Shown: positions 1 to 64,000 of the stretch, in pieces
Layout: each line of letters begins with the position of its first letter
Numbering within the stretch: the stretch's first letter is position 1
From: an uncultured Myxococcales bacterium
GTDB taxonomy: Bacteria > Myxococcota > UBA727 > JABDBI01
Assembly (NCBI GenBank): GCA_964385015.1
Contig: CAYLLS010000001.1
Coordinates: forward strand, 194,339 to 258,338
Length of the DNA stretch: 64,000 bases
Direction: 5' to 3'
Made by a program: the position numbers and the translations under genes
Notes under the pieces: model-generated
What the model was told of the DNA's origin: nothing
Databases searched by the model: none
What the model saw: the letters and a program-made list of their open reading frames with translations, nothing else

Positions 1-3000
1 GTAATGCCTAATAATAATGGTTCTGATGTTGCAGTAGATAAATTTTGTTTTAATATTCTTGTATTTTCTTCATAAAAAATTTGTTTTTCTATTTGTTCAT
101 TTTCTAAAAAAGTTGTATCTCCAGATTTAATAATTTTTACTTTTTTTAACATTTGTCTTACAATGACTTCTACATGTTTATCGTTAATTTTTACTCCTTG
201 TAGTCTATATACTTCTTGAATTTCTTCTACCATATATTTTGCTAATGCTTTTTCTCCTAATATTCTTAAAATATCATGTGGATTCACTGAACCTTCCATA
301 AGAGCATCACCTGCTCTTACAAAATCTTCTTCTCTTACATTAATATGTTTCCCTTTTGGAATTAAGTATTCTCTTTTATTGTTTTTATCTGCATAAACAA
401 TGACTTTTCTTTTGCCTTTTGTATCTTTACCAAATATAATGCTACCATCAATTTCAGAAATAATAGCAATATCTTTGGGTTTTCTAGCTTCAAACAATTC
501 AATGACTCTTGGTAATCCTCCAGTGATATCTTTAGTTCTAGATGCTTCTCTATTTACTTTAGCTAAATTATCCCCAGGTGATATCATATCTCCTTCATTG
601 ACAATAATAATAGCACCTATAGGTAATATATAATTTGTTTTTTTATTATTTTTGTCTTTGATTATGATATTTGGTCTTATTGATGTATCTTTAGATTCTA
701 TTATTACTTTATGTGATAATCCAGTAATTTCATCTACTTGATTATTCATAGTAATCCCTTCTATAATATCTTCAAAATATACGCAGCCTTCTTTTTCACT
801 TAAAATATATGATGAAAATGGATCCCATTCTATTAACATCGTACCTGGTTGTATAAAATCACCTTCTTTAACTTTAATTATGGCTCCATATGAAACTGGA
901 TATACTTCACGTTCTCTACCGTTGTTATCCATGATTTTAATATTTCCTTGTCTGTTTATAGCTATAAAAATATTATCTTTTCTTTTAATGACTTCTAATT
1001 TATCATATATTACCGTACCTTTGCCTTTAGCTATATGACTAGATTTTTGAGCTGCACTTGATGCTATCCCTCCAACATGAAAAGTTCTCATTGTTAATTG
1101 AGTGCCAGGTTCACCTATGGATTGTGCTGCTATAACTCCTATTGCTTCACCTATGTTGACCATATGGCCACGTCCTAAATCACGTCCATAACATTTGGCA
1201 CAAATACCTCTTTGTGTTTGACATGTTAATACAGAACGTATCTTTACTTTAGATACTCCTGCACTTTCAATTTTATTGGTTATATCTTCATTGATCTCTT
1301 GATTAGCATCTATAATAAGGTGTCCTGTAATTAAATCATATACTTTTTCTAATGTGATTCGTCCTAAAATTCTATCTCCTATCCCTTCAATAATTTCATT
1401 GCCTTCTACAAGAGGTGAAATTTCAATTCCATCCAAAGTATTGCAATCTAGTTCTGTAATAATGGAATCTTGTGCTACATCCACTAAACGTCTAGTTAAA
1501 TATCCTGAATTTGCAGTTTTTAATGCTGTATCTGCTAGTCCTTTTCTGGCACCGTGTGTAGATATAAAATATTGTAAAGAAGTTAATCCTTCTCTAAAAT
1601 TAGCAGTAATCGGTGTTTCAATTATTTCTCCAGAAGGTTTAGCCATTAATCCTCTCATTCCTGCTAATTGTTTTAATTGTTGACTAGAACCGCGAGCGCC
1701 TGAATCAGCCATAATATATAATGAATTTAGAGATGAAGTAGTGAGTGTTTTGTTGTTATATATAATGGTTTCATGAGAAATTACATTCATCATTTCGTTT
1801 GCAATGTCTTCAGCTGCTTTTGACCAAATATCTATTACTTTATTATAACGTTCTCCATTAGTAATTAATCCTTCAATGTATTGATTTGTAATTTCTTCAA
1901 TTTCTGAATGACAATTATTTAATATTTTTTCCTTTTTAGGTGGAATAATCATATTATGCATTGCAATAGATATTCCTGAATTAGTAGCTTCTGTATATCC
2001 TAAAGTTCTAATTTTATCAGCTAATATGACAGTTTCTTTTTGTCCAGCTAATCTATAACAGTGGTTTATTAAAGATGCCAATTTTTGTTTATTCATAACT
2101 TGATTAATTAAATGAAATGAAATAATGTTTGGCATAATTTCGTATAATAATACTCGTCCTACTGTTGTGTCTACTATTTTATTATTAATTCTGCATTTTA
2201 TAGATGCGTGTAAATGAATTTGTTTTGCATCATATGCAACTCTAACTTCTTTTACATTAGCAAATATCATTCCTTCACCTTTTGATAAAGGATATGATCT
2301 AGTCATATAATAGCACCCTAGTACAATATCTTGCGTAGGAACTATTATTGGCTGGCCTGATGCTGGAGATAAAATGTTATTTGTACTCATCATTAATACT
2401 CTAGCTTCTATTTGCGCTTCTATTGATAATGGTATATGTACTGCCATTTGATCGCCATCAAAATCAGCATTAAATGCTGTGCATACAAGGGGATGTAATT
2501 GTATAGCTTTTCCTTCAACTAATATTGGTTCAAAAGCTTGTAATCCCAATCTATGAAGTGTTGGTGCTCTGTTTAGTAATATAGGATGTTCTTTTATTAC
2601 ATTATCTAGAATATCCCATACTTCTGATTTTTCTTGTTCTACCATGCGTTTTGCTGCTTTAATTGTTGTCACATAACCTTGATTTTCTAATTTACTATAA
2701 ATAAATGGTTTGAACAGTTCTAATGCCATTGATTTAGGTAATCCGCATTGATGTAATTTTAATTCCGGCCCTACTACAATTACAGATCTTCCAGAATAAT
2801 CTACACGTTTACCTAATAAGTTTTGTCTAAATCTTCCATATTTGCCTTTTAACATATCACTTAGGCTTTTTAATGGTCTTTTATTAGATCCAGTAATTAA
2901 TTTGCCTCGTCTACCATTATCAAATAATGCATCAACTGATTCTTGTAACATTCGTTTTTCATTGCGTATAATAATTTCAGGTGCATGTAATTCTTGTAGT

Positions 3001-3872
3001 CTTTTTAATCTGTTATTTCTATTAATTACTCTTCTATATAAATCATTAAGATCAGAAGTAGCAAAACGTCCTCCTTCTAATGGGACTAAAGGTCTTAAAT
3101 CAGGAGCAATAACAGGGATAACTTCTAGCATCATCCATTCTGGTTTATTGTCTGATCCTTTGAATGATTCAATAACTTTTATTCTTTTAATTAATTTTTT
3201 TTTTTTTATTTCAGATGTAGTTATTTTTAATTCTTGTCTTAGTTGTAATGCTAGTTCTTCTATGCCATTGCCAGATCCATTGGAACCTGCTTCTAATTGC
3301 CTTAACAGTTCTTTAATAGCTTCTGCACCCATATTGGCAATGATAGTATCATCACCATATTTATTTAATGCAATTTGATATTGTTCTTCACTTAATAATT
3401 TGCCTTGTGTATAAGGAGTGTTATGAGTTTCTAAAATTATATAACTTTCACAATATAAAACTTTTTCTAAATCTTTTTGTGTCATATCTAGTAAAGCACC
3501 TATGCGACTTGGTAGGCTTTTAAGAAACCAAATATGAGCAACCGGTGTAGCCAATAAGATATGTCCTAATCGTTCTCTTCTTACTTTTGATTTAATTACT
3601 TCTACTCCACATTTTTCACAAATAATGCCCCTATGTTTCATGCGTTTATATTTGCCACATAAACATTCATAATCTTTGATTGGACCAAATATTTTTGCAC
3701 AGAATAAACCATCTCTTTCTGGTTTAAATGTTCTATAATTAATAGTTTCAGGTTTTTTGACTTCTCCATAAGACCAGTCACGAATTTTTTCAGGACTTGC
3801 TAGTTTAATTTTTACACTATCAAAATTAAGCGGATTTTTTGGTTTTTCAAAAAAGTTAAAAATATCTTTCAT
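1..3872 (-). CDS. rpoC: DNA-directed RNA polymerase beta' subunit (3' end runs off the left edge of the window; absent from ORF track)
   Basis: Manual translation from ATG at 3872: [64 protein letters not shown]. Catalytic NADFDGDQM (codon start 2471) is in frame, and the frame is still open at position 1 (EPLLLGIT). Confidence 0.99.
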
Positions 3873-3902
3873 TTATTTTTTCCTAACACATTTTTTGTAT
3901 AA

Positions 3903-6900
3903 TTAATTAGTTGGTTTTTTCTTTTTATCTAATAATTGTATATCTAGTCCGAGACTTTGTAGTTCTTTGATTAAAACATTAAAAGATTCTGGAACTCCTG
4001 ATTCTAGTATATGTTCTCCTTTAATAATAGCTTCGTACATTCTATTTCTGCCAATTATATCATCAGATTTAATAGTTAAAAATTCTTGAAGTGCATACGC
4101 AGCTCCATATGCTTCTAAAGCCCATACTTCCATTTCACCTAATCTTTGTCCACCAAATTGTGCTTTCCCACCTAGAGGTTGTTGTGTGACTAATGAATAT
4201 GGACCAATTGATCTAGCATGAATTTTATTATCTACTAAATGGTGTAATTTTAACATGTACATAATTCCTACTGTTACTTCTTTGTCAAAAGCTTCACCAG
4301 TATGTCCATCAAATAAAATGGTTTGTGCCGATATATCTTGTCCACCTTGACTTAATAGTTGTTGAATTTCTCTTTCAGAAGCTCCATCAAATACTGGAGT
4401 TTTCATTGGTATCCCGGATTGTAAATTAAATATTAGATTTTTTGTTTTGGTTTCATTTAAATTATCAATAATATTATGTTCTTTTGGATTATTAAAAATA
4501 TTTTTTAATTGTGTTTTAATATGATTAATATTCGAATTGTTTTTTATAGCCAGATTTAATTGTTCACTTAATCCTTTAGCTGCCCATCCTAAATGTGATT
4601 CTAAAATTTGTCCAACATTCATTCTGCTTGGAACTCCTAGTGGATTAAGAATAATATCAACTGGAGTTCCATTTGGTAAATATGGCATATCTTCCTCTGG
4701 AAATATTTTAGATATTACGCCTTTATTACCATGTCTGCCAGCCATTTTATCACCAGCTTGTAGTTTTCTTTTTGTAGCTACACATACTTTAATAATTTTA
4801 ATAATTCCTGGTGGTAAATCATCTCCATTATTTAATTGTTTAATTTGTTTTACATATGTATTATTAATATTATTTATATTTGCTTGAGTGTTTTTAATAA
4901 ATGTTTGCATTTGTTTTTTAATATTTATATCGTTTATAGAAATGTTATTGTAATTATCGAAATCTATAGTGTCCATTATACGTTCATTTATTTTTTCACC
5001 ATTATGTGCAATTATGATATTATTGTTGATGAGATTTTCAGTTAATGTGTTATTTTTTAGTATTTTTTTTATATATTGTTTAGCTATATCTTTAATAATA
5101 CGTATTTTATCATTTTTGTTTTTTAAATATTGTGATATTTTATTTTTTTTATCATTAATAGATCTTTTATCTTGAGTGGTTCCCTTTCTTGTGAAAATTT
5201 TAACATTTATCACAGTTCCACCAGTGCCAGAAGGGACATGTAAACTAGTGTTTTTAATGTCTCCAGCTTTTTCTCCAAAAATAGCACGCAATAATTTTTC
5301 TTCAGGAGATAATTGTGTTTCTCCTTTTGGTGTGACTTTACCTACTAATATATTTCCTGGTACAACATTTGCTCCAATTTTTATTATACCAGAATCATCT
5401 AATTTTTGAAGCACATCTTCTGCAGTATTAGGAATATCATTAGTTATTTCTTCAGCGCCTAATTTTGTATCACGCGCTATGCATTCAAATTCTTCAATAT
5501 GAATTGATGTAAAAATGTCATTCTTTACTAGACGTTCACTAACAATAATAGAATCTTCAAAATTATATCCATGCCATGCCATAAATGCTACAGTAACATT
5601 TTGTCCTAGAGCTAATTCTCCATGATGAATTGCTGGACCATCAGCGATAATACTGTCTTGTTTTATATAATCATGCATAGTTACATTAGCAGTTTGATTA
5701 AAACATGTGTCTTGATTAGATCTTTGAAATTTAGTTAATTTATATACATCTATTATATTATGATCAGATGTATAATTCTTTGTATAATCTAATTGTATAA
5801 TAATTTTAGAAGAATCAACATAACATACGATTCCTGAATTTTTGGCAATTTGACATACTCCTGAATCTTTTCCTACAAATGCTTCTATACCAGTTCCTAC
5901 TATTGGAGCATCTGTTTTTAGTAATGGTACAGCCTGTCTTTGCATATTTGAACCCATTAATGCTCTATTGGCATCATTGTGTTCTAAAAATGGAATTAAT
6001 CCAGCAGCTATAGAGACTAATTGATTAGTTGATACTTCCATTAATGTAACATTTTCAGCTAATGTAAGTGTAGTTCCGTGTGATTGTCTTACTTGTATTA
6101 ATTTTTTTTTAAATTTATTTGTTTTATAGTTGATTGATTCAGTTGCTTGGGCTATTGTTTCTTTTTCTTCTTCTAATGCATTATAATATTTAATATGATT
6201 TGTGATTACTCCGTTGATAACATGTCTATATGGTGTTTCTATAAAACCATATTTATTAACTCTTGCAAAAATAGATAAAGAAGCTATTAAACCAATATTT
6301 TGTCCTTCTGGAGTTTCAATCGGACAAATTCTTCCGTAATGAGTTGGATGTACATCTCTTACTTCAAATCCAGCTCTTTCTCTTGTTAGTCCTCCAGGCC
6401 CTAACGCTGATAGTCTGCGTTTATGAGTTATTTCTGATAATGGATTAGTTTGATCCATAAATTGTGATAATTGTGATGATCCAAAAAATTCTTTAATGAC
6501 TGCTGCTATGGGTTTACTATTAATGATTTCATGTAATATAATAGTATCATCATTTTCTTGCATGCTAATTCTTTCTTTTATAATTTTTTCCATTCTAACT
6601 AAACCAATTCTATATTGGTTTTCTACTAGTTCACCAACTGATCTTACTCTTCTGTTTCCTAAATGATCTATATCATCAATCATTCCGTTGCCATTTTTTA
6701 ATTCTATTAAATATTTAATGACTTGTAATATATCATTTTTAGTTAATGTGCATTTTGTTAATGGTTCGTGAGTAGAAAATTTATGGTTTAATTTTAATCT
6801 ACCAACTTCTGATAAATCATATTTTGACATATTAAAAAATAGATTATTTAATAGTTGCTCTGCTATATCTATAGTAGGAGGATCTCCAGGTTTTAATTTT

Positions 6901-8021
6901 TTATAAATTTCAATAGCTGCTTCTTGAGAAGAAGTTGTTTTGTCAGCTAGCCATGTATTTCTGAAATATGGCCCTACATTTAAATTATCTATATATAAGA
7001 TTTTAATATTATTTATATTATGTTGTTTAAAATAATTTAAATGATTTTTTGATAATTTTTCATTGCATTGTACAATAATTTTATTGTTTTCTTTATTAAT
7101 AATATTTTCTGCAGAAATTAATTCTAGAACTTCTTTTTCATGTAACTTAATGGTTTTAATGTTGTTTTTTTTCATTATTTGAATGATTGAATTAGTAATT
7201 TTGCGATTTTTTTTAATTATAATATTTTTATTATCTGGATATAAAATATCATAGGTTGCTCTTTGCCCTAGTAATAAATTAAAATTTATAGATTTATCAA
7301 ATGAACCATCTTTATTTAATATTAATGTTTCTATTTGATAAAAATATTTTAATAATTCATCTATTGATAAATTTAATGCTTTTATTAACATTGTAGCAAG
7401 AAATTTCTTTTTTCTATCTATTCTACAATATATTAAATCTTTATGATCAAATTCAAAATCTATCCATGATCCTCTGTATGGAATAATTCTAGCATTATAT
7501 AAAACTTTCCCAGAAGAATGTGTTTTCCCTCTATCGTTATCAAAAAATACTCCTGGACTTCTATGTAATTGACTAACTACTACTCTTTCAGTGCCATTTA
7601 TCATAAAAGTTCCATAATTAGTCATTAAAGGGATATCTCCAAAATGAAGTTCTTGTTCTTTAGTATTGTCTTTTACATTTGTTCTGCTATTATTTATATA
7701 TATAGAACGAATAGTTATTTTTATAGGGGCTGCAAATGTTAATCCTCTGGTTAGACATTCTTCTAGATCATATTTTGGTTCAGTTAACTTATATGAAACA
7801 AATTCTAATGAAATTTTATTGTTGTAGTCTTTTATAGGGAATACTGATTTAAATGCTGCCTGTAGTCCTATATTTTTTCTTTTATGAGGATTAATATCTG
7901 TTTGTAAAAAATTTTTGTAACTTTGTTTTTGTATATCAATAAGATTTGGCATTGATAATTTACTTTTAATGCTAGAAAAACTTTTGCGGATAGCAAAACT
8001 TTGTCGAAACTCAGTTACCAT
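3903..8021 (-). CDS. rpoB: DNA-directed RNA polymerase beta subunit
   Basis: 1372 aa; GDKMAGRHGNKG, HPTHYGRICPIETPEG and GGQRLGEMEVWALEAYG motifs; directly upstream of rpoC. Confidence 0.99.
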   Translation of the reverse strand: MVTEFRQSFAIRKSFSSIKSKLSMPNLIDIQKQSYKNFLQTDINPHKRKNIGLQAAFKSVFPIKDYNNKISLEFVSYKLTEPKYDLEECLTRGLTFAAPIKITIRSIYINNSRTNVKDNTKEQELHFGDIPLMTNYGTFMINGTERVVVSQLHRSPGVFFDNDRGKTHSSGKVLYNARIIPYRGSWIDFEFDHKDLIYCRIDRKKKFLATMLIKALNLSIDELLKYFYQIETLILNKDGSFDKSINFNLLLGQRATYDILYPDNKNIIIKKNRKITNSIIQIMKKNNIKTIKLHEKEVLELISAENIINKENNKIIVQCNEKLSKNHLNYFKQHNINNIKILYIDNLNVGPYFRNTWLADKTTSSQEAAIEIYKKLKPGDPPTIDIAEQLLNNLFFNMSKYDLSEVGRLKLNHKFSTHEPLTKCTLTKNDILQVIKYLIELKNGNGMIDDIDHLGNRRVRSVGELVENQYRIGLVRMEKIIKERISMQENDDTIILHEIINSKPIAAVIKEFFGSSQLSQFMDQTNPLSEITHKRRLSALGPGGLTRERAGFEVRDVHPTHYGRICPIETPEGQNIGLIASLSIFARVNKYGFIETPYRHVINGVITNHIKYYNALEEEKETIAQATESINYKTNKFKKKLIQVRQSHGTTLTLAENVTLMEVSTNQLVSIAAGLIPFLEHNDANRALMGSNMQRQAVPLLKTDAPIVGTGIEAFVGKDSGVCQIAKNSGIVCYVDSSKIIIQLDYTKNYTSDHNIIDVYKLTKFQRSNQDTCFNQTANVTMHDYIKQDSIIADGPAIHHGELALGQNVTVAFMAWHGYNFEDSIIVSERLVKNDIFTSIHIEEFECIARDTKLGAEEITNDIPNTAEDVLQKLDDSGIIKIGANVVPGNILVGKVTPKGETQLSPEEKLLRAIFGEKAGDIKNTSLHVPSGTGGTVINVKIFTRKGTTQDKRSINDKKNKISQYLKNKNDKIRIIKDIAKQYIKKILKNNTLTENLINNNIIIAHNGEKINERIMDTIDFDNYNNISINDINIKKQMQTFIKNTQANINNINNTYVKQIKQLNNGDDLPPGIIKIIKVCVATKRKLQAGDKMAGRHGNKGVISKIFPEEDMPYLPNGTPVDIILNPLGVPSRMNVGQILESHLGWAAKGLSEQLNLAIKNNSNINHIKTQLKNIFNNPKEHNIIDNLNETKTKNLIFNLQSGIPMKTPVFDGASEREIQQLLSQGGQDISAQTILFDGHTGEAFDKEVTVGIMYMLKLHHLVDNKIHARSIGPYSLVTQQPLGGKAQFGGQRLGEMEVWALEAYGAAYALQEFLTIKSDDIIGRNRMYEAIIKGEHILESGVPESFNVLIKELQSLGLDIQLLDKKKKPTN

Positions 8022-8227
8022 AATGTTTAATCCTCCATTTTTAAATACATAATTTCATATTTAATTTTTAATTTAATTATAGTAATAATAAAAAATATGA
8101 AATAAATTAGTAGACAATAAAACTAATACTACTTATTCTTTTTCGCAAATTTTGTCAATACTTTAATGATTTGTGATATAGAATAAAAGGTAATATGAGT
8201 TAATTATATTATTAATCATATGTTATG

Positions 8228-9511
8228 CTATATATATATTTTATATTGATTTTTGTATATTTGTTTAATAATTAATGGAGCTTGATAAATTGATGTGCGA
8301 ATAATTTTAGTGTAATATTTATGTCTGATATTTATTTCAATATAGTGTTTAATTTTATGTCCTATTATTACTTGAATAGGATAACCTATTAAATTAGCAT
8401 TTTTAATTTTTATAGAGGCATTAATTAATCTATCATCAAATAGTACATCTATATGATATTTTAATAATGTTTGGTATAAGTGTTGACATTGATGGTAATA
8501 GTTATGTGATAATAGTAATATAATGACATGAAATGGCGTTACAGTAATTGGCCAAATTATGCCTTGATTATCATGATTTTGTTCAATTATAGCAGCTATT
8601 GTTCTGCTGACTCCTATTCCATAACAACCCATGTTAATGTATATTTGTTTCCCTTGTTTGTTTATTATGTTAGCATTCATAGCTTTAGAATATTTGTTGT
8701 TTAGAGAAAATATATGTCCTACTTCTATACTGCGTTTAATATTAACATGAGAATTGCATTTATTACATGTAGATAGATTATTAATTTTGTTATTATTTAA
8801 GTTATTTAATTCATAATTAATAATATATCCACATGAATTACATATAATAATTTTATCTTCTCCATATTTTGTTAATGCGTGAATCTCATGATTTTTGTTT
8901 CCACCTATATTACCTGCATGTGCTTCTATATTTAAGGTGTTTAATCCACATGTTTTAAATATTTTTTTATATATATGTTGCATTCTTCTATATATGATTT
9001 CTGTATTTTTTTGATCTTCGCAAAATGAATAAGCATCTTTCATCAGAAATTCTCTGCTTCTTATTAATCCTGATCTAGGTCTTATTTCATCTCTAAATTT
9101 AGTATTTATTTGATATAAAATTAATGGTAATTGTTTATAGCTATATATATGAGATGATATTAAATTAGTAATTATTTCTTCATGAGTAGGTCCAAGACAA
9201 AAATCATTATTATTTCTATCTTTTAGTTTAAACATTTCTTTTCCATATATATTCCAACGATTAGATGTGTCCCATAAATGTTTTGATTGTAATATTGGCA
9301 TGTGAATTTCTTGTGCGTATATTTTATTTAATTCAGTGCGAATAATATTATTAATATTGTTAATTATTTTTAATCCTAATGGTAAATATATATACATGCC
9401 GGATGATGCTTGTCTTATGATACCAGCTTTTAGCATTAAAGTATGAGATATGCTATAACTTTGAGATGGGTTTTCTTTTATTATTGGAATTAACATTTTA
9501 GAATAATACAT
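8228..9511 (-). CDS. proS: Proline--tRNA ligase, short form lacking most of the INS editing domain
   Basis: LGPTHEE, KFRDEIRPRSGLIRSREFLMKDAYSF, IEVGHIF, MGCYGIGVSR, QNHDNQGIIWP; only 427 aa. Confidence 0.96.
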   Translation of the reverse strand: MYYSKMLIPIIKENPSQSYSISHTLMLKAGIIRQASSGMYIYLPLGLKIINNINNIIRTELNKIYAQEIHMPILQSKHLWDTSNRWNIYGKEMFKLKDRNNNDFCLGPTHEEIITNLISSHIYSYKQLPLILYQINTKFRDEIRPRSGLIRSREFLMKDAYSFCEDQKNTEIIYRRMQHIYKKIFKTCGLNTLNIEAHAGNIGGNKNHEIHALTKYGEDKIIICNSCGYIINYELNNLNNNKINNLSTCNKCNSHVNIKRSIEVGHIFSLNNKYSKAMNANIINKQGKQIYINMGCYGIGVSRTIAAIIEQNHDNQGIIWPITVTPFHVIILLLSHNYYHQCQHLYQTLLKYHIDVLFDDRLINASIKIKNANLIGYPIQVIIGHKIKHYIEINIRHKYYTKIIRTSIYQAPLIIKQIYKNQYKIYI

Positions 9512-9684
9512 AAAAAATTTTACCTATATTATAGCTGTTATAAAATATTATATATCAATATATTCTTGAGTATACTATTATGAAGATGTATGCATAATGT
9601 GTATATGAAAATATATAAATTTATATATGATGTATATTTTTTATATTATATATTATATATATGCTATAAACGCTATATTCAAAG

Positions 9685-10809
9685 ATGAAAAATATGAATT
9701 TTTTTTATAAAATATTAGCTACTGATGGGGCTAGTCGCAGAGGCCGTATGTTTACGCCAAGAGGAATTATAGAAACACCAACATTTATGCCAGTTGGTAC
9801 ATGTGCTGCTGTAAAATCATTAATTACAGATGATTTAGAAACTTTAAATGTAGACATTATATTAAGTAATACATATCATTTGATGTTAAGGCCTGGAATG
9901 CAATATTTTAATAAAAATAATAAAATTCATAATTTTATGAAATGGACAAAACCTATTTTAACTGATTCTGGAGGATTTCAGGTATATTCTTTGTCTATAT
10001 TAAATAAAACAAATAATATGCATTCTTTAATAAAAATTTCTGAAAATGGTGTAAGATTTAAAAGTTTTATCAATGGTCATGATTTTAATGTTACTCCAGA
10101 AACAATAATTAATATGCAAAATAATATAGGATCTGATATATTAATGCCATTAGATTATTGTATTTCTTCTGATAGTAATAAGGTAGAAGTAAAATTGGCA
10201 GCAGAAAGAACTACTAGATGGTTAGATAGAAGTATTGCAAGTCATGAGAATAATAATGCAAAATTATTTGGTATTATTCATGGTGGAATATATGATGATT
10301 TAAGAATTATTCATGCAGAAGATATTTGTAGTCGTGATCTTTTTGGTTTTGCTATTGGAGGGTTATCTATTGGAGAAAAAAAAAAATATATGTGGAAGTT
10401 ATGTAATATTGTTGCTAACATTATTCCACATAATAAACCTCGTTATTTAATGGGTGTTGGTTCTCCAGAAGATTTACTAAAAGGTATATTTTATGGAATT
10501 GATATGTTTGATTGTGTTTTGCCTACACGCAATGCTAGAAATGGGACTCTATATACTTCTAAAGGAACCATTTACATGAAACATAGTGTTTATAAATATG
10601 ATAATAAAACATTAGATGATGTATGTACATGTTATGTGTGTTTAAATTTTTCACGTAGTTATTTACATCATTTATTTAAGGCTAATGAGATTATATTTTC
10701 TCGATTAGCATCATTTCATAATATTCATTATTATATGTCACTTGTTAAATTAGCTAGAAAAGCAATTGAAAACGGCATATTTTATTCTATGATGTTAAAT
10801 CTTTATTGA
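9685..10809 (+). CDS. tgt: tRNA-guanine(34) transglycosylase
   Basis: TPTFMPVGT, LTDSGGFQVYSL, KPRYLMGVG, DMFDCVLPTRNARNG, Zn site CTCYVC...H. Confidence 0.97.
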   Translation: MKNMNFFYKILATDGASRRGRMFTPRGIIETPTFMPVGTCAAVKSLITDDLETLNVDIILSNTYHLMLRPGMQYFNKNNKIHNFMKWTKPILTDSGGFQVYSLSILNKTNNMHSLIKISENGVRFKSFINGHDFNVTPETIINMQNNIGSDILMPLDYCISSDSNKVEVKLAAERTTRWLDRSIASHENNNAKLFGIIHGGIYDDLRIIHAEDICSRDLFGFAIGGLSIGEKKKYMWKLCNIVANIIPHNKPRYLMGVGSPEDLLKGIFYGIDMFDCVLPTRNARNGTLYTSKGTIYMKHSVYKYDNKTLDDVCTCYVCLNFSRSYLHHLFKANEIIFSRLASFHNIHYYMSLVKLARKAIENGIFYSMMLNLY

Positions 10810-10899
10810 TAATATTTCATTTATGTATTATAGATTATTTTTTTAATGATAATATATTTTTAATTTATAACTTATGTAAAGTTATATATGGAGTGTTTT

Positions 10900-11229
10900 A
10901 TGTTATATAATTTAAATGTGTTTGCTATGCAAAATGCTAGTGATACTAATAGTAGTCTTGTCTTTATTATTTTAATGTTTGCTATTATGTTTGCTATATT
11001 ATATTTTATTGTAATACGTCCTCAACAAAAACAACAAAAAAATCATAATGAATTAATTGCTGCATTAAAAAAAGGAGATAATGTTATATTGACAAGTGGT
11101 ATTATAGGTAAAATTTATACTGTAGAAAATGATATAATTAGTTTAGAAGTAAGTGATAAAATACGTATAAAAATTTTAAAAAATTCTGTTCAAGCTATTA
11201 ATAATATTCAAAAATTAAATATTAAATAA
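10900..11229 (+). CDS. yajC: Preprotein translocase subunit YajC (start probably the ATG at 10900 after GGAG; ORF track starts at 10888)
   Basis: TM helix followed by YFIVIRPQQKQQK...LKKGDNVILTSGIIG; tgt-yajC-secD-secF order. Confidence 0.95.
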   Translation: MLYNLNVFAMQNASDTNSSLVFIILMFAIMFAILYFIVIRPQQKQQKNHNELIAALKKGDNVILTSGIIGKIYTVENDIISLEVSDKIRIKILKNSVQAINNIQKLNIK

Positions 11230-11284
11230 ACATATCGTTTTTTAATATGTAAATATATGTTTATGTTAATGTAATGTTATTTAT

Positions 11285-13075
11285 ATGAGAGTTGTTTTTA
11301 AATTTCGTTTAGTCATTTTATTAATTATGTTAGTAATTTGCATGTATTATGTTTATTCTTCATTAGTCTATTTATCATTATCAAAATATGATGTGAAGCG
11401 AATTAAACAAAATGATAAATTATTTCATAATTATGTATCATTTTGGATGAGTAAGTCTCATATTACGCCTGGGTTAGATTTTGCAGGTGGTGCTGATATT
11501 CTTTTAAGAGTACAATTTGATCAAGTTTTTTATGATAGAATGATGATTTTTAAATATTGTATAAAAGAACATTTATTAAAAAAAAATATTGTAACTAATA
11601 TGGTTATATTGGGTTCATATAATAAGTCAAATATTATGTTACAAATTAAATTTAAATTTCAAGATGATATTAATGAGTTTAAAAATAAAATTTTAATTAA
11701 TTTTAATAATTTAGAAATGTCTTATTTTGATAAAAATACTTTAATACTTGCTTTTAATAAAATATATTGTAAAAAAATCAAAAATAATATTATGGATAGG
11801 ATGATAGAAATTATTAGAAATAGAATTCAAAATATAGGTTTAATAGAATTATATATTGCGCGTTATGGTATAGATAAAATTCAAATTCAAATTCCAGGTT
11901 ATTATAATTCAAATAGAGCTAAGCAAATACTTGGTAGAACAGCTCAATTAAATTTTTATATTTGTAATGATAAAGATAATTTTATTTTAAATTTGCATAA
12001 TTTGCCTAATGATGTAGTTATTAAAAACAAACCATATAAAAGTCCTACAGGTTTAATTAAAAATGATATTTACTTAGAATTTAATTCTAATCAATTATCT
12101 ATTGTAAAATATTATTTAAAGGATAAATGTCCATCTAATTTATTAATTAAGTATGGTGCAAGTGGTTTGTATGTGAATAAAATTAGAACTTATGTATTAT
12201 TAAAAAAAGATAAATTATCTGGAAATAAATTGTTGAATGCAAATATGTTTTTAAATAATAATTCTCAATTATCGGGTGTGATTATAAAATTTAATTCTTC
12301 AGGTTCTAAATTGTTTTATAAATTGACAAAAAAATATATTGGGAAAAGATTAGCTATTGTGTTGGATAATAATGTTAGTAGTATTTCTCTGATTAAACAA
12401 TCTATTAAAAATGGAGAAGCATTAATATCTTTGGATGCATCAACGTTAAAATATAAAAACATTAAAGAGGAAATTAAAGAATTAGTTTTATTATTAAAAT
12501 CAGGTGCTTTACCAGCTAAATTAACATTTGAAGAAGAAAAAATTATTGGACCATCATTAGGTGATGAATCTATAATAGCAACTAAAAAAGCTATTATTAT
12601 ATCTTTTATATGTATATCTGTATTTATGTTGTATATTTATAGGCAAGTAGGAATTATATCCATTATAGGATTATGTTTTAATATGTGTATGATCATATGT
12701 ATTTTGTCATATTTTAATTCTACAATCACATTATCTAGTGCTGCTGGATTATTATTAATTCTTGGAATGTCTATTGATTCACATATTATAATAAATGAAA
12801 GAATTAAAGAAGAATTGATAAAATATACAACTTTTCATATTGCTGTTCAAAGGGGACATTATATGGCTTTTAATTCTATATTAGATGCTAATATTACTAC
12901 TTTTATTATTGGTGTTATTTTATTTTATTTTGGTGTTAGTATTATAAAAAATTTTGCAATCATGATATTAATTGGTAGTAGTTCATCATTGATATCAGCT
13001 ATGTTTATAAATAAATTATTATTTGATATGATTAATAATAATAATTTTTTGAGTAAAAAGTTTTTTAATTTATAA
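11285..13075 (+). CDS. secD: Protein translocase subunit SecD
   Basis: GLDFAGG, IQIQIPG, LAIVLD, LKSGALPA, IIGPSLG, IINERIKEE, ILDANITT. Confidence 0.95.
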   Translation: MRVVFKFRLVILLIMLVICMYYVYSSLVYLSLSKYDVKRIKQNDKLFHNYVSFWMSKSHITPGLDFAGGADILLRVQFDQVFYDRMMIFKYCIKEHLLKKNIVTNMVILGSYNKSNIMLQIKFKFQDDINEFKNKILINFNNLEMSYFDKNTLILAFNKIYCKKIKNNIMDRMIEIIRNRIQNIGLIELYIARYGIDKIQIQIPGYYNSNRAKQILGRTAQLNFYICNDKDNFILNLHNLPNDVVIKNKPYKSPTGLIKNDIYLEFNSNQLSIVKYYLKDKCPSNLLIKYGASGLYVNKIRTYVLLKKDKLSGNKLLNANMFLNNNSQLSGVIIKFNSSGSKLFYKLTKKYIGKRLAIVLDNNVSSISLIKQSIKNGEALISLDASTLKYKNIKEEIKELVLLLKSGALPAKLTFEEEKIIGPSLGDESIIATKKAIIISFICISVFMLYIYRQVGIISIIGLCFNMCMIICILSYFNSTITLSSAAGLLLILGMSIDSHIIINERIKEELIKYTTFHIAVQRGHYMAFNSILDANITTFIIGVILFYFGVSIIKNFAIMILIGSSSSLISAMFINKLLFDMINNNNFLSKKFFNL

Positions 13076-14340
13076 TGTTATTGAATTTATTATATGGTAA
13101 AAAAAAAAATAATTTTATTCAACCATTATATGTGATAAAATTAATGTTATGTATGTTATTAATTTATGTATGTTTTATTTCTTATTATGGCGTTAATATG
13201 AGTATTGATTTATCTGGTGGTTCTGAAATACAGATAAAATTTGCACATAATGTATCATCTAAAAATATAAAATCTTTATTAAAACGTTTCCAATTTAAAG
13301 ATTATCAAGTTCAAGAATATTTATTGCATAATGAAAAAAATTTTGTAATTCGAGTAAGTAATACTAATGTACTTACTAATCATCAGATTAATAAATTATC
13401 TAGTAATATAATTGATTATTTTAATTATTTTTATGTAAAAAAATCATTAAATATATATAAAGATAAATATATTAAAAATAATATTAAATTTTATATGCCT
13501 ATTCCATTACAATATAAAAATGAAAATCTATTTAAATTTATTTTTTTACAAGAAAAAGCACTAGTTCTTATTTTAAAAAAGAATATTAAATGTTTAAATG
13601 ATATTCATATTGATAAATATGTTTCTGATAATTATATTGAATATAATATATATTTTGGTAATATGATAACAAAATTATTAAGGATTTTTCATATATATTT
13701 AAATATTATAGAAATAAAGAAATTTAATATTGTATATAGTCAATTATCAAATAAGTTAATTATAGATAGTATAATAGCTGTATTGTATGCTATAATGGCA
13801 GTATTTATTTATATTGCTATTAGATTTGGTCTTTTGTTTTCTGTAGGAGCAGTCTGTTCTTTATTTTATGATATCATAGGTGCTATATTTATTGTATTTG
13901 TTGCACTTGATTTTAATATAGATTTATCATCGATTGCGGCTATGCTAACTATTATTGGATATTCTATTAATAATACTATTGTTTTATATGATAGAATTAA
14001 AGAATTATATTATATGAATAAAAATACTATTTTATCATATAATGATGTTATTATATTGTTTAATCGTGCTGTATCTCAAATTTATATGAGAACTATATAT
14101 ATGACTATTACAACTTGTATAGTTTGTGCTACATTAAGCTATTTAGTTCCTGGATATATTAGATCTTTTTCTTTGTATTTATGTATTGGAATTCTTTTAG
14201 GAAGTATATCATCTTTATTTATGGCTCCAAATATAATCATAATATTAGGAAAATATTATAAGAATGGTGTGTTAAAAAATTATTATAAAAAAGATATATT
14301 ATGTAAAATCAATAATATGAATAATAATAGTATAATTTAA
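13075..14340 (+). CDS. secF: Protein translocase subunit SecF
   Basis: IDLSGG, YIAIRF, AAMLTIIGYSINNTIVLYDRIKE; TAATG overlap with secD. Confidence 0.94.
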   Translation: MLLNLLYGKKKNNFIQPLYVIKLMLCMLLIYVCFISYYGVNMSIDLSGGSEIQIKFAHNVSSKNIKSLLKRFQFKDYQVQEYLLHNEKNFVIRVSNTNVLTNHQINKLSSNIIDYFNYFYVKKSLNIYKDKYIKNNIKFYMPIPLQYKNENLFKFIFLQEKALVLILKKNIKCLNDIHIDKYVSDNYIEYNIYFGNMITKLLRIFHIYLNIIEIKKFNIVYSQLSNKLIIDSIIAVLYAIMAVFIYIAIRFGLLFSVGAVCSLFYDIIGAIFIVFVALDFNIDLSSIAAMLTIIGYSINNTIVLYDRIKELYYMNKNTILSYNDVIILFNRAVSQIYMRTIYMTITTCIVCATLSYLVPGYIRSFSLYLCIGILLGSISSLFMAPNIIIILGKYYKNGVLKNYYKKDILCKINNMNNNSII

Positions 14341-14400
14341 TTGTCTTATATTGACAAATATATCATTTTAATTAAAAATATGTGATAATTAAGTTTTTGT

Positions 14401-14791
14401 GGGGGTGTTTTTGGTTTCGACAAAAATTAAAAATTATTAAATGCATGTCAATAGGTTTTATAATATCCTTGTATAAAAATTATAAACAATAAAAGCAGAA
14501 AATATGTTTATGAAGCGAACTAACAACAATAGTTATGCTTTAGGTGCAATGGCTTAATAAGTTTTTGTATCAAATTAGATCTAAAATTTCTTGATTTTAG
14601 AAATCATCTAATTACTGTAAACAAGATAGTTTTTGTAGTATTAGTTAATACAAAAATGAAATATAGACTAAATGCAATGTATTTATTTGCCTCTATAATA
14701 AATACATTAATTTTTATATTATAGATGGCTAAACATGTAGAGTTTATTTTTTTTTATTTTTTGGACGCGGGTTCAAATCCCGCCACCTCCA
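14401..14791 (+). ncRNA. ssrA: tmRNA (one-piece; CCA not encoded)
   Basis: 5' GGGGGTG...GGTTTCGAC pairs with 3' CACCTCC-A, giving the G3.U alanine identity pair; T-arm GCGGG-TTCAAAT-CCCGC; internal tag frame ending YALGAMA TAA TAA at 14495-14560. Confidence 0.95.
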
Positions 14792-14941
14792 TTTTATAAA
14801 TGCATTATTGATAAGTAAATATATATTATGTATATTTTTTTTCTATTTTGTATAAATTATTATATCGTTTATATTGCATAGTTGTATTTTATAAAAATAT
14901 TGTTAATAATTGATTATGTCATTTTTTTTTTTATTTTTTTG

Positions 14942-14982
14942 TTGACATTCATTTTGTTATCGCTTACATGTTGATAACATGT
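14942..14982 (+). promoter_or_regulatory. Candidate promoter/operator of the glutaminase-GS-Amt operon
   Basis: TTGACA at 14942-14947, then a perfect inverted repeat ACATGTT-gat-AACATGT (14966-14982) where a -10 element would be expected; no clear -10 consensus. Confidence 0.3.
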
Positions 14983-15006
14983 TGTTTTGTTTTATGGATT
15001 TAATAT

Positions 15007-16518
15007 ATGAAAAAAAATACATATAATGATGTAGAAGACAAATTGTTTCATCAGTTTAAAATTGATAATAAAGGATGTATTGATACTAAAGCGATATTAA
15101 ATAGTATTAAGAATGTTGGGATAAATACGTCTATTCATAAAATTGTTAGTATAATGCATAATATTAGTACAAATAAATTATCTTTTAATGATTTTGTTAA
15201 ATTAATTAATAAAAATAATAAATTTATCTTAAGACTTTTATCTAATGAATTAGCTATTAATAATTTTAGTGCTTTTGTAGATCAAATAACTGATATTTTT
15301 AATAATACTAAACATAATGATAGTGGAAAAGTGGCTGATTATATCCCACAATTAGCTAGAATTGATGCTGAAAAGTATGGTATCTCTATATGTAGTATTG
15401 ATGGACAAGAATTTTCAATTGGTGATGCTAATGAAGAATTTTGCGTTCAATCTTGTTCTAAACCAATTACTTATGGTTTAGCTATAGAAGAACATGGTCT
15501 AGATGTTGTACATAAATATGTTGGAAGAGAACCAAGTGGCAGAGGATTTAATGCTTTTGTATTGAATTATCATGGGTTACCTCATAATCCTATGATTAAT
15601 TCTGGATCTATTATGACTTCTTCTTTAATATGTCCTAATTTAAATAATGCAGATAGATTTGATTATATATTAAATATATGGAAAAGATTATCAGGTAATG
15701 GTAAAATTGGATTTGATAATCCTACTTATTTATCTGAAAAAGAAACAGCAGATAGAAATTTTGCATTAGCTTATTTTATGAATGAAAATAAAGCTTTCCC
15801 TAGTGGTGTTAATTTACAAGGAATATTAGATTTATATTTTCAAATGTGCTCTATTAGTATTAATACTAAATATTTTGCAAGAATTGCTGCTACTTTTGCT
15901 AATGGTGGAAGATGTCCTATCACTGATGATCAAGTATTTCAATCAGATACAATAAGAAGTTGTTTATCATTAATGTATTCTTGTGGAATGTATGATTATT
16001 CTGGAGAATTTGCTTTTAGATATGGTGTCCCTGCTAAAAGTGGAGTTTCTGGTGTTTTATTAGTTGTTATTCCTAATATTGTTGGTATATGTATTTGGTC
16101 TCCAAAATTAGATAGATTAGGGAATAGTGTTCGTGGGATAAAATTTGTAGAGAAATTAATAAAATCTTTTAATTATCATATTATGGATCAATTAGTGCCT
16201 AATTTGGGTGCTTTTTCTATTAAAAATAAAATGAATAATAAAATTGATTTGATGAATTTATATTATGCAGCAGCAAATGGGGATTTAAAAAATGTAAAAA
16301 TACTTGTAGCTAAAGGCGTAAATTTATCACAAAGTGATTATGATGGTAGAACTGCATTACATTTAGCTGCATCTGAAGGTCATTTGCATATAGTAGAATA
16401 TTTATTAAAAAATAATGTTGAAACCAATGTTATAGATAGATGGAATTCTACACCATTACAAGACGCAATTAGACATAAACATAACACAATTATTGATTTT
16501 TTAAAAAAATATAAATAA
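15007..16518 (+). CDS. glsA: Glutaminase with N-terminal EF-hand-like domain and C-terminal ankyrin repeats (animal GLS-like architecture)
   Basis: GKVADYIPQLA, catalytic QSCSKP, VGREPSG, PHNPMINSG, MYSCGMYDYSGEFAF, PAKSGVSG; ankyrin repeats AAANGDL, DYDGRTALHLAASEGH, DRWNSTPLQDA. Confidence 0.95.
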   Translation: MKKNTYNDVEDKLFHQFKIDNKGCIDTKAILNSIKNVGINTSIHKIVSIMHNISTNKLSFNDFVKLINKNNKFILRLLSNELAINNFSAFVDQITDIFNNTKHNDSGKVADYIPQLARIDAEKYGISICSIDGQEFSIGDANEEFCVQSCSKPITYGLAIEEHGLDVVHKYVGREPSGRGFNAFVLNYHGLPHNPMINSGSIMTSSLICPNLNNADRFDYILNIWKRLSGNGKIGFDNPTYLSEKETADRNFALAYFMNENKAFPSGVNLQGILDLYFQMCSISINTKYFARIAATFANGGRCPITDDQVFQSDTIRSCLSLMYSCGMYDYSGEFAFRYGVPAKSGVSGVLLVVIPNIVGICIWSPKLDRLGNSVRGIKFVEKLIKSFNYHIMDQLVPNLGAFSIKNKMNNKIDLMNLYYAAANGDLKNVKILVAKGVNLSQSDYDGRTALHLAASEGHLHIVEYLLKNNVETNVIDRWNSTPLQDAIRHKHNTIIDFLKKYK

Positions 16519-16542
16519 TCAATTTATTAGGAGTATATTATT

Positions 16543-17586
16543 ATGATGTCTCAAGTTGAATATATTTGGTTAGATGGAACTAGACCAACTAATATTAGAT
16601 GTAAAACAAGAATTTTATTTTTTAATGATAATAAGAAAATTAATTTAAGTTCTTTTCCTAATTGGGGATTTGATGGATCATCTACAAATCAAGCTGATGG
16701 TGTTAATTCTGATTTAATTTTAAAACCAGTGAGTTTTATTGCTGATCCTATTAAAGGCAAAAATAATTATTTAGTTTTAAATGAAGTTTATAATGTAGAT
16801 AATTCACCACATGATACTAATTCTCGATTTCAGTTAAGACAACAAATGGATAAATATGGTTCTATTTTAGATCCGTGGATTGGTTTTGAGCAAGAATATA
16901 CATTATTTAAAAATTCTAGACCATATGGATGGCCTGCCAATGGATATCCATCTCCTCAAGGTCCATTTTATTGTGGTATAGGAATAGATAAAACATGTGG
17001 CAGAGAAATTTCAGAAGAACATATTCAAACATGCTTAAATGCTGGTATTATGTTATTTGGTGCTAATGCAGAAGTTATGTTAGGTCAATGGGAATTTCAA
17101 ATAGGTTATCGTGGTAAATCTGATGAAAGTGCAGATCCATTAAATGTTTCAGATCATTTATGGTTTGCTAGATGGTTATTATTTAGAATTGCAGAAAAAT
17201 ATAATGTAGTAGTCAGTTTAGATAATAAACCAGTAATTGGAGATTGGAATGGTGCTGGTAATCATACAAATTTTTCTACAAAATATACAAGAAATATCAA
17301 GAATGGATGGAGTTATATTCAAAAATTAATTTTAGCTTTATCTAAAAGACATGAGGAACATATTGCTAATTACGGTGAAGGATTAGATAAGCGTTTAACT
17401 GGATTACATGAAACTTGTGATATCTCTACATTTAAATCTGGTAAAAGAGATAGAACAGTATCTGTTAGAATTCCTGATTCAGTATTTAAACAAAAATATG
17501 GTTATATTGAGGATAGAAGACCAGGAGCTAATTGTGATCCATATTTAGTAGCAGCACAATTAATTAAAACGGCTAAATCTATATAA
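16543..17586 (+). CDS. glnII: Glutamine synthetase type II (eukaryote-like GSII)
   Basis: 347 aa; EYIWLDG, WGFDGSST, GFEQEY, PQGPFYCG, NAEVMLGQWEFQIG, DWNGAGNHTNFST, RLTGLHET, GYIEDRRPGANCDPY; AGGAG RBS. Confidence 0.96.
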   Translation: MMSQVEYIWLDGTRPTNIRCKTRILFFNDNKKINLSSFPNWGFDGSSTNQADGVNSDLILKPVSFIADPIKGKNNYLVLNEVYNVDNSPHDTNSRFQLRQQMDKYGSILDPWIGFEQEYTLFKNSRPYGWPANGYPSPQGPFYCGIGIDKTCGREISEEHIQTCLNAGIMLFGANAEVMLGQWEFQIGYRGKSDESADPLNVSDHLWFARWLLFRIAEKYNVVVSLDNKPVIGDWNGAGNHTNFSTKYTRNIKNGWSYIQKLILALSKRHEEHIANYGEGLDKRLTGLHETCDISTFKSGKRDRTVSVRIPDSVFKQKYGYIEDRRPGANCDPYLVAAQLIKTAKSI

Positions 17587-17604
17587 TTTTTGTGAGGTGA
17601 AATA

Positions 17605-18828
17605 GTGGAAATTAATCAAATTGATACTATGTGGGTAATGTTATCTAGTGCATTCGTTATGTTAATGATTCCTGGATTATCTTTTTTTTATGGTGGATTA
17701 ATTAGAAAAAAGAATGTTTTATCTACCATTTTACATAGTTTTGTATTATTGCTTGTAATATCTATTATTTGGTTTTTATTTGGATATTCTTTAGCATTTA
17801 GTCCTAATGGAAATAGTTTTATTGGTGATCTATATTTTGCTTGTTTTAAACATGTGACTTCTAAGCCTAGTCCATTATATGCATCAACTATACCACATCA
17901 ATTATTTGCTATATTTCAAATGATGTTTGCTTGTATTACTCCAGCATTAATTTCAGGTTCTTTTGCTGAAAGAAAAAAATTTATATCTTTCATAACTTTT
18001 TCTTCTTTGTGGTTAGTATGCGTTTATTGTCCTATAGCTCATTGGGTTTGGAGTGATAATGGATGGTTAGCTAATTTGGGTGCATTAGATTTTGCTGGTG
18101 GTTCTGTTGTACATATATCTTCAGGTGTTTCTGCTATAGTGTGTGCTTTTGTATTGGGAAATAGGTTAGATTTTAAAAAATCAAATATTGAACCACATAA
18201 TATACCATTAACTATGATAGGAGTAGCATTGTTATGGTTTGGATGGTTTGGCTTTAATGCTGGAAGTGCTTTATCAGTTAATAGTATAGCTGTGATTGCT
18301 TTTATTAATACACATATATCAGCTGCATCTGGTGGATGTATGTGGTTACTTTTAAGTGTTATAGTTAATAGAAATATTAAAGCTACTGGTATTGGTAATG
18401 GAGTTGTTGCTGGATTAGTTGCTATTACACCAGCTGCTGGTTTTGTAGATATGATGTCTTCAATGATTATAGGATGTGTTGGTTCTGGGTTATGTTATAT
18501 GTTTGTAGAACATTTTATTAGGAAACATATTGATGATAGTATAGATGTTTTTGGTATTCATGGCATAGGAGGCATTGTAGGAGCAATTTTAACTGGTGTA
18601 TTTGCTTCATTTTCGATAAATTCTAATGGATCAGATGGATTAATATATGGTAATATAAATTTAGTTTTAATTCAATTGTTTTCTATTAGTGTAGTATTTG
18701 TTTATGCTGGATTAATGTCTTTTGTATTATTATATATTGTAAATTTTGTTTTTGGATTAAGAGTTAGTGGAATAGAAGAAGATGGAGGATTAGATGTTAC
18801 TACGCATCATGAACAAGGATATAGATGA
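17605..18828 (+). CDS. amtB: Ammonium transporter (Amt family)
   Basis: FQMMFA, AHWVW, DFAGGSVVHISSG, WFGWFGFNAGS, GLVAITPAAG, DVFGIHGIGG (twin His intact); GAGG RBS before GTG start. Confidence 0.97.
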   Translation: MEINQIDTMWVMLSSAFVMLMIPGLSFFYGGLIRKKNVLSTILHSFVLLLVISIIWFLFGYSLAFSPNGNSFIGDLYFACFKHVTSKPSPLYASTIPHQLFAIFQMMFACITPALISGSFAERKKFISFITFSSLWLVCVYCPIAHWVWSDNGWLANLGALDFAGGSVVHISSGVSAIVCAFVLGNRLDFKKSNIEPHNIPLTMIGVALLWFGWFGFNAGSALSVNSIAVIAFINTHISAASGGCMWLLLSVIVNRNIKATGIGNGVVAGLVAITPAAGFVDMMSSMIIGCVGSGLCYMFVEHFIRKHIDDSIDVFGIHGIGGIVGAILTGVFASFSINSNGSDGLIYGNINLVLIQLFSISVVFVYAGLMSFVLLYIVNFVFGLRVSGIEEDGGLDVTTHHEQGYR

Positions 18829-18873
18829 TCAATAATATGAAGAATATAAATTTATTATAATTTGCATTTATTA

Positions 18874-20292
18874 TTAAAATTTTTCTAAATATCCAAGTAT
18901 AAACCACCAATAATTTCCAATAGATAACCATATTGTAATATAAAATATACTTAAAATTATGCCTGTTAACCACCATTCTTTCATTGTAATATAATTGGAG
19001 CCAAAATATACTGGAGCAGTTCCTGTTCCATAATGAGTTAAACATGCTGATAGAGAATTAAATGCTGCTAATGACATAATAGCAGAAAAATGATTTATGT
19101 CAGCATTAATTAATAAAATTAAAAACATTGGATATATAGAGCTCACCATTGCTGTGGCACTAGCAAAAAAATAATGTATATAAAAATATATTATAGTTAT
19201 TGTAATATATAATAAAATTTTATTATTAAATTGCAAATAATATGTAATAATATTGCCTAACCAATTAATTATATTATGTTCTTGCATTTGATCTGCTAGC
19301 ATTAATAATATACTAAACCATATTAATGTGTTCCATGCAGTTTTTTCTTCTATGAGATCGTTCCATTTTAATACTTTAGTTATAAGTAAAATTACAATAC
19401 CTGTAAGAGCAGATAATGTAGGTGATATACCTAGTATATTACCAAACATCCATAATAATAATACTAAAATAAATGTAAATAGCATAATTAATTGTTGTAG
19501 ATTAATAGTTTTCATATTTTGTATGTTGTTTTTAGTTATAGTTGGAATATTTGATATGTTTTTTATATGAATTGGAGATATATAATAAATGATTATAGGC
19601 ATTAGTAACATAGCTATTAAGCCAGGTATTAAATTGGCTAACATCCATTGTAACCATGATATTTTTATATTCATATTACTAGCAAAAGTAATTATTAATG
19701 GATTACTGGCAATTGCTGTTATAAACATAGTACTACTTATTAAATTAGAATGAAATGCTATTTTTATTAAAAATGCACTTATAATTTTGTTTTCTTTTTT
19801 ATTTTTATATGGCAATTTTTCTGTTAAAGCTTTAATGATAGGAAATATGATTCCTGCTCCACGTGCTGTATTGCTAGGTACAGCTGGTGCTAATAATAAA
19901 TCTGAAATTGCTAATCCATATGCTAATCCTAAGATGTTTTTACTAAATATATTTATAAAAAAATAAGCTAATTTATTGCCTAATTTAGTTACATTAAATC
20001 CTTTTGCAATAAAAAATGCGAACACTACCATCCATACAATAGGTTTAGAATAATTGCTTAAACAAACATTAATAGATATAGTATTTGTTAAACTTAAAAT
20101 TGTTATACAAGTTAATGTTATGCTTCCCATAGGTAATGGTTTTAAAATGATTGTTATAATAGTTATATTAAAAATAATTAATAGATGCCAACCTTGATTT
20201 GTTAATCCTTGTGGTGGTTTAGAATACCAAAAGAAAAGTCCAATTATACTTATTGCAATTAGTATAATTTTATTATTTAGTAATTTATGCAT
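18874..20292 (-). CDS. DASS-family anion/dicarboxylate transporter (2-oxoglutarate/malate translocator-like)
   Basis: PQGL..QGWHLL, PLPMG, APAVPSNTARGAGIIFPII, SSTMFITAIASNP, HYFFAS.TA, LTHYGTGTAPVYFGSNY...WW. Confidence 0.92.
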   Translation of the reverse strand: MHKLLNNKIILIAISIIGLFFWYSKPPQGLTNQGWHLLIIFNITIITIILKPLPMGSITLTCITILSLTNTISINVCLSNYSKPIVWMVVFAFFIAKGFNVTKLGNKLAYFFINIFSKNILGLAYGLAISDLLLAPAVPSNTARGAGIIFPIIKALTEKLPYKNKKENKIISAFLIKIAFHSNLISSTMFITAIASNPLIITFASNMNIKISWLQWMLANLIPGLIAMLLMPIIIYYISPIHIKNISNIPTITKNNIQNMKTINLQQLIMLFTFILVLLLWMFGNILGISPTLSALTGIVILLITKVLKWNDLIEEKTAWNTLIWFSILLMLADQMQEHNIINWLGNIITYYLQFNNKILLYITITIIYFYIHYFFASATAMVSSIYPMFLILLINADINHFSAIMSLAAFNSLSACLTHYGTGTAPVYFGSNYITMKEWWLTGIILSIFYITIWLSIGNYWWFILGYLEKF

Positions 20293-20492
20293 AAAATTCC
20301 TTCATTATTGTACTTGTTATATTTTTATATGAATTTAATAATTCATTATAAATTATATGTCATGTATTTATTGTTATGTCATTATAGATTATCGTTAATT
20401 TTATTTATATTCATTTCATATGTTTTTGATTTGTCTTAATATATTATGATAATAAAATAATTAAATATATTATATATAAGGATAATAACTGC

Positions 20493-22526
20493 ATGTTTCA
20501 TATTGATTTGTTTTATGATAAAAGACTAATTAAAGTATTAAAATTTAAAGTAAAAAAGATATGTAAATTAAATTTTTATATTTTACATAGTATAGATGAT
20601 ATAAGTATTTTTACTTTAGAATTATTAATTCTTTATAATAATTATATATATTTCAATAATCGTAAAACTATAATTACAGATGATAAATTTGATCAATTAG
20701 TAGAGATATTAAAATTTAAACATATTAATTCTAAATTTATTTATGGTTTTAATATGACATATGAAGATATAAAAGATAATCAAAATGTTGTATTACATAA
20801 TCCATCGATGTTATCTTTACAGAAATGTTATAATATTAATGATTATAATATATGGTATAATCAAAGCAAATCTAGTATTATAATTATGCCTAAAATTGAT
20901 GGGATTGCTTGTAGTTTGAAATATAATAATGGTATATTAATATCTGCTGGCATGAGAGGCAATGGTTTAAAGGGTGATAATATTATTAATAATATTTTAA
21001 CTACATCCAATATTCCATTAAAATTATCTATGTGTATGAATGTTGAAATTCGTGGAGAGTTATATATAAAAAAATCGATTTTTAAAAAATATTTTAATAA
21101 TAAATTGATTGGTTCTAGAAGTATAGTTGCAGGAATTATACAAAGGAGTATAGATAAAAATTTAAATAATATGTTTTTATTGTCATTTTATGCATATGAT
21201 ATTATTGGTATAAATTGTTTCACTGAAGAAGATAAATTGAATTTTTTAAAAAGTTTAAAGTTTAATATCCCATCTTTTATAGTCAAAAAAACAAGTATTA
21301 ATATGAATATCATATTTTATAAATATTTTAATATAAAAAATCAATATGATTTTGAAACTGATGGTATAGTAATAAAATATAATAATATAGCAGTACAAAA
21401 GTATCTTGGAGTAACTTATAGTTATCCTAAGTTTGCTATTGCATATAAATATAATAGTAAATCTGTTATGTCTAAATTAATTAGAATTGTTTGGTCAATA
21501 GGAAGAGAAAATAGAATTACACCTATTGCTATTATTAAACCTGTTTTTATTCAAGGTGCATTGATTAATAAAGTTTCATTATATAATATTAATGTTTTTG
21601 TTAAACTTAAATTAAAAGTTAATTCTATCATAAGTATAATTAGAAAAGGAGGTATTATTCCTTATATAGAAAAAATATTGTATAGTAGTGGAAATATAAT
21701 TAAGGTTATTAAATTTTGTCCTGGATGTAAGTCTAAAGTTGTAAGAATTAAAAACTTTATATATTGTACTAATGGTCAAAAATGTTCTTTAACAATTATT
21801 AAATCTATTCATTATTATTGTAAAATGATAAAGTTATATGGATTTGGAATACAATTAATTAAACATTTAGTATTTCATAATATAATTCATAATATTCATG
21901 ACATTTATAAATTAAATATATCTGATTTAATATCTATCAAGAATATTAATAATCATATGGCGCATAAATTATTATTAGAAATTAATAACAATAATAATAT
22001 AGATTTTGCTAATTTTTTAACAGCTTTAGGGATACCACATATTGGATATCAAACTGCTGTATTAATAACAAAGTTTTTCTATTCATTTGATAATTTGCAA
22101 AAGGCTGTTGTTGATGATATAAAACAAATTATTGGAATAGGAGAGAAAAAAGCTACATTATTAGTCAAAACATTAAATAAGCGTAATATGGAAATATACA
22201 ATATTTTAAAGCATATAACATTATATAATAGTAATAAAATACATAAATTAAATAAAGAGCATAGGTTTTATAAGAAAAACATTGTTTTTACTGGTAAAAT
22301 GATGTTTTTAAAACGAGCTATTGCTCAAAAACATATATATAAATTAGGTGGTTATGTAAGCAATAATGTTAGTGTAAGTACAAATTATTTAATTAAGGGT
22401 ATAAGCAAATATACCACTAATAAAGAAAAAAAATCATATAATTTAATAAAGAATAATTGTAAATTAACAATTATGAATGAAAAAGAATTTATTAAAATAA
22501 TTAATTATGTATCATGTATGATTTAG
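20493..22526 (+). CDS. ligA: NAD-dependent DNA ligase (strongly diverged)
   Basis: MLSL, adenylation PKIDG, EIRGE, ETDGIVIK, FAIAYK, Cys4 Zn finger, ALGIPHIG HhH, C-terminal BRCT (IVFTGK). Confidence 0.93.
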   Translation: MFHIDLFYDKRLIKVLKFKVKKICKLNFYILHSIDDISIFTLELLILYNNYIYFNNRKTIITDDKFDQLVEILKFKHINSKFIYGFNMTYEDIKDNQNVVLHNPSMLSLQKCYNINDYNIWYNQSKSSIIIMPKIDGIACSLKYNNGILISAGMRGNGLKGDNIINNILTTSNIPLKLSMCMNVEIRGELYIKKSIFKKYFNNKLIGSRSIVAGIIQRSIDKNLNNMFLLSFYAYDIIGINCFTEEDKLNFLKSLKFNIPSFIVKKTSINMNIIFYKYFNIKNQYDFETDGIVIKYNNIAVQKYLGVTYSYPKFAIAYKYNSKSVMSKLIRIVWSIGRENRITPIAIIKPVFIQGALINKVSLYNINVFVKLKLKVNSIISIIRKGGIIPYIEKILYSSGNIIKVIKFCPGCKSKVVRIKNFIYCTNGQKCSLTIIKSIHYYCKMIKLYGFGIQLIKHLVFHNIIHNIHDIYKLNISDLISIKNINNHMAHKLLLEINNNNNIDFANFLTALGIPHIGYQTAVLITKFFYSFDNLQKAVVDDIKQIIGIGEKKATLLVKTLNKRNMEIYNILKHITLYNSNKIHKLNKEHRFYKKNIVFTGKMMFLKRAIAQKHIYKLGGYVSNNVSVSTNYLIKGISKYTTNKEKKSYNLIKNNCKLTIMNEKEFIKIINYVSCMI

Positions 22527-22718
22527 ATGATTTATATCAAGAGAATTTGATTATTACATATGCTTGAATATGGTATTAAATAATTATTATATTATTTAAT
22601 AAAATTATTGATTTATTGTTTAAAAATATATAATATATATATTAGCTTCATATAATTATTAAGTAATGTAATTTGTATGATATAATTGATCATAGTTAAT
22701 GTTATAAGATGATTCATC

Positions 22719-23282
22719 ATGTATATTATTGTTGGATTAGGGAATCCTGGTAAAAAATATTCTAATACTAAGCATAATATTGGATTTATGTGTATTGATA
22801 AATTTATTAAGTCTTCATGTAAATCTACTATATGTTATAATAAATTTTTTAGTATTTATTATAAAAATTATATAAACAATCACACATTACATATATTAAA
22901 GCCACAGGTATATATGAATTTATCTGGGATATCAGTATATAAAGCATCTTTTTTTTTAAAATCTAAAAATATTATTATTATTCATGATGATGTAAATACA
23001 CCACTTGGTACAATAAAAATAGATAATATTGGACATCATAATGGTCATAATGGCATTAAAAATATTATAAGTTATATTGGCTCAAATTTTATTAGAATTA
23101 AAATAGGAATAAGCACTCAATATAATAATCATCAAAAAAAATATGTTTTATCTAATTTTAATAATATAGATGCTAATGCATTAGACTTATTATTATTAGA
23201 TGTTATACGTATTATAAAACTTATTATAATTAATGGATTTTCATATGTTAAAAATTATGTTAATAATGGAATTAATATATGA
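22719..23282 (+). CDS. pth: Peptidyl-tRNA hydrolase
   Basis: IVGLGNPGKKYSNTKHNIGF, KPQVYMNLSG, IHDD, GHNGIK. Confidence 0.96.
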   Translation: MYIIVGLGNPGKKYSNTKHNIGFMCIDKFIKSSCKSTICYNKFFSIYYKNYINNHTLHILKPQVYMNLSGISVYKASFFLKSKNIIIIHDDVNTPLGTIKIDNIGHHNGHNGIKNIISYIGSNFIRIKIGISTQYNNHQKKYVLSNFNNIDANALDLLLLDVIRIIKLIIINGFSYVKNYVNNGINI

Positions 23283-23983
23283 TAAAAAATAGTCTTATAG
23301 ATAATGAATTTATGTTTTTTAAAGATAATATAGCTAAATTTATAGATCATACATTGTTAAAAATAGATGCAACATTACAAGAATTAAAACAACTATGTAA
23401 TGAGGCAAAACAATGGAATTTTCTTGGTGTATGTGTTAATTCAAGTAATATTTTATTAGTATCTAAGGAGTTATATGGTACTCAAATTATCCCTATTGCA
23501 GTAGTAGGATTTCCTTTGGGAGCATCAAGTACATTGTCTAAAGTAGTGGAAGCTAAAAATGCTATTAATGATGGTGCTAAAGAAATAGATATGGTTATAA
23601 ATATTGGTGCATTGAAATCAAAAAATTATACTACAGTTATGACTGATATATGTAGAGTAGTAAAGATTGCTCAACCATATCAAGTTAAAGTCATATTAGA
23701 GATGTCACAATTAAATTATAAAGAAAAAATTATTGCTTGTGCAATATCTAAAGCTAGTGGTGCATCTTTTATTAAAACATCTACAGGATTTAATGTGTCT
23801 GGAGCTACTATTGAAGATGTGTCTTTGATGAGAATGATAGTTGGATATGATATGGGAGTAAAAGCTTCTGGAGGAATTAAAACTAAAAATGATTTAATAA
23901 CAATGATTAAAGCAGGTGCCAATCGCATTGGAACATCTAAATCTTCATTGATTATGTTAGAAAATAATGATAGTAAGTATTAA
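23279..23983 (+). CDS. deoC: Deoxyribose-phosphate aldolase
   Basis: IDHTLLK, VVGFPLG, GAKEIDMVINIG, FIKTSTGF, GVKASGGI, RIGTS. Confidence 0.97.
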   Translation: MIKNSLIDNEFMFFKDNIAKFIDHTLLKIDATLQELKQLCNEAKQWNFLGVCVNSSNILLVSKELYGTQIIPIAVVGFPLGASSTLSKVVEAKNAINDGAKEIDMVINIGALKSKNYTTVMTDICRVVKIAQPYQVKVILEMSQLNYKEKIIACAISKASGASFIKTSTGFNVSGATIEDVSLMRMIVGYDMGVKASGGIKTKNDLITMIKAGANRIGTSKSSLIMLENNDSKY

Positions 23984-24008
23984 TGTTATAAAATTTTAGA
24001 GTATTTAT

Positions 24009-25313
24009 ATGCAAATTTATGGTTTAATTAAGAAAAAACGTGATGGTTATAGTTTAAACACTAAAGATATCAAATATTTTATTAAAAAATATACTGAAAA
24101 TAAAATTCCAGATTATCAAGCTTCAGCTTTAGCAATGGCAATTTTTTTTCAAGGTATGAATCATGATGAAATTCTTGCATTAACATATTCTATGTTGCAT
24201 TCTGGAAAAATTTTAAATTTTTCTCATTTAAATAGATGTGTCATAGATAAACACTCTACTGGAGGTGTTGGAGATAAAACTAGCATAGCATTAGTTCCTG
24301 CAGTTGCATCTTATGGTATTGGTGTTCCAATGATGTCTGGTGGTTCTTTAGGACATACTGGAGGTACTCTAGATAAATTGTCATCTATACCTAATTTGAA
24401 TACTAATATATCAATAAATAACATATATAAGTTAATTAAACAACATAGTTGTTGTTTTATTTCATCGACACAAGAAATAACCCCTGCTGATAAAAAATTT
24501 TATGCTTTAAGAGGTGTAACTGGGACAGTTGAATGTTTTTCATTAATTATGTCTTCTATAATGTCTAAAAAATTATCAGAAGGTATTAATGGTCTTGTAT
24601 TAGATGTCAAGTATGGATCTGGAGCTTTTATTGAAAATTATAAAGATGCTAAAAAATTTGCTTTATCTATTGTTAAAATGAATCATATTATTGGTAAAAA
24701 AATTATTGTTCGTTTAAGTGATATGTCGCAGCCATTAGGAAACATGATAGGTAATGCTTTAGAAATAGAAGAATCTATAGATATATTACATGGAAATGGA
24801 CCTAATGATTTAAAAAAACATATTTGTGAATTAGGTGGAGAAATGTTGTTTTTAGGCAATATAGTACAGTCTTTATGTGAAGGAAAAGCATTAATTAAAA
24901 AATCATTATTAAATGGAAATGCATTAGAAAAATTTGCTGAAATTATTTCTGCGCAAAATGGAAATTATAAAGTTATATTTAATAAAAAATTATTGCCACA
25001 AGCTAATAAAAAAATTCAATATTTATCTACACAATCTGGTTATTTAATTGGAATTAATACTAAACAAATAGGTATTGTTGTTTTATTATTGGGTGGTGGT
25101 AGACAGAAATTAAATGATAGAATAGATCCTAGAGTAGGATTGAAAATGCATGTCAAAATTGGAGATAAAATAATTAGGAAACAGATTTTATGTACAATAT
25201 TTTTAGGCGATAAAAATGCTGATGAGGCTTTATGTTTATTAAAAAAAAGCTTTTATTTTTCTAAAGAAAGTGTTTCTGCACCAAATTTATTTGGCATGCG
25301 TATAGTTGCTTAA
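24009..25313 (+). CDS. pdp: Pyrimidine-nucleoside/thymidine phosphorylase
   Basis: KKRDG, IPDYQ, DKHSTGGVGDK, GHTGGTLDKL, PADKKFYALR, SIMSKK, LDVKYGSGAF. Confidence 0.95.
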   Translation: MQIYGLIKKKRDGYSLNTKDIKYFIKKYTENKIPDYQASALAMAIFFQGMNHDEILALTYSMLHSGKILNFSHLNRCVIDKHSTGGVGDKTSIALVPAVASYGIGVPMMSGGSLGHTGGTLDKLSSIPNLNTNISINNIYKLIKQHSCCFISSTQEITPADKKFYALRGVTGTVECFSLIMSSIMSKKLSEGINGLVLDVKYGSGAFIENYKDAKKFALSIVKMNHIIGKKIIVRLSDMSQPLGNMIGNALEIEESIDILHGNGPNDLKKHICELGGEMLFLGNIVQSLCEGKALIKKSLLNGNALEKFAEIISAQNGNYKVIFNKKLLPQANKKIQYLSTQSGYLIGINTKQIGIVVLLLGGGRQKLNDRIDPRVGLKMHVKIGDKIIRKQILCTIFLGDKNADEALCLLKKSFYFSKESVSAPNLFGMRIVA

Positions 25314-25352
25314 TTATATGTTTGTTATCGTATATTTAGGATATATAAAAGA

Positions 25353-26777
25353 ATGTATAAAAAACGAATTTTCATTACAATATTAATTGTATTAATAATA
25401 AATAGCAGTAATAATATGTCATATATATTTGCTGTAGACACATTATCTAATAATATTATATTACAGAATAATGTTTTAAATATTGATAATATCAATTCAT
25501 TTGAACACCAATATTCTCGTTTTATTGGTTTCTTAGGATATATATTCATATTATTAATATCTATATTTTTATCTGATAATAGAAAATATATATCGATTAA
25601 GTTAGTATGTTTTGGTTTATTCATGCAATTCGGTTTTGCATTTATAGTTTTAAAATCTAGTATAGGCAATAAATTTTTTAACATTGCAAATGCTATTATT
25701 ATTAAGTTATTAAGCTTTGCAAATAATGGTTCTAAATTATTATTTGGAAATTTAATTTATAATATAATTCCAATACATGAATCCTTATCTATAAATATTA
25801 GTGCATTTTTTGCATTTAGTGTATTGCCAACTATTATATTTTTTGCTGCTTTAACTGCTGTATTGTATCATGTAAGAATATTAGAATATATTGTTATGGG
25901 AATTGCGTTTATTATGAAAAAAACATTAAAAACGTCAGGTGCTGAAAGTTTTTCTGCTGCTGCAAATATTTTTGTAGGGCAAACAGAAGCCCCTTTGGTT
26001 ATTCGTCCTTTTTTAAAAAATATGACTAATTCTGAAATAATGACTGTAATGACAGGAGGATTTGCAACTGCTGCTGGTGGTGTAATGGCTGCATATGTTG
26101 GTATTTTAAATAATTATTTCCCAGATATTGGAGGGCATTTATTAGCTGCTTCAGTTATGGCAGCTCCTGGATCAATTACTATATCTAAAATAATAGTGCC
26201 AGAAACATGTTATAAAAAGATTTCATCATCTAAGGATGTAGTATTACAAAAAACATCATCTAATATTTTAGATGCTGCTGCTAAGGGAACAAGTGATGGG
26301 TTATATTTAGCATTAAATGTAGGAGCAATGTTAATAGCTTTTACTGCATTAATCGCTTTTTTAAATTATATTATATCTTATATAGCTACACTATGTGGAT
26401 TTCAGGATTTTTCTTTAGAAGTATTTTTAGGATATATATTTTCTCCTCTTGCTTTTTTAATGGGTGTGCCATGAATTGATGCACCTATTGTGGGATCTTT
26501 ATTAGGAATTAAAATTGTTGCCAATGAAATTCTTGCATATGGTAAATTAGCAGATTATTTAAAAATGCATTCTATTCATCATTTTAAAAGTATTATTATT
26601 TCTACATATGCATTATGTGGTTTTGCTAATTTAAGTTCAATTGGTATTCAAATAGGTGGATTGTCTGCAATAGCTCCTAATAGAAGATCTGATTTCGCTA
26701 AGCTAGGATTTAAAGCTATGATTGCTGGATCTTTAGTATGTTGTCAAACAGCAACTATTGCTGGAATTATTTTATAA
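25353..26777 (+). CDS. nupC: NupC/CNT-family Na+/H+-nucleoside cotransporter interrupted by one in-frame TGA at 26472-26474 (nonsense allele, read-through or sequencing error)
   Basis: FAFSVLPTIIFF, GAESFSAAANIFVGQTEAP, MAAPG; both ORF-track pieces are in the same frame: ...LMGVP-TGA-IDAPIVGSLLGIKIVANE...YALCGFANLSSIGIQIGG. Confidence 0.9.
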
Positions 26778-26801
26778 TACATATTATCAGGATTAATAAT
26801 T

Positions 26802-27644
26802 TTGAATAGAAAAGAAATACATGTGACAGTTAATTATATTAAAGATATATTAAAATTAAAGCAAAATCAATATAATACATCTATTGGTATTGTATTAGGA
26901 TCTGGACTAGGATTTTTAGTTGATTATTTACATAAATTTTATTCATTAAAAAAAATTAAATATAGTGTTATACCTAATTTTGTAATATCCTCTGTAGATG
27001 GTCATGATGGTATATTGGTTTATTTTACTATAAATAGTGTATCTATTTTTATCTTACAAGGAAGATTACATTGTTATGAGGGATATTCTGTTAAACAAGT
27101 AGTCTTTCCTATAAGAATTTTAATTGCTCTGGGTGTTAAAACACTATTATTAACTAATGCAGCTGGTGCAGTGAATCATAATTTAAATATTGGTGATTTA
27201 ATGGTTATTACAGATCATGTCAATTTAACAAATAATAATCCATTAGTTGGATTGAAAACAAATGATTTTGGGACTTGTTTTGTTGATATGAGTTATGCTT
27301 ATAATGGGATATTAATAGAGCAATTAAAATGTATATCTAATCAGTATAATATATTTTTAAAAAATGGAGTGTATGGTGCTGTATTAGGGCCAAGTTATGA
27401 AACTCCAGCTGAAATTAATTTTATTCGAAATTGTGGAATTGATGCAATTGGGATGAGCACAGTATATGAAACAATTGTAGCTCGTCAGCAAAAAGTTTTT
27501 GTATTAGGCATATCTTGTATTACTAATAAAGCTGCTGGATGTAATAATGATATTATATCTCATAATGATATAAAAAATATCAAATATAAAATACGTGATA
27601 ATTTTAATATATTAATATATAATTTAATAAAAACATTGGTTTAA
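26802..27644 (+). CDS. punA: Purine-nucleoside phosphorylase (trimeric type)
   Basis: GIVLGSGLG, VDGHDG, QGRLHCYEG, LTNAAGA, GPSYETPAE, GMSTVYE, CITNKA. Confidence 0.95.
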   Translation: MNRKEIHVTVNYIKDILKLKQNQYNTSIGIVLGSGLGFLVDYLHKFYSLKKIKYSVIPNFVISSVDGHDGILVYFTINSVSIFILQGRLHCYEGYSVKQVVFPIRILIALGVKTLLLTNAAGAVNHNLNIGDLMVITDHVNLTNNNPLVGLKTNDFGTCFVDMSYAYNGILIEQLKCISNQYNIFLKNGVYGAVLGPSYETPAEINFIRNCGIDAIGMSTVYETIVARQQKVFVLGISCITNKAAGCNNDIISHNDIKNIKYKIRDNFNILIYNLIKTLV

Positions 27645-27656
27645 TGTAAAAATGAT

Positions 27657-30311
27657 ATGTTATGTAATATGGTAATTAATATGAATAATAAATATTTTAT
27701 AGGTTGTTTTAATGGCATTAAAGAGTATCGTTTAAATAATGGGTTGCAAGTGTTATTGATAGAAGATTATTCTCGTCAAGACATTACTGTGCATATGACT
27801 TATTTAGTTGGTTCTAGACATGAAGGGTTAGGAGAAACAGGAATGGCTCATTTGTTAGAACATATGTTATTTAAAAAAACTATACATATAAAAGATATTA
27901 AATTTCTTTTGCACTCGAAAGGAGCTTTGTTTAATGCTAGCACTTGGTTTGATAGAACTAACTATTATGAAACTTTACCATATAATGATAATAATTTAGA
28001 ATTTGCTATTTCATTAGAAGCAGATCGCATGATGAACTGTATTATTACACAAGAAGATTTAAATTCTGAAATAAAAGTAGTGATAAATGAATTAGAAATG
28101 TGTGAAAATTGTCCTGAAACAGTTTTGCATGATCATGTAATGTCTACAGCATTTCAATGGCATAATTATGGCAAATCTACTATTGGAAATAAATATGATA
28201 TTAAAAATGCATCTGTTCAGTTATTATATAGTTTTTATAAAAAATATTATCAACCAGATAATGCAGCTTTAGTAATTTCTGGACATTTTAAAGACATAAA
28301 TGCTTTAAAATTAATTAATTCTTATTTTAGTCATATAAAGAAACCTGATCGCAAATTAAATATTATATATACTAGAGAACCTGCACAAGAAGGGAATAAA
28401 GATATTAATATATTTAGAGCAGGAACTATTTCTATTATATGTATTGGTTATCATATACCTAATGGTAGCAATATAGATTTTATTAGACTTAAAATATTTT
28501 TAGAAGCTATGATATATGAACCAAGTGGACAATTATATAAAGAACTTGTTATAACTAATATTGCTGATTATGTATTTGGCATGGCACATGCTTTATATGA
28601 TCCATCTATGTTATTGTTTTTTGCACAAACTAAAAATATAAATCAAATTTTGCATATGAAAGAAAAATTAATTTCTTGCATAGAGAAATATGATGACAAT
28701 ATTATTAAAGATAATATACAAAAAATAAAGTATAATTTATTAAAAAATATAAAATTTATATTATCGAATACTAAAAAATTAACTTCATGTTTAAGTGAAT
28801 ATATAGCTCAAGGCAACTATAAATTATTTTTTTGGTATAAAGATATTGTGCGTCATATTACTAGTAATGATGTATTACATAATATAAAAAAATATCTTAT
28901 TCCATCTAATAGAACTGTAGGTGTTTTTATTCCAAAAAACAAAAATAATATTATTAATATTAATAAAGATACAGCTGTAATTAATCAATGTAATAATATA
29001 ATATATCATAATCATATAAATGATAATAATATTATATTTAATGCTAATAATTTGCATAAATATAATCAAATTATTACATTATCTAATAAAGTCGCTTTAT
29101 CCTTATTACATAAGAGTACTAGAGAAAATTTAGTATATATGAAAATTAATTTTTATTGTGGGAATGAAGAATCTATTTTAAATCATGTAGAAGAAAATTT
29201 ATTATTACCTAAGTTTTTTCTTCGTGGCACTAAAAATAAATCTTATCAACAGATAAAAGAATATCTTGATCAATTAGAATCAAGTATTGATTTTGAATCC
29301 AGCATTGGAGTTGTATCAGCAAATATTATATCTGATAAAAAAAATGTAATTTTAGTATTAAAATTGCTATTTGATATTATTAGTAATACATTGTTTTCTT
29401 ATAATGATTTTTTATTATTACGTAATCAAGCTATATCTAAATTAATGAAAAATTTATCACATGTAGAAACCATGTGTTTTAATGCTTTATCTAAATCTAT
29501 TAATCCATGTTCTAAAAATAGCATTCACTATATTCCTAGTTTGTTAGAAAGAGTTAATCTGTTAAAAACACTTACTGTAGATAATATATATAAGTTTTAT
29601 AAATTAAATTTTAATTTTCATAATATTAAAGTTAGTGTTGTTGGTTCATTTGATGAACGTAAGATTATTGCATTTTTTAATAATATTATTATTTTAAATT
29701 CGCCATGTGTTTATAAACGTATTAAAGATAAATTTATTAAATTTGATAATCAAGATCAATTGATTAAATTTGATGATAAACAAATGTCTTTTGTAGTGTT
29801 AGCTACTAAAATTAAAATTAGAGAATATGATGATGATTATGCTGCTCTAAAAATCGCTCATTATATTTTCGGTGAAAGTATAAATTCACGTTTAATATAT
29901 AAAATTAGGGAAACTGAAGGATTGTCATATAATATTGGTAGTCAATTATCTTCTAGCAAATTTGAACAGTGTTCTATTATTACTATTCATGCTATGGCTT
30001 CAAACCATACTGCATCAAAAGTGTTAAAACTTATAAAAAATGAATTAAGTCAGTGGGTTCATTATGGTATATCTCAAGATGAATTAGATTCTGCTAAATT
30101 GAGTTTTAATGCTTTAATTACTAATTTATTGAATAATAATAAAATTTTAGCTAATATGTTAGTAGATAATTTATATGCTAATCAAACTTTTATATTATAC
30201 AAAAATTTATTAGAAAAAATACATTTATTAAATAAAGATAATGTTAATAGTACTATTAAAAAAATATTTAAAAATTATACAATAAGTTCTATTATAGGTG
30301 GAAATATATAA
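27657..30311 (+). CDS. M16-family zinc peptidase (PqqL/pitrilysin-like, two-half single chain)
   Basis: LNNGLQV, VGSRHE, GMAHLLEHMLFK (HxxEH), NASTWFDRTNY, YYQPDNA; C-terminal SRL...IRETEGLSY. Confidence 0.92.
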   Translation: MLCNMVINMNNKYFIGCFNGIKEYRLNNGLQVLLIEDYSRQDITVHMTYLVGSRHEGLGETGMAHLLEHMLFKKTIHIKDIKFLLHSKGALFNASTWFDRTNYYETLPYNDNNLEFAISLEADRMMNCIITQEDLNSEIKVVINELEMCENCPETVLHDHVMSTAFQWHNYGKSTIGNKYDIKNASVQLLYSFYKKYYQPDNAALVISGHFKDINALKLINSYFSHIKKPDRKLNIIYTREPAQEGNKDINIFRAGTISIICIGYHIPNGSNIDFIRLKIFLEAMIYEPSGQLYKELVITNIADYVFGMAHALYDPSMLLFFAQTKNINQILHMKEKLISCIEKYDDNIIKDNIQKIKYNLLKNIKFILSNTKKLTSCLSEYIAQGNYKLFFWYKDIVRHITSNDVLHNIKKYLIPSNRTVGVFIPKNKNNIININKDTAVINQCNNIIYHNHINDNNIIFNANNLHKYNQIITLSNKVALSLLHKSTRENLVYMKINFYCGNEESILNHVEENLLLPKFFLRGTKNKSYQQIKEYLDQLESSIDFESSIGVVSANIISDKKNVILVLKLLFDIISNTLFSYNDFLLLRNQAISKLMKNLSHVETMCFNALSKSINPCSKNSIHYIPSLLERVNLLKTLTVDNIYKFYKLNFNFHNIKVSVVGSFDERKIIAFFNNIIILNSPCVYKRIKDKFIKFDNQDQLIKFDDKQMSFVVLATKIKIREYDDDYAALKIAHYIFGESINSRLIYKIRETEGLSYNIGSQLSSSKFEQCSIITIHAMASNHTASKVLKLIKNELSQWVHYGISQDELDSAKLSFNALITNLLNNNKILANMLVDNLYANQTFILYKNLLEKIHLLNKDNVNSTIKKIFKNYTISSIIGGNI

Positions 30312-30313
30312 TT

Positions 30314-31162
30314 TTATATTGCATCAATATTATTTTTAATATTATATATAAGTGTATAAGCTTCTTTAATATTTATAGAATATTTTAAATTTAAATATTT
30401 AGCAATGATTTTAGGTTTTTTATTAGTATGTTTTATTAATTTTATAATTTTTGTATATATATGATAATTGCATTGTTTATTAGTATTATATTTAGTGTTT
30501 TCAACAATAATTACTATTTCTCCTTTTGCAATGACTTGAGGAATTAAATTTTGTCCTAAATATCCTCTATGAAATGTTTCATGTTGTTTAGTTAATTCTC
30601 TAGCAATAATAATTTTTTTATATCCACACCATGTTTTTAAATCAAGTAAAGTATTGATGATTCTTTTAGGTGATTCAAAAATAATTATAGACATTGATAA
30701 ATTCAGAGAATTTATAATAATTTGTTTACGCTTGAGTCCTTTTCTAGGTAAAAAACCTAAAAATATAAAATTAGACATATTAAATCCTGATCCCATTATG
30801 GCTGATGTCAATGCACTAGGTCCAGGAATTAATTGTATATTATAATTATATTTAATTGCTGTGTTTATAATGTTTCCTCCTGGATCACTTATATTTGGGG
30901 ATCCAGCATTACAAGATAATATAATATTATTATTTTTTAATAACATCATAATTTTATATAATTTATTATTGTTAATGTTTTGTGTATATGATATAAATAT
31001 TTTTTTGTTATAATTAATATTTAAAATATGTAATAATTTTTTAGAATGTTTAATATTTTCTACTAAAATAATATTACATTTTTTAAATTCTTGAATAGCT
31101 CTTATTGAAATATCATATATATTACCAATAGGTGTAGTAATTATCTTAAGTGTTCCATACAT
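30314..31162 (-). CDS. rsmI: 16S rRNA (cytidine1402-2'-O)-methyltransferase
   Basis: TPIGNIYDIS.RA, AGSPNISDPG, IPGPSA, FLGFLPRK, FESPKR, RELTKQHE. Confidence 0.95.
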   Translation of the reverse strand: MYGTLKIITTPIGNIYDISIRAIQEFKKCNIILVENIKHSKKLLHILNINYNKKIFISYTQNINNNKLYKIMMLLKNNNIILSCNAGSPNISDPGGNIINTAIKYNYNIQLIPGPSALTSAIMGSGFNMSNFIFLGFLPRKGLKRKQIIINSLNLSMSIIIFESPKRIINTLLDLKTWCGYKKIIIARELTKQHETFHRGYLGQNLIPQVIAKGEIVIIVENTKYNTNKQCNYHIYTKIIKLIKHTNKKPKIIAKYLNLKYSINIKEAYTLIYNIKNNIDAI

Positions 31163-31304
31163 AAATTATATCCAATATATATATTTTTTTATAAATATAT
31201 TAAAATAATATAATAATTTTATTTTTATATTGATTATATTATAAATTATAAAGATAATAAAAAATAATTAAGAATATTTTTATTATAAAATTGAGATTTA
31301 TTAT

Positions 31305-32240
31305 ATGTTGTATAATCAAAAGATTGCGATTAAAATTATTAATTTAACTAAATTTTATAATAATAATTTCAAGGCATTAAATAATATAAATTTAGAGATT
31401 ATGCGAGGTGAAATTTTTGCTCTTTTAGGTCCTAATGGAGCTGGGAAAACTACTTTAATTAATACTATTTGTGGAATTTCTAATTTTAATATAGGCTCTA
31501 TAAAAGTATTTGGTTATGATAATATAAAAGATTATCGTTTTGCAAGATTTTATATTGGTCTCGTCCCTCAAGAATTAACTACAGGAGTTTTTGAATCAGT
31601 TTTTCAAACTGTTGAATTTAGTAGAGGATTATTTGGTAAAAAATCATCTACATTTCATATTGAAAATATATTAAATAAGTTATCCTTATGGGAAAAAAGG
31701 CATTTTCAAATTCGTTTTTTATCTGGAGGCATGAAAAGAAGAGTAATGATTGCTAAAGCTTTATCACATGAACCTAGTATTTTATTTTTAGATGAACCTA
31801 CATCTGGAGTAGATGTGGAATTAAGGCAATCTATGTGGAATTATTTAAGAAATTTAAAAAAACAAGGAATCAGCATTGTTTTAACAACACATTATATAGA
31901 AGAAGCAGAAGCTATAGCTGATACAATAGGGATTATTAATTATGGTAATTTATTTTTAGTAGAAAATAAACAAAAATTAATGCATAAATTAGGCAAAAAG
32001 AGATTAATAATACATTTATATGAGAGATTAACAAAGATTCCTGATATATTATTACAATTTAATTTAAAATTAATTAATAATGGTTATAGTTTAATTTTTA
32101 CTTATGATATTGGGAAAATAGATAATGAAATATCATTTTTATTTGATATAATTAAATTACATAAAATATATTTTCGAGATATTGATATGTATAAAAGTTC
32201 ATTAGAAGAAATTTTTGTTCAATTGGTAAAAAAAAAATGA
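31305..32240 (+). CDS. ABC transporter ATP-binding protein (YadG-like)
   Basis: Walker A GPNGAGKTT, VPQE Q-loop, LSGGMKRR, LDEPTSGVD, TTHYIEEAE. Confidence 0.93.
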   Translation: MLYNQKIAIKIINLTKFYNNNFKALNNINLEIMRGEIFALLGPNGAGKTTLINTICGISNFNIGSIKVFGYDNIKDYRFARFYIGLVPQELTTGVFESVFQTVEFSRGLFGKKSSTFHIENILNKLSLWEKRHFQIRFLSGGMKRRVMIAKALSHEPSILFLDEPTSGVDVELRQSMWNYLRNLKKQGISIVLTTHYIEEAEAIADTIGIINYGNLFLVENKQKLMHKLGKKRLIIHLYERLTKIPDILLQFNLKLINNGYSLIFTYDIGKIDNEISFLFDIIKLHKIYFRDIDMYKSSLEEIFVQLVKKK

Positions 32241-32998
32241 ATTATATTGGCATTTTATCTATTTATAAATTTGAATTAGAAAGAGCTAGAAGAACATTTT
32301 ATCAAACTATTTTTGCTCCTATTTTATTAACAATTTTATATTTTATTATTTTTGGTTCAGCAATAGGTGAACGCGTAGGTAATGTCAATGGAATAAATTA
32401 TGGTGCGTTTATAATTCCTGGATTAATTATGTTAAATGTTTTAGGGCAAAGTATTGCAAATGCATCATTTGGAATATATTTTCCACGGTATTCTGGGACA
32501 ATATATGAAATATTAACTTCTCCACTTTCAGGAATAGAAATAACTATTGGATATATTAGTGCATCTACAACTAAGTCAGTTATTATTGGATTATTAGTAT
32601 TGCTAACTGCTAATTTTTTTGTTGATTTTCATGTTAAACATCCTGTTTATATGATATTTTTTTTATTTATCATTGGTCTTACTTTTAGTTTATTAGGTTT
32701 TATTATTGGCATTTGGGCAGATGGATTTGATAAGTTACAAATGATTACTTTATTAATAGTGAATCCATTAACTTTTTTAGGTGGAAGTTTTTATTCAATT
32801 AATATGTTGCCAGGAATATGGAGACAAATATCTTTATTTAATCCAGTTGTATATTTAATGAGTGGATTCAGATGGAGTTTTTACGAAAATGGAGATATTA
32901 ACCCATATTTTAGTTTGATTATTATTTCTATATTTTTAATTGCATGTGTTGTTATTAATTATCTGATCTTCAAAACAGGTTATAAATTAAAGAAATAA
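32237..32998 (+). CDS. ABC-2 type permease (YadH-like)
   Basis: Six TM segments; LYFIIFG, FIIPGLIM, PLTFLGGSFYSINMLP, NPVVYLMSGFR; ATGA overlap with ATPase gene. Confidence 0.92.
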   Translation: MNYIGILSIYKFELERARRTFYQTIFAPILLTILYFIIFGSAIGERVGNVNGINYGAFIIPGLIMLNVLGQSIANASFGIYFPRYSGTIYEILTSPLSGIEITIGYISASTTKSVIIGLLVLLTANFFVDFHVKHPVYMIFFLFIIGLTFSLLGFIIGIWADGFDKLQMITLLIVNPLTFLGGSFYSINMLPGIWRQISLFNPVVYLMSGFRWSFYENGDINPYFSLIIISIFLIACVVINYLIFKTGYKLKK

Positions 32999-32999
32999 A

Positions 33000-33359
33000 T
33001 TATTTGTTATTAGAAATCATCATTTGTTTAATTCTAGCTTTTTTACCACTTAATTGTCTTAGATAATATAATTTAGCACGTCTTATTTTACCTAAAGAAA
33101 TTACCTCTATTTTTTTGATAGCAGGACTAGCTAAAGGGAAAATTCTTTCAACTCCATAATTGAAACTAATTTTTCTTACAGTTATAGTTGATGAACCATG
33201 ATTATTATGTTTAGCTATGCATATCCCTTCAAATATTTGTATTCTTTGTTTTTTCCCTTCTTTAATAAGTGAATGAATTTTTAAAGTATCACCACTTTTA
33301 AAGACATTTTTATGTAATTTTAATTTTTCTTTTTCTATTTTTTGAATAATTTTTGACAC
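33000..33359 (-). CDS. rplS: 50S ribosomal protein L19
   Basis: FKSGDT, RIQIFEGICI, TVRKIS..GVERIFP, RRAKLYYLR. Confidence 0.98.
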   Translation of the reverse strand: MSKIIQKIEKEKLKLHKNVFKSGDTLKIHSLIKEGKKQRIQIFEGICIAKHNNHGSSTITVRKISFNYGVERIFPLASPAIKKIEVISLGKIRRAKLYYLRQLSGKKARIKQMMISNNK

Positions 33360-33447
33360 TTATATTGTCTCTGATAATTGTTACTTCAAAAGTATTGCAT
33401 ATATAATATTATAAATCAACTATTATTTATATATTAGCATAACGTTT

Positions 33448-33984
33448 TTACATTAATCCTAAATGTAATTTAGCTGCTCTTGACATCATGTTAGTATTCC
33501 ATGTCGGTTTGAATACAATATTTATATAAACTTTTTTTATTTTATCTATTAACATTAATTTTTGTTCTACATCTTCTTTTAATGTTTCACTCATTGCACA
33601 ACCAGGAGATGTTAAAGTCATTGTAACTGTAATAGTATTATATGATGCAATAGATATATGTACTTTGTATATTAATCCTAATTCTACAATATTAACTGGA
33701 ATTTCAGGATCATAACATGTTTTTAGTTGTTTCCATGCTATTTCTTCTAAACTATAATGAGTTAATTGTTCTTTATTAATTTTTTTGCATTCATTAGGAA
33801 TATCTTGTCCAATATTAGTTGCGTATTTCCCATGAATTCTGATATATTGACCATTTTCAGTTTCTGCTGAAAACATGCCACCTAAAATTTTAGTAATATA
33901 TATTCTTTGACCTGATAATAAATAAATATTATTTCCATCTGGTATAGTAGTGGCTAAACATTTTTGTTTTACTATTGACCACAT
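33448..33984 (-). CDS. sufT: Fe-S cluster assembly protein SufT (DUF59 domain)
   Basis: CYDPEIPVNIVELGLIY, MTLTSPGC, W...MMS.AAKL.LG; last gene of the suf operon. Confidence 0.9.
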   Translation of the reverse strand: MWSIVKQKCLATTIPDGNNIYLLSGQRIYITKILGGMFSAETENGQYIRIHGKYATNIGQDIPNECKKINKEQLTHYSLEEIAWKQLKTCYDPEIPVNIVELGLIYKVHISIASYNTITVTMTLTSPGCAMSETLKEDVEQKLMLIDKIKKVYINIVFKPTWNTNMMSRAAKLHLGLM

Positions 33985-34433
33985 ATGTTATTCTCCGACA
34001 TAGGTTTTTTTAATGCTTTATTGAGTGTATGCCAAGCTAAAGTAGCACATTTTATTCTAATAGGAAATTTTTTTACTCCATTAAAAACTGTTAATTTCCC
34101 TAATAATTGCATATCATTTTTAGATATATTAGGTTGAGTTAAAAATGCATGAAATGCTGTATAGATTTTTTTTATTTGTATTATTGTATTTTTATATATA
34201 TGATTTGTCATCATTGATGCAGATGCTTTTGAAATAGCACATCCATCACTTTTAAATTTAACATCTATAATAGTATTATTATTCATATTTACAAATATGA
34301 TAATTTTATCACCACATATTGGATTATATCCACATGAAACATAATGAGCATTTTTAAGTATTCCAAAATTATTAGGATTGTTATTATGATCTAATATTAT
34401 ATTTTTATATAATTCATTGATATTATTTAACAC
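33972..34433 (-). CDS. sufU: SufU (NifU-like) Fe-S assembly protein
   Basis: ILDH, NPICGD, GCAISKASASMM, RIKCATLAWH. Confidence 0.95.
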   Translation of the reverse strand: MLNNINELYKNIILDHNNNPNNFGILKNAHYVSCGYNPICGDKIIIFVNMNNNTIIDVKFKSDGCAISKASASMMTNHIYKNTIIQIKKIYTAFHAFLTQPNISKNDMQLLGKLTVFNGVKKFPIRIKCATLAWHTLNKALKKPMSENNICGQ

Positions 34434-35658
34434 ACATTACCTCTTTAACTTGTTGTAAAGCATTAACGCAATTATATATTTCTTGTATAGTATTATAAAA
34501 TGTTAATGAAATTCTACATACAGATGATATATTGAAGTGTTTCATTATTGGTTGAGTACATAAGTGTCCTGCTCTAATAGCAATGCCTTTTCTGTCTAAA
34601 ATAGAACTTATATCATGTGGATGAATGTTATTTAAAATAAAAGATAAAATTGATATTTTATTTTTTGATGTTCCTATAATGGTTAAATTTTTAATTGTTT
34701 TTAATGCAGATGTTGCTATTTTAAGCATATGTTGTTCATAATTTATAATATTGTTTAATCCAATTGTATCTAAATATAAAATAGCCTCTTTAAATCCTAT
34801 AACACCTGCGATATTTGGTGTGCCAGATTCAAATTTAAATGGATAATTGACATAAGTGCTTTTATATAATTCTACTTTTTCTATCATATTTCCACCACTT
34901 TGATAAGGCGACATAATAGATAATAAATTTTTATTACCATATAATACTCCTACTCCAGTAGGACCTAACATTTTATGACTAGAGAATGTATAAAAATCAC
35001 AATTTAGATTTTTTACATCAATATTGATATGCAATGGTGCCTGTGCACCATCTATTAACGTTTTTGCACCCATTGTTTTCGCAGCTAATATCATTTCTTT
35101 GATCGGATTAATAGTTCCTAATGTATTAGAAATGTGATTTAATGCTACTAATTTAGTTTTCTTATTCAATAAATTAAAATATTTCTGTAAAATAATGTCT
35201 CCATTATCGTCTATTGGTGCAATTTTTAAAATTGCACCTGTTTGTTGGCATAATATTTGCCATGGGACTATATTAGAATGATGTTCCATCTCTGATATAA
35301 TAATTTCGTCTTTATGTGTAATGTATTTTAATCCATATGAAAATGCTACTAAATTAATAGCTTCAGTAGTTCCTTTTGTAAAAATAATTTCTGAAGAATC
35401 TTCAGCGTTTATAAAATTAGCTACTATGTGTCTTGTGTCTTCATATTCTTGTGTTGCTATTTCACTTAAATAATGAATGCTTCTATGTATATTCGCACAG
35501 TATTTAGTGTATACATCTGTAATTTTATTGATTACATGTTTCGGTTTTTGTGTTGTAGCAGCATTATCTAAATATGAAAGTTGTTCATTATAACATTTAG
35601 CATGCAATTGTGGGAAATCATTAATTATATTATTTCCTAATAAAAATGTTTTATTCAT
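34423..35658 (-). CDS. sufS: Cysteine desulfurase SufS
   Basis: YLDNAATTQKP, EHHSNIVPW, SSHKMLGPTG, RAGHLC. Confidence 0.97.
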   Translation of the reverse strand: MNKTFLLGNNIINDFPQLHAKCYNEQLSYLDNAATTQKPKHVINKITDVYTKYCANIHRSIHYLSEIATQEYEDTRHIVANFINAEDSSEIIFTKGTTEAINLVAFSYGLKYITHKDEIIISEMEHHSNIVPWQILCQQTGAILKIAPIDDNGDIILQKYFNLLNKKTKLVALNHISNTLGTINPIKEMILAAKTMGAKTLIDGAQAPLHINIDVKNLNCDFYTFSSHKMLGPTGVGVLYGNKNLLSIMSPYQSGGNMIEKVELYKSTYVNYPFKFESGTPNIAGVIGFKEAILYLDTIGLNNIINYEQHMLKIATSALKTIKNLTIIGTSKNKISILSFILNNIHPHDISSILDRKGIAIRAGHLCTQPIMKHFNISSVCRISLTFYNTIQEIYNCVNALQQVKEVMCVK

Positions 35659-36929
35659 TATATATCTCTTAAATTATTATCAATCCAATCGTTTATTTTA
35701 AAATGTTGAAAAAATTTTAATATATTATTAGTTACTTGAAAATTTTCTAAAATAAATGCTTTTAATAATATTTTTATAGCATTATGTTTATTAATACATC
35801 TAGATTGTAGAAAAAATAATTGATTTTTATTGATTTTACTAATTGTAGTGCCATGTGAACATTCAATATCACTAGCATTGATTTCTAATGTAGGACTAGT
35901 AGAAACATTAATATCGTTTGCAATAAAAAGGTTATTATTTAATTGATCAGCTTTACTTTTATTTGATTTATTATTAATAATAATATTCCCATGAAAGTTT
36001 CCACTAGATTTTTGTCCATAAATATTTTTGATTTTTTGTAAACTTATGCCATGTGTTGCATTATGTATAATTTTAATATGCATATCTGTTTTTTGATTGT
36101 ATCCTATCATATTTGTACAATACATGTTACATGATGCATTTTTTTCTTTTAAATTAATATTAAATGTATTAAACAAATATTTACCTGAATACGTCATATA
36201 GTGTAATTTATATGCACTATTATGATTTTGTGTGACATTAGTATTAGTAATATTTATATTATTATTATTACCTTGCATGAAATATTGATGATGTACTTGT
36301 GAGTTTTCTTTGATCAATATATTGCACATTGAATTGGATACATATGTTTTATTATTGTTAGATATATGTGTTTCTTTTAAATGTAAACAATTATTTTCAT
36401 TTGTAATAATAAAAATTTTATAGCAAGATCCTAAATAAGATGTTTTATTATCAATGATATTAGCAATATGTAATCTATATATATTAATATTTTTTGGTAT
36501 ATATATAAATATACTATCTTTAAAAAATGCAATATTTAATAATTCGTATATATTTTTATTAATGCAAGTTAAATTGTTTTTAATGATATTTGGATATATT
36601 GCTTCTGCATGTTGAAAAGATAAAAACCATGTTTCAGGTTTTTTGATATGAACAATGGTTCCATTATAAAAGATTATAAGATTATAATTATCATTATTAT
36701 GTTTTAATTTATTTATCATATTATATGCATATGTAGTTTTTATATTATATTTTTCATAAAAATTAAAATTATTTAGAATGAAATTTTCATAATATGATAA
36801 TTTATATATATCGTTATTAATGTATTTATTTATTATGTTATATGCTTGGAGTTTAAAATCATCAATGTTCACATTTTGAACATTAATATTTTGTCTGTTA
36901 TATGTTAATTTAACATGATCATTGAGCAT
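35658..36929 (-). CDS. sufD: Fe-S cluster assembly protein SufD (diverged)
   Basis: C-terminal P.LEI.ASDIECSHG.TI...QLFFLQSR; position between sufC and sufS. Confidence 0.9.
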   Translation of the reverse strand: MLNDHVKLTYNRQNINVQNVNIDDFKLQAYNIINKYINNDIYKLSYYENFILNNFNFYEKYNIKTTYAYNMINKLKHNNDNYNLIIFYNGTIVHIKKPETWFLSFQHAEAIYPNIIKNNLTCINKNIYELLNIAFFKDSIFIYIPKNINIYRLHIANIIDNKTSYLGSCYKIFIITNENNCLHLKETHISNNNKTYVSNSMCNILIKENSQVHHQYFMQGNNNNINITNTNVTQNHNSAYKLHYMTYSGKYLFNTFNINLKEKNASCNMYCTNMIGYNQKTDMHIKIIHNATHGISLQKIKNIYGQKSSGNFHGNIIINNKSNKSKADQLNNNLFIANDINVSTSPTLEINASDIECSHGTTISKINKNQLFFLQSRCINKHNAIKILLKAFILENFQVTNNILKFFQHFKINDWIDNNLRDI

Positions 36930-36958
36930 TAGTTTAATATTCCTATTATATTATTCAA

Positions 36959-37705
36959 TTATATATCAAGCCAGCTATATCCTTTTTTTTCTAATGTATG
37001 GGATAATTCTTTATTACCTGATTTTACAATTTTTCCTTTATATAAAATATGTATAAAATCAGGTATGATATAATTTAATAATCGTTGATAATGTGTAATA
37101 ATTAATATGCTATTATGCATAGTTTTAATAGAATTTATAGCTTTTGATACCATAGCCAATGAATCTATATCTAATCCAGAATCTATTTCATCAAGAATAA
37201 TTAAATCTGGTTTTAGTATTAGTATTTGTAAAACTTCATTAAGTTTTTTTTCTCCACCAGAAAATCCATCGTTTAAATTGTAATTTAAAAATTTTTCATT
37301 CATGTTTAAATATTTCATTTTTGTTTGAATAAGATTCATAAAATCAATTGCATCTATGTTTTTTTGACCTAGAAATTTTCTTTTTGCATTTAAAGCTTCT
37401 TTTAAAAAATAAGCATTATTTACTCCAGGTATAGAAATAGGATGTTGAAATGCTAAAAATAATCCTAATAAAGAAATTTTTTCTGGTGATAAATGAGTAA
37501 GATTATGATTTTTAAAGGTTATGGTTCCATTATCTATATGATATAAATTATTGCCTGATAAAATATTAGCTAATGTGCTTTTGCCTGATCCATTAGGGCC
37601 CATAATTGCGTGAATAGAACCTTTTTTTATCTCTAAATTGACACCGTTTAATATTTTATCATTTTTAATTGATGAATGTAAGTTATTAATGTGTAAAATG
37701 GTCAT
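36959..37705 (-). CDS. sufC: Fe-S cluster assembly ATPase SufC
   Basis: GPNGSGKSTL, FLAFQHP, GFSGGEKK, LDEIDSGLDID, ITHYQRLL. Confidence 0.98.
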   Translation of the reverse strand: MTILHINNLHSSIKNDKILNGVNLEIKKGSIHAIMGPNGSGKSTLANILSGNNLYHIDNGTITFKNHNLTHLSPEKISLLGLFLAFQHPISIPGVNNAYFLKEALNAKRKFLGQKNIDAIDFMNLIQTKMKYLNMNEKFLNYNLNDGFSGGEKKLNEVLQILILKPDLIILDEIDSGLDIDSLAMVSKAINSIKTMHNSILIITHYQRLLNYIIPDFIHILYKGKIVKSGNKELSHTLEKKGYSWLDI

Positions 37706-37732
37706 TGAGTTTATCCTAATATATAATTGTTA

Positions 37733-39193
37733 TTAACCTATAGCATTTTCCATGTTAATATTCATTAATTTTTGAGCTTCTACAGCGAATTCCATGGGTA
37801 ATTTTTTAAATACGCTTTTACAAAAACCATTTACAATTAATGATATGGCATTTTCTTTAGAAAATCCACGTTGATAACAATAATGCATTTGATTATATTT
37901 AATTTTAGATGCAACTGCTTCATGTTCTATATGTGAATTATCATTTTTCATTTGAAATGTAGGTATAGTATAAGATGATGATGCATCACCAAATAACATT
38001 GAATCACATTGTGAATAATTTTTAGAATAATTAGCTTTTTTTTGTATTCTAATTAAGCCTCTATAAGTGTTTTGTGCTTTTCCAGCAGAAATGCTTTTTG
38101 ATATAATATTACTTGTAGTGTTCTCCCCTATATGAATCATTTTACTTCCAGTATCAGCTTGTTGCATATTATTGACGAATGAAACTGAATAAAATTCACC
38201 TTTAGAGTGATTCCCGTATAATATGCAACTAGGATATTTCCATGTAATTGCAGAACCTGTTTCTATTTGTATCCAAGAGATTTTTGATTGATTGCCTTTG
38301 CATAATCCACGTTTAGTAACAAAATTAAATATACCTCCCTTACCGTTAATATCTCCAGGATACCAATTTTGAACAGTTGAATATTTAATTGTAGCATTAT
38401 CTAGAGCTATTAATTCAACTACAGCAGCGTGCAACTGATTTTCATCTCTAATTGGGGCAGTGCAACCTTCTAAGTAACTGACGTATGATTTGTTTTCTGC
38501 AATAATTAAAGTTCTTTCAAATTGACCAATTCTAGCTGCATTAATACGAAAATATGTAGATAATTCCATAGGACAATGTGTATTTTTAGGTATAAAACAA
38601 AATGATCCATCACTGAATACAGCGGAATTTAAAGCTGCAAAATAATTATCACTATAAGGAACTACACTTCCTAAATATTGTTGTATTAAATTAGGATGTT
38701 TTTGCACTGCTTCAGAGAATGAACAAAATATAATACCATGTTCATTTAATGTATTTTTAAATGTAGTGGCTACTGATACGCTATCAAAAATAGCATCTAC
38801 AGCTATAATATTAGATAATATTTTTTGTTCTTGTAATGGTATTCCTAATTTATTATATGTATCTAATATATTAGGATCTATATCATTTAAAGTTTTATTT
38901 TTGTTTACTTGTTTCGGAGATGAATAGTATATTATATCATTAAAATTAATGTGCGGATATGTGATGTTTGACCATTGTGGAATTTGATTATTTTTATTTA
39001 AATTTTGCCAATATTTAAATGCTTTTAATCTAAAACTAAGTAGCCATTTAGGCTCTTTTTTTTTAAACGAAATGTCTTTAATAATGCATTCATTTAATCC
39101 AGGATTAATTTGATCATCTTTTATATCTGTTGTAAAACCATATTGATATTTTTTGTTTTTTAATGTATGAATAGTTTTATGATTGGATTGCAT
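37733..39193 (-). CDS. sufB: Fe-S cluster assembly protein SufB
   Basis: [57 protein letters not shown]. Confidence 0.98.
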
Positions 39194-39216
39194 GTTTTTA
39201 AACCTATTTTTATATT

Positions 39217-39636
39217 TTATGTTATTAATTTACTAATATGTGCTAAACTAATTTTTTCTAATGTTATTAGTATTGTATTATTAATATGTTTCCATATTTT
39301 ATGCATAGGACATGAGTGTTTAATATTACATGTTAATTTATTTGAAGAATTATTATATATGCAATTAGTAATTGCTATGGGACCTTCAATGGCTAATATC
39401 ATTTCTGCAATAGAAATATGATGAGGGTTTTTCAATATTGCATATCCTCCATTTATGCCTCTTTTTGAAATAATAATTTGTTTTTTAGTTAATATTTTTA
39501 ATAATTTACTTACAGTTGGTACTGGAATTTTTGTTTTTTGAGCAAGTATTTTAGCTGAAATAATTGTGTTTTTATTTTTAGCAATATATGCTAATATGAT
39601 TGTTGAATAATCAGTTAATTTTTTAATTTTTAGCAT
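39217..39636 (-). CDS. Rrf2/IscR-family regulator of the suf operon
   Basis: [32 protein letters not shown]...C....CPMH (three Cys plus His). Confidence 0.93.
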
Positions 39637-39664
39637 ATTCTCTCAATGTAGTTGCAAATAATAT

Positions 39665-39714
39665 TAGAACCTAAACAGTACTGATTAGTTTATATATGTT
39701 TTTTTTTATGTCAA
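39665..39714 (-). promoter_or_regulatory. Candidate sigma70 promoter and Rrf2 operator of the suf operon
   Basis: Minus strand TTGACA (39714-39709), 16 bp, TAAACT (39692-39687), immediately followed by the imperfect inverted repeat AGTAC-tgtttag-GTTCT. Confidence 0.55.
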
Positions 39715-39748
39715 TATATTTTATATATAATTTATGGAGGAAAATGTC

Positions 39749-40681
39749 ATGTTATTAAATATTAAAATTAAAGAAAAAATTATAAATTATATTAATAGAG
39801 AAAAGATAGCATTATTTATAAAAGGAACTCCACAAGAACCACAATGTGGTTTTTCTGCGAAAATAATAGAAATTTTAGATTTTTTTGTATCTGATTATGT
39901 ATCTATCAATGTATTAGAAGATGAACAAGTACGTAATGGAATAAAAGAATATTCTAATTGGCCAACTATACCACAATTATATGTAGATCAAAAATTTATT
40001 GGTGGTAGTGATGTTGTATCACAAATGTATGATAATGGTGAATTGTTAGAGTTATTTAATATAAAAAAAATATCAAAAAATTTTATATTTAATATTAAGA
40101 TTACTAATGATGCTAAAAATAAATTTATAAATTTTTTACAGAATAATAATAAAATATCTTATTTTAGATTAACTATAAATGCTAAATTTGAACATAAATT
40201 ATCTATTAGTATATTAAAACAAAACGATGTAATAAGCAAAAATAATGATATTTCATTAATTTTAGATCCTGTATCTGCAACAAGAGTAAATAATATAATT
40301 ATTGATTATAAACAAATTGGTTTTAAAGAGGGATTTAAAATAATTAATCCTAATAAACCTCCAAAAATAAAACAAATAAATGCATTAGAATTAAAAAGGA
40401 AAATAGACAATAAAGATAAACTAATGGTTTTTGACGTTAGAACAAAAGAAGAATGGGATATTGTACATATTAAAAATACATATTTTTTTAGAGATTTTTC
40501 ATCAGAACAAAAAAATAAATTAAATAAACATAAGATGATTGTTTTTTTATGTCATCATGGAATGAGAAGTCAACGTATAGCTGAATCATTTAGAATGAAT
40601 GGATTTACTAATGTTTATAATTTAATTGGTGGTATTGATGAGTGGTCAAGAAATATTGACACAACATTAGTTAGGTATTAA
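39749..40681 (+). CDS. grxD: Monothiol glutaredoxin (Grx4) fused to HesB/A-type-carrier-like and rhodanese domains (ORF track start 39734; ATG at 39749 follows GGAGG)
   Basis: KGTPQEPQCGFS, WPTIPQLY, FIGGSD; middle ITNDAK...FRLTI...GFKIINPN; C-terminal DVRT..EW...LCHHGMRS...NLIGGIDEW. Confidence 0.9.
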   Translation: MLLNIKIKEKIINYINREKIALFIKGTPQEPQCGFSAKIIEILDFFVSDYVSINVLEDEQVRNGIKEYSNWPTIPQLYVDQKFIGGSDVVSQMYDNGELLELFNIKKISKNFIFNIKITNDAKNKFINFLQNNNKISYFRLTINAKFEHKLSISILKQNDVISKNNDISLILDPVSATRVNNIIIDYKQIGFKEGFKIINPNKPPKIKQINALELKRKIDNKDKLMVFDVRTKEEWDIVHIKNTYFFRDFSSEQKNKLNKHKMIVFLCHHGMRSQRIAESFRMNGFTNVYNLIGGIDEWSRNIDTTLVRY

Positions 40682-40708
40682 TATAAGTATTTGATTTTAA
40701 TCATGTCA

Positions 40709-40791
40709 GCGAGTGTGGCGAAATTTGGTATACGCGCTGGATTTAGGTTCCAGTGGGATTTCCTGTGTGGGTTCGATTCCCTCCACTCGCA
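40709..40791 (+). tRNA. tRNA-Leu(TAG)
   Basis: Acceptor GCGAGTG/CACTCGC-A, anticodon arm CTGGA-TTTAGGT-TCCAG, long variable arm, T-loop TTCGATT; CCA not encoded. Confidence 0.96.
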
Positions 40792-40910
40792 TTAGTAATT
40801 ATAATATAATTGAAATATAAATATATATAAACAAATCAAATAAAATTAAATGATATTAATAATGTAGTTAGAATAATTATTCTAGTTTTACATATTGTTT
40901 TAAACAAATA

Positions 40911-42341
40911 TTGAATTGGATGATATTTATGTATATACATAGAAAATATAACAATATTTATATTGAAACTTTTGGTTGTCAAATGAATATTCTGGATACT
41001 AATATAATTATAAATTTATTAAAAAAATCTAATTATCATTTTGTTAATATACCAAATAAAGCTAATATAATTTTATATAATACTTGTTCTGTAAGAGAAT
41101 TATGTGAACAAAAAGTTTTAAGTAGAATAGGTTATTTAAATAAACAACAAAAAGCAGGAGCTGATATTAAAATTGGTATATTAGGTTGCATGGCAGAAAG
41201 TATAAAAGCAAAAATGTTAAAAAACAATAAATCTGTAGATTTTATAATAGGTCCTAATCAACTTTTTAATATATTAAATGTTTTAAATAATATTAATAAT
41301 GTTGTAAAAAACAATATAGTTCAAATATTTATTGATAATAATTATAAATTTAAAACTAATAAACTTATATATGCAAAACGTTATACTAATTTAAATCATT
41401 TTGATTCTTTAAATAGATATACAAATTATAAATATAGAGCATTTGTTCGCATTACTAGAGGTTGTAATAAATTTTGTTCTTTTTGTATAGTGCCATATGT
41501 GAGAGGATTAGAAGTTCATAGAAATCCAAAATCTATTATTAAAGAAATTGAATATTTAGTAGATAAGGGAATAAAAGAGATTGTTTTACTTGGTCAAACA
41601 ATTAATCATTATGTTTATAAAAGTTATAATAAAATTACTACTTTAGCTGATTTATTATTTCAAATACATGAACAAATCCCAACTTTATGTCGTTTGCGTT
41701 TTTTAACATCTCATCCTGTGAATTTTGATGTAAGTATTTTTGATGTAATGCTATCTTGTAATAGAATTTCTAGATATTTACATATACCTGCTCAATCAGG
41801 AAGTAATAAAATCCTCTCTTTAATGAATAGAGGCTATACAATTGAATCATATTATGATTTTATAAACATAGCTAAGAACAAAATTTCAGATATTAGTATA
41901 TATGGAGATATTATTGTTGGATTCCCCACAGAAAATGAGCATGATTTTCAAAAAACAAAAGATTTATTAAATAATGTACAATATAGAAATATTTTTGTTT
42001 TTAAATATTCACCAAGACCTCATACTGTTGCATTTAATAAAATGACAGATGATGTTAATTTAATAATTAAAAAAAATAGAAATAATGAAATATTAACATT
42101 ACAAAAACAAATTTCTTTACAATATAATAAAACTTTAATTAACAAAGTATTGTTAGTATTAGTAGAAGAAGAAATTAAACATAATATATTGAATATGCAT
42201 GAAAAAAGTGTAAAATTAAAAGGAAGATCTTATGATGATTATGTAATTATTTTTTATGGTGAAAAAAAAATAATTGGCACAATTGTATCCATTAAAATTA
42301 TATCTATTACTTCTTTGTGTTTATATGGTAAATTGATTTAA
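40911..42341 (+). CDS. miaB: tRNA-2-methylthio-N6-dimethylallyladenosine synthase (true start may be the ATG at 40929)
   Basis: TFGCQMN, NTCSVRE, GCMA, radical SAM GCNKFCSFCIVPYVRG, HIPAQSGS, IVGFP, YSPRP, TRAM domain. Confidence 0.95.
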   Translation: MNWMIFMYIHRKYNNIYIETFGCQMNILDTNIIINLLKKSNYHFVNIPNKANIILYNTCSVRELCEQKVLSRIGYLNKQQKAGADIKIGILGCMAESIKAKMLKNNKSVDFIIGPNQLFNILNVLNNINNVVKNNIVQIFIDNNYKFKTNKLIYAKRYTNLNHFDSLNRYTNYKYRAFVRITRGCNKFCSFCIVPYVRGLEVHRNPKSIIKEIEYLVDKGIKEIVLLGQTINHYVYKSYNKITTLADLLFQIHEQIPTLCRLRFLTSHPVNFDVSIFDVMLSCNRISRYLHIPAQSGSNKILSLMNRGYTIESYYDFINIAKNKISDISIYGDIIVGFPTENEHDFQKTKDLLNNVQYRNIFVFKYSPRPHTVAFNKMTDDVNLIIKKNRNNEILTLQKQISLQYNKTLINKVLLVLVEEEIKHNILNMHEKSVKLKGRSYDDYVIIFYGEKKIIGTIVSIKIISITSLCLYGKLI

Positions 42342-43050
42342 ATAATAATATTTTAGATATTATAATACTGATTTCATATAATATAATTAAAGGAATCGCT
42401 AATAAAATTTGTGTCATTGGATCAGGTGGAGTTAAAATAGCTCCAATGATAAATGATAATACAATCATGAATTTCCTATTTTTTTGTAATGTTAATATAT
42501 TAATGATTTTTAATTGTATTAATATCATAATTAATATTGGGACTTCAAAAATGCATCCAAAAATTAATAACATTTTAATTTCAAAATTAAATAACATATT
42601 AATGGAATAAGTTGGATGAATAGTAGAAGGCAATGTATGAATAAAAAAATTAAACATAATAGGAAAAATAATTAAATAACTAAATAAAATACCTGATATA
42701 AATAGTATTGTACCAAATACAATAAAAATAATTGAATAATATTGTTCTTGTTTATATAATCCTGGTGAAATAAATAACCAGATTTGAAATAACACCCAAG
42801 GAATAGATATGATGATACCGGTGACTATGGATATTTTTATTTGTGTGAAAAAATATTCTTGTGGTATTAATACTATAAATTTAGCAGAATTGCCTAAAAT
42901 ATTATTAATAGGTTTTCTTAATAATATTAAAATATCATCAGCAAAATATAAAGACATGATAGAACATATTATGATGCTAAATATGATTTTTATTAATGAT
43001 TGTCTTAGTTCTTTTAAATGTATTAATATTGAATATTTGTTTTTATCCAT
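42307..43050 (-). CDS. tatC: Twin-arginine translocase subunit TatC
   Basis: HLKELR, QIWLFISPGLY..E, FEVP, AILTPPDP.TQ.LLAIPL..LYE. Confidence 0.96.
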   Translation of the reverse strand: MDKNKYSILIHLKELRQSLIKIIFSIIICSIMSLYFADDILILLRKPINNILGNSAKFIVLIPQEYFFTQIKISIVTGIIISIPWVLFQIWLFISPGLYKQEQYYSIIFIVFGTILFISGILFSYLIIFPIMFNFFIHTLPSTIHPTYSINMLFNFEIKMLLIFGCIFEVPILIMILIQLKIINILTLQKNRKFMIVLSFIIGAILTPPDPMTQILLAIPLIILYEISIIISKILLFKSIYHINTKK

Positions 43051-43102
43051 ATTACTTTTTTGATTTTTATTTTGATTAAAAATATATCATAATATTTTTA
43101 TT

Positions 43103-43357
43103 TTATTTAAATTTATTTTTAATAATTTTTGATAAATATTTATTAGTTATTTTAGATGCATATGATTTAGTAGTTTTAGATGTATTGATAGTTTTTTCTA
43201 TATCATTTATAAGGTTTTGAAAATTAATTTTTAACTTATATAATTTTTTGTAATGTTGATTTATATTATTTAATATTTCAGGCCATTGTTCTGGTCTAAT
43301 AAATATTAAAATTGTGATAAATATAATTATTATTTCTAATATTCCTATATTTAACAT
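43103..43357 (-). CDS. tatB: Twin-arginine translocase TatA/TatB-family subunit
   Basis: MLNIGILEIIII...IRPEQWP (degenerate GPE.LP); directly upstream of tatC. Confidence 0.75.
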   Translation of the reverse strand: MLNIGILEIIIIFITILIFIRPEQWPEILNNINQHYKKLYKLKINFQNLINDIEKTINTSKTTKSYASKITNKYLSKIIKNKFK

Positions 43358-43377
43358 AAAGGTAGCTCCTTATATAA

Positions 43378-44253
43378 TTAATTTACATTAGAATTATGCC
43401 ATGTTAATAATGTGATAGGAATTTTAGGGAATTTTAATTTTGAGGATAATAATGATTTATTCAATGTATATGGATAATAAATTTGTTCTAAAGTTAATCC
43501 ATGAGATGATAAGGTATAACCTGTCAAATAACGTTTTCTATTATATAACATAGTTTTAATAAATTTAGGATTAATGTAATTTGAACCTATTTTTAGTAAT
43601 GTACTCACCATTATTTTAATCATATTATGACAAAATGCATTTCCTCTTATATCAAATTTTATAATATTATTAATTTTATAAATGTGAATATACCATAAAT
43701 AACGATAGGCATGTTGTGATATACATTTATGTGATCTGAATCCATTAAAATTATGTTCTCCTAATAAATATTGTGATGCTTGTTTCATTCTTATTAAATC
43801 AAGTTTTGTATTATAATATAAAATGTTATAAAAAATGTTTTTACATATAATATTATTGCTAATTCTATATATATATTTTTTCCCAATACTATGATATCTA
43901 GCATGAAATTTATTATATGCAATAAAGATTTTAGATATACATATATCCTTTGGCAATACATTATTTAAAATAATTTTTAACTTGTTTATACTTAATTTAG
44001 TGGTAAATGTGCATGAAATTATTTGTTGATTAGCATGTACTCCTGAATCAGTTCTGCCTCCAATGTATAATATAATATTTTTATTTACAATTTTATATAA
44101 TGCTTTTTTAACTTCTAATATAATAGTTGGTAATTGATATTGATATTCCAAACCATAATAATTAGCACCATTATATTGTATGCAAAAAATGTAAACATGT
44201 GTATTAGAATATTTATATTTGCAATTATTATATTGATGATTCATTAATATCAT
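43378..44253 (-). CDS. truA: tRNA pseudouridine(38-40) synthase
   Basis: QYNG..Y.G, GRTDSGVHA, FHARY, LGEHNF.GF, GNAFCHNMIK, GLTL. Confidence 0.94.
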   Translation of the reverse strand: MILMNHQYNNCKYKYSNTHVYIFCIQYNGANYYGLEYQYQLPTIILEVKKALYKIVNKNIILYIGGRTDSGVHANQQIISCTFTTKLSINKLKIILNNVLPKDICISKIFIAYNKFHARYHSIGKKYIYRISNNIICKNIFYNILYYNTKLDLIRMKQASQYLLGEHNFNGFRSHKCISQHAYRYLWYIHIYKINNIIKFDIRGNAFCHNMIKIMVSTLLKIGSNYINPKFIKTMLYNRKRYLTGYTLSSHGLTLEQIYYPYTLNKSLLSSKLKFPKIPITLLTWHNSNVN

Positions 44254-44621
44254 TGTTTATTAATATTAATAAATGATATTTTTAATTGATAAAGTATGTT
44301 GTCTATCATTTTGATTTCATTATTATCTAAGTTGCCTTTTGTTTTTTCTTTTAATAATTGTAATAAATCAATGCTTTCTTTAGCAATTTTTAAATTCACT
44401 TTTGTATTATTATTCTTTTTATCTTTTAATAATCCTAAAGCCATAAATGCTTGATGTGCTATGGAGCTAATAAACATAGAAAAATTAATATTTTGATTTT
44501 TTGATGTATTGTCTTTATTTATAGTATTGTTATTAGTATTATCTGTTGCTGTTTTTTTTATATTGTTTTTATTGATTTCATTAATATGATTATTGTTTTG
44601 TTGTTTTATATCATTAGTCAT
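44250..44621 (-). CDS. DUF1844-like protein
   Basis: INFSMFISSIAHQAFMALG...NLKIAKESIDLLQLLKEKTKGNL...LYQLK pattern; low-complexity N/K-rich N-terminus. Confidence 0.8.
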   Translation of the reverse strand: MTNDIKQQNNNHINEINKNNIKKTATDNTNNNTINKDNTSKNQNINFSMFISSIAHQAFMALGLLKDKKNNNTKVNLKIAKESIDLLQLLKEKTKGNLDNNEIKMIDNILYQLKISFININKQ

Positions 44622-44636
44622 GATTATGCCTTTGCA

Positions 44637-44789
44637 TTATTGTAGTTTATAAAGAATTTCACAATTAGTTTTTAAATCAGGCAATGATTTGATATATAAT
44701 TCTATATCTTTTTTAGTAATTTTTTTAGATTTTATATTTTTATCAATAATTCTTTTATCAAAAAGAAATGATTTTTTTTTATTGTCCAT
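44637..44789 (-). CDS. Small conserved hypothetical protein, 50 aa (not in ORF track)
   Basis: AGGTGA RBS, then MDNKKKSFLFDKRIIDKNIKSKKITKKDIELYIKSLPDLKTNCEILYKLQ-TAA; the FDxR...LPD pattern is recalled from small deltaproteobacterial hypotheticals. Confidence 0.7.
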   Translation of the reverse strand: MDNKKKSFLFDKRIIDKNIKSKKITKKDIELYIKSLPDLKTNCEILYKLQ

Positions 44790-44932
44790 TATTTCACCTA
44801 AAAATATTGTTTATTTATGATTATAGTATATAATATAATTTTATATAAGATATATTATGTATTATATTAATATATATATTATTTTGCAAATTATTTTATT
44901 AAAAAATTTATTTTGAGAGATTATGTATAATT

Positions 44933-45685
44933 ATGACTAAAATATTTAACTCTGCATTGGAAGCTATTTTTGATATAACAGATAATATGTCAATTATGTC
45001 AGGTGGGTTTGGATTATGTGGGAACCCTGAAAATTTAATTTTAGCAATAAAACAGAAAGGCATTAAAAATATAAAATTAATATCTAATAATTGTGGTACT
45101 GCTGATTATGGATTAGGCATATTATTAAAAAACAAGCAAATCAAAAAAATATATGCTAGTTATGTTGGTGAGAATAATGAATTTGAACATCAATTTTTAA
45201 CTGGACATTTAGAGGTAGAATTAATTCCACAAGGAACATTAGCTGAAAAAATACGTGCTGGAGGTGCAGGTATCCCTGCATTTTTTACATCAACTGGAGT
45301 TGATACTCAAGTTATGAATGGAGGAATACCAATATTATTTGATAAAAATGGAGCAATTATTAAAAAAAGTAAAAAAAAAGAAATGCGTATAATTCAAAAT
45401 AAAAAATATATATTAGAGGAATCTTTAATTGCAGATATAGCTATTATTAAAGCACATGTAGCTGATACATTTGGAAATTTGATTTTTCATAAGACAACTA
45501 ATAATTTTTCTGCTGCTATGTGTGCAGCAGCTAAATTAACTATTGTAGAAACTGAAAAAATAGTACATAAAGGTGAATTAAATCCTAATCATATACATGT
45601 TCCAGGAATTTATGTGAATCGAATTATATTAGGTAAAAAGTATAAAAAAGTTATAGAAAAAAGGACTGTTATTAACATTTTATAA
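44933..45685 (+). CDS. scoA: 3-oxoacid CoA-transferase subunit A (SCOT-type)
   Basis: [50 protein letters not shown]. Confidence 0.93.
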
Positions 45686-45702
45686 ATACAAAGGTATCAA
45701 AT

Positions 45703-46362
45703 ATGCCATTGAATAGAAAAGAAATTGCTAAGAGAGTAGCATTAGAATTAAAAAATAAAGATATTGTAAATCTTGGAATAGGCATTCCTACTTTAGTTGC
45801 TAATTATATCCCAACAAATATTGAAGTAATGATTCAGAGTGAAAATGGTATTTTGGGTGTAGGTTTATATCCTTATATAGGAAATGAAGATGCAGATTTG
45901 ATTAATGCAGGAAAAGAAACAGTGACTATAGTAAAAGGTGGTTCTTTTTTTTCTTCAGTTGATTCATTTGCTATGATTCGTGGTGGACATATTAATGTAA
46001 CTGTTTTAGGTGCTATGGAAGTTTCAGAATATGGAGACATTGCTAATTGGATGATACCTGGAAAAATGGTTAAGGGAATGGGTGGTGCTATGGATTTAGT
46101 ATCTTCTAATTCTAAAGTTATTGTAGCTATGGAACATATAAATAAAAATGGTTCATTAAAAATTTTATCCAAATGTAATTTACCATTAACTGGTAAACAT
46201 TGTGTAGATATGATTATAACTGATTTGGCTGTATTTAAAGTTAATAAACAACATGGATTACTATTAATTGAACGTTTCCATAATATGGATATAGACTATA
46301 TTAAGAGTAAAACAGGTGCAAATTTTAATATATCAGATCAGTTAAAAGATATATGTATATAA
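45703..46362 (+). CDS. scoB: 3-oxoacid CoA-transferase subunit B
   Basis: [10 protein letters not shown], catalytic [26 protein letters not shown]. Confidence 0.94.
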
Positions 46363-46429
46363 TATTATTGTATATTAAATATAAATTTATCATAAAAGAC
46401 ATTAACACAAACATTTATTTTTATTACAT

Positions 46430-48193
46430 TTACATATGTGTATGTGTGTTTATGCCTAAAATTTTAAAAGCATTATCAAGTGTTTGTTTAATAGCTTTAA
46501 TTAAAAATAATCTTGCTTTAGTTAATTGATGATTATTAGAAATAATTTTATTAAATTTTTTGTATGTTGTGTAGTAATAATTAAAATCAGATATAATTTC
46601 TTGACAATAATAAATGATTTTATGGGGTTCATATTTATGTTCAGCATCTTGTATGCAATGTGTAAAAACAGAAATTTTAAGAATTATTTTTTTCTCTATA
46701 TTTAAAGTTAATAAATTTAACATATTTTGAGTTAATTCTTTAATGTGATAGGTAATATTTAATTCAGATGCTTTATTTAGTAAAGTTGCCATTCTAGCAT
46801 ATCCGTATTGCAAATAAAATATAGGATTTTTATTATTATTTTGTTCAATTAATGTTAAATTAAATTCAAATTGTGCATTAGCTGGTTTCATTAAAAATAT
46901 AAGTCTAGCTGCGTCAACTCCAATTTTTTTTATTAATTCAGATAATAAATACATATTATTATCTCTTTTAGATATTTTAATTTTTTTTTTGTCTCGCATT
47001 AAATTGACAATTTGTACAATAATAAAATGTATTTTTTTATGATTTATATATAAAGCCTGTAATCCTGATTGAATTTTATTCATATGTCCAACATGATCTG
47101 CTCCAAAAATATTAACAATATTGTCAAAGTTTCTTTGTATTTTATGTTGATGATATGCTAAATCTGAAATTAAATAATCAGAACCACCATTTTTTTTAAT
47201 AATAATTCTATCTTCTGAATCACCGAATTTAGATGTTTGTAAAAATAATCCACCAAATTGTTTATAAGAATATTTTGCTGATTTGCTTGTGTTTCTTCTT
47301 GATTTTTTAATTATATTTCTAGTTTGTTTAGCAAAATATAGTAATTTGTATTTATGATATAAATTAATTAATTTAATTATATGATGTTTTACATGTAGTG
47401 TTTTTTCAGAAAACCAATTGTTTATATGAATATTTATTTTTTTTAGATCTTTTTTTATATTATTTAAATTTTCTTTGATACCTATATTAATACATATAGG
47501 CAACCATATTCTTTTAGAAACATGTAATAACATGTTATTATATTGATTTTTTAATTTCTTAACAATATTTATAATATGATCTCCTGAATATGTGTTATGC
47601 ATACTGTTTATTTTCATATTATATGAAGATAGATAATGATAATATATACTAGATCCTAAATCATTAATTTGATTGCCACAATCATTTATATAAAATTCTT
47701 TAATTACATTACATCCAATAAATGAATAAATATTAGCTAAAACATCACCTAGAAAAGCACCTCTAGCATGTCCTATATGCAATGGGCCTGTTGGATTTGC
47801 AGAAATAAACTCTATTAATATATTATGTTTGTTTAATTTATAACTTCCATATTTGTGCTTTAATATTAGGGCTTTAATAATAAATGATGATAAATATATA
47901 TTAGAAATTTTAATATTAATAAATCCAGGTTGTTTAAATTGAATTTTTTTTATAATTTTGAAAGGATCGTTAATGTTATTAAGTAATAGTATAGCTATAT
48001 ATGTTACATTTTTATTTGTAATTTTACTTAATATCATAGCTATATTGCAATTAAAATCTCCGAATAGTTCATATTTTGATATTTCAATTGTAAATAAAAA
48101 TTTATTAATATTAATATATTGAAATATATGATATTTCTTTATTATATTTTTTAATGTGTTAATAAAAATATTGGAAATGGTATCTTTAATCAT
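46430..48193 (-). CDS. argS: Arginine--tRNA ligase
   Basis: GFIN, EFISANPTGPLHIGHARGA, DLAYH, GADH, ISKR, YLQYGYAR, DALR domain. Confidence 0.96.
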   Translation of the reverse strand: MIKDTISNIFINTLKNIIKKYHIFQYININKFLFTIEISKYELFGDFNCNIAMILSKITNKNVTYIAILLLNNINDPFKIIKKIQFKQPGFINIKISNIYLSSFIIKALILKHKYGSYKLNKHNILIEFISANPTGPLHIGHARGAFLGDVLANIYSFIGCNVIKEFYINDCGNQINDLGSSIYYHYLSSYNMKINSMHNTYSGDHIINIVKKLKNQYNNMLLHVSKRIWLPICINIGIKENLNNIKKDLKKINIHINNWFSEKTLHVKHHIIKLINLYHKYKLLYFAKQTRNIIKKSRRNTSKSAKYSYKQFGGLFLQTSKFGDSEDRIIIKKNGGSDYLISDLAYHQHKIQRNFDNIVNIFGADHVGHMNKIQSGLQALYINHKKIHFIIVQIVNLMRDKKKIKISKRDNNMYLLSELIKKIGVDAARLIFLMKPANAQFEFNLTLIEQNNNKNPIFYLQYGYARMATLLNKASELNITYHIKELTQNMLNLLTLNIEKKIILKISVFTHCIQDAEHKYEPHKIIYYCQEIISDFNYYYTTYKKFNKIISNNHQLTKARLFLIKAIKQTLDNAFKILGINTHTHM

Positions 48194-48329
48194 ATTTAAG
48201 ACGTAAACCTCATTTAATTAGTTTATATTATTATTTTTGTATTAATGATTATAAATCATATGTTTTTTTTATATAATATGTTAATTTATAAAATTATAAG
48301 ATTATTAAGTCATGCAGAATTAAACATCA

Positions 48330-48941
48330 ATGAATATAATATGTAAATTAAAACAAAATATGCGTTATAACATGATAAATGTTATTAATAAATTAGATAA
48401 TAAAAAATTATTGCTTTTTGAGAAAAAAAACACACAACATTTATTATATTGGTTACATAATAAATTTTCACATAATATTCATGTTGCTTTGTTTGCTAAT
48501 TTAAACAATGAAATAGGCACAAGACAGTTAGATTTTTATATGATGAAGTCTAATATTAATAGATATTTACCAATAATGAAAAAAAATATTTATTCATTAG
48601 GGAAAATACCTGATCATAAAAATTGTCAAAATTTAGATAAGGGATATTTAAATATTCCAAATCCTCCTGAACACACATTAAACATTAATTTTTCTGATGT
48701 AGATATTTTAATTATTCCAGGATTAGCATTTGATATTTATGGCAATAGATTAGGAAGAGGCAAAGGATATTACGATAGATCTATGAAAGATATTAAATTA
48801 AAAAATAAAAAATTAATAAAATTAGGATTAGCTTTTGATTGTCAGATTGTAGATTTTATCCCAACTAATGCTTATGATCAGAATGTAGATTATTTTTGCA
48901 CTCCTAATTATGGTGTAAAAAAAACAAATATAATTTCTTAA
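48330..48941 (+). CDS. ygfA: 5-formyltetrahydrofolate cyclo-ligase
   Basis: DILIIPGLAFD..GNRLGRGKGYYDR, GLAFDCQIV, YDQNVD. Confidence 0.93.
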   Translation: MNIICKLKQNMRYNMINVINKLDNKKLLLFEKKNTQHLLYWLHNKFSHNIHVALFANLNNEIGTRQLDFYMMKSNINRYLPIMKKNIYSLGKIPDHKNCQNLDKGYLNIPNPPEHTLNINFSDVDILIIPGLAFDIYGNRLGRGKGYYDRSMKDIKLKNKKLIKLGLAFDCQIVDFIPTNAYDQNVDYFCTPNYGVKKTNIIS

Positions 48942-48966
48942 TTTATATATTAAATATGATACTTGT

Positions 48967-50193
48967 ATGAATATTAATAAAATAATAACTATATTAATGC
49001 GTGGTGTAATGCAAATTAATGTTAAAAAAGAATTTAAAGAAAAAATTTTTTTTAGTTATAAAAATAAAAAACCGTTATTAATTAAAATTGGATTTGATCC
49101 GACTACTGCTGATTTGCATTTAGGGCATTCTGTATTATTAATCAAAGCAAAACAATTTCAAAATTTTGGACATAATGTTGTTATAGTTATAGGTGACTTT
49201 ACAGCTAAAATAGGAGATCCAACAAATAAAACTAATACAAGATCTTTTATATCTGATAATAATATTCTTATAAATTGCAAACAATATATAAAGCAAATAT
49301 TATCTATATTAAATCCTATACAAACATTTATTAGATTTAATTCTACTTGGTTAAAACCAATGAATTTATCTAAATTTATTATCTTAGCATCTAAGTGTTC
49401 AATAATGCAAATATTAGAACGAGATGATTTTAAAATTCGTTTACAACACAATAAATCTATTGGTTTGCATGAAGTCTTATATCCATTAATGCAAGGGTAT
49501 GATTCTGTTATATTAAAACCTGATATTGAAATAGGTGGAAATGATCAGTTATTTAATTTATTTATTGGTAGACAATTGATGAAATGTTATAATATAAAAC
49601 CACAATGCATTATAATGATGCCATTATTAGAAGGGATTAATGCTAAAATAATTAAAAATAAAATTGTTGGTGATAAAATGTCTAGTTCTTTAAATAATTA
49701 TATATCATTAAAGCATGATGCAGATACACAATTTGGTAAAATTATGAGTATTTCTGATAATTTAATGTGGAGATATTATGAATTATTATCTTCAAAATCT
49801 CAAAGTGAAATAAATGAATTAAAACTTGGAAATTTAAAAAAAGCAAAGGAAATTTTAGCTATTGACATTATAACACAATATCATGATATGAAATCTGCCA
49901 TGCAAGCTAAAAAAAAATTTAATATTTTATTTGGGCCCTTATCAAAGAATCAAATACCTATTAACGCACCAAAATTTTTATTGAAATTAAATAAACATAC
50001 TGATATTACGATTATATATATAATGAATAAATTTTTTTCTTACTCTAATAGTATGTCAAAAAGGTTAATTAGACAACAGTCGGTAAAAATAAATGGAATT
50101 ACTATACGTAATATAAAATATGCATTTACTATAGGTGAATATATTTTAAAAATTGGTAAAAAACGTTATGGGAAATTGATAGTTCAATTATAA
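48967..50193 (+). CDS. tyrS: Tyrosine--tRNA ligase (bacterial type 2)
   Basis: GFDPT.ADLHLGH, IGDFTA.IGDP, YPLMQGYDS, GG.DQLFN, KMSSS, C-terminal S4 domain ending IGKKR. Confidence 0.97.
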   Translation: MNINKIITILMRGVMQINVKKEFKEKIFFSYKNKKPLLIKIGFDPTTADLHLGHSVLLIKAKQFQNFGHNVVIVIGDFTAKIGDPTNKTNTRSFISDNNILINCKQYIKQILSILNPIQTFIRFNSTWLKPMNLSKFIILASKCSIMQILERDDFKIRLQHNKSIGLHEVLYPLMQGYDSVILKPDIEIGGNDQLFNLFIGRQLMKCYNIKPQCIIMMPLLEGINAKIIKNKIVGDKMSSSLNNYISLKHDADTQFGKIMSISDNLMWRYYELLSSKSQSEINELKLGNLKKAKEILAIDIITQYHDMKSAMQAKKKFNILFGPLSKNQIPINAPKFLLKLNKHTDITIIYIMNKFFSYSNSMSKRLIRQQSVKINGITIRNIKYAFTIGEYILKIGKKRYGKLIVQL

Positions 50194-50216
50194 TATATAT
50201 AATTAATATAAAAAAT

Positions 50217-51461
50217 CTATCTAATTAGTGAAAAACAACGTCTCCATCTGATTTCAGGTATTTTAAAATTACTAAATTCAATCAAATTATTAGCATTGTT
50301 AACACTTGCCCATAAACATATTGCTTTGCCCTTTACCATGTTAATAGGTAATGCACCCCAAAACCTACTATCTAATGAATTCCCTCTATTGTCACCAATA
50401 ACAAATAAAAAACCATCATTTACAGTACATATTTTATTATTGCAAGATATGCCTGGCATATCATTGTTGTTATTAATTGGCCATGATTTCTCATATAAAA
50501 AACGATTATGTGGCGGGCTATGTAATATATGATGTTTTATATTGTTTATAACTTCTATATTTGTAAATCCTATATATGCATTCCAAAAATTTTTGTTTTG
50601 TTGTAAACAGTAATTTGTATAATTCATATATTGATCTATCATAATATGTGAGTATGCTTTGTTATTAACGTATATAACAGTATCTTTAATGTAAATTTTA
50701 TCTCCTGGACATGCTATTACTCTTTTAATCCAATTTTGGCCTGCATGTTGTGAATTAATATAATAAGGGGCTTGAAATACAATAACATCTCCTGCTTTTG
50801 GAGTAGACCATCTAAATAAATAAGATGATATTTTAGAAAATGGATTTAATAATCCATATCTTAATTTAAATGCAAATAAATGATCGCCTATTAATAGTGT
50901 AGGCATCATAGAACTAGATGGTATTTGGAACGCTTCTAAACATATACTCTTAATTGATATTATTAATATAATACATGCAATTAGAGAATATATATTTTTT
51001 TTTGTATAATAATTATTTTGTTTATTTTTACCATATAATGATATTATATAAATTAAATTATTTAATTCTACAATTTTATTATTTTGTTTTATAGTATTAA
51101 AATTTATATCTAAATCAATATCTTTAATTAAACAATTTAATTTATCAAAATTTAATTGCATATTTGTATTATATATATTGTTTTTAGAAAATTGTTCTAT
51201 ATATTTTGTTTTATTTAATAAAAGATGTTTGCCATTACGTAATGTTTTATATATTGATTTATTATAATAGTTTAAACACAAAGAATCTATATATTTTCCC
51301 ATTTTAATAGTTGCATAATATATTGACATTATAGATAAAATTATTATTAATATAATATTTTGTAATAATTGCTCATATTGATATATTAATCCCCATAATA
51401 TATTTAATATTAGCATATTTAATATAAATGCAATGCATGTGCCAATTGTATATTTCTTCAT
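50217..51461 (-). CDS. lepB: Signal peptidase I with long N-terminal extension
   Basis: FQIPSSSMMPTLLIGD, GDVIVF, WIKRVIACPGD, FVIGDNRGNSLDSRFWG, IRWRR. Confidence 0.95.
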   Translation of the reverse strand: MKKYTIGTCIAFILNMLILNILWGLIYQYEQLLQNIILIIILSIMSIYYATIKMGKYIDSLCLNYYNKSIYKTLRNGKHLLLNKTKYIEQFSKNNIYNTNMQLNFDKLNCLIKDIDLDINFNTIKQNNKIVELNNLIYIISLYGKNKQNNYYTKKNIYSLIACIILIISIKSICLEAFQIPSSSMMPTLLIGDHLFAFKLRYGLLNPFSKISSYLFRWSTPKAGDVIVFQAPYYINSQHAGQNWIKRVIACPGDKIYIKDTVIYVNNKAYSHIMIDQYMNYTNYCLQQNKNFWNAYIGFTNIEVINNIKHHILHSPPHNRFLYEKSWPINNNNDMPGISCNNKICTVNDGFLFVIGDNRGNSLDSRFWGALPINMVKGKAICLWASVNNANNLIEFSNFKIPEIRWRRCFSLIR

Positions 51462-51653
51462 ATCTAGCTCCTTATATAATTCAAGAAAATTATATCTTGT
51501 ATATTATATTTTTATTTAATATATATGGTCATATATATTGAATAAAAATATTATCATGTTTATTTTTTTTTTAAAAAAGAAATTTTTCTATTGCAATGAT
51601 GATTTTCTTATGAGATATGTCTTTGTTTCAATTTTAATTTTATATGGTGAATT

Positions 51654-53105
51654 ATGTTTTTTAATAATATTGTCCGTTTTTTCTGGCCAGATATTAAAGA
51701 TGCAGAAATTAAAAAATTTGGTATTTTATCTATTACTTTGTTTTGTACTATAGGAGCTTATTGGCTTCTAAGACTTTTAAAAGACACTGTTTTTATGAAG
51801 ATTGCTTTTCCAATGACTTTAGGTTGGCCAGCTGAACAGGGGGCATTATTTCAACCATTAGCAAAAACTTTATCACCTTTAATTATTATATTTTGTGTAA
51901 TAATTTATTCTAAATTAGTAGACATGTTTGAAAAGCATAAGCTATTTTATGTAATATGTTCTTTTTATGTCATATTATTTGGCATGATATCTACTTTATT
52001 AGCATTTAGAGAAATGAATGGAGATGAAGCTTTAGGCAAAAATTTAATGGCTATAATAGGATGGTTAACATATTTTAGTATTGAAAGTTTTGGTTCAATT
52101 ACTATACCTATGTTTTGGTCTTTTGTTATTAGTATTACAGATTCAGAATCAGCTAAAACAGGATTTCCGTTTATTTTGGTAGGTGCCCAAATTGGAAGTA
52201 TAAGTGGGTCATTATTAAGTATTTTTTCAAAAGAAGTAGGTGGCGTATCAATATTATTTTTTGTAAGTACTGCTATTATATGTATTGTTATAGGATTAAT
52301 TTATATATTTATGAAAGTTATTCCTTCTGAACAAATGATGGATTCTAATATAAGCATAAAGAGAGTTAAAACAGTTAAGAAGAAAAAAGAAGGATTTGTT
52401 GCTGGGTTTTATAATGGCATATCTATTATTTTGAAAAATCCATATTTATTAGGTGTATTTGTTGTTTCTACAGTATATGAAGTAGTTGGAACTATTATAG
52501 ATTATCAAATGAAAAGACAAGCTTCTTTATCTGTTAATTTTATTGGTGAATCTGGATTTGCTAAATTTATGGGTATTTTCGGAGTAAGTGCTAATGGATT
52601 AAGTTTTTTATTAGCTTTATTAGGAACAAGTTACATTATGAAAAGATTTGGGTTAAAAATATGTTTATTTATTTTTCCAGTTATCTTGGGAATATCTATT
52701 ATATTTCTTTATTTATATTCAACCTTATTTTCTAATAATGCTGAAAATTTATTATGGGCTACTTTTTTTGTTATGATAGTATGCAAAGGGTTAACATATT
52801 CATTAAATAATCCTACTAAAGATATGATGTATATTCCTACTAGTAAGGCTGCTAGATATAAAGCTAAGGGATGGATAGAAATGTTTGGCGCTAGAACTGC
52901 AAAAATGGCAGGTTCTCAAGTTACAAATGTATTTAAAAGAGATGTAACAACATTATTAGTCTTTGGAACAATATTTTCTTTAGGTATTATTGCATTTTGG
53001 TTATTTGCTGCTTGGTATGTAGGCAAAAAAAATGCAGAATTATTAAGTGAAGGTAAAATTGTTTCTCAAGAGGGAATCGTATTAGCTTCTGATCATATAG
53101 AATAA
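51654..53105 (+). CDS. Nucleotide transport protein (NTT/TLC ATP/ADP translocase family)
   Basis: About 12 TM segments; EIKKF, LRLLKD, YSKLVD, IESFGS...FWSF, NPYL, YSLNNPTKDMMYIP...YKAKGWIEMFGARTAKMAG. Confidence 0.9.
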   Translation: MFFNNIVRFFWPDIKDAEIKKFGILSITLFCTIGAYWLLRLLKDTVFMKIAFPMTLGWPAEQGALFQPLAKTLSPLIIIFCVIIYSKLVDMFEKHKLFYVICSFYVILFGMISTLLAFREMNGDEALGKNLMAIIGWLTYFSIESFGSITIPMFWSFVISITDSESAKTGFPFILVGAQIGSISGSLLSIFSKEVGGVSILFFVSTAIICIVIGLIYIFMKVIPSEQMMDSNISIKRVKTVKKKKEGFVAGFYNGISIILKNPYLLGVFVVSTVYEVVGTIIDYQMKRQASLSVNFIGESGFAKFMGIFGVSANGLSFLLALLGTSYIMKRFGLKICLFIFPVILGISIIFLYLYSTLFSNNAENLLWATFFVMIVCKGLTYSLNNPTKDMMYIPTSKAARYKAKGWIEMFGARTAKMAGSQVTNVFKRDVTTLLVFGTIFSLGIIAFWLFAAWYVGKKNAELLSEGKIVSQEGIVLASDHIE

Positions 53106-53173
53106 TTTTTTATATATTATAATGTATTTAACATGTTGTTTTTTTTTAACATTAATATATAATAACATATATT

Positions 53174-54829
53174 ATGTGTAAATATTTAGTCACAGCAGCT
53201 CTTCCATATGCTAATGGACCTATACATTTAGGACATTTAGTCGAACATATACAAGTAAGTATTTTTGTAAATGCTTTAAAAATGTATAAACATGATGTAT
53301 TATGTGTTTGTGGAACTGATGCACATGGTACAGCTATTGAAATTGAATCTAATAAAAACAAAATAACACCAGAAGTGTTTATTGATAAATATAGACAATT
53401 ACATGAGAAGAGCTTGTTGGCTTTTAATATTAAATATGATGGTGGTTATGGTAGCACGCATACGAAAAAAAATAAAAAAAATGTTATTAACATATTTAAT
53501 TTATTAAGACAAAAGAAACATATTATACAAAAAGATATAATACAATGGTTTGATCCAAAAGTACAAAGATTTTTATCTGATAGATTAATTTTAGGAACAT
53601 GTCCAAAATGTTATACTAATGATCAATATGGTGATAACTGTGAAAAATGCGGTTCTACATATAATTCTATAGAATTAATTCATCCAAAAAGTTTGCTTAG
53701 TAATATAAAACCTATTTTAAAACATAGTAAACATTATTTTCTTAAATTAAATGATAATGTTGATGAATTAAAAAAATGGATATTTGACATGAGTAATGCT
53801 GGATTACTGAATAAGGATATTAAAAAATTTTTAATAACTTGGTTTAAATATGATTTAAAAGATTGGGACATAAGTCGTGATGCACCTTATTTTGGTTTTA
53901 ATATACCTGATGCAATTAATAGTTATATTTATGTATGGTTTGATGCCACTATAGGCTATATTAGTTTAACTGAATTAGCTGCAAAAAACAAAAATCGTGA
54001 TATTAGTCATTATTGGAAAGGGAAAGATAAGAACACACAAATAATTCATTTTATAGGAAAAGATGTTATTTATTTTCATATGTTATTTTGGCCTTCAATT
54101 TTAATTGCCTGTAATTATTCATTGCCAACTTCTGTTGTAGTTCATGGAATGCTGACGATTAATCATAAAAAAATGTCAAAATCTAGAAATACTTTTATAT
54201 TAGCAGATGATTTTTTAAAACATTTGCCATCTGAAGCATTGAGATATTATTTTGGATCTAAATTAAATTTTAATATAGAAGATATTGATTTAAATTTTTA
54301 TGATTTGCAAACAAAAATAAATAAAGATTTAATAGATAAGATTATTAATATCATAAGTAGAACTATTAATATGTTGCATCTTTATAACAATGCTAAATAT
54401 GGTGATATGGAAAATACATCTCATGATATTATAAAATATGTAATAAAAATTACTAATAAAGTCAAAACTTACTACATGTCATATGAATATAATAAAGTAA
54501 TATATTATGTATTAAAAATAGCTGATATAACTAATGGTTATCTACAAAAAAATGAACCTTGGAAAAATATTAAAAATAATTTTGATAAAACAATAAAACA
54601 AATTACAACAGCATTATGGTGCGGAAAAGTTGCAATTGCATTACTAAAACCAATAATTCCTAAATTAGCAGATAAAACAAAATTATTATTAAATATTCAT
54701 GATATATGGGATTTTGATAATATTTTATATAAATTACCTAAAAATCAAACTGTACAAAAATATAAAATATTATTTAATAAAATTGACACTAATGATATAG
54801 AAGCATTATTAAATTTATATAAAATATAA
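53174..54829 (+). CDS. metG: Methionine--tRNA ligase (no C-terminal EMAP domain)
   Basis: ALPYANGPIHLGH, GTDAHG, Zn knuckle CPKC...CEKC, WDISRDAPYFG, YVWFDA, KMSKS. Confidence 0.97.
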   Translation: MCKYLVTAALPYANGPIHLGHLVEHIQVSIFVNALKMYKHDVLCVCGTDAHGTAIEIESNKNKITPEVFIDKYRQLHEKSLLAFNIKYDGGYGSTHTKKNKKNVINIFNLLRQKKHIIQKDIIQWFDPKVQRFLSDRLILGTCPKCYTNDQYGDNCEKCGSTYNSIELIHPKSLLSNIKPILKHSKHYFLKLNDNVDELKKWIFDMSNAGLLNKDIKKFLITWFKYDLKDWDISRDAPYFGFNIPDAINSYIYVWFDATIGYISLTELAAKNKNRDISHYWKGKDKNTQIIHFIGKDVIYFHMLFWPSILIACNYSLPTSVVVHGMLTINHKKMSKSRNTFILADDFLKHLPSEALRYYFGSKLNFNIEDIDLNFYDLQTKINKDLIDKIINIISRTINMLHLYNNAKYGDMENTSHDIIKYVIKITNKVKTYYMSYEYNKVIYYVLKIADITNGYLQKNEPWKNIKNNFDKTIKQITTALWCGKVAIALLKPIIPKLADKTKLLLNIHDIWDFDNILYKLPKNQTVQKYKILFNKIDTNDIEALLNLYKI

Positions 54830-54832
54830 ATA

Positions 54833-56017
54833 TTATAAAAACATTTTTGTATTTAATATATAGTATTTGTTTAAATTATTATCATAACGCATCATATGCA
54901 TAGAGTTTCTATATATATAAAATATGGTATTATTTTGATATAAATTGATATCAACTTTTTGTTCTAATATTCCGGAATTTTTATTTATTATGATAAGCTT
55001 TAATTGTTTTGTTATACAAAATATATGATGTTTATGATTTATACATACTATGCGTATTATATTATTAATGTTTTTTTTCCATATAAATTTGCCATTTTTA
55101 ATATTAATATTGATTAATGCGTTTGTTGTAGATATAAAAATAAAATTATCATTAATTAATATATTATTAATACGTTTAAGATAAATTTTCCATATTTTTA
55201 TTATGTTTTTAGATATCAGCAATAACCCTTTATTATAAGAAGAACTAATTATATTATAATTTTTATATTGTTGATGATTAAATATATCTGCAAATATTAT
55301 GTTTATATAACTAATATTTAATGTTTTAATTATTTGACCTGATTGTGCATTTATAAAATTAATATTACCATTTGCGTTTGGGCATGATAATATTTTCATA
55401 ATTTTATTATTTAAATAAATTTTACTTATAATTGGACCATAGGTTGGCATTAATATCATTTTAGAATGATTATATTTTTTTTTGAACCACAATATTTTTC
55501 CATGATGTATATGAATTGCATAAATTGTAGATAATTTAGATATTACATATAAAATATTATTATCATTATATATATGATTTAAAATGTTGGAATCTAATTT
55601 AATAATCCATTTAATACTACACGTATTAATATCAATATTTATTAAAAATTGATTTCTTATAGTTATAAGAATTTGTTTTTTAAATAAAATTGGAATATTT
55701 GTTATATTCTTAAATAATTTATATAATTTTAATAGACTATTATTGCAATGTTTAAACATATATATTGTTTTATTTTGTATAATAATTAATTTTTTATGTT
55801 TATAATATAATTTTAAATTAAAATTTTTATTATAATTTACTTTTTTTATATATAAATTAAAAATAAATTTTTTTTTATTTAAATCTAAATAAGATTTATT
55901 GTCTAAAACATATATGTATTTCATATTTAATATGCAAAACATTAATATTATATATAAAGTATACTTATAATTTATTTTAGATAAAAACATAATATCCAAT
56001 AAATCCTTATATATCAT
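54833..56017 (-). CDS. PQQ-like beta-propeller repeat protein (BamB-like), extremely eroded
   Basis: Repeated blade signatures IYAI...GKILW, INAQSGQI, INIKNGKFIW, INKNSG; nearly all N/K/I/Y elsewhere. Confidence 0.6.
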   Translation of the reverse strand: MIYKDLLDIMFLSKINYKYTLYIILMFCILNMKYIYVLDNKSYLDLNKKKFIFNLYIKKVNYNKNFNLKLYYKHKKLIIIQNKTIYMFKHCNNSLLKLYKLFKNITNIPILFKKQILITIRNQFLINIDINTCSIKWIIKLDSNILNHIYNDNNILYVISKLSTIYAIHIHHGKILWFKKKYNHSKMILMPTYGPIISKIYLNNKIMKILSCPNANGNINFINAQSGQIIKTLNISYINIIFADIFNHQQYKNYNIISSSYNKGLLLISKNIIKIWKIYLKRINNILINDNFIFISTTNALININIKNGKFIWKKNINNIIRIVCINHKHHIFCITKQLKLIIINKNSGILEQKVDINLYQNNTIFYIYRNSMHMMRYDNNLNKYYILNTKMFL

Positions 56018-56023
56018 ATAATC

Positions 56024-56586
56024 TTAAATAATTATATATTTACGTATTATATGTTGAATTAATAAAATAGTATTATTTATATTATTATTTTTAATAACAT
56101 AATAATATTTGTTATATCCTATTAATATTTCTTTTTGTGCTGCTAAAATTCTTTCGTTAATTTTTACATGAGATTCAGTATTCCTGTATAATAATCTTTT
56201 TTTTAATTCATTAAAAGATGGAGGCAAAATTAAAATTAATAAAGTATTTTCATTTTTTTTTTAATTTGTATTCCACCATCTATACTAATATCAAATATAA
56301 TATGATATCCTTTATTTAACATTTTATTAACCCAAATTATATCTGATCCATATTTATATTGATACATAATAGACCATTCTAAAAATCTTTTCCCTATTAT
56401 CATATGATTAAAGTTATTGTCTGAAATAAAATAATAATCTCTCTTATCAATTTCTTTTTTACGATGTCTTCTAGTTGTATAACTAATGCTTTGTATAATA
56501 TTATTATACATATTTGTAATTAATCTAGATAAAGTTGATTTGCCTACGCCACTTGGGCCACTTAATATGATAGGTATGCCTTTCAT
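56024..56586 (-). CDS. gmk: Guanylate kinase split by a one-base frameshift in an A10 tract (56253-56262)
   Basis: 5' part GPSGVGKST, SYTTR, DYYF, FLEW, YGS; 3' part LILPPSFNELKKRL..R.TE...RI..A..E; adding one A joins them as QIKKKNENTLLILILPPS. Confidence 0.92.
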
Positions 56587-56653
56587 TGCAATCCTTTATA
56601 TATATTTAATTTATTGTTTTCTATACATAAATAATAAAATTTATATGATGATT

Positions 56654-57073
56654 TTAAAATATTTCATTATCTGTAAAAAAAAAATTGATTTCTTTTTTAG
56701 CATTGTGAACTGAATCTGATCCATGAATAATATTTTTTATTAAAGATGAAGCATAAGTTCTTCGTATAGTACCATATGAAGCATCAATATAATTTGTTGA
56801 TCCTATTAATTCTCTATGCTTTTGAATTACATTTTTACTTTGCAATACTAAAATTAAAATAGGCATGGAAGATATAAAATTGATTAATTCCAGAAAAAAT
56901 TTTTTTTCCTTATGCATAGAATAAAATAATTTTGCTTCTGAAGTGCTTAAATGTTTCATTTTAGCTGCAACAATAGAAAAATTATTTATTTCAAAACAAC
57001 TTATTATGTTACCAATAATTTTTTTTTTTATACCATCAGGTTTAATAATAGATAATGTTCTCTCGTTATTCAT
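56654..57073 (-). CDS. ndk: Nucleoside-diphosphate kinase
   Basis: ERTLSIIKPDG, FY..H..K.FF, GTIR, IHGSDS. Confidence 0.96.
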   Translation of the reverse strand: MNNERTLSIIKPDGIKKKIIGNIISCFEINNFSIVAAKMKHLSTSEAKLFYSMHKEKKFFLELINFISSMPILILVLQSKNVIQKHRELIGSTNYIDASYGTIRRTYASSLIKNIIHGSDSVHNAKKEINFFFTDNEIF

Positions 57074-57086
57074 AGAATATAATTCC

Positions 57087-58526
57087 TTATAAATTATTAA
57101 TATATTTTAATGCTACTTCAATTCTATAACAACATCTATATTTCCCTAAAATTAAAATCACAGGAAATAAAGGAGGAGTTGTTGTTGTCCCAGTTAAAAT
57201 TAGCCGCATAGTCATAAATAATGTTTTTTTTGATAGTTTATATATTTGACAACAACTATTAAAACAATATTTTATATTATACATATTAAATTCTGACCAT
57301 GTTTGCATTGTTTCTAATATTTGATTTAATATATTAATAGTATCATTTAAATTATTATTAATTAAACATAATTTATAGTTAATATTTAAATTATCAACAA
57401 AAAAATAATTAGTATAATTAATAAAATCTTCTATAGTATGCATTCGATATTTAACTAATGGTATAATTTGATTTAAATATGATTGTGATAAAATATTATT
57501 AAGCAAATATTTTGTAATTTGTTTATTAGTATATATGTTATGAATATATTGCTTATTTAACCACAATAACTTTTTAATATCAAATATTGGACCTCCTAAA
57601 GCAATTTTTTTTAATGAAAAATTATTAACAAAATATTTGAGATTAAAAATTTGTTTATTATCAATAAATGAAAAAGCCATTAAGCCTAAAAAATTTACCA
57701 TTACTTCTGGTAATATGCCTAAATGTTTATAATAAAAAATAGATGTTGGATTAATACTTTTTGATACTTTACTTCTATCATGATTTCGCAATAAAGGCAA
57801 ATGACAAAAATATGGTATTTTAAAATTCAAAAATTTATATAACAATACATGTTTAGGTGTAGAGCTAATCCATTCTTCTCCTCTAATAACATGTGTAATA
57901 TTCATTAAGTGATCATCTATTACATTAGCTAAATGATATGTTGGGAATCCATCATTTTTTAATAGAATTTGATCATCTAATTTATTATTATAAATACTTA
58001 TAGGACCTCTTAATATATCATAAAATATAGTTTTACCTATATTTGGTACTTTTAAACGAATCACTCCTAATGCACCATTAGAAATTTCATTATAAACATC
58101 AATATGAGATCTATATCTACAATATCCATCATATTTACTTGGTTGATTTGATTTTTGTTGTTTTAATTTTAATTTAGCTAATCTATTATATGAGCAACTA
58201 CACCAGTAAGCTTTATTTAATTTAATTAAATAATGTGCATATTTTTGATAAATATGTATTCTATTACTTTGTTGATATAACTTTGAATTGATATTTACGC
58301 CATCATCCCATGTCAACCCTAACCATATTAACGATTTTATAATGTTATATATACTATTATGCACTATATTCTTTTGATTGGTATCCTCTATGCGAAATAC
58401 AAATTTGCCATTATATTTCTTGGCAAAAGCATAATTGATAAGAGCTACATATCCAGTTCCTACATGAGGATCTCCTGTGGGAGATGGACCTATTCGTACT
58501 TTCACATCTTTATATTGATTTATCAT
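57087..58526 (-). CDS. gltX: Glutamate--tRNA ligase
   Basis: RIGPSPTGDPHVG, RIEDT, PTYHLANVIDDH, HVIRGEEW, KVSKS. Confidence 0.96.
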   Translation of the reverse strand: MINQYKDVKVRIGPSPTGDPHVGTGYVALINYAFAKKYNGKFVFRIEDTNQKNIVHNSIYNIIKSLIWLGLTWDDGVNINSKLYQQSNRIHIYQKYAHYLIKLNKAYWCSCSYNRLAKLKLKQQKSNQPSKYDGYCRYRSHIDVYNEISNGALGVIRLKVPNIGKTIFYDILRGPISIYNNKLDDQILLKNDGFPTYHLANVIDDHLMNITHVIRGEEWISSTPKHVLLYKFLNFKIPYFCHLPLLRNHDRSKVSKSINPTSIFYYKHLGILPEVMVNFLGLMAFSFIDNKQIFNLKYFVNNFSLKKIALGGPIFDIKKLLWLNKQYIHNIYTNKQITKYLLNNILSQSYLNQIIPLVKYRMHTIEDFINYTNYFFVDNLNINYKLCLINNNLNDTINILNQILETMQTWSEFNMYNIKYCFNSCCQIYKLSKKTLFMTMRLILTGTTTTPPLFPVILILGKYRCCYRIEVALKYINNL

Positions 58527-58552
58527 TCATCTTTTTTCTTTTTTAATTTATA

Positions 58553-59437
58553 TTATGTACCATATGTTAATAAAACTTTTTTTGTAATTAATCCAATATC
58601 AGATGGAGTATCCACTAATTTAATACCTGCATCTTTAAAGGCTAATTTTTTGCATAATGCAGTCCCTTCGCCCTTTGCAATAATAGCACCTGCATGGCCC
58701 ATTCTCTTATTAGAAGGCGCAGTCTCTCCAGCTATAAAACCTATTACTGGTTTTTTCATGTTGTCTTTTATCCATAAAGCAGCATTTTCTTCGGCATTTC
58801 CTCCAATTTCTCCTATTATTACCACTGCTTTAGTATCATCATCATTATTAAATTTTTCTAATATATCTATAAAGTTTGTTCCAAGAATAGCATCACCACC
58901 TATACCAACACATGTAGATTGACCTATATTTAAATTAGTTAATTGATGAACTGCTTCGTAAGTTAATGTCCCGGATCTAGAAACAACACCTACATTGCCT
59001 TTTTTATGTATATATCCTGGCATAATACCAATTTTACATTCATTAGGTGTAATAATTCCAGGGCAATTAGGACCAATTAATCTTGTATTACTAGATTTTA
59101 GTAATTTTATAACTTTTATCATATCTATAGTTGGAATCCCTTCAGTAATGCACACTATTAATTCTAATTTAGCTTCAATGCTTTCTATAATTGCATCTGC
59201 TGCTAGTGCAGCTGGTACATATATAATAGAAACATTAGCATTAGTTTCATCAATAGCATCACGTACTGAATTAAAAATAGGAATTTGATTATTAAATAAT
59301 TGTTTTTCTTTACCTGGTGTAATGCCACCTACAATATTAGTTTTATATTGCAACATTTGTAATGTATGAAAAGATCCAGATAATCCAGTAATCCCTTGTA
59401 CTAATACTCTAGTTGAAGAATCAATTAAAATACTCAT
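58553..59437 (-). CDS. sucD: Succinate--CoA ligase alpha subunit
   Basis: [41 protein letters not shown] (phospho-His). Confidence 0.98.
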
Positions 59438-60597
59438 TATATCCTCGATGCTTTAACTGCTTTTAATGCTCCATCAAGCATATTATCTGCAGTAATAATA
59501 TTTAATTTAGAATTATTTAACATTTGTTTTGCTATTTTGCTATTTGTTCCCTCTAGTCTTACAATAAGTGGAATATTTATATTTAAATCTTTACTAGCCG
59601 AAATAACTCCATTTGCAATAGTGTCACATTTAGCTATGCCACCAAAAACATTAATAAATATAACTTTTACATTCTTATCTTGCATAATTAATTTTAAAGC
59701 CTGAGTAACTTTTAAAATAGTAGTGCTCCCTCCAACATCTAAAAAATTAGCTGGATTACCACCAACATATTTTATAATATCCATTGTAGCCATAGCTAAT
59801 CCAGCACCATTTACCATACATCCGATATTGCCATTTAAAGCAACATAGCTTATATCATATTTATGAGCTAATACTTCTTTATTATCATATTGTTTTGGAT
59901 CATACATATTTAAAATATTTGATTGTCTAAATAAAGCATTATCATCAATATTAAATTTAGCATCCAAAGCAATAAGTTCATTATTTTTTGTTACAATTAA
60001 AGGATTAATTTCAGCTAAACTTAAATCTAATACTATAAACATATTATATAAATTATAACATAATTCATGCATTGATTTTGAAATATTTTTATGTAATTTT
60101 AATTTTGAAAGAAAAAATCTTATTTGAAATGGCATTAATCCAATATTTGGATTAATCCATTGTTTTAATAGTTTATGTGGTTTTTCAATAGCAGTTTTTT
60201 CTATGTCTACTCCACCTTCATCTGACATAATAAGACAAATTTTTTGTTGTTCTCTATCTATAGTTAATCCAATATAAAACTCTCTAATCACATCACATAA
60301 CTCTTCTATCATAATCATGTTAACTAATTGACCATCAGAATTAGTTTGATGTGTAACTAATTTTTTATTCAATATTTGTTGATAATAGTTGATTACATCT
60401 TGTTTATTATGAGCTATTTTAATTCCTCCTACTTTACCACGTCCACCTGCATAAATTTGAGCTTTTAATATACATGGATATTTTATTTGTTTAGCAGCTT
60501 TTAACATTTCTTCTAAATTAAAACAAATATGATGATGTAAAATGTTTATTTTATGCTGTTTCAATATTTGTTTCGCTTGAAATTCATGTATTTTCAT
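59437..60597 (-). CDS. sucC: Succinate--CoA ligase beta subunit
   Basis: [52 protein letters not shown]. Confidence 0.98.
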
Positions 60598-60717
60598 AAA
60601 TTCATTCCTATGTATAATTAATATATGGTATTATACTAAAAAAAATATATATTACAATCTATTCTAAATAAATTATATTAAAATAGATGACTTTAACAAT
60701 AATATTATGGTCATATA

Positions 60718-61026
60718 ATGAAATTAAGAATTACAAGAGATAATATACGTTTTAGATTAAATCATTTTGATAAAATAATGTTAAAACGAGATAAATATAT
60801 ACAAGAACATATATTAATTGGATATAAAAAATATCACACATTTTATTTTACGTTAAAAATTAATATCAAATTTAATATAATGTTTAATGAAAACAACATT
60901 TATGTAACTATACCACATCATATGATTAAAAATCTCTATACATATGATTTTTATAGTATTAAAAAAAAAATCAAGTTTATAAAACAAAGATTTTTGATCA
61001 TTATAGAAAATGATTTTATAAAATAA
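60718..61026 (+). CDS. Conserved hypothetical protein
   Basis: MKLRI..DNIRFRL N-terminus and IIEND(F) C-terminus resemble a widespread uncharacterised family (MKxRIxxNSxRxRL...EKDF). Confidence 0.6.
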   Translation: MKLRITRDNIRFRLNHFDKIMLKRDKYIQEHILIGYKKYHTFYFTLKINIKFNIMFNENNIYVTIPHHMIKNLYTYDFYSIKKKIKFIKQRFLIIIENDFIK

Positions 61027-61041
61027 TAGTATTTTTCAAAA

Positions 61042-61926
61042 TTATCTTATATATTTTTTTACATATTCATAAATTTCTTTAGATTTATATGAGCTTCTCA
61101 TAAAAAAATGTGCAAATATACCTTGTAATCCTATTTTTTGTCCAAATTTAATCCAATTATGATATTGATTTAACATGATATAATTTTGTATTGGCCAATT
61201 TTTTAAACTTGGACGTAAATATTGTCCAATAATAACAATATTAACTCCATTTTTTTTTAAATAATATATACTTTCTTTTACTTCATCATTTGATTCTCCT
61301 AAGCCAACCATAAGACTACTTTTAATAAGTATATTTTTTTTTTTAGATGCTTTTTTTAATAATATACACGTATGTTCTAAATTAGATTGTGGACGTAATT
61401 TCTGAAATAAACTAAAAACTGTTTCTATATTATGACTTAATACATGAGGATTAGCTTGTAATATATAATCTATAAAATATAAATCACCATTAAAATCTGG
61501 GATCAAGATTTCTATAATAACATTAGGAAAAAATTTTTTAATTGCATTAATACATTTAATAAATTGATTAGCTCCATAATCTAATAAATCATCACGATTT
61601 ACACTTGTAATAACTATATAATTTAAATTCATATTTTTAATAGCATTTAAAACTTGAATATATTCATACTTATAAATAATATTTGCTTTTTTTGTTTGAA
61701 TAGAGCAAAAATTACATGTTCTAGTGCATTTGTCTCCTAAAATCATTAATGTTGCAGTATTTTTAGAAAAACATTCACCAATATTTATACAATGAGCATC
61801 TTCGCACACAGTATTTAAACTTAATTTTCGCAAAATATTTAATGTTTTATATTTTTTTTGTATGGTATATATATTTTTTTTTAAATATTTTGGCAATCTT
61901 AATTTATTATTTAATGTTTTATACAT
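61042..61926 (-). CDS. lipA: Lipoyl synthase
   Basis: TVCEDAHCINIGEC, CTRTCNFC, ITSVNRDDL, HNIETV, KSSLMVGLGE, GQYLRP, RSSY. Confidence 0.97.
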   Translation of the reverse strand: MYKTLNNKLRLPKYLKKNIYTIQKKYKTLNILRKLSLNTVCEDAHCINIGECFSKNTATLMILGDKCTRTCNFCSIQTKKANIIYKYEYIQVLNAIKNMNLNYIVITSVNRDDLLDYGANQFIKCINAIKKFFPNVIIEILIPDFNGDLYFIDYILQANPHVLSHNIETVFSLFQKLRPQSNLEHTCILLKKASKKKNILIKSSLMVGLGESNDEVKESIYYLKKNGVNIVIIGQYLRPSLKNWPIQNYIMLNQYHNWIKFGQKIGLQGIFAHFFMRSSYKSKEIYEYVKKYIR

Positions 61927-61929
61927 AAT

Positions 61930-63336
61930 TTATTTTTTATTAATAATTTTAAGTTCATTATTTCTAATGGATTGAGCAGAATATGGAAACCATCCTACAA
62001 AAAATTTAGATAATAGTATACATATAACAAATAATATCATTAAAATTAATGCTGGCAATAAAATTATATTATTAGCTACTAAAGTTGGCAAAAATGCTAC
62101 GATAATTAATTCTATAAAAGAAATGCCTATATATGCTATGCCAAAATCTTCAACAATTCTTGCTCTCATATTAGGATCAACAACTCTTAACAGAACAATA
62201 GATGTAGCAATAGATCCTGTATTCCATCCATACATCATTAATGATCTTTCAAACCAAAAGTTTTTATATATTTTTCTTCCTATAAACCACATTAAACAAA
62301 TTGTTACCATAGTGCCAAATCCAAATAAAAGTATTAATGGAAATATAAATTTTTCAATTACATTTAAAGTAATAGATGCTATTCCGAAAGCTATTAAATA
62401 ATCAGTAATTAAAGAACCTATTCTATTAATAAAATGTTGATCAATATATTCACCAAATTGCAATATATTAAAAATTTGTTGGAATATTCCACCTAAAATT
62501 AAAGCAATGCAAAATCCTGGTATATGATATGCATTCGGAAATATATTTTTTAATAAATCACTAATATAAAAAGCAAATACAGCAATTCCTAAAACTATAG
62601 CAAAATGCCAAGTAATAGAATCTAATGCAATAGGATTAACAGTTTCTTTACCTACAAATATTCTTTCTTTTTCAGGGATAAACCCAGTTTTAATGCTTTC
62701 AGGCATTTTATGCATAGATTTAACTATTCTAGACCATCCTAAGCGAATCCCTATATTAATAATAAACATGCCACCTAAAACACCTATTAATACTCCTATA
62801 GTAGCAGACGTATATCCTATTGATAAAGCTCCTATAAATCCATTATCTTCTAAAATTCCTGCAATAGCTGCTGCAGTGCCATGACCACCTATAAAACCAG
62901 CAGGTAATAATAATGCAAAAGCACAATGTAAATCTGGAAAAATAGGAGTTAAAATAAATAAACCAAAAAGAAGAGCAAAACCATATTGTCCAACTAATGA
63001 TGCTAAATTAAAAAATAATGTATCACCTACATCAGTTAAAATTTTATTAAAAGATATCTTATTTTTTCTTTTTCCTAAAAACAAAGTAGCAAAAAAAAAT
63101 ACAACTAAGACTGATGGATACTTCACTATATTTTGAATCTCATGAGGATTACCACTAAATGGCAAAATATCTAGAAATTGTGAACCACATATTAAAGCCA
63201 ATATGCCTGCAATAACTGCACTTGGCATATATGTATATTGTAAAAATTTTATGCGTGAACGTAATAATTGCGATATAATTATAAGAATTGATATAATCCC
63301 AAAATCTACAAGAACATCTCTATAGAGAGAGCTCAC
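61930..63336 (-). CDS. gltS: Sodium/glutamate symporter (GltS/ESS family)
   Basis: P.AVIAG, GFIGGHGTAAA, SATIGV..G..GG, G..TG...T...LLRVVDP; AAAGGAGG RBS before GTG start. Confidence 0.85.
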   Translation of the reverse strand: MSSLYRDVLVDFGIISILIIISQLLRSRIKFLQYTYMPSAVIAGILALICGSQFLDILPFSGNPHEIQNIVKYPSVLVVFFFATLFLGKRKNKISFNKILTDVGDTLFFNLASLVGQYGFALLFGLFILTPIFPDLHCAFALLLPAGFIGGHGTAAAIAGILEDNGFIGALSIGYTSATIGVLIGVLGGMFIINIGIRLGWSRIVKSMHKMPESIKTGFIPEKERIFVGKETVNPIALDSITWHFAIVLGIAVFAFYISDLLKNIFPNAYHIPGFCIALILGGIFQQIFNILQFGEYIDQHFINRIGSLITDYLIAFGIASITLNVIEKFIFPLILLFGFGTMVTICLMWFIGRKIYKNFWFERSLMMYGWNTGSIATSIVLLRVVDPNMRARIVEDFGIAYIGISFIELIIVAFLPTLVANNIILLPALILMILFVICILLSKFFVGWFPYSAQSIRNNELKIINKK

Positions 63337-63551
63337 AATGCCTCCTTTTATAATAATATATTAATATGTTTTATGTGCAAAAATTTATGAATAAATAAAT
63401 AATAAAAAGTACATTATAATAAAAATAATTTATATAAAACAAATTAATCTGATAACATTATTTCATATAATTTAAATTTTTGCAAATTTAATCTTTTGAT
63501 GTGATGCGTGTAACATTATTGTTATGAAATAATCTTATCTATAAAATGAGA

Positions 63552-64000
63552 TTATAAAACACGCATTTGAGGGAATAAAATAACATCTTTAATAGAATTA
63601 CTATTTGTTAATAACATAACTAAACGATCAATTCCAATTCCTTCACCAACAACTGGAGGCATGCCATATTCTAATGCTTCTATAAAATTATTATCTATAT
63701 CATGTTTTATATTATTATTGTTTATTTGTTTTTGAAAACGTTTTTTTTGATCTATAGGATCAGTTAATTCAGAAAATGCATTAGCTAATTCAAAACCTCC
63801 ACAAATAAGTTCAAATCTTTCAGCTAAAGATGGATCATTGTTTTTTCTTCTTGCTAATGGGCTTGTATTTATAGAAAAATCTGTAATAAAAGTTGGTTGA
63901 ATTAATGTATTTTCTATTTGATCTTCAAATACAGCATATAGTAAATGTAAGGCAATACTTCTTCTTTTAATTATATCATTAGTTAATATTTTATCAATTT
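63552..64000 (-). CDS. lysS: Lysine--tRNA ligase class II, 3' part (5' end beyond the right edge; absent from ORF track)
   Basis: Manual translation: QPTFITDF...SPLARR...ERFEL...[16 protein letters not shown]...[39 protein letters not shown]. Confidence 0.96.

Follow-up and report, generated by a model that had tools for sequence, protein, structure and literature searches.

A 64-kb chromosome stretch from an extremely reduced, probably host-dependent member of the Myxococcota

Myxobacteria serve as the textbook example of bacterial genomes that are large, GC-rich and socially complex, and the Myxococcota are predators. Among host-dependent bacteria, the Chlamydiae carry a Na+-NQR and a V-type ATPase and have no FtsZ. 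The genome under study (G000) resembles Chlamydiae and Rickettsiales in its probable host dependence, its TLC-family carriers and its apparent loss of biosynthesis. It differs from them in lying inside the Myxococcota, whereas they belong to other phyla, and in that 12 of 12 dcw peptidoglycan and division genes were not found (tblastn, E. coli queries), whereas Chlamydiae and Rickettsiales keep peptidoglycan genes. The Azoamicus genome measures about 0.29 Mb. In the parts of the published accounts used here, Candidatus Azoamicus ciliaticola and the Azoamicaceae are described as respiratory endosymbionts of ciliates (PMC7969357, PMC11549363). Like G000, they keep TLC-type carriers and, in a tiny genome, both a respiratory chain and an ATP synthase. 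Azoamicus is a gammaproteobacterium that relies on anaerobic denitrification and is proposed to supply its host with ATP (PMC7969357, PMC11549363), whereas G000 belongs to the myxobacteria, has an aerobic chain and shows no evidence of ATP export.

Within the phylum, the closest described case is the agent of epizootic bovine abortion, Pajaroellobacter abortibovis. The portion of its genome report drawn on here presents an uncultured, intracellular member of the Myxococcota whose genome is reduced and shows AT drift, and for which the authors argue obligate host association (PMC5295582). It has 1.82 Mb and 2250 predicted genes (PMC5295582), compared with about 0.53 Mb and about 470 ORFs in G000, and its hosts are a tick and a mammal, whereas G000 DNA is present in marine runs. 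No 1.8-Mb single-contig genome occurs among the 20 family kin of G000 (G001-G020), and the literature searched contained no myxobacterial genome below 1 Mb. In G000, a Myxococcota lineage has come down to 24% GC and 0.53 Mb, a roughly ten- to twenty-fold loss of size. The series that it forms with its relatives would extend obligate symbiosis in the phylum well past the one published case in the literature used here (PMC5295582).

The window, that is, the whole 64,000-nucleotide stretch analysed here, is in our judgement likely to be a typical chromosomal stretch from an extremely reduced member of the Myxococcota that is unable to live without a host. Its genes are listed in Table 1. Mean GC content is 0.235 (range 0.203-0.296 over sixteen 4-kb bins) and GC3 of the ORFs is 0.115. 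Ile (13.7%), Asn (9.2%) and Lys (9.1%) together make up 32.0% of the 19,781 residues in 52 ORFs. ORFs and two RNA genes cover 93.7% of the window, and spacers have a median of 29 nt and a maximum of 327 nt. The earlier note, made from the letters alone, had described extreme AT bias, N/K/I-rich proteins and minimal spacers, all of which these figures confirm. It had also reported no mobile DNA. This holds for the window, where 51 scanned ORFs gave no match to transposase or integrase families and all repeats are AT-rich low-complexity matches of at most 48 nt (67-87% AT), but not for the assembly, which includes a phage.

Table 1. Genes and RNAs of the window, with position, strand and supporting match
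Feature	Position	Strand	Evidence
rpoC, 5' 1290 codons; runs off window start; full length 1377 aa	3-3872	-	TIGR02386 1666.7 bits; N-terminus and full ORF read from the genome
rpoB, 1372 aa	3903-8021	-	TIGR02013 1787.2 bits
proS (-), tgt, yajC, secD, secF (+)	8228-14340		NCBIfam matches
tmRNA, tag AENMFMKRTNNNSYALGAMA	14401-14791	+	ARAGORN; Rfam RF00023 88.3 bits
Glutaminase with C-terminal ankyrin repeats	15007-16518	+	PF04960 362.7 bits; Ank_2 63.4 bits
GlnII, type II glutamine synthetase	16543-17586	+	NF041605 428.4 bits, under cut-off 500
Amt, ammonium transporter	17605-18828	+	TIGR00836 437.4 bits
DASS family sodium-coupled anion (di/tricarboxylate) symporter	18874-20292	-	TIGR00785 330.7 bits
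ligA, pth	20493-23282	+	
Nucleoside uptake/salvage: deoC, pyrimidine-nucleoside phosphorylase, NupC-type nucleoside transporter, purine-nucleoside phosphorylase	23279-27644	+	
M16 peptidase, 884 aa (+), rsmI (-), ABC-2 exporter ATPase and permease (+)	27657-32998		
rplS; SUF Fe-S operon sufT, sufU, sufS, sufD, sufC, sufB, Rrf2-type suf regulator	33000-39636	-	
Fusion: Grx4 (residues 13-108), HesB/IscA-like middle, rhodanese (residues 218-306)	39734-40681	+	TIGR00365 126.3 bits
tRNA-Leu (TAG)	40709-40791	+	
miaB (+), tatC (-), truA (-), DUF1844 protein (-)	40911-44621		
DUF1844 protein	44250-44621	-	PF08899 84.4 bits
scoA, scoB, 3-oxoacid CoA-transferase subunits A and B	44933-46362	+	TIGR02429, TIGR02428
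argS (-), 5-formyl-THF cyclo-ligase (+), tyrS (+), signal peptidase I (-)	46430-51461		
Divergent TLC-family carrier, 483 aa	51654-53105	+	PF03219 92.4 bits
metG (+), BamB-like beta-propeller protein (-)	53174-56017		
gmk, frameshifted	56027-56586	-	PF00625 positions 4-112 of 182; three-frame translation; DNA
ndk, gltX, sucD, sucC	56654-60597	-	Profile matches
DUF7009 protein (+), lipA (-), 468-aa ORF (-)	60718-63336		
468-aa ORF	61930-63336	-	No Pfam/NCBIfam match
Class II (D/K/N) aminoacyl-tRNA synthetase, C-terminal part; runs off window	63552-63998	-	PF00152 120.2 bits

Profile matches of the window ORFs bear out the housekeeping-plus-transporter gene set that had been read from the sequence, including the DUF1844 protein and the proximity of sucCD to ndk. 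In the predicted Grx4-HesB-rhodanese fusion, the glutaredoxin (PF00462, 59.3 bits) and rhodanese (PF00581, 60.3 bits) domains are clear, whereas the HesB part reaches 19.5 bits against a cut-off of 26.3 (PF01521, E 0.0012, positions 2-101 of 110). The gmk frameshift lies at a run of 10 A (56253-56262), which puts the N-terminal 116 codons and the C-terminal part (ILPPSFNELKKRL...) in different frames. The 468-aa ORF resembles a Na+/glutamate symporter by language-model features only (Atlas score 0.98; 27 of 30 matches with PF03616 clusters).

The assembly comprises 561,909 b in two contigs. The larger, C1, has 529,272 b at 24.1% GC and encodes 35 tRNAs, a tmRNA and 470 ORFs of at least 70 aa (coverage 91%). 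A 16S gene is split over its termini: the end holds model positions 1-940 and the start 1359-1533, followed by tRNA-Ile, tRNA-Ala, 23S and 5S. Because the two termini belong to a single 16S gene, the chromosome measures about 0.53 Mb and is near-closed. It is very improbable that the small size is an artefact of a metagenome bin that is chimeric or covers a larger genome incompletely. Marker completeness is 87.66%, the 16S gene is interrupted at the contig ends, and the bin holds a second, unrelated contig, all of which would suit such an artefact. Against it, C1 is a single contig of even composition along its 529 kb whose ends are consecutive parts of one rRNA operon, the tRNA set numbers 35, contamination is 0.05%, and the same family contains two more genomes below 1 Mb. 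The second contig, C2 (32,637 b, 28.6% GC), is a phage whose ends overlap by 55 b and no piece of the chromosome. G000 thus carries the marks of a host-restricted genome: less than 1 Mb, strong AT bias, dense coding and few or no repeats.

Several comparisons support placing G000 in the Myxococcota, nested in one of its orders, in agreement with the descent proposed in the earlier note. The collection's taxonomy (GTDB 232) files it in the phylum that includes Corallococcus exercitus (G192, NZ_CP102577.1; C1 10,139,229 b, rpoB 3064569-3068708) and C. coralloides (G151, NZ_CP172866.1); four further contigs of the same phylum correspond to named Myxococcaceae or Myxococcales MAG contigs. RpoC/RpoB identity falls stepwise from its own family (74/59-62%) and order (71-73/59-60%) to other Myxococcota (65-70/55-60%), a Desulfovibrionales MAG (64/54%) and E. 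coli (58/51%). RpoB+RpoC trees recover the family and order clades at 100 each under FastTree LG+CAT (41 rows x 2731 columns). The site-heterogeneous and recoded models that had been proposed as a check on AT bias agree: LG+C20+F+G4 PMSF (28 rows x 911 columns) gives SH-aLRT of 100 for the order and 89 for the family, and Dayhoff-6 GTRX+FO+G4 (1000 UFBoot, 41 x 2731) gives 99 for both. An AU test rejects a grouping of G000 with the outgroups (p 2.9e-7; group chosen after tree inspection). Under recoding, the Desulfovibrionales row lands among Myxococcota-labelled rows, so that tree does not resolve the deep backbone. Of 29 kin loci, 27 also have gltX next to ndk.

The competing placement is in a known AT-rich symbiont clade (Rickettsiales, Legionellales, Chlamydiae or Dependentiae), with the myxobacterial look due to a few conserved motifs or tree artefacts. 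Na+-NQR, TLC carriers, the missing FtsZ and a V-type ATPase with a B subunit above the NF002555 threshold (684.7 bits) form a Chlamydiae-like combination, although 3 of 40 kin genomes have a V-type ATPase too. The named matches of one search were driven by the motif WIDFEFDH, which is absent from the nearest kin of G000, so that match list is biased. The only outgroups in the trees are E. coli and a single Desulfovibrionales MAG, and sequences of the four symbiont clades are not among the rows, so that the trees bear on this point indirectly. Yet the collection's classification, the 16-point gap in RpoC identity between family kin and E. coli, the order and family clades under PMSF and recoding, and the gltX-ndk synteny all argue against such a placement. 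Moreover, G000 is the sole strongly biased row of the rpoBC alignment (FYMINK 0.363 versus 0.236-0.278 elsewhere), and AT bias would draw it away from GC-rich relatives, not towards them. We consider the symbiont-clade placement close to refuted and its probability minimal. Classical myxobacterial traits, such as a large GC-rich genome and type IV pili (PF00437, no match), are not seen in G000, but loss of typical, non-defining traits is expected in a reduced lineage and has no bearing on descent.

Genomes of the family span 0.3-3.4 Mb and those of other families of the order 2.8-8.3 Mb. By family, rpoBC GC content is 62-66% in f4, f5 and f22, 50% in f6, 47% in f2 and 37-48% in f1; it is 47-66% in four sampled other families of the order and about 37-48% in that of G000. 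The rpoBC bins of G000 itself have 27-30% GC compared with 37-48% in its kin, and it is the most AT-biased of the members compared. The kin are nearest to G000 by RpoB/RpoC and share with it small genomes, the gltX-ndk order and two divergent TLC paralogues; they differ in being less AT-biased (FYMINK 0.24-0.28). Other family members below 1 Mb are G005 (312 kb, one contig) and G010 (about 0.5 Mb). G010 clusters with G008 and G006 and not with G000, which implies separate reductions, so at least two of the genomes below 1 Mb are of separate origin. The relatives thus form a graded series from 5-8 Mb at about 65% GC through 1-3 Mb at about 37-48% GC to 0.3-0.56 Mb. Such a series within one order is rare and could be used to study the change from predator to host-bound symbiont. 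It also informs on the gain and then loss of an ATP/ADP translocase, and on the extent to which proteins are distorted by AT bias (rpoBC FYMINK of 36% versus 25%).

Genes for the cell wall, lipid A, division and biosynthesis appear to be lost, as they were not found with the queries used. Profiles for FtsZ (TIGR00065), MurA (TIGR01072), LpxC (PF03331) and the type IV pilus ATPase (PF00437) have no match in G000, while matching 13, 14, 4 and 13 of 14 control genomes, respectively. By tblastn, 53 of 76 E. coli K-12 proteins have no match, a count that rests, like the profile results, on single queries against AT-biased, fast-evolving genes at the given completeness, so that divergent or non-orthologous replacements could escape. 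Besides the dcw genes, those not found with E. coli queries are lpxA-D (lipid A), hisG-I (8), trpA-E (5), thrA-C, ilvIH (Ile/Val), dapB, carAB (carbamoyl phosphate), cdsA, the isoprenoid genes dxr, ispH and ispU, nadC (NAD) and ribF (FAD). This apparent loss of biosynthetic, envelope and division genes is a further mark of host-restricted bacteria. Retained functions include translation, transcription, Sec/Tat, SUF and TCA enzymes (citrate synthase, fumC, sdhAB, sucBCD), together with acyl-CoA dehydrogenase and GAPDH. No E1 subunit was found with E. coli sucA and aceE, though lipA and an E2 are present. Energy genes comprise nqrA and nqrB of Na+-NQR, a coxA/B/C aa3 oxidase, three divergent oxidase subunit I paralogues, V-ATPase A and B, and F-ATPase beta. 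As a full aerobic chain and two ATPases are kept, energy dependence on a host is not obvious.

To our knowledge, the TLC ATP/ADP translocase is known almost only from bacteria or organelles inside eukaryotic cells. The earlier note had read the window's TLC protein as such a translocase, but it is a divergent paralogue. The protein passes PF03219 (cut-off 21; profile positions 8-488 of 491), but scores 87.1 bits with TIGR00769, below the cut-off of 387.2, and shares 22-25% identity with the canonical copies in kin genomes, which rules it out as a canonical ATP/ADP translocase. Its orthologue is a low-scoring paralogue of 453 aa in the kin genome G003 (G003:C33, 37.5% identity). A second copy in G000 scores 66.9 bits with PF03219 and 44.4 bits with TIGR00769. 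Canonical full-length copies (490-641 bits) occur in 16 of the 20 family genomes, often several per genome, with two fragments in G010; 0 of 14 control genomes matched, and none was found in G000, where the best match is 87.7 bits. With no canonical translocase apparent, G000 fits the picture of a classical energy parasite less well than its relatives.

From its gene content we infer that G000 is an endosymbiont. As a member of the Myxococcota it could instead be an obligate epibiont or predator-parasite of bacteria, or a cell-surface ectosymbiont, which we regard as unlikely. Predation in the phylum would fit such a life, as would the retained respiratory chain and ATP synthases and the missing canonical translocase. 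The G000 DNA may stem from two DNA runs with a marine metagenome label, and two RNA runs labelled seawater metagenome contain 0.47-0.53 of its sampled words; all four belong to a single study and bear metagenome rather than host labels, and no eukaryotic host or 18S link was seen. What speaks against an extracellular life is the canonical translocase in most family members and in no control genome, the ankyrin repeats on the glutaminase, and the apparent lack of wall, lipid A and FtsZ, which fits an osmotically protected intracellular niche.

As a host-bound endosymbiont, G000 would live within a marine eukaryotic cell or in close attachment to one. It may import nucleosides through NupC, dicarboxylates through the DASS symporter and ammonium through Amt, probably along with glutamate or glutamine, with the glutaminase converting glutamine to glutamate, while the two divergent TLC carriers could import nucleotides or cofactors. 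Host carbon would be burned through the TCA cycle and the sodium-based aerobic respiratory chain, yielding the cell's own ATP. A bolder extension, which we hold to be improbable, makes G000 the end point of an undescribed family-wide radiation of host-dependent marine Myxococcota and an organelle-like respiratory or nitrogen-handling partner serving a protist host, no energy parasite but a myxobacterial counterpart of Candidatus Azoamicus. It builds on the canonical translocase having been given up while the complete sodium-based aerobic chain, two ATPases, glutaminase, GlnII, Amt and both divergent TLC carriers were kept. Such a partner would also have a phage of its own.

The assembly comprises two contigs totaling 561,909 b. 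The first (C1) is 529,272 b long with 24.1% GC. Its end matches positions 1-940 of the 16S model and its start matches positions 1359-1533, followed by tRNA-Ile, tRNA-Ala, 23S and 5S genes. Because the two ends carry parts of one 16S gene, we conclude that C1 is a circular chromosome of ~0.53 Mb, complete except for ~418 nt within its only copy of the 16S gene. It encodes 35 tRNAs, a tmRNA and ~470 ORFs of at least 70 amino acids at a density of 91%.

The earlier note described an extremely AT-rich, reduced endosymbiont apparently derived from Myxococcota or deltaproteobacteria. Our analysis confirms the observation and supports how it was interpreted; no host was seen. GC averages 0.235 in the window and stays at 0.20-0.30 in all 4-kb bins; GC3 of the ORFs is 0.115. 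The encoded proteins are rich in Ile (13.7%), Asn (9.2%) and Lys (9.1%). The 52 ORFs and two RNA genes (tmRNA and tRNA-Leu) together account for 93.7% of the window, leaving spacers with a median of 29 nt and a maximum of 327 nt. Repeats reach at most 48 nt and are AT-rich chance matches. None of the 51 window ORFs scanned matches a transposase or integrase family, so the proposed absence of mobile DNA holds for the window; it does not extend to the assembly, where the second contig is a phage. GC skew changes sign along the window, tracking the strand that carries most genes (see table).

The window encodes housekeeping and transport functions, as had been proposed. Core genes include rpoC, rpoB, proS, tgt, yajC-secDF and ligA, accompanied by a nucleoside salvage block (deoC, nupC and two nucleoside phosphorylases), an M16 peptidase and a complete SUF operon. 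Also encoded are miaB, tatC, truA, scoAB, lepB, four further tRNA synthetases, a TLC-family carrier, a BamB-like protein and lipA, together with the DUF1844 protein and the sucCD genes near ndk (ndk-gltX-sucD-sucC) on which the proposed ancestry partly drew. A Grx4-HesB-rhodanese fusion was recovered in its Grx4 and rhodanese parts; the HesB part scores 19.5 bits, below the threshold of 26.3. A DASS symporter adjoins a block of glutaminase, type II glutamine synthetase (GlnII) and ammonium transporter (Amt) genes, an unusual trio for a 0.53-Mb genome to keep. The glutaminase bears C-terminal ankyrin repeats, a layout familiar from eukaryotic glutaminases. One ORF has no Pfam match, even at E 1, and may be a Na+/glutamate symporter according to the Atlas, the sole source of this prediction. 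The guanylate kinase gene gmk is frameshifted exactly at a run of ten A, past which its C-terminal part continues in a different frame. Such A tracts are rescued by transcriptional slippage in other AT-rich symbionts.

Positions of the features discussed (C1, chromosome of the genome under study; L162 and L163, divergent oxidase loci; G100, a 4.6-Mb genome of the same phylum)
Feature	Position	Strand	Observation
The window	C1:194339-258338
tmRNA	window 14401-14791
Glutaminase, GlnII and Amt	window 15007-18828	+	glutaminase directly 5' of the other two
gmk	window 56027-56586	-	frameshifted
Ten-A run in gmk	window 56253-56262		site of the frameshift
Putative Na+/glutamate symporter	window 61930-63336
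GC skew	window 1-8 kb and 56-64 kb		negative; positive between
V-type ATPase, A and B subunits	C1:175584-178740
Oxidase locus L162	C1:451900-459300
Oxidase locus L163	C1:166200-169500
rpoB match in G100	C6:42323-46447		two in-frame TGA codons

Several lines of evidence support descent from Myxococcota. The collection files the genome in a family (f1) whose members measure 0.3-3.4 Mb, within an order that also has families of 2.8-8.3 Mb. It shares its phylum with Corallococcus exercitus and C. coralloides, which are among 200 genomes of that phylum; the phylum is Myxococcota. RpoC and RpoB identities drop stepwise from family kin (74% and 59-62%) through order kin (71-73% and 59-60%) and other Myxococcota (65-70% and 55-60%) to a Desulfovibrionales MAG (64% and 54%) and E. 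coli (58% and 51%). The gltX-ndk pair is kept in 27 of 29 kin loci.

Phylogenies of concatenated RpoB and RpoC agree with this placement. FastTree (41 rows, 2731 columns) supports family and order at 100 each. The site-heterogeneous LG+C20+F+G4 PMSF tree, computed on every third column for 28 rows (13 were left out), gives 100 for the order and 89 for the family. Dayhoff-6 recoding of all 41 rows (1000 ultrafast bootstraps) gives 99 for both, and supports the next two sister families at 98 and 99. The outgroups are E. coli and the Desulfovibrionales MAG; Rickettsiales, Legionellales, Chlamydiae and Dependentiae are not represented. In the recoded tree the Desulfovibrionales row sits among Myxococcota rows and the deep backbone is not resolved. 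An AU test rejects a grouping of the genome with the two outgroups (lnL difference 77.65, p 2.9e-7); the grouping tested was chosen after the tree had been seen.

The rpoBC bins of the window have 27-30% GC, compared to 37-48% in family f1, 47% in f2, 50% in f6 and 62-66% in f4, f5 and f22. The genome is the sole strongly AT-biased row of the tree (FYMINK, a composition measure for AT-biased proteins, is 0.363 vs 0.236-0.278). Since it alone is AT-biased and its relatives are richer in GC, compositional attraction cannot explain the placement.

Of six search patterns, only the RpoB motif WIDFEFDH matched other genomes; the named matches, the best 80 of 236 confirmed, are a biased sample. Of the 159 RpoB sequences compared, 95 carry the motif. 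Its absence from all six same-family and same-order kin among the 12 rows checked led us to reject the motif as a shared derived character. A record titled Comamonas sp. KCTC 72670 (BNCN01000010.1) encodes an RpoB that carries the Myxococcia motif and is 58.3% identical to the query, as is that of Corallococcus carmarthensis (two other Corallococcus loci reach 58.4%). Judged by its sequence, this record looks mislabelled or contaminated. The rpoB match of a 4.6-Mb genome of the same phylum is interrupted by in-frame TGA codons (see table).

Gene losses support the proposed strong reduction. Profiles of FtsZ, MurA, LpxC and the type II/IV secretion ATPase have no match in the genome; they match 13, 14, 4 and 13 of 14 control genomes, respectively. 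In a tblastn search with 76 E. coli K-12 proteins, 53 found no match. These include all 12 dcw peptidoglycan and division genes, lpxA-D, fabZ, cdsA, hisG-I, trpA-E, thrA-C, ilvIH, dapB, carAB, dxr, ispH, ispU, nadC and ribF. The leuA-D queries match weakly, on apparent TCA-cycle paralogues. A search for NuoD also found nothing.

The genome retains dnaK/J, secA and dnaE, and bamA matches weakly. Energy metabolism is represented by GAPDH, citrate synthase, sdhAB, an E2 subunit, sucCD, fumC, Na+-NQR (nqrA, nqrB), an aa3 oxidase (coxA/B/C), F-type and V-type ATPases, an acyl-CoA dehydrogenase and an amino-acid dehydrogenase. The losses, these respiratory genes and the window transporters together suggest a wall-less cell that would take up nucleosides, dicarboxylates, ammonium, and either glutamine or glutamate, and respire them aerobically with energetics coupled to sodium. 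The window stretch is contained in two DNA runs with the label marine metagenome, which are its possible source. About half of the stretch is present in two small RNA runs with the label seawater metagenome, and all four runs belong to one study.

Beyond the aa3 oxidase, the chromosome encodes three very divergent paralogues of heme-copper oxidase subunit I (PF00115; 200, 160 and 42 bits). The divergent oxidase loci include a CoxB-like protein and three SCO1/SenC proteins, and are adjoined by nqrA/B and fumC. The B subunit of the V-type ATPase passes NF002555 at 684.7 bits. The same type occurs in four of 41 genomes searched (this one, G004, G019 and G027), a patchy distribution that led us to reject it as a family trait.

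Taken as a whole, the family resembles a clade of energy parasites, as canonical TLC translocases (PF03219) occur in most of its members and were not found in the order kin, phylum kin and control genomes searched. Matches of 490-641 bits were found in 16 of 20 family genomes, often in multiple copies, and a relative of ~0.5 Mb (G010) has two contig-end fragments. Kin from the order and phylum have matches of only 24-96 bits inside ~1000-aa frames, and none of the 14 control genomes matches. The genome under study encodes one full-length protein of 87.7 bits, the window gene (window 51654-53105), one of 66.5 bits (C1:319267-320469) and no others. The former shares 37.5% identity with a 453-aa, low-scoring paralogue in the relative G003 vs 22-25% with canonical copies; the latter is an orthologue of a family-wide ~415-aa protein. 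The window gene, taken for an ATP/ADP translocase in the earlier note, is thus better described as a putative TLC-family carrier. The nearly closed genome yielded no canonical ATP/ADP translocase.

Two further family members fall below 1 Mb. G010 clusters with two 1.8-Mb genomes (G008 and G006) and not with the genome under study, indicating that the extreme reductions are separate events. The other, G005 (312 kb, one contig), was excluded from the PMSF tree; it adjoined E. coli in the FastTree phylogeny, with a long-branch warning, and moved into the family under recoding, its branch being very long and its exact position unstable between trees. Neither TLC nor Ndk has a match in G005, and a 1684-aa open frame spans its rpoB. 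In this lineage, genome sizes form a graded series that runs from 8 Mb to 0.3 Mb.

Reduced AT-rich symbionts are already known, and there is one precedent in the phylum Myxococcota. Pajaroellobacter abortibovis is described as intracellular, with a genome of 1.82 Mb and AT drift (PMC5295582), and in 2026 it was still being cited as the reduced endosymbiont among myxobacteria (PMC13190605). Our full-text literature search found neither a myxobacterial symbiont genome below 1 Mb nor a TLC-bearing myxobacterial family; supplements and subscription journals lie outside its scope, so such a paper may exist. The present genome is a striking case.

The second contig (C2; 32,637 b, 28.6% GC) is circularly assembled with a 55-b terminal overlap and is a phage, not chromosomal. 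Genes for a large terminase, a portal protein and a Sak4-like annealing protein are present, as is a weak major-head match, and C1 lacks homologues of 40 of the 41 ORFs. Its tmRNA is 79% identical to that of the chromosome, with a different tag, and its tRNA-Met is 91% identical to the chromosomal counterpart. Given these phage genes and RNA similarities, we infer that it infects this bacterium or a close relative. The portal protein matches only three phage records in the collection, at 22-23% identity, including one from a phage of Megaira, a protist symbiont.

What the first reader, a model, noticed from the sequence alone, without database searches (positions are those of the whole stretch)
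15007..18828. Glutaminase + glutamine synthetase II + ammonium channel in one tight operon: a candidate symbiotic 'nitrogen valve'
Seen: three co-oriented genes with gaps of 24 and 18 nt, clear RBSs before the second and third genes, and intact catalytic motifs. Known: glutaminase (Gln to Glu + NH4+) and GS (Glu + NH4+ + ATP to Gln) are opposing reactions that form an ATP-burning futile cycle if both are active. Bacterial amtB normally sits with glnK, and bacterial GS is usually GSI. Both enzymes here are the eukaryote-like forms. Inference: in a genome that has shed much else, keeping this trio suggests a dedicated system that either recycles host ammonium into glutamine or burns host glutamine and vents ammonium. 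Direction could be set allosterically through the glutaminase's extra domains. I do not recall this arrangement as a described operon.
Basis: partly seen in the sequence, partly recalled or inferred. Interest (0 to 1): 0.85.

Follow-up and report, generated by a model that had tools for sequence, protein, structure and literature searches.

The report
Glutaminase, glutamine synthetase, ammonium channel operon
A tiny marine intracellular bacterium keeps three tightly packed genes that make glutamine, break it down and move ammonium, and the same gene trio turns out to be widespread in free-living bacteria rather than a symbiosis-specific invention.

Summary
Three co-oriented ORFs (15007-16518, 16543-17586, 17605-18828; gaps 24 and 18 nt) encode a kidney-type glutaminase (GLS: EF-hand-like N-terminus, catalytic domain, ankyrin repeats), a type II glutamine synthetase (GSII) and an Amt channel. 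All three keep nearly every conserved residue. One RNA-library contig bridges both gaps.

The reading as a symbiosis-specific device is not supported.
- Of 44 ankyrin-bearing glutaminase loci from named bacterial genomes, 12 carry GSII and Amt beside it and 5 more carry one of them. These come from at least six phyla.
- None of 36 ankyrin-less glutaminase loci does.
- GSII is the family's own synthetase (18 of 21 genomes). GLS is in 3 of 21 and Amt in 2 of 21, always beside GSII or GLS.

The 562-kb genome showed no P-II, GOGAT, true GDH, GlnRS or class I/II amidotransferases. It has GatA and nucleotide transporters.

Best reading: a co-transcribed glutamine/glutamate balancing unit with ammonium exchange. 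It feeds tRNA-dependent glutamine formation, and the glutaminase probably acts as a relief valve. The direction of net flow is inferred, not shown. I found no paper describing the trio. Interest is moderate.

The parts
15007..16518 (+). Kidney-type (three-domain) glutaminase, 503 aa. It has an EF-hand-like N-terminal region, a catalytic domain at about residues 107-392 and ankyrin repeats at about 418-500.
   Evidence: Pfam Glutaminase 1.5e-108 plus Ank families. NCBIfam glutaminase A at 307 bits, above the 255 cut-off. phmmer to human kidney-type glutaminase 1e-135 over residues 9-502. 92 of 93 highly conserved columns kept. It is the only glutaminase match in the genome.
16543..17586 (+). 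Type II glutamine synthetase, 347 aa. A database copy starts at the second ATG and has 346 aa.
   Evidence: Pfam Gln-synt_N and Gln-synt_C. The best NCBIfam model is GlnII at 428 bits, below its 500 cut-off. PDB matches are type II enzymes at 1e-103 to 1e-89. 109 of 109 conserved columns kept. It is the only GS match in the genome. It lies inside the family's own GSII clade, support 100/98.
17605..18828 (+). Amt-family ammonium channel, 407 aa, GTG start.
   Evidence: Pfam Ammonium_transp 5.2e-121. TIGR00836 at 437 bits, above the 343 cut-off. 115 of 120 conserved columns kept, including the twin histidines H170 and H319. It is the only Amt in the genome.
16529..16533 (+). Shine-Dalgarno-like AGGAG, 9 nt before the GSII start codon.
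   Evidence: Read. Sequence only, not tested.
17594..17599 (+). Shine-Dalgarno-like GAGGTG, 5 nt before the Amt GTG start codon.
   Evidence: Read. Sequence only, not tested.
15010..19051 (.). Extent of a single 4,042-nt contig from a metatranscriptomic RNA library. It covers all three genes and bridges both intergenic gaps.
   Evidence: run X3, record 8, 3 differing letters, no gaps. Run X4, record 15 (16611-17825) bridges the GSII/Amt gap. Contigs show neither strand nor transcript ends, and DNA carry-over is not excluded.
14795..15006 (+). Upstream intergenic region between the tmRNA and the glutaminase. It presumably holds the promoter.
   Evidence: The tmRNA ends at 14794. A TTGACA lies at 14942-14947 and a 7-nt inverted repeat at 14955-14979 (read). 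The promoter scan was no better than chance.
18874..20292 (-). Convergent neighbour: a DASS-family anion/dicarboxylate symporter. It may be metabolically related but is not shown to belong to the unit.
   Evidence: Pfam Na_sulph_symp 3.8e-118. TIGR00785 at 331 bits. It does not recur in the other trio loci.

Best explanation
The three genes form one transcription unit. They encode an active kidney-type glutaminase (Gln to Glu + NH3), the family's native type II glutamine synthetase (Glu + NH4+ + ATP to Gln) and an Amt ammonium channel.

This is one instance of a three-gene neighbourhood that recurs across bacterial phyla. It is not a symbiosis-specific invention.

In this 562-kb, nucleotide-importing intracellular bacterium the unit appears to be the whole of central nitrogen metabolism. 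No P-II, GOGAT, true glutamate dehydrogenase, GlnRS or class I/II amidotransferases were found. The only other glutamine user detected is GatA, part of GatCAB, which makes Gln-tRNA by transamidation.

Proposed working (inferred, not shown):
- Amt brings in ammonium.
- GSII turns host-derived glutamate into the glutamine that GatCAB needs.
- GSII has no adenylylation control and Amt has no GlnK brake. The glutaminase therefore returns surplus glutamine to glutamate, and it also lets the cell live on imported glutamine.
- Together the pair clamps the Gln:Glu ratio at the cost of some host-derived ATP.
For: Gene identities and intactness.

Tight packing and ribosome-binding sites.

RNA: an RNA-library contig of 4,042 nt covers 15010-19051 and bridges both gaps. 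A second run bridges the GSII/Amt gap.

Recurrence of the trio:
- Among 44 ankyrin-bearing glutaminase loci, 12 hold GSII and Amt. Nine of these are tight and on one strand.
- 2 more hold GSII only and 3 hold Amt only.
- 0 of 36 ankyrin-less glutaminase loci hold either. Fisher p is 1e-5 for 17/44 against 0/36. Kin are not independent, so this p is only indicative.
- Gene order varies between loci, and one locus (L057) uses a different Amt lineage.

Three groupings repeat in the GLS, GSII and Amt trees: Micromonospora with Kitasatospora; Saprospiraceae with Flavobacteriaceae; Woeseiaceae with Gemmatimonadota.

Within the family:
- GSII is in 18 of 21 genomes, GLS in 3 of 21 and Amt in 2 of 21.
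- In G014, GLS and Amt sit between the native GSII and a gene that lies 97 bp from GSII in its congener G003.
- In G011, a second GSII copy beside GLS groups with an Oligoflexia trio (support 99/93), as does its GLS.

Genome inventory of G000 (87.7% complete):
- No P-II, no GOGAT, no GATase class I, no GATase_7, GATase_6 or GATase_2.
- One class Ic synthetase only. GatA is present.
- The ELFV dehydrogenase match is Leu/Phe/Trp-dehydrogenase-like.
- A single 684-aa E1 (77). TLC nucleotide transporters are present.
Against: - Nothing in the sequence fixes the direction of net flux.
- Co-expressing opposing enzymes wastes ATP unless they are allosterically separated. That separation is assumed by analogy with mammalian glutaminase, which is phosphate-activated and glutamate-inhibited (recalled, not tested).
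- The genome is 87.7% complete in 2 contigs, so 'not found' is not absence.
- Aminotransferase classes III to V and other glutamine users (NadE, PdxT, FGAM synthase) were not searched.
- No glutamate or glutamine transporter was identified: SDF was not found and ABC systems were not searched.
- RNA contigs cannot prove a single transcript or exclude DNA carry-over.
- Independent assembly of the trio within the family is not proven. The AU test does not reject one clade for all the family's glutaminases, p 0.318.
- Most relatives manage with GSII alone.
Confidence: 0.55

Rival explanations
1. Glutaminolysis with venting. The bacterium imports host glutamine, and the glutaminase makes the glutamate it needs. 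The released ammonia leaves through Amt. GSII is only a back-up for times when glutamine is scarce.
For: Within the family, Amt occurs only in genomes that also have the glutaminase: 2 of 3 with it, 0 of 18 without it. The block present in G014 but not in G003 is GLS plus Amt. Three named loci have GLS plus Amt without GSII. Glutamate is needed to charge both tRNA-Glu and tRNA-Gln, because there is one GluRS-type enzyme and no GlnRS.
Against: No route from glutamate into energy metabolism was found. There is no true GDH, no class I/II aminotransferase (the only hit is SufS) and no SucA-sized E1. Amt proteins are generally uptake or scavenging systems, and ammonia can leave by diffusion (established knowledge, recalled). 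GSII is kept with 109 of 109 conserved columns and sits in the same RNA contig.
Confidence: 0.25
2. A host-serving nitrogen valve. The symbiont recycles host waste ammonium into glutamine for the host, or regulates host glutamine, as its contribution to the symbiosis.
For: The trio is retained in a 562-kb genome and is present in RNA libraries. GS-based nitrogen recycling is known from insect nutritional symbionts (recalled).
Against: The same trio occurs in free-living bacteria of at least six phyla. 18 of 21 family genomes lack the glutaminase. The genome imports nucleotides (TLC) and showed no class I/II aminotransferases or amidotransferases. That is the profile of a consumer, not a provider. 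No exporter was identified.
Confidence: 0.1
3. The adjacency has no functional meaning. Three nitrogen genes ended up side by side through genome shrinkage and are expressed together by accident.
For: Gene order differs between loci. 27 of 44 ankyrin-type glutaminase loci have neither partner nearby.
Against: 17 of 44 linked loci against 0 of 36 for ankyrin-less glutaminases. Linkage recurs across phyla with different gene orders and Amt lineages. Three differently built GLS-GSII adjacencies occur in one family.
Confidence: 0.05
4. The ankyrin-bearing glutaminase is a secreted effector that depletes host glutamine, like other ankyrin-repeat proteins of intracellular bacteria.
For: The family is rich in ankyrin-repeat ORFs (many matches to residues 405-503). 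There is a weak NCBIfam match to a Dot/Icm ankyrin effector, 36 bits against a 600 cut-off.
Against: The ankyrin domain is part of the standard architecture of this glutaminase in free-living bacteria and in animals. I saw no obvious signal peptide at the N-terminus (read by eye, no predictor run). The gene is embedded in a metabolic operon.
Confidence: 0.03

Closest known systems
Mammalian kidney-type glutaminase (GLS/KGA) and liver-type GLS2
   Same: The same three-part architecture, alignable over residues 9-502 at E 1e-135. The catalytic Ser-x-x-Lys motif and other invariant residues are kept.
   Different: This one is bacterial and cytoplasmic, with no mitochondrial presequence. Pfam does not detect the EF-hand_14 domain in this copy at E 1e-3, although it does in relatives. 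Phosphate activation and filament formation are untested.
Bacterial GlnII / eukaryotic type II glutamine synthetase
   Same: About 350 aa with a beta-grasp and a catalytic domain. The strong PDB matches are type II enzymes at 1e-103 to 1e-89; the only other match is very weak, at 2.7e-05. 109 of 109 conserved columns are kept.
   Different: It scores 428 bits, below the 500-bit cut-off of the NCBIfam GlnII equivalog model. Here it is the sole GS of the genome, not an accessory to GSI as in rhizobia and streptomycetes (recalled).
amtB-glnK operon (the usual bacterial context of Amt)
   Same: An Amt channel with twin histidines and a phenylalanine gate. It exceeds the TIGR00836 cut-off.
   Different: No P-II gene was found in this genome. 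Only 1 of the 92 loci held at that step (the Nannocystis trio locus L032) has P-II next to Amt. Here Amt is paired with a glutaminase and GSII instead.
Glutamine-dependent acid resistance of E. coli (YbaS glutaminase with GadC; recalled)
   Same: A glutaminase whose released ammonia is the physiologically important product.
   Different: YbaS is a short, single-domain glutaminase that matches at only 9e-53. It has no GS or Amt partner. None of the 36 ankyrin-less glutaminase loci here had GSII or Amt nearby.
The eukaryotic glutamine-glutamate cycle (GS and GLS in separate cells or compartments; recalled)
   Same: The same two enzyme types, acting as an opposing pair.
   Different: In eukaryotes the two are separated in space. 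Here they are encoded in one operon and presumably share one cytoplasm.

Membership tests
Kidney-type (multidomain) glutaminase | Serine-dependent glutaminase domain (PF04960) with the catalytic Ser-x-x-Lys motif | tested here: met
   PF04960 at 1.5e-108 over profile positions 1-285 of 286. S149 and K152 are invariant in 114 aligned sequences. TIGR03814 is above its cut-off.
Kidney-type (multidomain) glutaminase | C-terminal ankyrin repeats | tested here: met
   Ank_2 at 3.1e-17, residues 418-500. This region aligns to the ankyrin region of human KGA.
Kidney-type (multidomain) glutaminase | N-terminal EF-hand-like domain (PF17959) | tested here: inconclusive
   There is no Pfam hit at E 1e-3 in this copy, but residues 9-100 align to the N-terminal domain of human KGA. 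Relatives do hit PF17959.
Kidney-type (multidomain) glutaminase | Phosphate activation and tetramer or filament assembly | not testable with these tools
   Needs an enzyme assay and electron microscopy.
Type II glutamine synthetase (GlnII) | About 330-370 aa with beta-grasp and catalytic domains, closest to type II rather than type I or III | tested here: met
   347 aa with Pfam Gln-synt_N and Gln-synt_C. GlnII model at 1.7e-128, against GlnA at 4.9e-13 and type III at 6e-11. PDB type II matches at about 1e-103.
Type II glutamine synthetase (GlnII) | Score above the NCBIfam equivalog cut-off (NF041605, 500 bits) | tested here: not met
   428.4 bits. All 109 highly conserved columns are nevertheless kept.
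Type II glutamine synthetase (GlnII) | Decameric assembly | not tested
   No structure prediction was made.
Amt/AmtB ammonium channel | Ammonium_transp fold with twin His, Phe gate and the periplasmic Trp/Ser binding site | tested here: met
   PF00909 at 5.2e-121. TIGR00836 at 437 bits, above 343. H170, H319, F108, F217, W149, S221 and D162 are all among the conserved columns kept. Assigning these to the E. coli AmtB roles is recalled, not tested.
Amt/AmtB ammonium channel | Partner GlnK (P-II) encoded alongside | tested here: not met
   No P-II match in the genome, which is 87.7% complete.
Conserved bacterial GLS-GSII-Amt neighbourhood (defined here) | Ankyrin-type glutaminase, GSII and Amt within a few kb, mostly on one strand | tested here: met
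   In the window the gaps are 24 and 18 nt. 12 of 44 named loci show the trio, and 9 of those are tight and on one strand.

The most novel reading that the evidence does not exclude
The trio is a self-contained glutamine homeostat that works without P-II. It has been assembled repeatedly in bacteria. A cooperative kidney-type glutaminase acts as the relief valve for a glutamine synthetase that lacks adenylylation control and an ammonium channel that lacks a GlnK brake. This protects the glutamate pool against ammonium surges. The same bacterial pairing of kidney-type glutaminase with GSII may be the source from which eukaryotes inherited their glutamine-glutamate cycle enzymes.
Probability: 0.25. 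Interest if true: 0.7.

Novelty: new variant of a known kind. Interest (0 to 1): 0.5.

Why it matters
Each of the three proteins belongs to a well-known family, so the genes themselves are ordinary.

What is less ordinary is that two opposing enzymes and an ammonium channel are linked again and again. The linkage appears in different gene orders, in at least six phyla and in three differently built versions within one symbiont family. None of the seven literature searches found a description of it.

If the linkage reflects a regulatory design, a glutaminase acting as a valve for an otherwise unregulated synthetase, it would add a P-II-independent mode of nitrogen homeostasis to the textbook picture. 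It would also give the EF-hand and ankyrin domains of glutaminases, whose role is debated in cancer biology, a tractable bacterial setting.

For the symbiont, the result is a compact hypothesis: its whole nitrogen economy may reduce to this operon plus GatCAB.

Tried and rejected
- Complex prediction. I sent Amt, GSII and the glutaminase ankyrin domain (residues 395-503), each with its alignment. The answer was 'no answer' (score 0.00, mark 0.32). This is evidence neither for nor against binding.
- Promoter and terminator scan. 57 promoter-like sites against 61 expected and 2 terminator-like sites against 1.4 expected. Uninformative in this AT-rich DNA.
- Uncovered parts in the RNA lay. In X3 there was no cover between 14727 and 15009, and little or none beyond about 19500. 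The DNA run X1 gave only short pieces, so there is no DNA coverage control.
- Independent acquisition of the glutaminase in the three family genomes. The quick tree separates G000, G011 and G014, but the AU test does not reject one clade (p 0.318). I claim only the G011 block transfer (GSII copy 99/93 with Oligoflexia) and the G014/G003 presence/absence difference.
- Origin of G000's Amt. It is closer to generic Amts (55-58%) than to the Amts of trio loci (41-48%). Its place in the small Amt tree is unresolved (support 22). No conclusion drawn.
- Glutamate-to-TCA route. No true GDH, no class I/II aminotransferase and no SucA-sized E1 were found. I therefore dropped energy-yielding glutaminolysis as the lead idea.
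- The search of protein representatives. It gave 3,648 representatives at E 1e-30. The top hits are long multi-copy or fused proteins without names or context, so they added nothing to the argument.
- A fourth conserved gene in trio loci. Most extra clusters are shadow ORFs. The real ones are a NarX/NarL-like two-component pair in 5 loci and an unannotated protein of about 176 aa in 4 loci. Neither is present in the window.
- Literature (listings and abstract starts). I read passages of PMC13142944 and PMC3412718. None describes the trio. Pasquali et al. 2017 was not held. I know it only through the sentence in PMC13142944 that ankyrin repeats were acquired early in glutaminase evolution, and its claim of a bacterial origin is recalled. 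Supplementary files were not consulted and could hold neighbourhood tables that I did not see.

Full report
**What is there**

The window is 64 kb of a 561,909-bp, two-contig genome with about 23% G+C. Marker-gene completeness is 87.7%.

Three + strand ORFs lie at 15007-16518 (503 aa), 16543-17586 (347 aa) and 17605-18828 (407 aa, GTG start). The gaps between them are 24 and 18 nt. Shine-Dalgarno-like AGGAG (16529-16533) and GAGGTG (17594-17599) precede the second and third genes.

A tmRNA gene lies upstream at 14401-14794, preceded by secD and secF. Downstream is a convergent DASS-family symporter (18874-20292, minus strand), followed by ligA.

**Identities**

- Protein 1 has a Pfam glutaminase domain (1.5e-108) and ankyrin repeats. 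It aligns to human kidney-type glutaminase over residues 9-502 at 1e-135. Single-domain bacterial glutaminases match at only about 1e-53.
- Protein 2 is a type II glutamine synthetase. The NCBIfam GlnII model is by far the best match (1.7e-128), although its 428 bits fall below the 500-bit equivalog cut-off. The strong matches among solved structures are type II enzymes, at 1e-103 to 1e-89.
- Protein 3 is an Amt channel: PF00909 at 5.2e-121, and TIGR00836 above its cut-off.

I compared each protein with 119 homologues and looked at columns conserved in at least 97% of them. The glutaminase keeps 92 of 93, GSII 109 of 109 and Amt 115 of 120, with five conservative swaps. The Ser149-x-x-Lys152 motif and the twin histidines of Amt are among the kept residues. 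Nothing suggests that any of the three is inactive. Each is the only member of its family found in the genome.

**Expression**

Four public runs of one study hold this stretch. They are labelled marine or seawater metagenome, and two are metatranscriptomic RNA libraries.

When laid on 14000-20600, run X3 gave a single contig of 4,042 nt that covers 15010-19051. That is all three genes and both gaps, with three differing letters and no indels. Run X4 gave a 1,215-nt contig that bridges the GSII/Amt gap.

A contig cannot prove a single transcript, shows no strand, and DNA carry-over is not excluded. The result is still what co-transcription predicts.

**The trio is not special to this symbiont**

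A search of one genome per GTDB species with a glutaminase alignment returned the best 80 of at least 596 loci, with up to 10 kb of flank. I split them by whether the glutaminase match reaches the ankyrin region.

Among the 44 that do:
- 11 have both a GSII and an Amt at 35% identity or more in the flank.
- L057 has GSII plus a more divergent Amt, confirmed by Pfam. That makes 12 trios.
- 2 more have GSII only and 3 have Amt only.
- 27 have neither.

Among the 36 without ankyrin repeats, none has either partner. Fisher p is 1e-5 for 17/44 against 0/36. Relatives are not independent, so this is only indicative. Several loci have short flanks, so the counts are lower bounds.

The trios come from these groups:
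- Actinomycetota (Micromonospora, Kitasatospora)
- Myxococcota (including Nannocystis pusilla)
- Gammaproteobacteria (Woeseiaceae)
- Gemmatimonadota
- Bdellovibrionota (Oligoflexia)
- Bacteroidota (Saprospiraceae, Flavobacteriaceae)

Nine trios are tight and on one strand. The orders seen are GLS-GSII-Amt as here (Micromonospora), GSII-GLS-Amt, GSII-Amt-GLS, and Amt-P-II-GLS-GSII. Pfam confirmed the architecture in Micromonospora, a Flavobacteriaceae genome, a Gemmatimonadota genome and an Oligoflexia genome.

Three groupings recur in the trees of all three proteins: Micromonospora with Kitasatospora, Saprospiraceae with Flavobacteriaceae, and Woeseiaceae with two Gemmatimonadota. This suggests that the block can travel as a unit, including across phyla.

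Five loci also carry a NarX/NarL-like sensor kinase and response regulator. Only the Nannocystis locus has a P-II gene next to Amt.

**Within the symbiont's own family**

Of 21 genomes (G000 plus 20 relatives), GSII is found in 18. The three without it are the two smallest genomes and one that is 59% complete. The glutaminase is in 3: G000, G011 and G014. Amt is in 2: G000 and G014.

In a careful GSII tree, all family copies, G000's included, form one clade with support 100/98. The GSII in the window is therefore the family's inherited gene. The three glutaminase-bearing genomes are built differently:

- G000 has GLS-GSII-Amt on one strand.
- G014 has GSII divergent from GLS-Amt. Its congener G003 is collinear on both sides but has only about 97 bp where G014 has the roughly 3.1-kb GLS-Amt block.
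- G011 has a second, GLS-adjacent GSII copy that groups with the Oligoflexia trio (99/93), as does its glutaminase (99 in the quick tree). Its native GSII lies on another contig.

So at least one block transfer and one insertion or deletion next to the native GSII have occurred. I cannot show that all three glutaminases arrived separately. The AU test does not reject a single clade, p 0.318.

**What the rest of the genome says**

Family searches of G000 found none of the following:
- P-II
- GOGAT domain
- class I amidotransferase
- GATase_7, GATase_6 or GATase_2
- SDF-type glutamate transporter

The only PF00155 hit is SufS. The only ELFV dehydrogenase is a 368-aa Leu/Phe/Trp-dehydrogenase-like protein, not a glutamate dehydrogenase. 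The only E1 component is a 684-aa frame, too short for SucA.

There is one class Ic aminoacyl-tRNA synthetase and so no GlnRS. GatA is present at 1.7e-140. Two TLC-family nucleotide transporter genes are present.

Taken together, this is an intracellular bacterium that imports nucleotides. Its only detected uses for free glutamine are the glutaminase and GatCAB-dependent formation of Gln-tRNA. All 'not found' statements are limited by the 87.7% completeness and by the families I chose to search.

**How it most likely works**

Shown:
- three intact genes of known function in one tight unit
- an RNA-library contig across all of them
- recurrent linkage in many phyla
- GSII as the native gene, with GLS and Amt as the variable additions
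- no P-II, GOGAT or GDH detected

Inferred:
- GSII supplies glutamine for GatCAB from host glutamate and ammonium, and Amt raises the ammonium supply.
- The glutaminase converts surplus or imported glutamine back to glutamate.
- GSII has no adenylylation system and this Amt has no GlnK. A glutaminase that switches on only at high glutamine would therefore protect the glutamate pool. That property is known for the mammalian enzyme and is recalled, not tested here.
- The ATP cost would fall on the host through the nucleotide transporters.

I give this reading about 0.55.

The main rival, at about 0.25, is net glutamine import with ammonia venting. It is favoured by Amt co-occurring with GLS rather than with GSII in the family. 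It is weakened by the lack of any detected route for glutamate into energy metabolism. A host-serving nitrogen valve gets about 0.1, because the trio is general to bacteria and the genome looks like a consumer.

**Comparison with what is known**

The genes belong to well-known families (see the membership table). The usual context of bacterial Amt is glnK, which is absent here. GSII is usually described as an accessory to GSI in rhizobia and streptomycetes (recalled), but here it is the only GS.

The ankyrin-bearing glutaminase is widespread in bacteria. Source names among the hits include Leptolyngbya, Nannocystis, Planctomycetota and Thiodiazotropha. A review states that ankyrin repeats were acquired early in glutaminase evolution, citing Pasquali et al. 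2017 (PMC13142944, passages). I could not read that primary paper.

None of seven full-text searches found a description of a glutaminase-GSII-Amt cluster. No paper held all three terms glnII, glutaminase and amtB. The library omits most subscription journals, and supplements were closed.

**Verdict**

The symbiosis-specific interpretation is only partly supported.

The unit is a new variant of known nitrogen-assimilation gene clusters: common in genomes, apparently undescribed in print, and built from ordinary parts. Interest is moderate at 0.5. It would be higher if the relief-valve design or a link to the eukaryotic enzyme pair were shown.

Noticed in passing
window 14401-14794 (+): A tmRNA gene lies directly upstream of the operon. 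Its predicted tag peptide is AENMFMKRTNNNSYALGAMA. It was also well covered in the RNA library (X3 record 7).
   Followed up: partly
window 51660-53024 (+); also G000:C1:319585-320466: Two TLC-family nucleotide (ATP/ADP-type) transporter genes. They mark an obligate intracellular, nucleotide-importing lifestyle. None of the 14 control genomes has this family.
   Followed up: partly
L011:7678-9268 (G014): The relative's glutaminase is read in two overlapping frames: an EF-hand piece (7678-8103) and a catalytic plus ankyrin piece (8090-9268). This could be a frameshift, an assembly error or a true split.
   Followed up: no
L011:7608-10667 against L096:2904-3000: Two genomes of one genus are collinear except for a block of about 3.1 kb holding GLS and Amt next to the native GSII in G014. 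G003 has about 97 bp at that place. This is a clean presence/absence difference.
   Followed up: yes
L017:779-3278; also L021, L027, L032, L047: A HisKA_3 sensor kinase lies beside the glutaminase cluster in 5 loci, paired with a LuxR-type response regulator. One kinase has a PilJ-type N-terminal sensor and a PAS domain. This could be a dedicated regulator in free-living bacteria.
   Followed up: partly
L032:8228-12981 (Nannocystis pusilla): The order here is Amt, P-II (9554-9868), GLS, GSII. It is the only one of the 92 loci held at that step with a P-II gene detectable by tblastn.
   Followed up: yes
window 14955-14979 (+): A 7-nt inverted repeat, TGTTATC-N11-GATAACA, lies between a TTGACA (14942-14947) and the glutaminase start codon (read). 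It may be chance in AT-rich DNA.
   Followed up: no
window about 8000-10000 and about 56000: GC skew changes sign twice within the window: negative to positive near 8-10 kb, and positive to negative near 56 kb.
   Followed up: no
L093:1374-2480 (-) = G000:C1, about 170.4-171.5 kb; G000:C1:287204-288115: There is a 368-aa Leu/Phe/Trp-dehydrogenase-like ELFV enzyme and a 684-aa E1 dehydrogenase frame. They may form a branched-chain amino acid to acyl-CoA route that also releases ammonium.
   Followed up: partly
P0368 and L098 (G018): A database protein whose source label is Myxococcaceae is identical to the GSII of family genome G018. One of the two taxonomic labels may be a binning error.
   Followed up: no
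window 34423-36929 (-): sufS and sufD, Fe-S cluster assembly genes. The sufS frame was the only PF00155 hit in the genome.
   Followed up: partly

Follow-up and report, generated by a model that had tools for sequence, protein, structure and literature searches.

Does the stretch between positions 15007 and 63336 of the 64,000-nucleotide DNA analysed here (the window) hold a mitochondrion-like module, with which its bacterium would turn host glutamine into ATP and trade that ATP with the host? Nine genes had been read from the sequence as such a module. All nine are present where the sequence-only reading placed them, with identities that hold up against Pfam and NCBIfam profiles or, for the candidate glutamate symporter, are suggested by its homologues. 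The module itself did not hold: the nine sit among about 45 ORFs, with about 35 housekeeping genes between them including ligA, pth, five aaRS, the suf operon and tatC, and true adjacency is found only in glsA-glnII-amt and in sucCD-(DUF7009)-lipA-gltS. The strictly energy-related genes (DASS, SCOT, TLC, sucCD and lipA) make up about 15% of the flagged range compared to about 13.6% of the whole genome by our own gene list, so their co-occurrence in one window is expected. The best explanation is that the flagged genes are dispersed parts of a genome-wide, host-fed respiratory way of life, and that they come from an intracellular bacterium with a very reduced genome, which would live as a host-fed symbiont that respires for itself, much like Rickettsia or Chlamydia. 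We put the probability of this joint reading at about 0.55.

The genome from which the window derives measures 562 kb, with 24% GC. Marker counts put its completeness at 87.7%, which makes the statements of absence below provisional. Its RpoB is 54-59% identical to that of Myxococcota and 50.8% identical to that of E. coli; by this protein the source is not gammaproteobacterial and is nearer Myxococcota than E. coli. The larger relatives in the family are ankyrin-rich, NTT-bearing bacteria. In metatranscriptome runs X3 and X4, 0.53 and 0.36 respectively of the sampled words of window positions 51000-60900 were present, values that apply to the whole interval and not to single genes.

The suggestion that the organism is not a pure energy parasite fared better than the module. 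A genome-wide search for sdh, terminal oxidases or reductases and atp genes returned succinate dehydrogenase (SDH), NarGHI, a caa3 oxidase and subunits of F-type as well as V-type ATPases. Since KorAB, a full TCA cycle, a respiratory chain beginning with Na+-NQR and an F1Fo ATP synthase are present, the organism is not a pure energy parasite. Import as the sole role of the nucleotide transporter had been tied to a genome with neither sucAB/OGOR nor an ATP-generating chain; KorAB and a respiratory chain were found.

The 2-oxoacid:ferredoxin oxidoreductase KorAB (KorA 575 bits, cut-off 483; KorB 255 bits, cut-off 262) would stand in for 2-oxoglutarate dehydrogenase ahead of SucCD, with 2-oxoglutarate as its probable substrate. 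Aconitase (949 bits), IDH (643), citrate synthase (431) and MDH (428) all score over their NCBIfam cut-offs, as do SdhA (1083), SdhB (397) and SdhC (156) of a type-B SDH, and FumC matches the E. coli protein with 507 bits. Family membership shows these to be the predicted components of a complete TCA cycle that includes KorAB. Na+-NQR is present in place of complex I (NqrF 557 bits, nqrA-E adjoining). CoxA scores 667 bits, just under the cut-off of 671, and CoxB (174 bits, cut-off 148) has a CxxCH at its C-terminus as well as a CuA motif. KorB and CoxA, like the GlnII discussed below, miss their curated cut-offs by a small margin. NarG, NarH and NarI match E. coli with 1165, 565 and 77 bits, and moaACDE were found. 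The only cytochrome b of the genome is an odd fusion protein. Lower glycolysis is represented by gapA, pgk, eno and pykF, and the genome also encodes a PDH/BCKDH-type complex and a leucine dehydrogenase.

Several genes in the window would feed or serve this chain. A DASS dicarboxylate transporter resembling the plastid DiT proteins (18874..20292, minus strand) scores 396 bits with Pfam Na_sulph_symp and 331 bits with TIGR00785 (cut-off 199), and among solved chains it comes nearest to chloroplast DiT1 (333 bits), then to DiT2.1 (312 bits). Family membership shows a predicted importer of dicarboxylates and, given its likeness to the plastid 2-oxoglutarate/malate exchangers, 2-oxoglutarate can probably enter directly. 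The plastid DiT1/DiT2 pair, which provides the best solved-structure matches, operates together with GS/GOGAT, whereas GOGAT is absent from the symbiont genome (no GltB match). SucD and SucC, the ADP-forming succinyl-CoA synthetase (58553..60597, minus strand, Pfam), match their E. coli counterparts by phmmer with 368 bits for SucC and 363 bits for SucD, and SucC reaches 498 bits with NF001913 (cut-off 370). The suf Fe-S assembly operon (33448..39636, minus strand; SufT-like, SufU, SufS, SufD, SufC and SufB by Pfam, with an Rrf2 regulator) would supply clusters for KorAB, SDH, Nar, aconitase and LipA. SCOT subunits A and B, a succinyl-CoA:3-oxoacid CoA-transferase (44933..46362, plus strand), score 213 bits with TIGR02429 (cut-off 128.5) and 307 bits with TIGR02428 (cut-off 243.6); the genome has two thiolases and an AtoE-like transporter at other places. 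The lipoyl synthase of the window (61042..61926, minus strand; NF004019, 315 bits, cut-off 203) is a second copy, the stronger one (370 bits) lying at C1:58632-59510 next to E2-LipB-Lpd. Ndk, the nucleoside diphosphate kinase, is at 56654..57073 (minus strand, Pfam NDK, 162 bits). A cluster for nucleoside uptake and catabolism (23279..27644, plus strand) encodes DeoC, a pyrimidine-nucleoside phosphorylase, a CNT transporter and a purine-nucleoside phosphorylase by Pfam, and would be an additional fuel route. The CNT protein scores 286 bits with the nupC family, under the cut-off of 442, and the match ends at profile position 301 of 401. Both this cluster and GlnII (16543-17586) had been overlooked at first reading.

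The putative ATP/ADP translocase, here TLC-1, is a divergent TLC/NTT-family nucleotide transporter of 483 aa (51654..53105, plus strand). It scores 88-92.4 bits with Pfam TLC (PF03219, TC 2.A.12; gathering score 21), residues 3-457 aligning over the full length of the profile (positions 8-488 of 491), and a Kyte-Doolittle scan, a rough method, gives 12 hydrophobic segments. It reaches only 87.1 bits with TIGR00769 (NTP/NDP exchange transporter), for which the cut-off is 387.2, and 58 bits with PDB 9j3n, 'ADP,ATP carrier protein 1'. Membership of the TLC family is thus upheld, while assignment as a canonical ATP/ADP exchanger is not, and TLC-1 may carry something other than ATP/ADP. In the literature we found no paper giving a measured substrate for the TLC-1 subgroup; for Arabidopsis NTT1, conserved charged residues are described as critical (cited in PMC7969357, legend of Extended Data Fig. 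9). ATP export to the host is possible, the direction of exchange not being readable from sequence. Seven of the nine listed homologues that bear an organism name belong to Dependentiae/TM6/Babeliales (50-57% identity), and the other two both come from one MAG labelled Epsilonproteobacteria. Identity to the TLCs of family relatives is 24-29%. Canonical full TLCs occur in 9 of 12 relatives (Pfam 515-626 bits), which makes an NTT-using intracellular ancestry plausible; this canonical TLC was not found in the symbiont genome, and one relative, G005, has no TLC match at all.

Could the symbiont then be a supplier of ATP? Ca. Azoamicus and Ca. Azosocius (Azoamicaceae) are described as respiratory endosymbionts of ciliates, with a kit of nar, moa, suf, mdh, korAB, sucCD, a 2-oxoglutarate/malate-type DASS and tlc (PMC7969357, PMC11549363). 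As far as those descriptions go, the symbiont is like them in combining, in a reduced genome, all of this kit with a respiratory chain and ATP synthase (PMC7969357, PMC11549363). A bacterium of an unrelated lineage could in the same manner use O2 or nitrate to oxidise dicarboxylates from its host, exporting ATP through TLC-1, a proposal that we regard as unlikely. It is favoured by the complete kit, by the loss of the canonical NTT of the 9 relatives alongside retention of a foreign TLC, by the share of the 562 kb devoted to energy genes and by the nosZ-type genes that G005 (312 kb) and G010, also tiny genomes of the family, have retained. However, G005 shows no TLC match, nirK, nirS and nosZ were not found in the symbiont genome, and that genome, at 562 kb, is almost double those of Azoamicaceae (roughly 290-375 kb). 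Many self-serving catabolic routes have also been kept, for pyrimidines, leucine, acetoacetate and lower glycolysis, and the direction of an exchanger depends on gradients rather than on sequence. The symbiont further differs from Azoamicaceae in its lineage, by the RpoB identities given above, in having Na+-NQR instead of complex I and in its type of TLC.

A more specific version is an independent, Myxococcota-affiliated origin of a mitochondrion-like respiratory endosymbiont that has shed the canonical NTT of its lineage, feeds a KorAB-based TCA cycle with 2-oxoglutarate and malate from the host, respires with O2 or nitrate and, by way of a Dependentiae-type TLC, supplies ATP to a host that would be a marine protist; we consider this improbable. 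Among the observations that run counter to the reading of a self-respiring, host-fed symbiont, loss of the canonical TLC fits simple continued energy parasitism poorly, and retention of about 13.6% energy genes would also be expected of an ATP-supplying symbiont. RS3 and XS4 are reduced symbionts of the Fastidiosibacteraceae that gained an ADP:ATP antiporter by horizontal transfer and have been read as energy parasites; their report describes a TCA cycle halved or entirely lost in these Gammaproteobacteria, and an absence of denitrification genes (PMC12213064). On that description, our symbiont is like them in its genome of about half a megabase, its marine protist setting, its foreign TLC gene and the respiration genes it has kept, and unlike them in that by RpoB it is not gammaproteobacterial and in having a full TCA cycle and NarGHI (PMC12213064).

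The fuel that had been proposed for the ATP was glutamine. Glutaminase A (15007..16518, plus strand, 503 aa; Pfam Glutaminase, 363 bits) ends in ankyrin repeats (Ank_2 and others), an architecture widespread in bacteria, and has full-length homologues in 2 of 20 family relatives (56% and 47% identity). It is followed, at spacings of 25 and 19 bases, by a GlnII-type glutamine synthetase (16543..17586, plus strand, 347 aa; 428 bits with NCBIfam gln_syn_GlnII, for which the cut-off is 500, and weak matches to Pfam Gln-synt_C and Gln-synt_N) and by the ammonium transporter Amt (17605..18828, plus strand; Pfam 405 bits; TIGR00836, 437 bits, cut-off 343). Because the glnII-glsA(-amt) linkage recurs in two relatives, G027 and G011, it looks like a glutamine/glutamate/ammonium node. 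Family membership shows a unit predicted to interconvert these three compounds, and the position of GlnII beside glutaminase points to nitrogen handling; the trio would keep nitrogen in balance and supply glutamine. A divergent protein of 468 aa (61930..63336, minus strand) is the candidate for an ESS (GltS-like) Na+/glutamate symporter. It has no Pfam or NCBIfam match of its own, not even when E<=1 is allowed. BLASTP aligns it to E. coli GltS over 269 aa at 22% identity (E=0.013), with a GGHGT stretch in common. We counted PF03616 in 93 of the 119 non-self homologues listed for it (42-70% identity), and the name ESS glutamate:Na+ symporter is given to some of them; a likely relation to this family makes it a candidate importer of glutamate.

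With glutaminase, the symporter candidate, KorAB and SucCD all found, imported glutamine and glutamate might be the main fuel, passing through 2-oxoglutarate and succinyl-CoA to succinate and ATP as in mitochondria. We hold this to be improbable, and glutaminolysis as such is unproven, since a dedicated enzyme from glutamate to 2-oxoglutarate was not found and neither was SucA. The genome-wide search for gdh/aspC and sucA returned none of them, KorAB being present instead. GDH was not found either by homology to E. coli GdhA or by a check of ELFV proteins: the only ELFV protein matched, considered as a GDH, was rejected with 421 bits to leucine dehydrogenases compared to 72 bits to GDH. The genome has no ORF of more than 1377 aa that could encode a large NAD-GDH. 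SufS is the only class I/II aminotransferase match in the genome, class IV aminotransferases are absent from it, and no homologues of AspC, AlaA, IlvE or GltB were found. One class-III aminotransferase (C1:314404-315735, 174 bits to E. coli GabT) could interconvert glutamate and 2-oxoglutarate. It lies, however, in a pyrimidine-degradation cluster with MMSDH, an amidase, dihydropyrimidinase and an NCS1 permease, where it would consume 2-oxoglutarate. The glutamine synthetase next to glutaminase also argues against this reading. Neither phmmer nor tblastn found a SucA in the genome, and the single lipoate-dependent complex was rejected as a 2-oxoglutarate dehydrogenase: its sole E1 is of the fused alpha-beta PDH/BCKDH type, and the best match of its E2 is a PDH E2.

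Dependentiae are described as having neither a TCA cycle nor an electron transport chain (PMC4776705) and must therefore import ATP by some such carrier as TLC-1; by that description they differ from our symbiont, which has both (PMC4776705). We find it quite improbable that TLC-1 plays no part in energy exchange and imports nucleotides or cofactors such as NTPs or NAD+ as building blocks like class II/III NTTs: its distance from characterised ATP/ADP carriers, the symbiont's potential for ATP synthesis of its own and the lack of a CTP synthase in the genome (E. coli PyrG as query), because of which some nucleotides must be imported, would all allow it, but in Dependentiae the main TLC proteins are homologous to TLC-1, and the CNT transporter and phosphorylases already supply nucleosides.

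Rickettsia and Chlamydia combine Tlc1 or Npt1 with oxidative phosphorylation of their own, and Chlamydia in addition has Na+-NQR, a V-ATPase and a DASS dicarboxylate transporter. The symbiont is like both in pairing a TLC-family transporter with genes for respiratory ATP synthesis, and like Chlamydia in its Na+-NQR, V-type ATPase and DiT-like DASS. Unlike them, it has a TLC outside the canonical clade, a complete, KorAB-based TCA cycle, NarGHI and a caa3 oxidase, in a genome of about half the size.

As a self-respiring symbiont fed by its host, the bacterium would import dicarboxylates through the DiT-type DASS, glutamate through the ESS-like candidate and nucleosides through CNT. 2-Oxoglutarate would enter mainly through DASS in exchange for malate, and not be derived from glutamine; its passage through KorAB and SucCD would yield one ATP at SucCD in addition to respiratory ATP. 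Na+-NQR and the type-B SDH would feed the caa3 oxidase or NarGHI, with O2 or nitrate as acceptor, alongside F1Fo and V-type ATPases, while SCOT with the thiolases and the PDH/BCKDH-type complex with leucine dehydrogenase would complete the set. The divergent TLC-1 would exchange or import nucleotides. By analogy with Rickettsia and Chlamydia, net ATP import through TLC-1 at times when host ATP is plentiful is the likeliest use that the symbiont would make of it.

We searched the whole studied genome (G000; 561,909 bases in two contigs, C1 of 529,272 and C2 of 32,637; 87.66% complete by marker count) in three ways: with Pfam families, with E. coli K-12 proteins compared by phmmer and tblastn against all 638 ORFs with a length of 80 aa or more and against the DNA, and by scanning candidates against NCBIfam. 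The sequence-only reading proposed that the organism makes ATP and trades it, and was to be given up if the genome held neither sucAB or OGOR nor an ATP-generating chain. We found a 2-oxoacid:ferredoxin oxidoreductase (KorAB), a TCA cycle and a respiratory chain, which together with an ATP synthase support the claim that the organism itself produces ATP from host keto acids. C2 has a higher G+C content (28.5% vs 24.1%) and includes 100 N. CTP synthase and class II fructose-bisphosphate aldolase were not found in the genome with E. coli queries.

The TCA enzymes present are citrate synthase, a mitochondrial-type aconitase, NADP-IDH, type-B SdhCAB, FumC and MDH. All six TCA enzymes scanned against NCBIfam exceed the curated cut-offs, and FumC was identified solely against E. 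coli FumC (507 bits). The two-subunit KorAB is located at C1:476672-479593, with KorA scoring 575 bits (cut-off 483) and KorB 255 bits (cut-off 262). The genes of lower glycolysis are also present. For 13 Nuo subunits, CydAB, SucA, AceE, AckA and Pta, phmmer and tblastn searches of the genome with E. coli queries gave no hit.

The respiratory chain consists of a complete Na+-NQR (nqrA-F), a cytochrome c oxidase of the caa3 type with a CuA motif and a haem-c site in its subunit II, and NarGHI (C1:31333-37973) accompanied by moaACDE. A bo3 quinol oxidase, considered from matches to E. coli Cyo, was ruled out by NCBIfam and by the CuA and haem-c motifs, which indicate caa3; an alternative complex III at C1:26967-36536 was rejected, its large ORFs being NarG and NarH. 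A NarG homologue is found in none of 12 relatives of the same family and in two of eight of the same order (72% identity). Domains of nirK, nirS and nosZ type were not found in the genome. The F1Fo ATP synthase is encoded in two loci (C1:6172-8070 and 39868-43961), and a V-type ATPase is also kept (C1:174228-181645).

Four highly divergent ORFs resembling haem-copper oxidase subunit I were observed at C1:451880-462928 and C1:27703-29109 (Pfam COX1 scores of 200, 160, 42 and 30 bits), with a COX2-like ORF of 187 aa, dihaem cytochromes c and a cytochrome b/4Fe-4S fusion protein as neighbours. They may be NO-reductase-like. The tiny related genomes G005 and G010 have COX1 matches solely in the 200-bit range. 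NqrA (C1:448946-450298) ends in an RnfC-like 4Fe-4S dicluster domain at its C-terminus; it is conceivable, if speculative, that this domain could be the entry point for ferredoxin reduced by KorAB.

The window itself corresponds to C1:194339-258338 and has a G+C content of 20-30%, a high coding density, and a one-piece tmRNA and one tRNA as RNA genes. We compared 50 window ORFs with Pfam and rescanned ten of these against NCBIfam, and the nine genes assembled by the sequence-only reading into a glutaminolysis and ATP-trading module all proved to be where it placed them. Pfam and NCBIfam identify a glutaminase with a C-terminal ankyrin tail (15007-16518), Amt (17605-18828), a dicarboxylate transporter of the DASS family (18874-20292), SCOT subunits A and B (44933-46362), a TLC-family transporter (51654-53105) and lipoyl synthase (61042-61926); Pfam identifies Ndk (56654-57073) and SucD with SucC (58553-60597). 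The ninth, a 468-aa membrane protein (61930-63336), has no profile match of its own in Pfam or NCBIfam even at E<=1 and aligns only weakly with E. coli GltS (E=0.013). Since 93 of its 119 non-self homologues carry PF03616 by our own count and several bear the name ESS glutamate:Na+ symporter, in both cases among the matches listed, "GltS-like" is fair at the family level, although the protein itself lacks the profile match. Two features had been overlooked, a GlnII-type glutamine synthetase (16543-17586; NCBIfam) and a cluster for nucleoside uptake and catabolism (23279-27644; Pfam).

The grouping of these genes into a single module does not hold. The nine are dispersed among about 45 ORFs, the remainder being housekeeping genes such as DNA ligase, Pth, five aminoacyl-tRNA synthetases, the suf operon, TatC, TruA, signal peptidase and BamB. 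The 48-kb stretch contains roughly one tenth of all genes (the genome has about 500), and strictly energy-related genes make up about 15% of it compared to 13.6% genome-wide in our own gene list. That nine such genes share one stretch is the chance expectation.

The CNT nucleoside transporter ORF (25353-26474) covers its 401-position profile up to position 301, has a gap of 327 bases (26475-26801) behind it and may be truncated or frameshifted. The guanylate kinase gene (56236-56586) encodes 116 aa matching positions 4-112 of a 182-position profile, is followed by about 220 non-coding bases and may be broken or shortened. Lipoyl synthase occurs twice in the 562 kb, at C1:58632-59510 (370 bits, beside E2-LipB-Lpd) and in the window at 61042-61926 (315 bits, beside sucCD).

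Of the steps of glutaminolysis, glutaminase, KorAB and SucCD are present, but GDH, SucA and any class I/II aminotransferase beyond SufS were not found, and the glutamine route as an entry to the TCA cycle is doubtful. GdhA, AspC, AlaA, IlvE and GltB gave no hit in the genome by phmmer or tblastn with E. coli queries, and SufS is the sole class I/II aminotransferase match in the Pfam search. The only ELFV-family gene was rejected as a GDH, scoring 421 bits against leucine dehydrogenases and 72 against glutamate dehydrogenases. A large NAD-GDH is excluded because the longest ORF is at most 1377 aa. The genome has one lipoate-dependent complex, with E2, LipB, Lpd and the first LipA at C1:58632-62813 and E1 at C1:286139-288190. 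E1 is an alpha-beta fusion of PDH/BCKDH type and the best match of E2 is PDH E2; by these predicted subunit types the complex is not a 2-oxoglutarate dehydrogenase.

The one enzyme that might link glutamate and 2-oxoglutarate is a class-III aminotransferase (C1:314404-315735), which lies in a cluster for reductive pyrimidine degradation together with a CoA-acylating malonate/methylmalonate-semialdehyde dehydrogenase, a carbamoyl-amidase, a dihydropyrimidinase and an NCS1 permease, with PreT/PreA encoded elsewhere. In that setting the aminotransferase would run towards glutamate. The reductive pyrimidine pathway is apparently complete (C1:310645-317188 and C1:467701-470257), and taken together with the nucleoside phosphorylases and DeoC of the window it suggests that host nucleosides serve as fuel.

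The GlnII gene is placed between its two neighbours, 25 bases from that of glutaminase and 19 from that of Amt. Of 20 family relatives only G027 and G011 have the glutaminase, and both show the same glnII-glsA(-amt) linkage, though with the genes ordered differently. Because GlnII and Amt flank the glutaminase, the linkage is conserved and dedicated enzymes from glutamate to 2-oxoglutarate were not found, the trio would be a node of glutamine, glutamate and ammonium rather than a TCA entry, supplying glutamine and removing ammonia from leucine and pyrimidine breakdown. A eukaryotic source of the glutaminase, suspected from its ankyrin tail, was rejected since this architecture is common in bacteria, for example Planctomycetota, Myxococcota and cyanobacteria.

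Direct import of 2-oxoglutarate would be simpler than the glutamine route. The DASS protein is nearest to chloroplast DiT1 and DiT2.1 and is thus probably of the 2-oxoglutarate/malate kind; a transporter of the same kind is invoked for Ca. Azoamicus in the sections cited of PMC7969357. 2-Oxoglutarate would then pass through KorAB, SucCD, SDH and fumarase, with malate presumably exported.

The TLC-family transporter of the window, which we call TLC-1 (483 aa), exceeds the Pfam gathering score, and scores 87 bits with the NTP/NDP-exchanger model (cut-off 387) and 58 bits when compared with the solved "ADP,ATP carrier protein 1". Among the matches listed its nearest homologues are 82-60% identical, and seven of the nine named by organism are from Dependentiae, TM6 or Babeliales, the other two belonging to a single MAG with the label Epsilonproteobacteria. 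Full canonical TLC genes, of the typical ATP/ADP exchanger clade, occur in nine of 12 family relatives (515-626 bits), while G010 has two TLC fragments, G002 a weak match alone and G005 none. In the studied genome no canonical TLC was found, the TLC genes being TLC-1 and one for a 400-aa TLC-like protein, TLC-2, which is encoded at C1:319267-320469 and conserved throughout the family. TLC-1 is 24-29% identical to the TLCs of three of the four relatives searched, G005 being without a match.

Because the relatives' canonical carrier was not found here and TLC-1 is distant from theirs and Dependentiae-like, we infer that an NTT-bearing intracellular lineage has replaced its own carrier by a foreign one, the predicted transporter TLC-1, with Dependentiae the apparent source of the type. 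We found no published structure, biochemistry or transport measurement for this TLC type in the literature. ATP export to the host is possible but gains no support from these results. In metatranscriptome runs X3 and X4, 0.53 and 0.36 of sampled words from window 51000-60900 were matched, a count of words and not per gene; both runs belong to the study that probably also produced the DNA.

The RpoB of the organism is 54-59% identical to records of Myxococcota or "Deltaproteobacteria" (80 loci) and 50.8% to E. coli; within the family it is 61-62% identical to three relatives and 50-51% to G005. For the relative G012, RpoB identity is 68.5% to a MAG labelled as Myxococcota and 56.7% to E. coli. 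By these identities the organism is not a gammaproteobacterium, and it is placed near Myxococcota only tentatively. The family comprises ankyrin-repeat-rich genomes of 1.1-3.4 Mb and two other tiny ones, G005 (311,843 bases, one contig) and G010. Both tiny genomes have nosZ-type propeller domains; a NirK-like copper-oxidase domain occurs in addition in G005, which gave no TLC match. Membership of Dependentiae, considered from the TLC matches, was rejected: same-order relatives reach 7.7 Mb and RpoB points elsewhere. Dependentiae are described in PMC4776705 as having neither a TCA cycle nor an electron transport chain. The reduced marine Fastidiosibacteraceae symbionts, whose foreign antiporter is interpreted in the sections cited of PMC12213064 as that of energy parasites, are a parallel case in a different organism, this lineage being rejected by the RpoB identities, the full TCA cycle and NarGHI.

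The gene kit matches the one reported for Azoamicaceae in the cited parts of PMC7969357 and PMC11549363 (nar, moa, suf, mdh, korAB, sucCD, a dicarboxylate transporter, tlcA and ATP synthase), but the organism differs from Azoamicaceae in lineage, size, type of NADH dehydrogenase, and in that nir and nos were not found. No published NTT-bearing endosymbiont of Myxococcota type was found in the literature. Like Rickettsia and Chlamydia, the organism combines a TLC carrier with its own oxidative phosphorylation, and it shares Na+-NQR, a V-ATPase and a DASS transporter with Chlamydia. The respiratory kit is unusually complete for the genome size, and the carrier is unusual.

Reduced symbionts with a nucleotide transporter and full respiration mark the boundary between an energy parasite and an energy-giving organelle, and to our knowledge Azoamicaceae is the sole bacterial family argued so far to be energy-giving. 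Here the same functional kit is found in a lineage unrelated to Azoamicaceae, coupled with a different type of TLC. If the organism is merely a self-respiring parasite, it would still be a compact example of the catabolism that 562 kb can hold.
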